From positions 1-31,514 of the IMG/VR virus record IMGVR_UViG_3300045988_120591: a DNA stretch of 31,514 nt; one strand, written 5' to 3'. A program made the position numbers and the translations under genes. The stretch's first letter is position 1; every line of letters starts with the position of its first letter. Origin of the DNA: a virus. This document shows positions 1 to 31,514 of this stretch, one piece after another. The notes beneath the pieces were generated by a model. The model saw only the letters and a list, made by a program, of their open reading frames with translations. It ran no database searches and was not told the origin of the DNA.

Positions 1-55
1 ATCAGTTGTTTCTGCAAATGCCCATTTTGGATCTACTAATACAAGATTTTGAAAA
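1..55. repeat. Terminal direct repeat: bases 1-55 are identical to 31460-31514. This is the assembly overlap of a circular or circularly permuted genome with unique length 31459 bp.
   Basis: Direct comparison of both window ends. One minus-strand ORF runs across the junction in a single frame. Confidence 0.9.
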
Positions 56-654
56 TTATTCATTACAGAGAAATCATTATTATCTATTATTACTCCAATA
101 AATAAATAATTTGCGCTTACTTCTTTAGTAGTTGTAGGTATTTTAACATTAGATAAAGTAGCACTATGTATTGTTTGACCATAAAATTGAAATTCATTAG
201 CCCATTTTCCATATGCTTCATTAAGATTAGTAATCTCCTGGTTATTTAGATCAAAATGAGATGTTTTAAAAAACCCTCCTTTTCTACTTAAATCTCCACT
301 ATTTAACTTTACATCTGCATATGTTTGAGCAGAACTTATAATACTACAAAGAAGTACACCATCTATATTAAGGGCTAATTCACTTAAATCGGCAGTAAAA
401 CTAATTACTGTAGAATTAAGGCCAGATCCTCTACCCATTCAATCCCTTTGTATATCATTTATAGTTCCATCATAACTGCTAAATACATAACTGCAAGGAT
501 CAACTATTGTAGTACCTTGAGGAACTGGATTAGCAACTGTAACTATTTGTGGATTACAAGGATTGATAGGCCAGACTTTGGTACTGCCAACATAAATAGC
601 AGTACCTTGTCTGTCACCTACATAAAATGTTTTTAAATCATCTCTAATATTCAT
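1..654 (-). CDS. DUF285/BspA-like leucine-rich-repeat protein, paralog 2, N-terminal part. The whole protein is 373 aa and continues across the circular junction into 30992..31459. Candidate receptor-binding protein.
   Basis: ATG at 652-654 lies directly after the TAA of the fibre gene. I translated 56-438 codon by codon: the frame is open, with a single TGA at 439-441, and it is in phase with the ORF at the other window end. Confidence 0.6.
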
Positions 655-655
655 A

Positions 656-2791
656 TTATTCTACAATTAAATATTGTGTATTAGGATCTTTAGTTGATAA
701 ACTATTATACTCTGCTTGAGTTAGAACAGTAATAGTCTCTATTTGAGGTTGAGTTCCAGTTCCAGCTTCAATATAGTTTCCAGCAGGCTGAATACCTAAA
801 TCTGATAAACTCTTATTGCCAGATAACTCAACAGAATTAATCTGAGGTTTATTTGTTAACTGAGTATAGTCAGTAGTCCCTCCACCTCCAGATATTTCAA
901 GATTACCTTCTCCTAAAATACTTTCACCATTAATAGTCTTTATATTAGTACCAGAAACTAACTGTTCTTGATAACTATGATAACTAGTATCAGCAGATAC
1001 TCCAGTTGGAGTAATAGTAGTTTGAACTACAGTATGATTAGCTGTAGTACTTTCAAAATGGAAAGTAGCTTGAATATTTTCTCCTGAAACAAAACATACT
1101 TCTGGAGCTGCTATATCACCATAACCTAGAATACTTACATAATAAAGCTCAAATGGTGTTTTATTAGCTATAGCATTCTTAACAGCAGCGAAATCTCCAG
1201 AAAGATGAGTAGTGGAATTTATAAATAGAAATGGAATATTAGAGCCACTTTCAATTTCTATATTACCTTCTCCAAGTAAAGACTGACTATTGATTGTTTT
1301 GATATTAGTTCCACTTACAAGCAAATCTTGCTTAGTAGCCATCTCTTTATCAAGAGAATCAATCTTATCTCCATCTTCTTCTTGTTTTGTTTTAATAATT
1401 GATATATCTGAAGTATTAGTTGCTACTTGAGTAGATAGAGATTCTACCACAGAAGAATCAGCTTTACCAGCAAGTTCTGTTTTTGTTGCATAATCTCCTA
1501 CAGGCTGTTTAGTAGCAAGCTGCTCATCAACATAAGTCTTATCTGCTTTACCTGCTAAATCTCCAGAAACCTCTGCTTCACTTACAAAGTTAGAATCATT
1601 AGTAAGCTCACTAATTTTAGTTGGAATATCACTCTTTAAAGCATAATCACCAACTGGTTGGTATCCAGATAAATCTACAGATAATTGGGATTTATCTTCA
1701 TTAAAAGCTAATGGAGCTTGTGGAGTAAATACACCTTGCTTAGTTGCAAGTTTCTCATCTACTTCATCTTTAGTATAACCTTTATTAGTAAGATCAACCT
1801 CAGTAACTTTAACAGTCATATTACCATTATTTACTAAGATTGCATTAATAACTACTAATACACCATTATCTTGAAAATAATAGCCATATAAATCAATAGT
1901 TTCGGGATGCTCAATAGTTGCAACAGGAATAACTATAATATCACCTTTATATGTAATCTGGCAGAATAAATAGAAGTCCAGATTAGTTCTAATAAAGTCA
2001 TAGATATGTTTCTGTCTTACAGGATCATTCTCATCTAAATTAAGTAAGAAATGATTCTCAAAAGCAGAGATTACATTATCTATAATAGATATATTCTTTC
2101 CTGCTGTAAGCGTTCCCTGTTTTGAAGCTATCTCTTTATTAATAGCTGTATTTAAAGCATCAATTTCAGCTTTGGTATATTTATCTGCTAATTGTGCGTA
2201 TAGAGGACCATTAACAATACCAGCTTGATTAGTCTCTGTATTATATATTGGAAGTTCAACTGCTTCTCCAGTTTGATTACCAAATACAGGAGCTAAAGTA
2301 ACTTTAGATGGGACTGATTGAATATTAATGGCAGGTACTATTGAAGCTGCTCCAGATAATTCAGTTCCATTTAAAGATGGTTTGTTACGAATAGTATTAT
2401 AATCTGCAGAAATAGTATTCTCTTCAATTACTATACCGTCACCTTGAACGAGTGTATTTTGCTTTCCAGCAGTGGCTTCAGTAATCTCTGTAGTTACCTC
2501 TTCTTTAGTTGGATAGTCAGCTAGTTTCTCAGTAATCTGATTATCAACATCTTCAATAGAAGGAATTCCTAATTCTTTAGAAGGAATATTTCCATTTAAT
2601 TCAACCCCATTGATTTCAGGCTTAAATTGAAGATCTTGATAGTTACTTGATCCTAACTGAGAACCATCCATAACCTTAACTTCATCATCCTTGTCAATAA
2701 CAATAACTTTAGTCACATTTGACTTATCTATTGTTTCGACTTCAAGGACATTAAGATAGGGAAGAATTGTCTTTTCAGTTTTGTTTGCCAT
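656..2791 (-). CDS. Tail fibre protein (711 aa) with internal repeats
   Basis: Uninterrupted ORF ending in TAA. Repeats include LVSGTNIKTIN..S.LGEGN.EI (x2) and KP.ING.EL.GN (x3), plus ATKQ/GKADK fibre-like periodic motifs shared with 30097..30750. There is no Trp codon of either kind. Confidence 0.6.
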   Translation of the reverse strand: MANKTEKTILPYLNVLEVETIDKSNVTKVIVIDKDDEVKVMDGSQLGSSNYQDLQFKPEINGVELNGNIPSKELGIPSIEDVDNQITEKLADYPTKEEVTTEITEATAGKQNTLVQGDGIVIEENTISADYNTIRNKPSLNGTELSGAASIVPAINIQSVPSKVTLAPVFGNQTGEAVELPIYNTETNQAGIVNGPLYAQLADKYTKAEIDALNTAINKEIASKQGTLTAGKNISIIDNVISAFENHFLLNLDENDPVRQKHIYDFIRTNLDFYLFCQITYKGDIIVIPVATIEHPETIDLYGYYFQDNGVLVVINAILVNNGNMTVKVTEVDLTNKGYTKDEVDEKLATKQGVFTPQAPLAFNEDKSQLSVDLSGYQPVGDYALKSDIPTKISELTNDSNFVSEAEVSGDLAGKADKTYVDEQLATKQPVGDYATKTELAGKADSSVVESLSTQVATNTSDISIIKTKQEEDGDKIDSLDKEMATKQDLLVSGTNIKTINSQSLLGEGNIEIESGSNIPFLFINSTTHLSGDFAAVKNAIANKTPFELYYVSILGYGDIAAPEVCFVSGENIQATFHFESTTANHTVVQTTITPTGVSADTSYHSYQEQLVSGTNIKTINGESILGEGNLEISGGGGTTDYTQLTNKPQINSVELSGNKSLSDLGIQPAGNYIEAGTGTQPQIETITVLTQAEYNSLSTKDPNTQYLIVE

Positions 2792-2845
2792 ATTATTTTT
2801 CTATAAAATATAAATTATTCATTATGTGGTATATAAACAAAATAA

Positions 2846-2871
2846 GGGGCAAGTAAATTAATACTCGCCCC
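2846..2871 (-). terminator. Rho-independent terminator after the capsid/tube genes
   Basis: GGGGC(A)AG ... CT(C)GCCCC stem. On the minus strand it is followed by TTATTTTGTTT and sits 12 nt after the tube gene stop. Confidence 0.6.
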
Positions 2872-2882
2872 TCTTTCTGTTA

Positions 2883-3407
2883 TTAAGCACCTACAACGCT
2901 TTGGATAGCTTCTGCAGATAACTCATAAGGATAAGAATCTGAATCTGTTGAAAGTGTCAGAGTATAAGCATTCTGATCACCTTTAGCAGTACCAGTAACA
3001 CCCGTACCAGCGGAAGCGCTTACATAATCATCTTTACCTAAGAACCAATACTTACCATTGCTATCTTCAACAACAACTGCAAGCTGACCAATTGATAAAG
3101 CTGCAATCTCTACTCGTTTTGCTGTTTCCATCTTTGTAAATACAAGAGCAAGCTCATTACTTACATAATTAACACCAGCACTTTCATCTACATTTAAAGT
3201 TGAGGTTAGAGAACCAGTAGCCTTTCTAAATTGGTAGTTATACCATTTAGCTGAAGACTCAAGAGTAATAGCTGAAATCATATTGCTCTCAGGATCAACC
3301 GTTACACTTTTAACATCTGCATACTGGGTAATCCATACCTGTTTGATTCCACCCAATGAAGGTTGGCAATCAAGTGTGATTCCTGCGATAGTTATTAAAC
3401 AAGCCAT
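2883..3407 (-). CDS. Major tail (tube) protein, 174 aa
   Basis: Size, position after the capsid gene, and sequence character typical of siphovirus major tail proteins (..GGIKQVWITQYADV.., ..DSNGKYWFLG.., ..TGTAKGDQNAYTLTL..). No in-frame TGA. Confidence 0.55.
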   Translation of the reverse strand: MACLITIAGITLDCQPSLGGIKQVWITQYADVKSVTVDPESNMISAITLESSAKWYNYQFRKATGSLTSTLNVDESAGVNYVSNELALVFTKMETAKRVEIAALSIGQLAVVVEDSNGKYWFLGKDDYVSASAGTGVTGTAKGDQNAYTLTLSTDSDSYPYELSAEAIQSVVGA

Positions 3408-3447
3408 AATTTCAATATCATTTAGAAGTTAATAAAATCTATTGAAA

Positions 3448-4353
3448 TTAAGCCTTGGCACCTAATACTACTTCGTCAGGGAAAGCAACTTGTACACCAG
3501 CGTTAAATTCAATAGCTAATCTGAACTCGCGGAAATCCTGTGAATACCACAATTCGAATTTCTCTTCATCGTTCATCATATCTACACCATAGAAGAAGTT
3601 CTTGTCTAACTGACCAGCAACAATCTTATCAGTTCCATTAAGACCATTAACAGCAATAACCTTAACCTGCGAACCAGGAAGATAAATCTCACCATCAAGG
3701 CTTTCTCCGCTATAGTGGAAATAGTTCTTCTCAACAAGTTCATTTACGAACTTACGGAACATATCAGCACCAACAAGAATAGAAGCACCATCAAGAACCT
3801 TCTCAGGAATTGCATTATAAACTGCCATAATGTCAGTATAGGCAGATGTTCCAGCAATTGTTACATCAACAACACCATCAGCAGCACCAAGGATCTTTAA
3901 CAGACCATCAAAATACTTCAGGTTATTAGTTTCTGAAGCCGTATCACCCTGCCAGATAGCTATCTCAATAGCCTCTTTTACGTTCTCTACAACAGCATTT
4001 ACGAAATCCTCTTCAAAAGGAAGAGTCTTCTGACCAGCGGCTACCTTAACTGCATACTGAGTCCAGTATTTCAGCATAGCCTTATCGCAATATGCCATAT
4101 TAATCTTAATATTACCAGTCTTAAGAATTCTCTGAGAAAGAGTCTGAGTTCCAGACTCATCCCAACCACAAGTAAGACCATCACCGAACTGAACATCGGT
4201 AGATAACAGGTTAAGAGCAGCATCAGTTTTAATATCTGTCTGAAGATTAAATAAACTTGCACTCTTAGCTTTTAAAACCGCTTCCTTAATAAGAGGGAGA
4301 CGTCTTTGCTCCACATAAGCAGGAAGAGTTGTCATTACAGGACTATTTGCCAT
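3448..4353 (-). CDS. Major capsid protein (HK97-fold type), 301 aa
   Basis: Lies directly downstream of the protease and scaffold genes, with typical size and sequence character. All four Trp are TGG. Ends in TAA. Confidence 0.75.
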   Translation of the reverse strand: MANSPVMTTLPAYVEQRRLPLIKEAVLKAKSASLFNLQTDIKTDAALNLLSTDVQFGDGLTCGWDESGTQTLSQRILKTGNIKINMAYCDKAMLKYWTQYAVKVAAGQKTLPFEEDFVNAVVENVKEAIEIAIWQGDTASETNNLKYFDGLLKILGAADGVVDVTIAGTSAYTDIMAVYNAIPEKVLDGASILVGADMFRKFVNELVEKNYFHYSGESLDGEIYLPGSQVKVIAVNGLNGTDKIVAGQLDKNFFYGVDMMNDEEKFELWYSQDFREFRLAIEFNAGVQVAFPDEVVLGAKA

Positions 4354-4374
4354 AATTATTTAAAATTTTATAAA

Positions 4375-4989
4375 TTAACCAATAAAGTTTTTAAGCTTTC
4401 TATCTATTTCTGCTATCCCACTTATAGGAGCAGTTGTTTTATTTTCAAGTGTTTCCTCTGCTGAAAAAGCAGCACTCATCTTACTCATTTTTTCTACAGT
4501 CTTTTCAGTAGCTTCTGATTTTCCTTCAAGTTCTGCTACTTTCTTAACAAGCTTATCTACAATATCGTAAAGCTCATTAATTTCGCGATGAATAGCGTCG
4601 ATTGCATCAGTCTCAGTTTCTTTAACACCGTCTGTTTCAACAGCAGGATCAGTAACTTCCTCAGCTTTTACTTTCTTAGTTCCACAAGCAGCATCAACCT
4701 CAACAGTTCTCATACCCTCTTCTGGATCAACTTCAGCTTTAGGATCAGTAATGGACTCTACTTTACCGTCTTTAACAACAATCGTTTTGCCATCTTCGGT
4801 AACATACTCACCATCAGCAGCAGGTGCATATTCGCCAGTATCAGTATCCATTGTATATACACTCATACCTGCCCTTAGATCCTCATCCTCACTACCATCG
4901 TAAGTTAGAACTCCAGCACTAGTCTTAACATCGTTAAATTTTGCTAAGAGTTTACTAAGTTCGATTCTCAGTTTAGTTAATTTGTTCAT
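4375..4989 (-). CDS. Scaffolding protein (acidic, coiled-coil), 204 aa
   Basis: Lies between the protease and the capsid gene. Highly acidic and Lys/Glu-rich with helical heptad character. Confidence 0.55.
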   Translation of the reverse strand: MNKLTKLRIELSKLLAKFNDVKTSAGVLTYDGSEDEDLRAGMSVYTMDTDTGEYAPAADGEYVTEDGKTIVVKDGKVESITDPKAEVDPEEGMRTVEVDAACGTKKVKAEEVTDPAVETDGVKETETDAIDAIHREINELYDIVDKLVKKVAELEGKSEATEKTVEKMSKMSAAFSAEETLENKTTAPISGIAEIDRKLKNFIG

Positions 4990-5584
4990 ACTTAAATTTA
5001 AAATTTTTATGATAGTTTTGTTTATTTTTGCAACATTTTATAATAGCACTATGATCAAAATTTCCGTTTCTTTCAGCGTCCATAGCAGATTTCCAAGTGC
5101 ATATATAAGTATCATTAATATCTGTCATAATTATACGTTTACTTACTTTTTCTTTCTGCTGTTCAGTTTGTTTAGTTCCCAATCTACATTCTCTTAACTT
5201 TAATTTTGTTTCATCCTTTAATACTCTTCCAGACTGTTTTAAAGACATTTTGTGTTTAGATTCTTCACTGTGTTTAAATCCAGTATTAGAACCTCCACCT
5301 TCATTTAAATTATAACCATTATTTAATGTATCAAATAACTGAATATATTTAATTTCTGCATTATTTAGTTGTCTTTTCAATAATTCTGTAGAAGAACAAC
5401 AAAAGATTTGAAGAATTTCCCATTTAAAGTTATTGAATCCATATTTCCTAATCGCTCTATGAAAATATGTAAGATTAGAACTGTATTTATGTTCATTCTT
5501 TCTTCTCAAGAAATTATTTGTTTGTCCTACATATTTATTGCCATTTATAAGATTTGTTGCTAGATATATAACTCCACTATACAT
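4973..5584 (-). CDS. GIY-YIG homing endonuclease 1 (I-TevI-like, with NUMOD3-like repeats), 203 aa
   Basis: Motifs GVIYLATNLINGNKYVGQT, RRKNEH, YFHRAIRKYG, NGYNLNEGG, then GFKHSEESKHKMS and KDETKLKL. Inserted between the protease and scaffold genes, overlapping the scaffold start by 17 nt. Contains no TGA. Confidence 0.8.
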   Translation of the reverse strand: MYSGVIYLATNLINGNKYVGQTNNFLRRKNEHKYSSNLTYFHRAIRKYGFNNFKWEILQIFCCSSTELLKRQLNNAEIKYIQLFDTLNNGYNLNEGGGSNTGFKHSEESKHKMSLKQSGRVLKDETKLKLRECRLGTKQTEQQKEKVSKRIIMTDINDTYICTWKSAMDAERNGNFDHSAIIKCCKNKQNYHKNFKFKYEQIN

Positions 5585-5585
5585 T

Positions 5586-6176
5586 CTATTTAACTCTTTT
5601 TATTTTTCTCAACATTTTTTGAATCTCTTTAAGTTCCTCATATTCATCAGATTGTCTTTCTAAAGTAAACAATCCCTCAATAGAGAACCCTTTAAACTTG
5701 CCAGCTTTAATTGCATCCCATATAACAGGATTATTTACTTTATAAGTAGCAAATAATGAACCATCTGGACAATCAGCAAATTCAACTGGATTAATTCCTC
5801 TATCTATATCTTTAATATATAGTTCTTGAAGAATTATTCCAGGAATTACTGAATCTTCCAAATGTTCAATATTTACATCAGTAGTTCTCTTATCATACAT
5901 CATTTTTTCAGCCATTAAACGGAGAGTTTCTTTATCATATTGAATATAATATTCTCCGTTTTTACTATCCCGTCTAAATATAGGTATATCACATACCATT
6001 AAACAAGAAGTAACTATATGTTTTTCTTCATCCATCGAGAACTTCTGAGATTCCCCAAAAGCAAGCCAATTAACTTGGGTTGCAGGTTTACTGGTCAATG
6101 CTACGAACTCTATTCCATCACAATCATCAGCAATAATTGCTTGATATAATGGAAGATCATTATACATTTTTTCCAT
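5586..6176 (-). CDS. Prohead protease, XkdF-like serine protease family (from memory), 196 aa
   Basis: Position upstream of the scaffold and capsid genes. The C-terminal KGFSIEG motif and overall layout resemble XkdF-type phage proteases. Ends in TAG. Confidence 0.55.
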   Translation of the reverse strand: MEKMYNDLPLYQAIIADDCDGIEFVALTSKPATQVNWLAFGESQKFSMDEEKHIVTSCLMVCDIPIFRRDSKNGEYYIQYDKETLRLMAEKMMYDKRTTDVNIEHLEDSVIPGIILQELYIKDIDRGINPVEFADCPDGSLFATYKVNNPVIWDAIKAGKFKGFSIEGLFTLERQSDEYEELKEIQKMLRKIKRVK

Positions 6177-6255
6177 TTTTTATTAATATATAAGCTATTT
6201 TAAAAATGTAATATTGTTACAATCTTTTATTTTTATATATTTATATACTATCAAA

Positions 6256-6304
6256 TGTCAAGTTTTTTACTCAAATTTGTATCTAAGATAAATAAATTTT
6301 GACA
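6256..6304 (+). repeat. Dispersed 50-bp element, copy 1 (49 bp, most divergent)
   Basis: TGTCAAGTTTTTTACTCAA...AAATAAATTTTGACA, aligned by eye with copies at 15367, 21575 and 29022. Confidence 0.8.
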
Positions 6305-6307
6305 TAG

Positions 6308-6351
6308 CACTACTATATAAGCACTGATAATCAGCAACTTACATAGTAGTG
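6308..6351. other. Nested inverted repeat downstream of the tape-measure gene
   Basis: CACTACTAT (6308-6316) pairs with ATAGTAGTG (6343-6351). It encloses the palindrome CTGATAATCAG (6324-6334). Confidence 0.4.
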
Positions 6352-6375
6352 TGTCATAAATTTTACTCACTTTAG
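6352..6375 (+). repeat. Partial fifth copy of the left half of the dispersed element, overlapping the tape-measure stop codon
   Basis: TGTCATAAATTTTACTCACTTTAG compared with the consensus TGTCAAGTTTTTTACTCACTTTTAG. Confidence 0.55.
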
Positions 6376-8714
6376 AAACTTGCATTTGATTCTGTAACTG
6401 CAACTTTAGTTTGAGCAGTAGTAATATCACTCTCAACTACATAACATTTAACTGGTTGATTCAATTCATCAGTCTCTTTATTGCCAAGTAAGTTTCGAGT
6501 ATATTCTACAGGAGCTGTATTTAAAGCAGCAGGAGCAGTAGTTCCTGCATCACTTCCAGAACCTCCAGATGAAGGAAGCTGCTCATTTTGGATAGCTTTT
6601 ACATTAGCAATACCAGCTATAACAGCAGTAGCAGCTGCAATAGGAGCAAGAATAGGTCCTACAAATGGAATACCCACCATAGCTTTATATGCACCTTGGG
6701 CAGAACTGATAGTATCAATAATAGCTTGAGTAGTAGCTAATGCTTTATAAACTTTAAATGATTTCTCTCTTTGCTTCTCTGATTTTGAATCATCACTAGC
6801 TTCTTGTTTAAATACATTAGCTAAAGCTCCACTTAAAGAAGAAGCTACATTCATAGTAGCTTGAATAGCCTGTTGCTTTTTAGCTTGTCTATCTTTAAAT
6901 GCTTGAAGATCTGCTTCTTCTCTTGCATTAGCTGCTTCTGATAAAGCTATATCATTAGCTTCTTGCTGTAATTTAATTGCTTGAGATTGATTGGCATATT
7001 CTTGTTCAGTTATCAGCTTATTGTTATATTGCTCATCTAAAATAGCTTGCTGTTGAGACATCAATTCATTCTCTCTTGTAATTCTATCTTTAGTGAGATT
7101 ATATAACTGTTCATTATAAGCTAATGTATCTTGATATTGTCTTTGAACATCTTCTCCAGATTGATAAAAATCCGTTGAACCAAATTGTTGAACTCTAGTT
7201 TCATAACTTCCAGATTTACCTGCAGATAATGCAGCCTCTTTATTTGCAAATAATTGAGATTCCCTATCTTGCATTTCTTGTAATGCAGATAATCTATCTT
7301 GAAGCTCTGTTTTATAAATTTCTCTCTGATCTTCTAAATATTCTTTATTATATGCATCATTTACTTGTTTAACTCTTTTTAAATATTCCTCTTGAGTTAA
7401 TTCTTTTTTATCGAGTAGCCATTTTAAATCATTTAATTGTAACTGATAATTTTCTTTTAAAATTAAATTTTCTCTATCTGTTTCACTTAATAAAGTTTTT
7501 TCATTATCAGACCAATATTTATCAATAGCTGCTTTTTTAGTTTTTATTTCATCTTGAAGTTTATCTAAAGCCTGTTTTCTAGCTCTTGCCGCTTCTTCTT
7601 CTGCTTTTTTTCTATCTTCAAGAATTTTATTTCCTGTTTTTACAAGATTTTGATAATCCCTTAAAGGATTTTTAGTCTCGTCTAAGTATTTAGTGTTATC
7701 TGCTAAACTTTCAGAAACTCTTTGTAATTCTAATCTCGCCTCTTTTACATCCTTCCCAGTTACTTTTTTTAAGAATTGTTGTCTAGATAATGTATTTTTA
7801 AATAATTCTGAGATTTCCTCTTCTGTTTTACCAAATCTTGTACCTATTGATAGTAAATCTTTATCATAAGCAGTTAGGGCATTCCTAAATGCCTTATCTA
7901 ATTCTATAATATCTTTCAAAAATGCCTTAGCTTCCCTTTCTTCAAAAGTTTGAAGGGTAACAGCAGCTCCTACTTTTGATAATTCCTTATATGCATCAGT
8001 AGCTTTAATTACATTTTCTATCTCAGTTTGTAGTTCTGGATTTAATTTGATTAGGTTTTCATACTCTTCTCTTCAAAATGATTCTTTAGCTTGAGTTCTT
8101 AAATTCTCATTTCTTTGTCTAATATTTTCTATTTCATCGCTTGTTAATTTAGCTTCATCTTTTAGTGAAGTAAGTTTATCTATAAGCAAACCAACTGCTA
8201 CAAGTAGAGCACCAATTCCTGTTGATACTAATGCTGCCTTAAATCCATTCATAGCAACTGATGTACCAGTTATTGCTACAGATAATGCTTTAAATGATTT
8301 TACTCCATTAAGAATACCTTCACCTAAACCTTTTAATCCTCCAATTCCCTGAACTATAGCAATTGCTGCTTGCAATTTAACCATAGTTTTTTGAAGATTC
8401 TCTGTATCTTTTCCAAATAAAGTGAATGCTGCACTAACAGCTGAAACTCCTCCAGCTAAACCTCCTGCTACTTGATTTATACTGTCAAACGCCTTAACTG
8501 CATTTACAGTTTTACCTTGCATAGATTCTGTAGCAACACCTAACTTATTTTGAACATTAACAAGTTCTTCAAGCTTTTTAGTATAGTCAGTACTACCAAT
8601 CTCAAGATCTTCAAGTTCAGCCGTCAAGCCAGCTACTTCTTCTCGTAGCTGCTTGATCGACTTTGAACTGGTTTTAGTATCTACACTAATTACTTTTTTA
8701 ATTTCTTCAGCCAT
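6372..8714 (-). CDS. Tape measure protein, 780 aa (fusion of track ORFs 8073..8714 and 6372..7919 through TGA at 8073)
   Basis: Both fragments share a frame (coordinates = 0 mod 3), and I checked that 7920-8072 contains no TAA or TAG. The sequence has long coiled-coil stretches plus Gly/Ala-rich hydrophobic segments typical of tape measure proteins. Ends in TAA. Confidence 0.75.
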
Positions 8715-8715
8715 A

Positions 8716-11700
8716 TTAGTTTATAGTTACGTTTTTAACAGTATCTTCTGTTAGTGTTAAATTCTCTGTATATTTAACTGTTCCTGTTGGTCCGTCAGAT
8801 ACTCTAAATAAAAATTGAACTCCATTTTGAGCATATATTCTATAACTTCCATCATCTCTCATATAAGTGACATTTAAGAAATTATCATTTTCAGTTAGAA
8901 TCTGATTAACGCCAGAAGGAATACCTCCAGTAGAAGTTTGAAGCTTTCCTGTAATAAGAATAGCTTTATTTGGGTCTGGAGTTTGAGTAAACATACATTG
9001 AGGGCCATTTATACTTCCTTGTTTATAAAGACTAAAATAGAAACTCCTTTGATTATATGTAGTATTCTCATTATAAGTAACTGTTAATTCTGTTTCTCCA
9101 GGTTGCCCAGATTCAGGTGTAATGCTTACAATTTCATTTGGACTATATCATCCTAATTCTCAAGGAATATTAGAAGTAACTGTAATCTTTTTAGTCCCAG
9201 CTTTATAATCTACAACTGGATCTGAATCGTCAAATGATATATACTCACCTAAATTTTGAATTCCAGCTAAATAACTATTAATATCTTGAACTTTAATAAA
9301 TTCACATCTAACTGTAGAATCTGAATTAATATCATAAGCATCAATCTTATTAAGTACCCAGTAAGAATCTTCAAAATAATAGAACTGTCTAAGTAAATCA
9401 TACTTAACATCTAAATCATCCAATCTTACAAAGCAGGTAACTTTTTTAGTATTTACATCAAATTGATCATTATAAAATTCACTCCAGAATCTACTATATA
9501 AAGTAGATTGTTCTAAATAACTAACTTTATCAATGTATATTTCTCTTGGAACCCCAAAATCTCAAGATGAAGATATAAAATTACTAGAAATAGTGTATCT
9601 TATAAATTGTGGTAATATGTTTCTTCTAATAGCTATTTTTTGTCCTGCAGAATTATTTTCACTATTAGTATAGATATAACAAGGTTCTCCATCATTAAGA
9701 ACTGACATTTCTGTAACATCATCAGTAATCCAATAATAAATAGGATTACCATTTATATCTTTCATATTAACATCATCATTATAAAATAATAAAGTACTTT
9801 TTATCTCTTCAAGACTTTGTTCATTATTATCTAATGTATAAAAACAAGTTTTTGCAAATATATCATTTCCAGGAACATCCCACCATTCTGTAGTCTTACC
9901 TTGGTCTATAAAATTAGCTCCATATAAATCCTGATCATTAGTCTTTACTTCTGTAGAAGTTCTATTAAATAAACTATATGTAATATTATCATTCATAAAT
10001 GCGGGTACATAAGTATTTCCAGAATTAAAGAAATTTCTAAAATACTTATCTGCATCTCTTGCTGATACTACATTTTGAAATATATTTCCAGAATATAAAT
10101 CAGTATTATCACTATTAAAATTATATCCAGTGTTTAATCTTTGCTGACCATAATCTATATCATATTGTCTATCATATTTCTTGGCATAATATGTTTCTGG
10201 AGTTTCTAATGACATAGTGTATCACTTCTTATCAAATAATATTGGATTTACATTGAAGTCTTTAGAATAATCAATTCTTTTACTCCAATCAGAGATTATA
10301 TTCTTAAAGAAATTATTTCTAGTATGTATTCTAATTGTTTTACTATCAATATCTTTTGTAAAATATAATCCAAATAGTTTTGCATAACTTAATAAGTAAT
10401 CAGCAGGAGATTGTTCTGTCTTTAATAATTTCTGCTTAGTAATTAAAGCATCAGAAGTAACTGCTGAAGGCCAAGAAGCCTTTAATGTATATTGAGTTTC
10501 ATCATATAAAAATTCTGACCATCCAGCCACTCTATTTGCTGTGACATTATTAGGATGCATATTATCTGATTGTCATACTGCATCTTGATTGTATAAACTC
10601 TCAGTTCTTCTTGCAATTTGTATATTCACTAAAATCTTATTAACTTTAGGCATATCTTTTACAGTAAATCTGAAAGTATTAGTATTATTATCACTTTTAA
10701 AATAATACCTATTTCCACTATCTTTTACAAAGTGACCAAAAATAGCTTCTACAGGTGCATCAGTTAATGGATAATAATTAAACCAAGTTCCAGGTCCTGA
10801 TTGAACTTGAGTGTTTATCTTATTTGTAAAGTTATATAAAGGAGAGTATGCTATAGGTCTACTAGGAGATGAAGTATCTTCAGCATCATATATCAATATC
10901 TGTGCTGTTACTGATGTTCTGTAAGGATCATTCCTATAATCTGTATTTCCAGCTCTTCCGTTCCTTACATAAGATAAATATAAATCATTACCTGCTGAAA
11001 CATTTGCATTATAAAATAGCTGAAAATCAACATTAATATTAACAAGAGTATTAGCAGGAGTTGCAGATAAATCAATTACTTGACCTTCCCCAGGAACTAT
11101 TACATCACTCCCTGTAACACTAAATCTACCCCAGTTTACTGAAGTAGTTGTTCCTCCAGGTTTTAATCCGCACCAAAATAAATCATTATATTTAGTAAGT
11201 TTGGCATTCTCTGTAATATTATCTGATTCTTCATCTTCAGTAGATCCTAATAAAGGCAATGCAACAAATGCTTTATTTCAATATGGATTTGAGTAATTAA
11301 AGAAATCTGGGTCCATTATAACATCATATCCAGAATTTTCTTTTCTACAGATAGTTTCAATTAACTTACTCAATTTTAAAGCTGGCCTCTGCATATAACT
11401 TCTAAGATCTCTCATCTCCCATTCTGTATATGCTCTATTTAATTTAGCTAATCCATACCCATTATAAGGTGTATATGTAACTCCTGAATCTGTCTTACTA
11501 GTAGGAAATATGCTATTTTCATTAGTATTTATTAAACAAGTTTCATTATCAAAGTTTTCATATAAACCATTATATGCTGGAATGAATGTTAAATAGTCAT
11601 AGATTTGACTGCCTTCATTCGTTTTATTTCAGTCAAAACAAGTATTTACAAAATCTTTGTTAATATAAAAATTAAGTTCAGTATCAGCAGGAAGTGTATT

Positions 11701-20923: not shown

Positions 20924-21409
20924 ATGATTTACGTAATTAAATTAACTAAAACGAATTTTATTAAAGTTGGTTACACTACTAATATAAGTGGCAGACTAAC
21001 TGCTTATAAAAATACTATTCCAAATGAGATGATAGAATTTTTTATAGCAAAAGAAGGAAATAGAGATGATGAAAATTATTATAGAGATAAATATAGAGCA
21101 TATAAAACTAAGAGTAATTCAGAATGGTTAAAACTTCCAGATGAATTAATTGTAGAGCTATTAGCAGATTTTAAGAGTGCAAATAATATAAAAATAAATA
21201 AACAAAGCAAAAAAGAATGATATAATGAGAATATAGATAAATTAGTAGAATTGTGCTTATCTGGAGTATCATTAAATAGAGCTGCAATTCAATTAAATGC
21301 ACTAAATTGAGACTGAATAAAATATGCTAATCAAAGATACGAAAAAGAGAATGGCAAAAAATTAACAAAACTTTGGGTAAGAAAAATCAAGAAAAGTTTT
21401 GCAGAATAA
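20924..21409 (+). CDS. T5orf172 (GIY-YIG-like) domain protein with C-terminal HTH, 161 aa
   Basis: MIYVIKLTKTNFIKVGYTTNISGRLTAY..SEWLKLP. Reads through three TGA (21218, ~21308, ~21314) as ..KKEWYNENIDKLVELCLSGVSLNRAAIQLNALNWDWIKYANQRYE.. to TAA at 21407. The upstream part of the track ORF from 20807 is unlikely to be coding. Confidence 0.7.
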
Positions 21410-21428
21410 AAATTTATTATTATATTTG
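21398..21428 (+). promoter_or_regulatory. Bacteroidota-type promoter P1: TTTG-N19-TATATTTG
   Basis: TTTG at 21398-21401 and TATATTTG at 21421-21428. Confidence 0.55.
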
Positions 21429-21479
21429 TAGTGTAAAGAAAAAAAAAATAATTTTTTATTAAAAATAATACCCGAATTA

Positions 21480-21511
21480 TTTGGAAATTTAATTTTTATG
21501 TATTATATTTG
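21480..21511 (+). promoter_or_regulatory. Bacteroidota-type promoter P2: TTTG-N20-TATATTTG, with an ATG 4 nt downstream
   Basis: TTTG at 21480-21483, TATATTTG at 21504-21511 and ATG at 21516-21518. Confidence 0.6.
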
Positions 21512-21515
21512 CAGT

Positions 21516-21599
21516 ATGAAACTAAAACTAATAATTCTAGGCAGGTGAAAATCCTGCCACTTTTTGAATCTTACTGTCAAGTTTTTTACTCACTTTTAG
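21516..21599 (+). promoter_or_regulatory. Leader region: a mini-ORF (10 codons to the TGA, 27 codons to the TAG) or a short RNA ending at the terminator
   Basis: ATGAAACTAAAACTAATAATTCTAGGCAGGTGAAAATCCTGCCACTTTTTG... The TGA at 21546-21548 forms the first three loop bases of the hairpin. Confidence 0.3.
21540..21565 (+). terminator. Rho-independent terminator or attenuator upstream of the helicase gene
   Basis: GGCAGG-tgaaaat-CCTGCC followed by ACTTTTT. Confidence 0.6.
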
Positions 21600-21624
21600 T
21601 AGTAAGAAAATAAAAATATTGACA
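21575..21624 (+). repeat. Dispersed 50-bp element, copy 3
   Basis: TGTCAAGTTTTTTACTCACTTTTAGTAGTAAGAAAATAAAAATATTGACA, located 30 nt upstream of the helicase ATG. Confidence 0.85.
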
Positions 21625-21654
21625 AAAACTTTAACTATTTAAATTATTAAAATT

Positions 21655-23376
21655 ATGAAAACATATTTAAACAATTTGATTAATGAGTTGCCAACTAACT
21701 GCTTATTTGATAAAGGAAAAGTTGGATGTGGAGGAACTTCAATGGCAATTGAATGTAATAAGCCTTATGTTATTTGTGTTCCATTTACTAGCTTAGTTGA
21801 GAATAAACTTCAACAATATCCAAATGAAAGACGTACTGAGAAGATATTTGGAGTTTATGCTGGAGTTACTATTAAAGAGATTAAAGATTACGTAGATAGT
21901 GTTAAATGTCCTAAAATTATTGTTACATATAACTCACTTCCGAAGGTTATTTCTGCAGTTAATACTAAAGAATACAGTTTATTAGTAGATGAATATCATA
22001 TACTATTTAATCAGTATAGCTTTAGAAAGGATGCTATTAAACCTGTTTTAGAGAACTATAAATTATTTAAAGATTTTACATTTATGACTGCAACTCCTCT
22101 TGAAGAAGAATTCGTATTAGATGAATTAAAAGATTTAGAATTAGTAAAACAAGAATGGGATGATGTTATTGAAACTAAGGTACAAGCCGTTAAATGTAAG
22201 AATGTTGAAGCTTCAACTATTAAATTAATTAATGCTGTTCTTAATAATCAAGTTGAAGGTAATGTTTATATATTTGTAAATTCTGTGGACTTTATAAAGA
22301 ATCTTATTCAGAAAGCTAAACTTACAGAAGAGAATACCAGAGTTATATATTCCAAAAACAATAAAACCAAATTATCAATTCATAATTCTACAGTATTAGA
22401 TGAACCTAAGAAAATAAATTTATTAACTTCTACAGTATTTGAAGGTTCTGATATTTATGATGAAAATGGAAGAATTGTAGTAGTAAGTGATGCTCAAAAA
22501 GCACAAACTCTTCTTGACATCTCAACTTCAATCCAACAGATTGCTGGCAGAATTAGAAATAGTAAATATTTAAACTGGATAACTCATCTTTACTCAGCAA
22601 CAAGATATGCAGATATTAGTTATGAAGACTTTAAAAAGAAGAATATCCAGAATATTGAGGAAACTAAGATTGCTGTAGATGCTTACAATGCAATGCCTGA
22701 AGTTGCAAGAAAGAAACTTAAAGAATTTACATCTGATACTTATATCCAAGTAAATGATGATTTTACATTTACATTTGATCCAAATATGGCTAAGGTAGAT
22801 ATTTTTAACTTTAAAGTGACAAGAGGTTTATATTCTATTAGAACGAATCTTAATAAAGAATATATAAAGAATGGATTTAAAAAAGTAATAGAATGTGAAG
22901 ACAACTCTATTAAGATTGATTTTGAATCTGATAATAAACCATTTAAAGAACTAATTAAAGAAGTTAGAACAGAATGGGAAAATAAATTTAAACTGAATAC
23001 TCCACTCTTAAATGATGCTATTATTAAATATCCTTGGTTACCAGAAGCTATTAGTAAATTAGGATTCGAAAAGATGGCAAGCTTGAAATATTGCATTTCG
23101 GATATTAAAGATGCTCTATTAAAGAAATCAAATAAAAGTGCAGATAATAAAGCAGCTAAGAAGTTAAATCAATCAATTACTCTTGGAATGTGGTATTCTA
23201 ACGCTGATATTAAAAAGTTTGTTAAAGAAGCTTATGAAATTAGTGATATTACTATTACTCCAAAAGCAACAGAAATTGATAAATATTATGAAGTTAAAAA
23301 ATGCCAGAAAAGAGTAAATGGTAAACAAACTGAAGGTTATGTAATTATTAATAAAAAATTTGTATTTAATAAATAA
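21655..23376 (+). CDS. SF2 (DExH-type) helicase-like replication protein, 573 aa
   Basis: Motif I-like GKVGCGGTS, motif II LLVDEYH, motif III MTATP and motif VI QQIAGRIRN. No in-frame TGA, and all five Trp are TGG. Ends in TAA. Confidence 0.65.
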   Translation: MKTYLNNLINELPTNCLFDKGKVGCGGTSMAIECNKPYVICVPFTSLVENKLQQYPNERRTEKIFGVYAGVTIKEIKDYVDSVKCPKIIVTYNSLPKVISAVNTKEYSLLVDEYHILFNQYSFRKDAIKPVLENYKLFKDFTFMTATPLEEEFVLDELKDLELVKQEWDDVIETKVQAVKCKNVEASTIKLINAVLNNQVEGNVYIFVNSVDFIKNLIQKAKLTEENTRVIYSKNNKTKLSIHNSTVLDEPKKINLLTSTVFEGSDIYDENGRIVVVSDAQKAQTLLDISTSIQQIAGRIRNSKYLNWITHLYSATRYADISYEDFKKKNIQNIEETKIAVDAYNAMPEVARKKLKEFTSDTYIQVNDDFTFTFDPNMAKVDIFNFKVTRGLYSIRTNLNKEYIKNGFKKVIECEDNSIKIDFESDNKPFKELIKEVRTEWENKFKLNTPLLNDAIIKYPWLPEAISKLGFEKMASLKYCISDIKDALLKKSNKSADNKAAKKLNQSITLGMWYSNADIKKFVKEAYEISDITITPKATEIDKYYEVKKCQKRVNGKQTEGYVIINKKFVFNK

Positions 23377-23390
23377 AAATATTATATTTG
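23359..23390 (+). promoter_or_regulatory. Bacteroidota-type promoter P3: TTTG-N20-TATATTTG, with an ATG 4 nt downstream (a leaderless-type arrangement)
   Basis: TTTG at 23359-23362, TATATTTG at 23383-23390 and ATG at 23395. It overlaps the helicase 3' end. Confidence 0.6.
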
Positions 23391-23394
23391 TGAT

Positions 23395-23556
23395 ATGGAA
23401 AGTGATATTAAAGAAACAATTAAACAAACAGAAGAGTATATTAAAGAATTGGATAAATGAATGCTCGAATGTAAAGAGGCTACTAAAAGATTTGGTGATA
23501 TTATAGATAAAGTATTAAAAGATAAAGATTATATGTTTATTTCTAAATTTGATTAA
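23395..23556 (+). CDS. Small hypothetical protein, 53 aa
   Basis: MESDIKETIKQTEEYIKELDKWMLECKEATKRFGDIIDKVLKDKDYMFISKFD. One in-frame TGA. Ends in TAA. Confidence 0.45.
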
Positions 23557-23558
23557 TT

Positions 23559-23699
23559 ATGGATGATTATTTATTTAAAAAGCTTGAAGAACTAGAATAT
23601 AGAATAGTTCAACTAGAAAACCAGAATAGAGGTTTAGTTTGGGAAGAAGTAAAAGAAACACCCAAACCAGAGATTCCTAACGCAACATATATTGACTAA
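23559..23699 (+). CDS. Small hypothetical protein, 46 aa (coiled-coil)
   Basis: MDDYLFKKLEELEYRIVQLENQNRGLVWEEVKETPKPEIPNATYID. Starts 2 nt after the previous stop. Confidence 0.4.
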   Translation: MDDYLFKKLEELEYRIVQLENQNRGLVWEEVKETPKPEIPNATYID

Positions 23700-23700
23700 T

Positions 23701-23841
23701 ATGAAGTACTTTACATATAAATTATGCTTAAATGGAGTAAATTACGTTTATGTAATTCCCGAAAATAGTAAATTCTTAGTAGATTTACAAACTGGAGAAT
23801 TAATACCTAAAGATGAGAAATTATTTGAGATAATGGAATAA
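23701..23841 (+). CDS. Small hypothetical protein, 46 aa
   Basis: MKYFTYKLCLNGVNYVYVIPENSKFLVDLQTGELIPKDEKLFEIME. Starts 1 nt after the previous stop. Confidence 0.4.
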   Translation: MKYFTYKLCLNGVNYVYVIPENSKFLVDLQTGELIPKDEKLFEIME

Positions 23842-23844
23842 ACA

Positions 23845-23879
23845 AAAAGGAGGGTTATTTGCCCTCCTTTTCTTTTTTA
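23845..23879. terminator. Strong bidirectional terminator between convergent transcription units
   Basis: AAAAGGAGGG-ttatttg-CCCTCCTTTT followed by CTTTTTT. It abuts the stop of the minus-strand GIY-YIG gene at 23880. Confidence 0.8.
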
Positions 23880-24449
23880 TTAAACATATCTTCACTTGAA
23901 TCCTTTAGCTGTATTTGCTAATCCACCACATACTCTACTAATAGCTCCTCTATCAGTTCCTACAGATTTGGCTGCTTCTGTGCAACTTTCATACTCTTGA
24001 ATAAAATTACCATCTAAATCATACTGAGCTACTTTACGACATCTTTGTTTGTTATGAGCATCTACTTTAACTCTTCAAGATTCTGGGCAATTATGTTTCT
24101 TTCCCTTATTAGAATTAGACAGTTTCTTCTTTCATTCAGAATTAAATTTGACTCCGTAATTGCCTCCTTCTCCTCCAGGTTTCAAATTTAAACACATAGG
24201 ATCAGTGTCCCATTTATCTCCAATTAGTTTGTATTCTAATTTAGATAATTCATCTGCATTAGTGCAAGTTGCCAAAATAATCTTTTGGTATGCATTAGGG
24301 AATCTTTTGTAATAATTAGTAATAATCCTTCCTGATCCTTTATATGGATCTTTATTTATGTCTTTACCTCTATAAATCCTTTTCCCAATATAATACTTGC
24401 CTCTTAATGTACCTGCAGTTAAAATTATTTTATAACAATAGTAAAACAT
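23880..24449 (-). CDS. GIY-YIG homing endonuclease 3, 189 aa
   Basis: YKIILTAGTLRGKYYIGKR.., ..EYKLIG.., NLKPGGEGG. Continues through TGA at 24132, 24075 and 23892 to ..VAQYDLDGNFIQEYES..TAKGFKWRYV and TAA at 23880. The frame was checked triplet by triplet. Confidence 0.75.
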
Positions 24450-24901
24450 TATATAATAGTAAATTTCTGTCGTCTTTGCATCCCGTCTTTATTCTTTAAT
24501 CCCAAGTGTATTCAACTTGCTATACCATTCCTAGGCCTTTCATATATCAACTGGTCGAAATCAAATTCTTCAATAGCTTCAGCAATCCAACTTTGGAATA
24601 CTTTCATATTACCATTAATTGGAGATATATCTGCTGCATACCCTGTTAAATGAGCAGAAGTTGAAGATCCTCCTACTGCTTTATTAAGCTCCTTATTTCT
24701 AAAACCAGAGGAAATCCTGATGCCTGCGTTACCAAGCTGATTGTCATCACAATACTTTGCCCATCTCTCTCTTATTGGGTCTAAAAGCTTCTCGACCAAC
24801 TCTATCAGGTGCTCTGTTATACTCTCATCTGGAGTGTTATCTATATGCTTAATTGAAGCAGTATCAGATCTTGTTAATTCTTCGAGTGTGAAATACTTCA
24901 T
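24449..24901 (-). CDS. Endolysin, peptidase M15 (M15_3-like zinc D,D/L,D-peptidase), 150 aa
   Basis: FTLEEL..., SSGFRNKELNKAVGGSSTSAHLTGYAADI, FDQLIYE. Continues through TGA at 24512 as ..GIASWIHLG.. to TAA at 24449. Confidence 0.75.
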
Positions 24902-25062
24902 TATTTAAGTACATCTTTAATCATAACATATCTATAAAATAGATGTGAAGCTACACCTATTACAAGTAATACTACAGTAATCCAAAAAGGAATTACTTTA
25001 ATTAGTAAACATATCAGCAGAATAATAACTACTGCAATTACATATTTTAACCAATATTTCAT
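24901..25062 (-). CDS. Holin-like small membrane protein, 53 aa, two predicted TM segments
   Basis: MKYWLKYVIAVVIILLICLLIKVIPFWITVVLLVIGVASHLFYRYVMIKDVLK. Its TAA overlaps the endolysin ATG (TAATG). Not in the ORF track because it is shorter than 60 aa. Confidence 0.6.
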   Translation of the reverse strand: MKYWLKYVIAVVIILLICLLIKVIPFWITVVLLVIGVASHLFYRYVMIKDVLK

Positions 25063-25063
25063 A

Positions 25064-25720
25064 TTATATTTTATTTAAAATTATACTTATCTGTATTCCA
25101 GTTCTTCTTAGATGTACTCAAGTATCATAAGGCATAGGTGTATCACAGAATGATAAACCTAAAATGCCAATATCTTTATCCTCAGTCTTTAAATAAAATA
25201 CTGCTATTTCATTCACTCTGTTGGATTTAAATGCATAATATAATCTTGGATCATCTGCTTCTAAACTATCTATATTACCAAACCATCCATCATTCTTAGA
25301 AAACTCTATAATTGAAGTATAGTCAGATAACAGGAAATCTTTATAATGGCTACTTACAGGTCTTATTCCTGGTTTTACTTCCTCTGCATTCATTACTCCA
25401 TAGGTAAATGGAAGTCCTCCTAATCCAGTAGTTCCATTATGATATTCAATAACCCAAGCTCTATCAGCATTGGTACTTTGAAGCAATTCTTTAAGCTTAT
25501 ATTTAATCTTCAAAGTTGCTTCATTTCTTGCAATAGTTTTAGAATTGTGAGTTTGTTCAATATAGGTTACAACCTTATTATAAACAATAGAGGGATTAAG
25601 TGTAATAACCATTACATAGGATATAAATATTAATCCAATCCCTGCTTTAAATATCTTTAGTAATCCATATTTATCTACTCATTCTAATACCTTTCCAAAC
25701 CAGTTTAATTTATTTTCCAT
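25064..25720 (-). CDS. Membrane-anchored protein of unknown function, 218 aa
   Basis: Track ORF 25118..25612 extends upstream to ATG 25718-25720 (MENKLNWFGKVLEWVDKYGLLKIFKAGIGLIFISYV..) and downstream through TGA at 25118 to TAA at 25064. Two in-frame TGA. Confidence 0.55.
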
Positions 25721-26145
25721 TACATATTATCAGAACAAGTACCCAGAGTATTGTCTACAGCTAAATCAACTCTAACAAATACTCCAGTACAAATATCTTT
25801 GAACTTCTGATAAAATGGAGTAAAAATTAAAGGATAAGAAATATCAACTTCTGGATATTGGTTATTAAATCGGTTAATTATATTAGTTAATGCTAATATT
25901 CCAGCTGATTGCTCTTCAAGCTGATTATTATCAGTCTCATCCCATCTTGCTATAAAATAGAGATTTAAAGAGTAAGTAATAGTATCCTCATCCATATTAA
26001 ATGTATTTGGAGTTATATAAAATACATTATATTCAATAGTTGGGATACTATTAAGTTCATATATATCCTTACTTCCTACAAAATTAATATTGGGTTCTTC
26101 AAGAGCACAAGCTTTTAAATTGTTTATTAATTCAAAATACGTCAT
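25720..26145 (-). CDS. Hypothetical virion/neck protein, 141 aa
   Basis: ATG at 26143-26145 directly follows the TAA of the upstream gene (MTYFELINNLKACALEEPNINF..). Function is inferred from position within the portal-connector block only. Confidence 0.45.
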   Translation of the reverse strand: MTYFELINNLKACALEEPNINFVGSKDIYELNSIPTIEYNVFYITPNTFNMDEDTITYSLNLYFIARWDETDNNQLEEQSAGILALTNIINRFNNQYPEVDISYPLIFTPFYQKFKDICTGVFVRVDLAVDNTLGTCSDNM

Positions 26146-26146
26146 C

Positions 26147-26830
26147 TTACTTACTCTTTTTATTGTTATCACTTGAAGGGAAATCATAAGCTCTTTGCAG
26201 AGGACCTTCACAAGAATTATATCTCCAACCTTTACCTCTAGCTCCACCTAACCAAATAGTGCAAGATGAACTTGAATACATATTTGGATACATATCTTTA
26301 AGAGGTTTATAAGAATACAATTCAGGAAAATCATTATAATATGTAATTACCCAATTTTGTAATCTTGTTTTAAAGAAATCTGCTTTATCTCTATAATATT
26401 TCTTAATAAGATTAACTTGATTAATATCAGAAGTTAAATCTTTCTCATCATCAGTCCTCATAACACCAAAGTTACTAAGCTTAAACGAAATAGGTATAGT
26501 AATCTCACTTAATACTTGATAAAGTAAATAAGGCTGAATATAGTAATCTAGCAATTCTTTATATCTATGATTTTCTGGGTCATCTATAGAAGTAGGATCA
26601 TAAATAGGAGGTTCTATTGGATGAACTGGTTTATTTGGGTCTTTTCAATCAATTACTAATTTCTGAATCTTTTCTAAGAGCTTAGTTCCAATTAATGACT
26701 GAAGCTCAATATCTTGTGCAAGTTTAATTGCTGACTGAAGATATTTACCAGAAACATTATTGTCTAAATTGGATTCTGATTTTATATAATCTTCAGATAT
26801 TAATAGTACATTTCTATAATTATTTTCCAT
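26147..26830 (-). CDS. Head-tail connector-like protein, 227 aa
   Basis: Track ORFs 26645..26830 and 26147..26554 share frame 2 mod 3, are joined through TGA at 26645, and have no TAA or TAG in the gap. The ATG overlaps the portal stop. The function is positional. Confidence 0.45.
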
Positions 26831-27945
26831 TATTCAACTTGTTTAGTATCAGCTTCATTAAGGCTAAATGGTGAAATTGTGATTGAATTCTGCATTCCAA
26901 AGATCTTATCAAATGAATCACAAATCTCTTTCTGAATAGGTCTAATCATAGTTCTATTATAAAGCTTGAATGAAGATTCAAATTCTTGCTCATTAAAACC
27001 AGTTGAATCTGAGTTAATTCCAAATAAGTTAGGATTAGCTCGGAAAGCACAGAATATTTGATCTCTTGTTCTCTCAGATAACGATTGATATTTCTCATCA
27101 AAATCATCAGAATCTAATCTTTCAATAGTAGTCTTATTTGCCTCATCTGCATTATATGAAATCAATATTCTGCCAGCATTCTGATAACCAGAGAACTTCT
27201 CATTAATATTCCTCTCAATCTCCTCTCTAATTTCATCTGTAGGTTCCCCATTATTAAAGTTAATAATAAGATTACCCATAAATCCATTATTGATGTTATT
27301 TAAATGGAATTCATTAATATTTTTCTCAGTTTCACAAGATAAAATGGCAGCTCCATAAACAGGAATAGGATATACTCCTCTTGTTATATAACCTTTATTA
27401 TAAAATATACTAGCTGGATTTTCATCAGCAGCTCCAAATTTTGGATATTTTATAGCTTTTACAGACCAAGCTGTCCAATCAGTTGCATAATATAATATAT
27501 CATTCTTTTCACTCGACCTTACATTCATAAAATCAATATGATAGATCTCTGCAACTCTTCCAAGCATATCTCTAATTACTTGGATAGCATAACCTCCAAA
27601 TATCATCTTATCAATAGTGATTTTTCTCATTATATCAACTATTGTTTCACCTTTCTTGTTTACAACTACTTCAAATCCTGGAGCATTACATTTAACATCA
27701 TTACCAACAATAAAGTCAGCAGAACCATTAATAATAGATTGGAGAGTAGCAACATTTAAGTATAAATCTCATAGATATAATGGATATTTGTTATCTTCTC
27801 CCCACATTATCATATCAGAACCTCTTTTCTTTGTTTCCGTTGGAAGAACGATGTTAGATTGAATAAAAGGATCTAGGGCTGACATCATTATTTTACTTTT
27901 GTGCCCATTCTCATTTGTAGCCTTTACATTGTTTATTTTTTCCAT
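26830..27945 (-). CDS. Portal protein, 371 aa
   Basis: Track ORFs 27769..27975 and 26830..27630 share frame 1 mod 3 and join through TGA at 27769. ATG at 27943-27945. Portal-like sequence character (..GGYAIQVIRDMLGRV.., ..NAGRILISY.., ..FRANPNLFG..). Confidence 0.7.
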
Positions 27946-28540
27946 AAAGTACTCTGTTAATATTTTTATAACCACTTTTTTGTGCTTCTTTACAAGAATC
28001 TCATCTTTTAATAAAATTGCCGTCTAAATCTAATTGATTTACTGGTTTGCTTCACTTTTTACGTAGATTTTCTTTCTCCTCTTCAGTTCTATGTCTACCA
28101 TACATACCATTCTTCTCTCCAGATCTAGATTCACTCATTTTCTTCCGAGTATCCTCACTACATTTTTGCACTCCTTTTTTATCCTTATTTCAGGGATCTT
28201 TCCCAATTGTACCTCCGCCTCCTAGAGTTGAATTATATCCATTTTTAAATGTATCATATAAAGCTATATATTTAATTTCAGATGCATCTAACTGTTTCTT
28301 TAACAACTCTTTTGAAGAACAGGAAAATATTTTAAGTATTTTATAATCTCAATTATCTATACCATATAATCTGATTGCTTTATGAAAGTGATCATTATAA
28401 CTTCTTGAATTTGAATTAAAACTATCAGCACAATGTTGTTTCCATCTTATATCAAATGACCTACAAGTTTGTCCAATATACATTTTTCCTGTTACCTTAG
28501 AGCGGACCAAATATATTTCTCCAGTTTTATTTTCGCTCAT
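27893..28540 (-). CDS. GIY-YIG homing endonuclease 2 (I-TevI-like), 215 aa
   Basis: GEIYLVRSKVTGKMYIGQT, HFHKAIRLYG, NGYNSTLGGGG, and the NUMOD3-like GMYGRHRTEEEKENLRKK. Five in-frame TGA (28349, 28190, 28052, 28001, 27911). Ends ..CKGYKWEWAQK with TAA at 27893. The 3' end overlaps the portal start by 53 nt. Confidence 0.8.
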
Positions 28541-28919
28541 AAGCCATATATTTGTTTTGTTTGTCGTATTGATAATTATTATTCTCATAATCTCCAATTC
28601 TTATTAATCCTGTTCCCAATATAGGTATTGGTTTACCAGCAACTAATATCTGAGTACCATTAGTAAGAGTATTATTATATGTAACCAGAATAACTGGATT
28701 ACCATATAACTCCGATCTAAATGGATTGTTTACATCAACTATAACTTGAAATTTATTTGGATTAGTAAATAAAATATATTGATATTCACCGTCTCTCATT
28801 CCTTCTTGAAGTGTAATATCAAACTTATAGTAGATATTCTCAGAATAATTCTGATTTTCAAGATCAAATGTATAAACTTCTTTAGTAGTTGTATTTTGCA
28901 TTAATAAAGTATAATTCAT
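28527..28919 (-). CDS. Hypothetical protein, 130 aa
   Basis: ORF from ATG to TAA without TGA. It is the first gene after repeat copy 4 and its hairpin. Confidence 0.5.
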   Translation of the reverse strand: MNYTLLMQNTTTKEVYTFDLENQNYSENIYYKFDITLQEGMRDGEYQYILFTNPNKFQVIVDVNNPFRSELYGNPVILVTYNNTLTNGTQILVAGKPIPILGTGLIRIGDYENNNYQYDKQNKYMAYERK

Positions 28920-28997
28920 ATTTTACAGCAATTTACATTAGTTTTACATATCTTTTTCTTAAAATATAAACCAATTTACTAATGTATTAAAATAATT

Positions 28998-29019
28998 AAA
29001 GGAGACCTAAGCCTCCTTT
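28998..29019 (-). terminator. Hairpin, probable terminator of the fibre/RBP operon
   Basis: AAAGGAG-acctaagc-CTCCTTT. On the minus strand it is followed by AATTATTTT. Confidence 0.5.
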
Positions 29020-29021
29020 AA

Positions 29022-29071
29022 TGTCAAGTTTTTTACTCACTCAAAGTACTAAGAAAAAATAAAAACTGACA
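29022..29071 (+). repeat. Dispersed 50-bp element, copy 4
   Basis: TGTCAAGTTTTTTACTCACTCAAAGTACTAAGAAAAAATAAAAACTGACA. It begins 4 nt from the stop of the gene at 29076. Confidence 0.85.
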
Positions 29072-29075
29072 AAAA

Positions 29076-31514: not shown

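Follow-up and report, generated by a model that had tools for sequence, protein, structure and literature searches.

Does a phage that reads a stop codon as an amino acid use that codon evenly among its genes, or does its frequency depend on the gene? The question is raised by IMG/VR record IMGVR_UViG_3300045988_120591, whose whole stretch of 31,514 nucleotides (1..31514) is called here the window. The window holds one complete phage genome, assembled as a circle, with a 55-bp terminal direct repeat and 31,459 bp of unique sequence; it is a human-gut tailed phage of a common type in which TGA is reassigned from stop to Trp (code 4). Recoded gut phages and the idea of a 'lysis gate' have already been published by Borges et al., and the window adds to a known kind.

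TGA works as a sense codon in this genome. Reading it as such joins fragments into ORFs of 1160, 780, 726 and 415 aa, and the TGA at 439-441, seemingly a stop, becomes an internal codon of a 373-aa gene spanning the circular junction. Of about 640 TGA aligned with relatives, 496 stand opposite Trp, with Phe and Tyr next and Gly just 3 times, and this residue profile matches that opposite TGG. The whole genome holds 54 in-frame TGA and 83 TGG codons, a TGA share of 39%, and no tRNA. The recoded clade sits nested among relatives that have no in-frame TGA; the nearest standard-code relative, L038 (capsid identity 67%), has none, and its stops are 15 TAA, 2 TAG and 0 TGA. A single recoding origin for the window clade and two deep recoded lineages, L037 and L136, is an assumption. 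The genes discussed are as follows, with their TGA and TGG counts in the window and their TGA fraction in the clade.

1..654, minus strand: 5' part of a tail-associated gene (373 aa) that crosses the junction and runs to 30992; 2 TGA, 3 TGG
2883..3407, minus strand: tail tube protein (PHROG 19091 and predicted fold); 0 TGA, 3 TGG; clade 2/100
3448..4353, minus strand: major capsid protein (PHROG 11320/1623 and synteny protease-scaffold-capsid); 0 TGA, 4 TGG
4375..4989, minus strand: scaffold protein; zero Trp in the window; relatives 0/25 TGA
4973..5584, minus strand: GIY-YIG homing endonuclease 1 (Pfam GIY-YIG and NUMOD3); 0 TGA, 2 TGG
5586..6176, minus strand: XkdF-type prohead protease; 0 TGA, 2 TGG; clade 0.09
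6372..8714, minus strand: tape measure protein; 1 TGA, 2 TGG; clade 0.54
8716..12198, minus strand: giant tail protein 2 (1160 aa); 7 TGA, 12 TGG; clade 0.42
12152..12631, minus strand: NUMOD4-HNH homing endonuclease 3 (HNH-3); 5 TGA, 0 TGG
12634..14814, minus strand: giant tail protein 1 (726 aa); 5 TGA, 11 TGG; clade 0.31
15419..16221, minus strand: overlapping ORF pair g15562/g15419, like a G/GT-type tail assembly chaperone
16223..17470, minus strand: terminase large subunit (TerL); 1 TGA, 2 TGG; clade 0.47
18240..18572, minus strand: small membrane protein (g18240); 4 TGA, 2 TGG; clade 0.56
18541..19845, minus strand: HNH endonuclease 2, HTH protein and HNH endonuclease 1; TGA/TGG 1/5, 1/0 and 3/1, respectively
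21655..23376, plus strand: SF2 helicase-like protein (573 aa; weak Helicase_C_2 match, below the Pfam threshold); 0 TGA, 5 TGG
23880..24449, minus strand: GIY-YIG endonuclease 3; 3 TGA, 1 TGG
24449..24901, minus strand: Peptidase_M15_3 endolysin, with Trp47 and Trp130; the TGA at 24512-24514 is Trp130
25064..25720, minus strand: membrane-anchored protein g25064, adjoining the endolysin; 2 TGA, 3 TGG; clade 0.51
26830..27975, minus strand: portal protein; 1 TGA, 3 TGG; clade 0.13
27893..28540, minus strand: GIY-YIG endonuclease 2; 5 TGA in 215 codons

The AlphaFold model of the tube protein (pLDDT 74) has tail tube proteins of SPP1, lambda and Milano as its best PDB fold matches. In the g15562/g15419 pair, a T9 run (15735-15743) lies where the -1 frame opens, as for a G/GT-type tail assembly chaperone. 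Recounting bore out most of the TGA numbers of the original prediction, namely 5 each in HNH-3 and GIY-YIG endonuclease 2, 5 and 7 in the giant tail proteins, one each in TerL, portal and tape measure, and none in the helicase, whose 5 Trp are all TGG; the 5 TGA attributed to 18240..18518 came to 4.

The original prediction held that TGA is unevenly distributed and that per-gene ratios would depart from random given the Trp counts. In the window they do not: heterogeneity among the 31 Trp-bearing genes is not significant (chi2 34.8-36.2, 30 df, permutation p = 0.16-0.22), and genes with Trp but zero TGA number 9, compared to 7.4 expected. In this single genome, the per-gene spread cannot be told from random, as would be expected if TGA and TGG were interchangeable and patchiness were sampling noise from small Trp counts. 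Indeed, many genes put forward as TGA-free hold 0 to 2 Trp: both fibres and the scaffold have none, terS and the 'holin' 1 each, GIY-YIG-1 and the protease 2 each. Their zero TGA counts are correct, but with so few Trp they are scarcely informative. With annotation-defined classes and nominal, uncorrected p values, TGA makes up 2/18 of Trp codons in head genes versus 19/50 in tail genes (p = 0.04), and 20/34 in homing endonucleases compared to the remaining genes (p = 0.009). TGA-poor and TGA-rich genes alternate gene by gene, without contiguous early or late blocks.

It takes a comparison of about 40 related recoded genomes to show clearly that the helicase and the major head and tube genes avoid TGA, and at that scale the predicted unevenness stands. 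The clade TGA fraction is 0 for the scaffold, 0.01 for the capsid (1/154 over 40 alleles) and the helicase (1/115 over 25 alleles), 0.02 for the tube and 0.13 for the portal; it reaches 0.3-0.5 for tail proteins and TerL, and 0.6-1.0 for homing endonucleases, small accessory genes and lysis-associated genes. Counting each conserved Trp column once, which lessens but does not remove the non-independence of phylogenetically related alleles, genes remain heterogeneous (Kruskal-Wallis p = 0.0016, permutation p = 0.014), with TGA at 0.08 in head versus 0.39 in tail columns (p = 0.001), 0.61 in lysis columns and 0 in the helicase. The pattern recurs in L037 and L136.

Interchangeability has a further point in its favor. 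The mean minor allele frequency of TGA/TGG at 81 conserved Trp columns (0.159) equals that of A/G at 884 Lys/Glu/Gln columns (0.160), and TGA and TGG are therefore true synonyms. The mean state at conserved columns is nonetheless shifted, TGA being at 0.35 versus A at 0.66. When columns are polarised by the presence in L038 of a G-ending Lys/Glu/Gln codon, clade A in head genes is 0.47 at Lys/Glu/Gln versus TGA 0.08 at Trp (p = 0.0009), and in tail genes 0.67 versus 0.30 (p = 0.02). Since homogeneity is rejected by the column tests, by the polarised test and by replication in the two deep lineages, chance is a very improbable account.

Some genes have reached neutral parity (TGA versus A: g18240 0.77 versus 0.81, g15419 0.68 versus 0.77, g29076 0.83 versus 0.63), so that time since recoding is not limiting. 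Recent recoding was considered as a cause and ruled against, as ordinary synonymous A/G sites are already saturated. Saturated sites of this kind, together with head Trp codons held at TGG, point to graded selection against TGA.

We therefore favor, with a probability of about 0.55, a balance between mutation toward TGA and gene-dependent selection for TGG, its strength graded by expression. In this AT-rich genome, mutation drives TGG to TGA, just as it drives AAG, GAG and CAG to synonyms that end in A. Of the two Trp codons, TGA appears to be the costlier, probably because UGA is decoded less efficiently than UGG or is subject to competition from release factor 2 (RF2). If UGA is costlier to decode, selection would keep TGG with a strength that depends on the gene: most strongly in the very abundant capsid, scaffold, tube, protease, portal and connector proteins and in the helicase, more weakly in the terminase and low-copy tail proteins, and hardly at all in homing endonucleases, small accessory genes and the chaperone frameshift extension, which would lie at neutral A/G equilibrium. 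The expression levels and virion copy numbers in this model are assumptions drawn from general phage biology.

The chaperone pair offers a comparison within one locus, with a clade TGA fraction of 0.10 in the upstream, abundant part versus 0.68 in the extension. Other observations run against a cost set by expression. The global test in the window is non-significant; the correlation of a gene's TGA fraction with its overall A/G bias is weak (Spearman 0.24, p = 0.25); the helicase avoids TGA although its codons show no overall bias and high abundance is not expected of it, a result that the model does not predict; and the endolysin, whose codon usage is G-biased, carries a fixed TGA.

The original prediction offered two causes, different gene origins and a gate on lysis and assembly, which the evidence supports in part, though neither fits well as the main one. 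According to the first, code-4 donors supplied the TGA-dense genes, and standard-code phages recently supplied the TGA-free ones. The homing endonucleases fit this account: together they are TGA-rich, and GIY-YIG-1, HNH-3 and GIY-YIG-2 are mobile, each found in part of a set of near-identical relatives and missing from the rest. The head genes, which are vertically inherited, do not fit it. GC is elevated in the capsid region, but it is so in every lineage, including the standard-code L038 and L059; head genes and helicase are syntenic in all clade members, with mean identities of 81-93% and abundant synonymous polymorphism; and the closest standard-code capsid is just 67% identical, which argues against recent import. 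Moreover, Trp positions that standard-code outgroups also conserve carry TGA about as often (15/45) as the others do (11/36). Even for HNH-3, the nearest GenBank relatives are HNHs of standard-code phages (about 45% identity), which means that its TGAs arose in situ. As a general cause, different origins are thus most doubtful.

The second cause corresponds to the model of Borges et al., in which genes expressed before a phage-induced code switch would be TGA-free, and TGA in lysis and other late genes would block translation until UGA suppression sets in, and so time lysis. The helicase, the sole clear replication gene, fits this model, its other codons being unbiased, as do the lysis genes. 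The single endolysin TGA, originally placed just before the C-terminal motif, is in fact the W of S-W-I-H-L-G itself, that is, of the conserved S-W-x-H motif, two residues ahead of the conserved catalytic His. H84, D91 and the motif histidine are kept in all full-length homologs, which supports the earlier claim that termination at this TGA would remove the catalytic His. All 32 alleles, as distant as 33% identity, have TGA at Trp130 and all 32 have TGG at Trp47, and Trp201 of g25064 is TGA in every allele. No allele of TerL, endolysin, g25064, tape measure or either giant tail protein is without TGA, and the TGA-preferring classes of the Agate phages of Borges et al. (homing endonuclease, tail protein, lysis membrane protein) agree.

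Such a gate, however, lacks an encoded switch: this complete genome has no suppressor tRNA, RF1 or TrpRS, 2.2 Mb of clade loci (149 loci) hold no tRNA, and neither genome nor clade loci examined hold an RF- or TrpRS-sized gene. Capsid, scaffold, tube, protease and portal avoid TGA, the reverse of an assembly gate, and possibly early genes by the divergent region (g20097, g19793, g19089, HNH1) contain it. TGA number per gene is unstable (2 to 11 in giant tail protein 2, 1 to 6 in g25064, depending on the allele), and no +4 context adaptation is seen around TGA. Fixed A, found in 30% of Lys/Glu/Gln columns, is what neutral change at synonymous A/G sites most often yields here, so that fixed TGAs require no selection. 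The TGA-free helicase and the fixed lysis TGAs lend some support to the gate proposal, which we consider unlikely overall.

A host that itself uses code 4, with TGA as its own Trp codon and no code switching, would explain why no suppressor tRNA or code-change gene is found in the clade loci examined. Without +4 context adaptation, TGA behaves like an ordinary sense codon, as such a host would predict. The known free-living code-4 bacteria (Mycoplasmatales, Entomoplasmatales) are wall-less, whereas this phage has kept a conserved peptidoglycan peptidase, whose closest cellular homologs lie in Bacteroidales-type loci. The TGA share of 39%, compared to about 66-70% A at comparable sites, indicates selection against the codon, and the nearest relatives have no in-frame TGA. 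For nearly all gut phages with code 4, Borges et al. infer a host that uses the standard code. A code-4 host is accordingly quite improbable.

Among known systems, the closest are the code-4 gut phages of Borges et al. (2021/2022), Agate, Jade and the small clades Garnet/Amethyst/Topaz, whose 22-34 kb genomes are similar in size to the window's (about 31 kb). They share with it gut origin, code 4, a recoded lineage nested among standard-code relatives, a nearest standard-code relative already without TGA stops, TGA-rich homing endonuclease, tail and lysis-membrane genes, and a TGA-free replication gene. Borges et al. stress enrichment in structural genes, and in crAss-like phages a tail tube family is recoded by preference; in the window, it is precisely the major head and tube genes that avoid TGA. 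No suppressor tRNA was detectable in 65% of their code-4 genomes; the window is a demonstrably complete genome without any code-change module. The block-wise dual coding of crAss-like phages (Mgcod; Yutin et al.) likewise involves low-GC human-gut phages with a stop recoded in part of the genome, but in contiguous early and late blocks rather than interleaved gene by gene; the window genome is also three to four times smaller than theirs and has no suppressor tRNA. Phages of Mycoplasma and Spiroplasma likewise read TGA as Trp and need no suppressor tRNA of their own, but the window differs from them in its peptidase, TGA share and selection against TGA. TGA is also sense in the code 25 phages of Gracilibacteria/Absconditabacteria (PMC10746230), though in the window it is Trp, not Gly; related phages that, as L038 does, avoid TGA entirely are described in that paper as compatible with both codes. 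Finally, in the ordinary codon bias of highly expressed phage genes, the most abundant proteins are likewise cleared of the synonym that mutation favors. The capsid is also the most biased gene at Lys/Glu/Gln codons in the window clade, with the strongest G-ending bias in recoded lineages (0.57-0.73). The difference is that here the disfavored codon is a reassigned stop, and that its avoidance in head versus tail genes is 5-fold, compared to 1.25-fold for the general A/G bias.

Once TGA is read as a sense codon, the genes of the window become continuous. Open reading frames (ORFs) of at least 80 aa over the six frames then add up to 35.1 kb, compared to 25.0 kb under the standard code, pieces split by the standard code are joined into ORFs of 1160, 780, 726 and 415 aa, and the genes for TerL, the portal, the tape measure and the two giant tail proteins (giant1, 726 aa, and giant2, 1160 aa) are intact. 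All genes end with TAA or TAG, the lone apparent TGA stop (439-441) lying inside a conserved 373-aa gene. This gene spans the junction of the circle: the window, which has a GC content of 29.5%, carries an exact 55-bp direct repeat at its two ends (1-55 = 31460-31514), and is therefore a complete, circularly assembled genome with a unique length of 31,459 bp. Pfam and PHROGs profiles identified TerL, the portal, an XkdF-type prohead protease, a capsid-like virion protein, a Peptidase_M15_3 endolysin and, as endonucleases, three NUMOD4-HNH, three GIY-YIG and one T5orf172 protein. A 174-aa protein encoded downstream of the capsid gave an AlphaFold model of moderate confidence (pLDDT 74); tail tube proteins, namely those of SPP1, lambda, Milano, Mu and GTA, make up all of its best PDB matches, with modest scores.

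Features of the window
654 down to 1, then 31459 down to 30992, minus strand: 373-aa gene across the circular junction, passing the TGA at 439-441
656-2791, minus strand: 711-aa fibre protein
4973-5584: homing-endonuclease-like gene
12152-12631: homing-endonuclease-like gene
15419-16221, minus strand: overlapping ORF pair g15562/g15419
18541-19107: homing-endonuclease-like gene
19330-19845: homing-endonuclease-like gene
20807-21409: homing-endonuclease-like gene
20839-21655: strand switch
23880-24449: homing-endonuclease-like gene
27893-28540: homing-endonuclease-like gene

The seven homing-endonuclease-like genes (3 HNH, 3 GIY-YIG, 1 T5orf172) occupy about 12% of a 31-kb genome, and several of them vary in presence even between near-identical relatives. 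The strand switch is the only one of the genome: the helicase and T5orf172 genes point away from all others. GC content falls there to 22-25% and GC skew flips, and the region is probably an origin or an early-promoter region. In the g15562/g15419 pair, the -1 frame opens exactly at a run of nine T (15735-15743). This arrangement resembles the G/GT frameshift of tail assembly chaperones. Its position is unusual, upstream of the giant tail proteins and not directly upstream of the tape measure.

The amino acid encoded by TGA was examined in 138 related loci, retrieved from IMG/VR using TerL, portal and capsid as queries. TGA codons of the relatives face a Trp of the window in 496 of about 640 cases, followed by Phe and Tyr, which matches the profile of TGG. 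Gly is faced in only 3 of the roughly 640, which rules out code 25 (TGA = Gly). Within the window itself, paralogs have TGA where the partner has TGG (NLEwCT and NLEWCT; GFKwKY and GFIWKY). Moreover, 72% of 81 conserved Trp columns alternate between TGA and TGG among alleles, and the minor state is as frequent there (0.159) as in the A/G alternation of 884 conserved Lys/Glu/Gln columns (0.160, p = 0.73); the two Trp codons are therefore true synonyms. Judged from these alignments, the phage uses code 4, with TGA making up 39% of its Trp codons (54 TGA, 83 TGG). It is a real TGA-to-Trp recoded gut phage, of a kind already known. In-frame TGA is used by every relative with a capsid identity of at least 71%, as well as by L136, a deep recoded lineage (portal identity 62%), whereas it is essentially missing, with no more than one case per locus, from L038, the nearest standard-code relative (capsid identity 67%, 28% GC), and from every relative beyond it. 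In the homologous genes of L038 (IMGVR_UViG_3300029905_000019), TGA is absent both in-frame and as a stop (TAA 15, TAG 2); the codon is effectively unassigned in this phage, plausibly an intermediate before reassignment.

The original prediction held that TGA is unevenly distributed among the genes of this genome. Its TGA counts were reproduced with one exception, 18240..18518 (g18240), where we find four TGA codons and not five. As for the genes it listed as TGA-free, none contains TGA, but both fibres and the scaffold are without any Trp, and terS, g20531, GIY-YIG-1 and the protease have only one or two. Over the 31 Trp-bearing genes, permutation gave p = 0.16 and 0.22 for two gene sets, and 9 genes with Trp had no TGA (7.4 expected). 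Since this heterogeneity is not significant, the claim fails for the single genome on the very comparison with chance that had been proposed for it. Nominal, uncorrected comparisons of annotation classes in the window gave 2/18 TGA for head and 19/50 for tail genes (p = 0.04), and 20/34 for homing endonucleases compared to the remaining genes (p = 0.009). The 711-aa fibre protein contains no Trp, and the few Trp codons of its relatives are nearly all TGA (10/11).

At the level of the clade, some 40 recoded relatives, the gradient is real. TGA fractions, that is, TGA/(TGA+TGG), were computed on unique alleles.

TGA use at Trp codons in unique alleles of the recoded clade
Capsid: 1/154
Tube: 2/100
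Scaffold: 0/25
Protease: 6/69
Portal: 22/168
Connector-region genes: 0.11-0.14
Helicase: 1/115
Giant tail protein 1: 0.31
Giant tail protein 2: 0.42
TerL: 0.47
Tape measure: 0.54
Endolysin: 0.44
g25064: 0.51
g18240: 0.56
g29076: 0.77
Homing endonucleases: 0.7-1.0 (GIY-YIG-1 and HNH-2 lower)

To limit recounting of kindred alleles, each conserved Trp column was also taken as one observation. Genes still differed (Kruskal-Wallis p = 0.0016; permutation of between-gene variance p = 0.014), with column-level fractions of 0.08 for head genes, tube included, versus 0.39 for tail genes (p = 0.001), 0.00 for the helicase (p = 0.013) and 0.61 for lysis-associated genes. The pattern recurs in both deep recoded lineages: TGA is found in 0/3 Trp codons of the capsid and 5/5 of TerL in L037, and in 4/16 of head genes, 3/3 of the endolysin and 5/5 of the g20097 homolog in L136. 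Within a single locus, the chaperone-like g15562 has a fraction of 0.10 versus 0.68 for its -1 frame extension g15419.

Several explanations of this gradient were considered. Too little time since recoding can be ruled out. At sites where L038 has a G-ending Lys, Glu or Gln codon, the clade is already A-ending at 0.47 (head) and 0.67 (tail), and its A-ending share is the same whether L038 has G or A, so that synonymous sites are saturated; moreover, g18240, g15419 and g29076 have reached TGA parity with their own A/G baseline. At Trp columns shared with L038, TGA amounts to only 0.08 in head (p = 0.0009) and 0.30 in tail genes (p = 0.02). Nor is there support for new Trp codons arising as TGA while ancestral ones stay TGG, TGA being found at 33% of Trp conserved in standard-code outgroups and 31% of non-conserved ones. 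A difference in gene origins, the second interpretation offered originally, holds for the endonucleases, which are mobile, but not for the head genes and the helicase, which are vertically inherited and highly polymorphic at synonymous sites. Of 40 recoded capsid loci, 14 carry GIY-YIG-1 (64-100% identity), 5 carry HNH-3 (99-100%) and 2 carry GIY-YIG-2, and relatives that are otherwise collinear lack them; with their GIY-YIG/NUMOD and HNH_3/NUMOD4 domains and this presence/absence polymorphism, such genes are free-standing homing endonucleases. A general A/G codon bias explains part of the gradient. Head genes favor G-ending Lys/Glu/Gln codons (A fraction 0.55 versus 0.69, p = 1.6e-7), but this is a 1.25-fold difference compared to 5-fold for TGA, and at the gene level the two correlate weakly (rho 0.24). 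The GC content of the capsid gene (3448-4353) is raised in every lineage, standard-code ones included. Its G-ending Lys/Glu/Gln fraction is 0.57-0.73 in recoded lineages (the window, L002, L020, L037 and L136); this bias is limited to them, the standard-code relatives L038 and L059 having 0.16-0.34, and may reflect a different host tRNA pool. Finally, no +4 context bias of the leaky-termination type separates TGA from TGG.

After four tests, gene-specific purifying selection against TGA remains. With protein abundance ranked from general phage biology, the strength of avoidance would broadly track expected abundance: it appears strongest in the capsid, scaffold, tube and protease, then in the portal and connectors, lower in the tail tip, tape measure and terminase, and lowest in endonucleases and accessory genes. 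The low-TGA g15562 and high-TGA g15419 would be a within-locus case of the same order. Selection against TGA in abundant proteins and the helicase would oppose AT mutation pressure, and graded selection of this kind best explains the gradient of the clade. Avoidance in the helicase falls outside the abundance argument and is the best single evidence for an early-gene constraint.

The 150-aa endolysin matches Peptidase_M15_3 (E = 3e-14). It has the signature of M15/LAS-type zinc peptidases, an H-x6-D motif and a C-terminal His, and its SAHLTGYAAD segment aligns to 1lbu, a zinc D-Ala-D-Ala carboxypeptidase. H84 and D91 do not vary, and every full-length homolog, including those on contigs of more than 200 kb, keeps S-W-x-H. 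The last His is presumably the third zinc ligand, as known for the family. The endolysin TGA (24512-24514) had been placed ahead of the W; it encodes the W of S-W-I-H itself, and aligns to the invariant W of full-length homologs. A stop there would remove the conserved His, so that an active lysin requires decoding of this TGA. The earlier reasoning that termination would cost a catalytic His thus stands, the S-W-x-H histidine being conserved and lying past the TGA. Public databases contain lysins of 127 and 129 aa that end exactly at this codon.

It had also been proposed that recoding acts as a gate, in-frame TGA timing lysis and late genes, which is identical to the lysis-gate hypothesis of Borges et al. 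In favor of a gate, all 32 unique endolysin alleles, down to 33% identity, have TGA at Trp130 and TGG at Trp47; Trp201 of g25064 is fixed as TGA, and for several essential late genes no allele is free of TGA. However, a fixed A-ending codon is the commonest neutral outcome (30% of Lys/Glu/Gln columns), the number of TGA per gene drifts (2-11 in giant2) without a stabilized count, the +4 signature is absent, and assembly genes shun TGA. Structural and lysis classes range from 0.61 (lysis-associated) and 0.39 (tail) to 0.08 (head and tube); the helicase, a candidate early gene, has 1/115, yet the adjoining small genes g20097, g19793 and g19089, which may be early as well, carry TGA. A code-switch module (suppressor tRNA, RF1, TrpRS) was not found in the complete genome. 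ARAGORN and Rfam detected no tRNA in it, nor any in 149 loci (2.2 Mb), and the proteins scanned contained no release-factor or TrpRS/synthetase domain. Relaxed searches for a suppressor tRNA yielded nothing tRNA-like with Rfam at E <= 1, and nine ARAGORN candidates at the 80% threshold, all of them false positives inside coding regions; the one with a TCA anticodon, c[144,217], lacks a T-loop consensus, its stems contain mismatches and its fold z-score is -0.5. A gate is not required and is the less probable account, and the data favor TGA as a selectively disfavored sense codon over a purpose-built gate.

The window is a common gut phage. An identical capsid protein is found in 167 blocks of a public assembly collection, where human gut metagenome is the label of one source record or more; the contigs that carry it are all at most 50 kb, and the phage was never seen within a large host contig. 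In GenBank phages, tblastn with the capsid found no match. A genome collection searched for a host or prophage gave two distant matches only, at 47-48% identity. They lie on contigs of 20-26 kb from MAGs binned as Azospirillum sp. CAG:239 and Bacteroidaceae; both are probably binned phage contigs and little informative on the host. One relative lies at the end of a 148,631-bp contig, IMGVR_UViG_3300045988_175865 (L032/L087/L130), where the 10 kb upstream of the portal contain many fibre-like, TGA-fragmented genes and no host DNA; this contig may result from chimeric or concatenated assembly, or belong to a larger related phage. The nearest cellular homologs of the lysin (P0109; 52-54% identity) reside in contractile-injection-system (CIS) loci, L139-L141, adjoining PAAR and VgrG-like genes and flanked by Mfa-like fimbrillin and HU-HIG genes. 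Such a neighborhood, typical of Bacteroidales, is a weak hint to the host. The M15 peptidase of these loci may be a CIS component or cargo.

Known code-4 bacteria, of the Mycoplasma/Spiroplasma type, are wall-less. Their phages would need no peptidoglycan hydrolase and would be expected to have TGA as the majority Trp codon, whereas the window has a conserved M15 endolysin and a minority of TGA; the conserved peptidoglycan peptidase argues against these hosts. A broader reading, to which we give a probability of only about 0.15, is that a prevalent clade of ~31 kb with obligatory TGA in its terminase, tape measure, tail and lysin genes, and with no tRNA, release factor or synthetase, infects a probably walled, standard-code host and has its UGA decoded from an undescribed source, partial decoding serving as an attenuator that aids virion stoichiometry and restrains the lysin. 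Were the host of this type, UGA-to-Trp decoding would come either from some property of the host or from a small protein of the phage, one acting on tRNA-Trp or disabling RF2, and the copy-number-graded avoidance of TGA would reflect partial UGA decoding as a translational attenuator.

In practice, standard-code gene callers truncate or fragment the genes of this common phage. The clade is compact, abundant and naturally replicated, with hundreds of contigs of ~30 kb and, for each gene, about 40 diverged alleles, and makes it possible to measure what a reassigned stop costs in each gene. Borges et al. described code-4 gut phages that include small clades of 22-34 kb, with recoded and standard-code relatives close to each other, and detected a TGA suppressor tRNA in just 35% of code-4 genomes. 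The present clade sharpens the question, raised by that study, of how, in a standard-code host, UGA is decoded for the roughly two-thirds of code-4 phages in which no such tRNA is detected. In their Agate phages, one homing endonuclease, one tail protein and one lysis membrane protein use TGA preferentially.

Follow-up and report, generated by a model that had tools for sequence, protein, structure and literature searches.

Location and surroundings of the repeated element

The window, which is the whole 31,514-nt stretch of DNA analyzed here (IMG/VR virus record IMGVR_UViG_3300045988_120591), was assembled as a circle whose ends overlap by 55 bp, as implied by an earlier note that described a repeated element spaced "around the circle". 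The four copies that the note reported lie exactly where it placed them (Table 1), and each contains, on the plus strand, the 18-mer TGTCAAGTTTTTTACTCA, which occurs exactly four times in the window. With up to three mismatches allowed, the search still returned four matches versus 0.13 expected, a number reached in none of 100 shuffles. A covariance model (CM) run with filters off likewise found only the four copies in the window (59–73 bits), copy 1 scoring 59.3 bits on the minus strand versus 15.6 on the plus strand. Across variants the element measures 45–51 bp, mostly 48–51. The half copy described beside copy 1 was also confirmed (sequence TGTCATAAATTTTACTCAC). It is able to pair with copy 1 (its 5' half on the minus strand, right half on the plus strand) around an inner hairpin, and the 146-nt fold of this region has a minimum free energy (MFE) of -42.5 kcal/mol (z = -5.0). 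The gaps that hold the copies are the largest between genes; the claim that they are the only sizeable ones was wrong, with gaps of roughly 90–150 nt found elsewhere too (2791–2883, 18150–18240 and 20770–20924).

Table 1. Copies of the element and neighboring features in the window
Feature	Position	Strand	Remarks
Copy 1	6256..6304	-	hairpin between tape-measure gene g6372 and head-protease gene g5586; exact 18-mer
Inner hairpin, 44 nt	6308..6351	-	between half copy and copy 1; from fold
Half copy	6352..6375	-	GUGAGUAAAAUUUAUGACA on minus strand; overlaps stop codon of tape-measure gene
Small ORF, 31 aa (TGA = Trp)	15419..15514	-	kept in all relatives (alignment); stop 2 nt before copy 2
Copy 2	15367..15416	-	20-bp hairpin with 4 G·U pairs; 72.8 bits (CM); 2 nt past stop of the conserved 31-aa ORF
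G+C-rich hairpin AAAUAGGGAG...CUCCCUAUUU + GUGUUU	15339..15366	-	probably an intrinsic terminator; 3 nt 3' of copy 2 on the coding strand
TATATTTTA box	15303..15311	-	between terminator hairpin and g14817 ATG; candidate late-promoter element
Bacteroidota-type promoter TTTG-N20-TATATTTG	21480..21511	+	points to hairpin, copy 3 and g21655
Terminator-like hairpin GGCAGG...CCUGCC + ACUUUUUG	21540..21558	+	between early promoter and copy 3
Copy 3	21575..21624	-	inside plus-strand unit, 30 nt 5' of ATG of helicase-like g21655; exact 18-mer, CM match
Copy 4	29022..29071	-	hairpin begins 4 nt past g29076 stop; 69.3 bits (CM)
Intrinsic terminator, 12-bp stem, tail UAUUUUAAUA	28995..29022	-	directly abuts copy 4
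TATATTTTA box	28960..28968	-	between terminator and g28527 ATG

Read along the coding strand, the order of features is stop codon, 1–4 nt, element, intrinsic terminator, TATATTTTA box and next gene. Stop codon and element are 1–10 nt apart, mostly 1–4, in every ORF-adjacent site class, and the reported closeness to stop codons was borne out at copies 2 and 4 with TGA read as tryptophan. The G+C-rich hairpins described at 15339, 21540 and 28998 are real, and a terminator scan called two of them terminator-like (21540–21558 on the plus strand and 29022->28995 on the minus strand). The hairpin at 15339, which relatives retain with a loop flip, went unflagged because its T tail is interrupted. Terminators adjoin copies 2–4; copy 1 and a fifth site present in some relatives have no such terminator. 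The element was itself considered as an intrinsic terminator and rejected, being only 20–26% G+C and followed by CUUAAAUAG or UUAAAGGAG with no U tract, whereas the neighboring hairpins do qualify.

On the minus strand, four of seven occurrences of TATATTTTA fall in intergenic gaps 5' of genes. The promoter 5' of copy 3 has a mirror copy on the minus strand (20847->20816), and its motif is retained in relatives L060 and L061. No gene in the window has a Shine-Dalgarno sequence, and ARAGORN found no tRNA. Rfam yielded no match at gathering threshold and, with E allowed to rise to 5, nothing at the elements themselves.

Strand asymmetry and pairing

The whole 50 nt form a hairpin of about 20 bp that is stable solely as minus-strand RNA, the minus strand carrying UGAGUAAAAAACUUGACA. 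This strand has 2–5 G·U pairs, each of which becomes a C·A mismatch on the other strand. Minus-strand RNA of copies 1–4 has an MFE of -8.3, -13.1, -12.1 and -10.7 kcal/mol, respectively, with z from -1.9 to -3.5 (copy 2, z = -3.5), versus -4.5, -6.5, -9.6 and -6.1 kcal/mol for plus-strand RNA. The 11-bp outer stem proposed earlier does pair; however, pairing is not confined to it, as the interior pairs as well, albeit only on the minus strand by way of G·U. The resulting RNA hairpin is A/U-rich; its G·U pairs are conserved, and UAC lies in its apical loop. Relatives show the same behavior. The TGAGTA strand gives the better fold in 29 of 32 unique variants, with a mean advantage of 4.8 kcal/mol, and on it each variant makes 15–21 pairs, including 0–5 G·U pairs (mostly 2–5). 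Wobble is similarly biased, with 82 cells of G·U type versus 12 of C·A type. With DNA energy parameters the folds are weak and the strand asymmetry is gone. Thus, the asymmetry of the hairpin is a property of RNA rather than DNA.

Pairing is also conserved in the alignment, where 83% of cells are paired compared to 46–60% in slid controls. Columns 4 and 49 pair with each other as C-G in 25 rows and as A-U in 7, and two U·G pairs are nearly invariant, one of them being C-G in one variant. Core GAGTAAAAA is invariant across the diverged alleles of relatives. Covariation comprises four pairs changed on both sides, all in sequences from close relatives and hence representing few independent events, and two of the five shuffle measures of covariation were non-significant.

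Arm types and distribution among relatives

Among relatives there are three arm sequences (types A, B and C), each of them complementary: TGTCAAG/CTTGACA, TGTAACC/GGTTACA and TGTCTA/TAGACA. Arm types co-occur within single contigs, either A with B or A with C plus a hybrid, which argues against a single arm-specific DNA-binding protein. About 60 loci in IMG/VR keep the element at these four boundaries. The earlier concern that relatives might lack it at equivalent boundaries proved true of distant relatives only: the element is kept where TerL identity is at least 81% and absent at 77%, 63%, 57% and 51% in the sampled parts of those genomes. In these same parts the terminator is absent too and the same genes overlap, indicative of a lineage-specific inserted cassette.

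Orientation relative to genes is not uniform. The fifth site of some relatives lies directly 3' of the helicase stop codon, and its stable strand is sense for the plus-strand genes. Conversely, copy 2 of type B is inverted with respect to its genes, and the fold of its sense RNA is weak (-7.6 kcal/mol, z = -1.6). At copy 3, of arm types A and B, the strand forming the stable hairpin is antisense to the adjacent helicase-like g21655. Alignment breakpoints between relatives pile up near copies 4 and 1, not 2 or 3, and are more frequent around homing-endonuclease genes.

Candidate roles of the element

Four roles had been put forward for the element with no choice made among them. An RNA stem-loop in 3' untranslated regions is the one we favor, on the grounds of strand-specific G·U pairing, covarying arms, placement 1–4 nt past stop codons and adjoining terminators. 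The proposed promoter or operator finds no support, and the proposed miniature mobile element is half right. A middle or late promoter specific to the phage, used by host RNA polymerase together with a phage factor such as the product of the adjacent sigma2-like g19793 or sigma4-like g19089, would suit a conserved motif at module boundaries with outward-facing TTGACA. Moreover, copy 3 presents TTGACA-N17-AATTAT before the g21655 ATG, one copy-1 variant reads TTGACA-N17-TATAAT, g19089 weakly matches sigma-70 region 4, and g21655 lies 3' of a terminator and hence needs some promoter. We nevertheless deem such a promoter very improbable. Alleles at the same sites have GTTACA or TAGACA in place of the TTGACA arm, with the types coexisting. 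No -10 box stands at a fixed distance, a -10-like hexamer being found only at copies 3 and 1, and a Bacteroidota -7 box is absent. Copies 2 and 4 have a terminator hairpin where a -10 box belongs, B-type copy 2 is inverted, and a separate conserved box, TATATTTTA, lies 3' of the terminators. Host-type promoters in this genome read TTTG...TAnnTTTG, which together with the lack of Shine-Dalgarno sequences is in keeping with a host from the Bacteroidota. TTGACA/TATAAT is not used by the polymerase of such a host, and no RNA polymerase gene was detected in the phage. Equally slight credence is given to a single-stranded DNA hairpin for replication, for example one that signals priming or helicase loading on a single strand. 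It would explain why the TGAGTA strand lies on one genome strand in all four window copies and in 6 of 8 site/type classes of relatives, and among sampled relatives only genomes with the element showed the g21655 module. Yet as DNA the hairpin is weak and without strand preference, the fifth site and B-type copy 2 are on the opposite strand, and a replication signal would not be expected to keep so close to stop codons and terminators.

In cluster A mycobacteriophages, one repressor recognizes stoperators, asymmetric sites of 13 bp in double-stranded DNA that are present in many co-oriented copies in short intergenic regions. The four window copies resemble them as co-oriented repeats of one conserved motif in short intergenic regions, and their inverted arms and invariant core would suit an operator or a stoperator-like roadblock for a phage helix-turn-helix protein (g19089 or the T5orf172-HTH protein g20924) or a host winged-helix protein (AbiEi/DUF6088 antitoxin). 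The latter is suggested by short palindromes, TGTCAAGT-N4-5-TGAGTAAAAAACTTGACA, that cover positions -33/-35 of DUF6088-AbiEii operons in Fibrella, a Delongbacteria MAG and one metagenome contig and are probably the operators of those operons. The stretch in common, TGTCAAG...TGAGTAAAAAACTTGACA, covers 25 nt of the A-type element, the exact 18-mer among them. However, these operators are 30-nt sites overlapping the promoter -33/-35 box, whereas the phage element has about 20 more paired nucleotides and follows stop codons. Arm types B and C mismatch the operator, and the phage has no DUF6088 homologue. A stoperator or operator further calls for one DNA sequence at all sites of a genome. Here, types A, B and C differ at 3–4 positions per half-site yet share a genome with the same regulator genes, so one dimeric protein could not read all of them. 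About 44 bp separate the arms, and double-stranded DNA recognition leaves unexplained a mismatch bias to G·T on one strand; the constraint is base pairing in one strand, unlike in stoperators. A role as a double-stranded DNA site is therefore rated distinctly unlikely.

A small MITE-like or REP-like hairpin cassette may instead have spread to a few stop-proximal sites and persist because it is nearly harmless, its pairing a by-product of spread or copy correction. We judge this selfish or neutral origin unlikely, if still worth serious consideration. In its favor are a lineage-specific insertion together with a terminator, both orientations at one site (the inverted B-type copy 2), a fifth site occupied in only some genomes, and blocks such as ACTCAAATTT common to different copies, which suggest gene conversion. 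MITEs have terminal inverted repeats of at least 10–15 bp and a size of 50–800 bp (PMC11602168); the imperfect arms of 11–13 bp, counting T/A runs, agree with this and the length is borderline. Target-site duplication, 2–10 bp in MITEs, is not regular: no shared direct repeat flanks copies 1–4, the sole case being a 14-bp direct repeat, ATTCTAAAAATATT, on both sides of B-type copy 1 in L060. The window is without a transposase, a scan of 185,579 species genomes gave 25 single matches and no full-length element, and IMG/VR matches outside the phage clade were attributable to chance. Invariance of GAGTAAAAA and one-strand pairing kept through changes from G·U to G-C also point to selection. REP/BIME, ERIC and Correia palindromes and prokaryotic MITEs are short, multicopy, imperfect palindromes found 3' of stop codons in either orientation, and they can fold in mRNA and alter its stability (PMC2817692, PMC11602168). 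The present element differs in having 4–5 copies in one phage clade, with no RAYT or transposase, bacterial-genome copies or regular target-site duplication found. MITE-like spread is compatible with an RNA function, and both can hold.

That the element acts in cis as an RNA stem-loop where transcription units have their 3' ends, and is probably a processing or stability site of RNase III type, is a reading we see as evenly balanced between right and wrong. The stem-loop would be read from the strand with UGAGUAAAAA(A)CUUGACA, the minus strand of the window, which is coding at three of the four copies, and would begin 1–4 nt past the stop codon that closes a unit's last gene. At copies 2 and 4 the predicted hairpin would be followed within 0–3 nt by the G+C-rich intrinsic terminator, then by the TATATTTTA box and the next gene. 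A helix of about two turns could serve as substrate for a double-strand-specific RNase of RNase III type or, alternatively, as docking site for a factor reading the invariant GAGUAAAAA strand. Either route would set the 3' end, and hence the stability, of the upstream message and separate neighboring modules, in the manner of the T7 intercistronic RNase III hairpins. We infer transcription of the relevant strand through the element, any cleavage and the later fate of the RNA. An RNase III substrate is expected to be a double-stranded RNA helix of about 20 bp or longer; the 15–21 pairs of the TGAGUA strand fall on the coding strand at copies 1, 2 and 4 and at the fifth site, but not at copy 3 or the inverted B-type copy 2. 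RNase III alone does not explain the invariant GAGUAAAAA and UAC loop, because the enzyme needs no invariant sequence. Furthermore, a G+C-rich terminator hairpin would already protect the 3' end, so an additional hairpin needs another reason.

A hairpin that is a switch, not a passive processing site, is a further reading. As an RNA akin to nut/put or sib placed 0–3 nt 5' of intrinsic terminators, the hairpin might be bound by a phage or host factor that reads GAGUAAAAA and the UAC loop and gates passage from module to module, deciding whether transcription or message survival proceeds from packaging to tail to head. We hold this to be a rather improbable variant. On the coding strand, copies 2 and 4 do sit at this distance 5' of terminators; no such terminator accompanies copy 1 or the fifth site, and neither a boxA/boxB motif nor an N-like protein was identified. 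A switch of this kind, if real, would be a timing device not yet described in Bacteroidota phages. A related option is that A-type arms may mimic the operator of host AbiEi-type antitoxins.

The kind of RNA hairpin in the 3'-end stem-loop reading is familiar; the present version is undescribed. The RNase III hairpins of T7 and T3 (R0.3 to R18.5) and lambda sib are related irregular hairpins of about two turns between genes of long phage transcripts, which work only in the transcript sense and shape the 3' ends and stability of upstream messages; sib is in addition coupled to a terminator. The present element shares with them several related hairpins of about two turns between genes and, with sib, the terminator coupling. 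It differs in an almost purely A/U stem, conserved G·U pairs, invariant GAGUAAAAA, a Bacteroidota-like host, one inverted allele and one copy antisense to the neighboring gene, and its cleavage is putative. A further parallel is the promoter-early stem-loop (PeSL) of T4-like phages, a small repeated terminator/promoter cassette with a host-type early promoter at module boundaries (PMC2839356, PMC4122927). Like PeSL, the present cassette is repeated at module boundaries, includes a terminator stem-loop and differs between close relatives with mosaic genomes. Unlike PeSL, the 50-nt element has no recognizable promoter, neither TTTG...TAnnTTTG nor a fixed -10, and breakpoints are not clearly concentrated at its copies.

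Almost nothing is known of transcription organization in small gut Bacteroidota phages, among them phages with TGA as a tryptophan codon. Element and terminator may have been acquired or created jointly, as one small cassette, by the ancestor of the clade whose TerL identity is at least 81%. If the stem-loop reading is correct, this clade broke up a late operon that had been continuous and translationally coupled, and did so by insertion of small cassettes consisting of RNA hairpin, terminator and promoter-like box that made separate units of it. Close phage lineages would then be told apart by regulatory punctuation, not genes, and the cassettes would offer a specific and testable way to approach module timing and mRNA processing in gut Bacteroidota phages. 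For motif hunting the element is a cautionary case, its conspicuous TTGACA arms probably being just one of several interchangeable stem closures.

Repeat copies, RNA fold and setting

The repeat is real. Each of the four stretches singled out in the earlier note contains an exact common 18-mer, TGTCAAGTTTTTTACTCA, always on the plus strand. At three or fewer mismatches the 18-mer matches the window four times versus 0.13 expected, and 0 of 100 shuffles reached four. A filter-free covariance model search of the window returned the same four copies (59–73 bits) and no fifth. The half copy and the G+C-rich hairpins adjoining copies 2, 3 and 4 were likewise confirmed, and the copies do lie around a circle, the assembly being circular with a terminal overlap of 55 bp.

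The outer arms are inverted as first described, but pairing is not restricted to them: the entire 50 nt pairs, and only on minus-strand RNA, the GAGUAAAAA (UGAGUA) strand of the element. RNA folding of copies 1–4 gave -8.3, -13.1, -12.1 and -10.7 kcal/mol for the minus strand and -4.5, -6.5, -9.6 and -6.1 kcal/mol for the plus strand. Minus-strand RNA is more stable because GUGAGUAAAAAA and UUUUUAUUUAUU pair via G·U, equivalent to C·A mismatches on the opposite strand. RNAalifold on a MAFFT alignment gave no structure, the arms being misaligned, and per-sequence folding and a hand-specified structure were used instead. The minus-type strand folds better in 29 of 32 distinct variants from relatives (mean gain 4.8 kcal/mol; 15–21 pairs). 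Under the hand-specified structure 83% of cells were paired, versus 46–60% with partners slid, and G·U-type versus C·A-type cells numbered 82 versus 12. Two U·G pairs are almost invariant, one becoming C-G in a single variant, while (T)GAGTAAAAA and the apical-loop UAC are unchanged in all 32. DNA parameters gave a weak hairpin with no strand difference. On these results the structure is best taken as RNA. At copy 1 a single long structure (-42.5 kcal/mol, z = -5) can arise from the half copy, the full copy and a 44-nt hairpin between them.

The element begins 10 nt or less from the stop codon in all classes of ORF-adjacent site. At copies 2 and 4 the coding-strand order is stop codon, 1–4 nt, element, G+C-rich hairpin, roughly 40–80 nt, and the next ATG. 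A scan scored the hairpin 3' of copy 4 as a terminator, and scored that adjoining copy 3 on the plus strand. Some relatives have a fifth site immediately after the helicase stop codon, its stable strand sense to the plus-strand genes. A strong bidirectional terminator at 23845-23871, between converging small plus-strand ORFs (23395-23841) and a minus-strand GIY-YIG gene, carries no copy of the element.

Of seven minus-strand occurrences of the TATATTTTA box, four lie in the few intergenic gaps directly upstream of genes: two at copies 2 and 4, where the box separates terminator from ATG, and two upstream of g656 and g17815 (genes are named by coordinate). It is a candidate phage late-promoter box and a better promoter candidate than the element.

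Positions of the element, associated motifs and selected genes (window coordinates unless a fetched sequence, L plus number, is named)
Feature	Position	Strand	Remarks
Element copy 1	6256-6304	minus (stable RNA)	between g6372 and g5586
Half copy	6352-6375
Element copy 2	15367-15416	minus (stable RNA)	after conserved 31-aa ORF
Element copy 3	21575-21624	minus (stable RNA)	upstream of g21655
Element copy 4	29022-29071	minus (stable RNA)	after g29076
TATATTTTA box	2804-2812, 15303-15311, 18227-18235, 28960-28968	minus	intergenic occurrences
30-nt palindromes	L173 2285-2329; L181 199-233; L167 7155-7190; L189 66-95
g26830			portal
g24449			endolysin
g16223			large terminase
g6372			tape measure
g5586			head protease
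T5orf172-HTH	20924-21409	plus
Helicase-like protein	21655-23376	plus	573 aa; Walker A motif and DEYH box
Homing-endonuclease-like genes (n=7)	4973-5584, 12152-12631, 18541-19107, 19330-19845, 20924-21409, 23880-24449, 27893-28588		GIY-YIG, HNH/NUMOD, T5orf172
g19793	within 19089-20107		104 aa; sigma region 2-like by eye
g19089	within 19089-20107		85 aa; weak matches to Sigma70_r4 and HTH_50

Arm types, distribution and origin

The 18-mer is present in 59 IMG/VR loci, on phage contigs about 30 kb long and without exception at these four boundaries. Searching with the element's interior motif revealed additional arm types. Left and right arms are TGTCAAG and C(T)TGACA in type A, TGTAAC(C/T) and (G/A)GTTACA in type B, TGTCTA and TAGACA in type C, and TGTCTAC and ATAGACA in a hybrid. 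Changes fall at arm positions 4–6 with complementarity kept, a pattern that points to base pairing as the constraint on the arms. Arm type follows the site rather than the genome; single contigs hold A and B, or C and hybrid, which excludes a single arm-specific trans-acting protein. Blocks such as ACTCAAATTT are found at different sites in different genomes, suggesting exchange between copies by gene conversion.

The possibility that relatives lack the element, raised in the earlier note, holds for only some of them. By identity to the window's large terminase (TerL), it is present in the clade at 81% or above and absent from the sampled parts of 77%, 63%, 57% and 51% relatives, where a filter-free covariance model search found no match. 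At the copy 2 position these four have neither element nor adjoining hairpin, and no gap separates the stop codon of the conserved 31-aa ORF from the following start codon, the two overlapping or abutting. Element, terminator and upstream region are therefore read as an insertion confined to the clade with TerL identity of at least 81%, a cassette that would divide a formerly coupled operon.

Orientation is not fixed within the clade. Against a common flanking hairpin and common genes, the copy 2 allele of type B runs as the reverse complement of type A. In one relative, L075, the loop of the terminator beside copy 2 (15339-15366) is likewise reverse-complemented, near 4954 (GGGAGTAAATCTCCC versus GGGAGATTTACTCCC), which shows that palindromes do flip in the clade. 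The stable strand of copy 3 is antisense to the helicase gene, and alleles of this copy have the smallest strand difference; the B-type copy 3 has lost one G, and its two strands fold about equally. The inverted B-type copy 2, the antisense copy 3 and its small strand difference weaken a purely sense-RNA model.

A genome scan with the 18-mer gave 25 single matches, by our rough, uncomputed estimate about the chance number for the composition and collection size. Three of these, plus one viral and one metagenome match, are 30-nt palindromes, TGTCAAGT-N4-5-TGAGTAAAAAACTTGACA, in which 25 nt, the exact 18-mer among them, are shared with the A-type element; this identity exceeds chance. Arms of types B and C lack it. 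The palindrome lies over the -33/-35 region of a gene whose N-terminus is DUF6088 (AbiEi-like) in Fibrella, a Delongbacteria MAG and a metagenome contig; in Fibrella AbiEii follows, and the sites are read as overlapping promoters of DUF6088-AbiEii toxin–antitoxin operons. No DUF6088 homologue was found in the phage; palindromes and element may share an origin, or their likeness may be mimicry or convergence. The idea that the short bacterial palindrome is an abundant REP-like family was rejected, with only one further match in JGI metagenomes. L031, a 50-kb viral contig with no relation to the phage, has a tRNA-like gene (7329-7443, about 115 nt; acceptor stem TGTAGGG/CCCTACA, T arm GCAGGTTCAAGTCCTGC) that holds the 18-mer in a long central arm with ACUCA in the loop; ARAGORN made no call on it.

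Function of the element and competing readings

The evidence best supports reading the element as a cis-acting RNA stem-loop, placed between cistrons or at the 3' ends of transcription units and most likely serving as RNA-level punctuation within a lineage-specific cassette. Its two-turn A/U helix would be a natural RNase III-type substrate, with T7 intercistronic sites and lambda sib as nearest analogues. The invariant strand and loop suggest that an additional, sequence-specific reader may act on them. Structure, positions and distribution were observed; that the element is transcribed and cleaved and affects expression is inferred. A retroregulation or antitermination switch is also conceivable, given how closely the element is coupled to terminators.

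That the element is itself a promoter is very improbable: the arms are not kept as TTGACA, no second box lies at a constant distance, copies 2 and 4 have a terminator in the -10 place, host promoters are of another type, and one allele is inverted. Individual promoter types were rejected in turn. The ACTCACT core resembles T7/T3 promoters, but three of four copies would then drive antisense transcription, and the ORFs scanned yielded no match to an RNA polymerase family. With the arms as a sigma-70 -35, which they do not conserve, a -10-like hexamer occurs only at copies 3 and 1. Removing the hairpin from a supposed spacer leaves copy 3 with TTGACA-N16-TAGAAT and copy 4 with TTGACA-N17-TAAATT, while copy 2 yields no such pair; these hexamers were judged coincidence in A/T-rich DNA. 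A Bacteroidota -33/-7 promoter within the element finds partial CAAATTTG-like matches in some copies only and no -33 box, and in an ECF-type promoter (TGTAAC-N17-GTA) the -35 part varies whereas the sigma4-like protein does not.

An operator or stoperator is unlikely, given arm types mixed within a genome and a mismatch bias it leaves unexplained. Inverted ends give some substance to a MITE-like palindromic insertion, a minority reading against which stand the lack of regular target duplication, of a transposase, and of copies in scanned bacterial genomes or other phages. The idea of a PeSL cassette fits, except that the promoter half is missing from the element; breakpoints do not clearly cluster at the copies, where the case for recombination was unconvincing. 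A single-stranded DNA signal is scarcely credible for a DNA fold that is weak and strand-symmetric. To our knowledge, the core motifs of attC, IS200/IS605 and HUH nick sites are unlike those of the element, and that likeness was rejected. So was a suppressor tRNA or tRNA-like structure, with UCA in the ACUCA loop: ARAGORN was negative, with no acceptor arm and no T arm.

Genetic code, gene content and host

Under the standard code minus-strand ORFs are broken throughout; with TGA read through they tile tightly. In the HNH and GIY-YIG homing endonucleases (e.g., 12152-12631, 19330-19845, 23880-24449), TGA stands at the Trp of the NLEW-CT and GFKW-KY motifs, and TGA is therefore read as Trp. All genes stop at TAA or TAG. 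The head module (656-6176, g656-g5586) has 0 TGA and 11 TGG codons, and in the tail module (6372-15296) TGA makes up 19 of 45 Trp codons; this change in codon usage coincides with copy 1 and hints that the head module may derive from a standard-code phage. ARAGORN detected no tRNA gene, suppressor tRNA included, in the window.

Three features make a Bacteroidota host most likely: Shine-Dalgarno sequences are missing from all genes, TTTG-N19-21-TAnnTTTG motifs in the early control region are kept in relatives, and the relative at 51% TerL identity has an integrase of Bacteroidota type. The host looks like a standard-code member. Earlier work describes clades of small phages of Bacteroidota that use alternative genetic codes (bioRxiv 10.1101/2021.08.26.457843). 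The last ~31 kb of a 148,631-bp contig (L015/L017, IMGVR_UViG_3300045988_175865) is a copy of the window phage. The remainder could be host DNA, another phage or misassembly; its fetched parts contained phage tail genes only.

All genes are on the minus strand except 20924-21409, 21655-23376 and three small ORFs up to 23841. The helicase-like protein matched no PHROG family and no PDB sequence, and its Pfam matches were sub-threshold (best Helicase_C_2, E = 0.0014, 19.2 bits versus a cut-off of 25.3). The 57% relative has an HTH_36 protein in place of the replication module. Genes g19793 and g19089, with nothing firm in PDB or Pfam, are neighbors with stop/start overlap in relatives (L007 and L014) and are separated by an HNH endonuclease gene in the window; they may form a two-piece sigma-like factor. 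The T5orf172 gene lies between the arms of a 77-nt inverted repeat (20794-20870 and 21457-21533). Each arm is a copy of the early Bacteroidota-type promoter (TTTGGAAATT...TATATTTG), and the two are divergent, so the gene resembles an insertion into a divergent promoter region. The seven homing-endonuclease-like genes in this 31-kb genome explain both long dispersed repeats, D1 and D2, as well as the majority of breakpoints in alignments of relatives.
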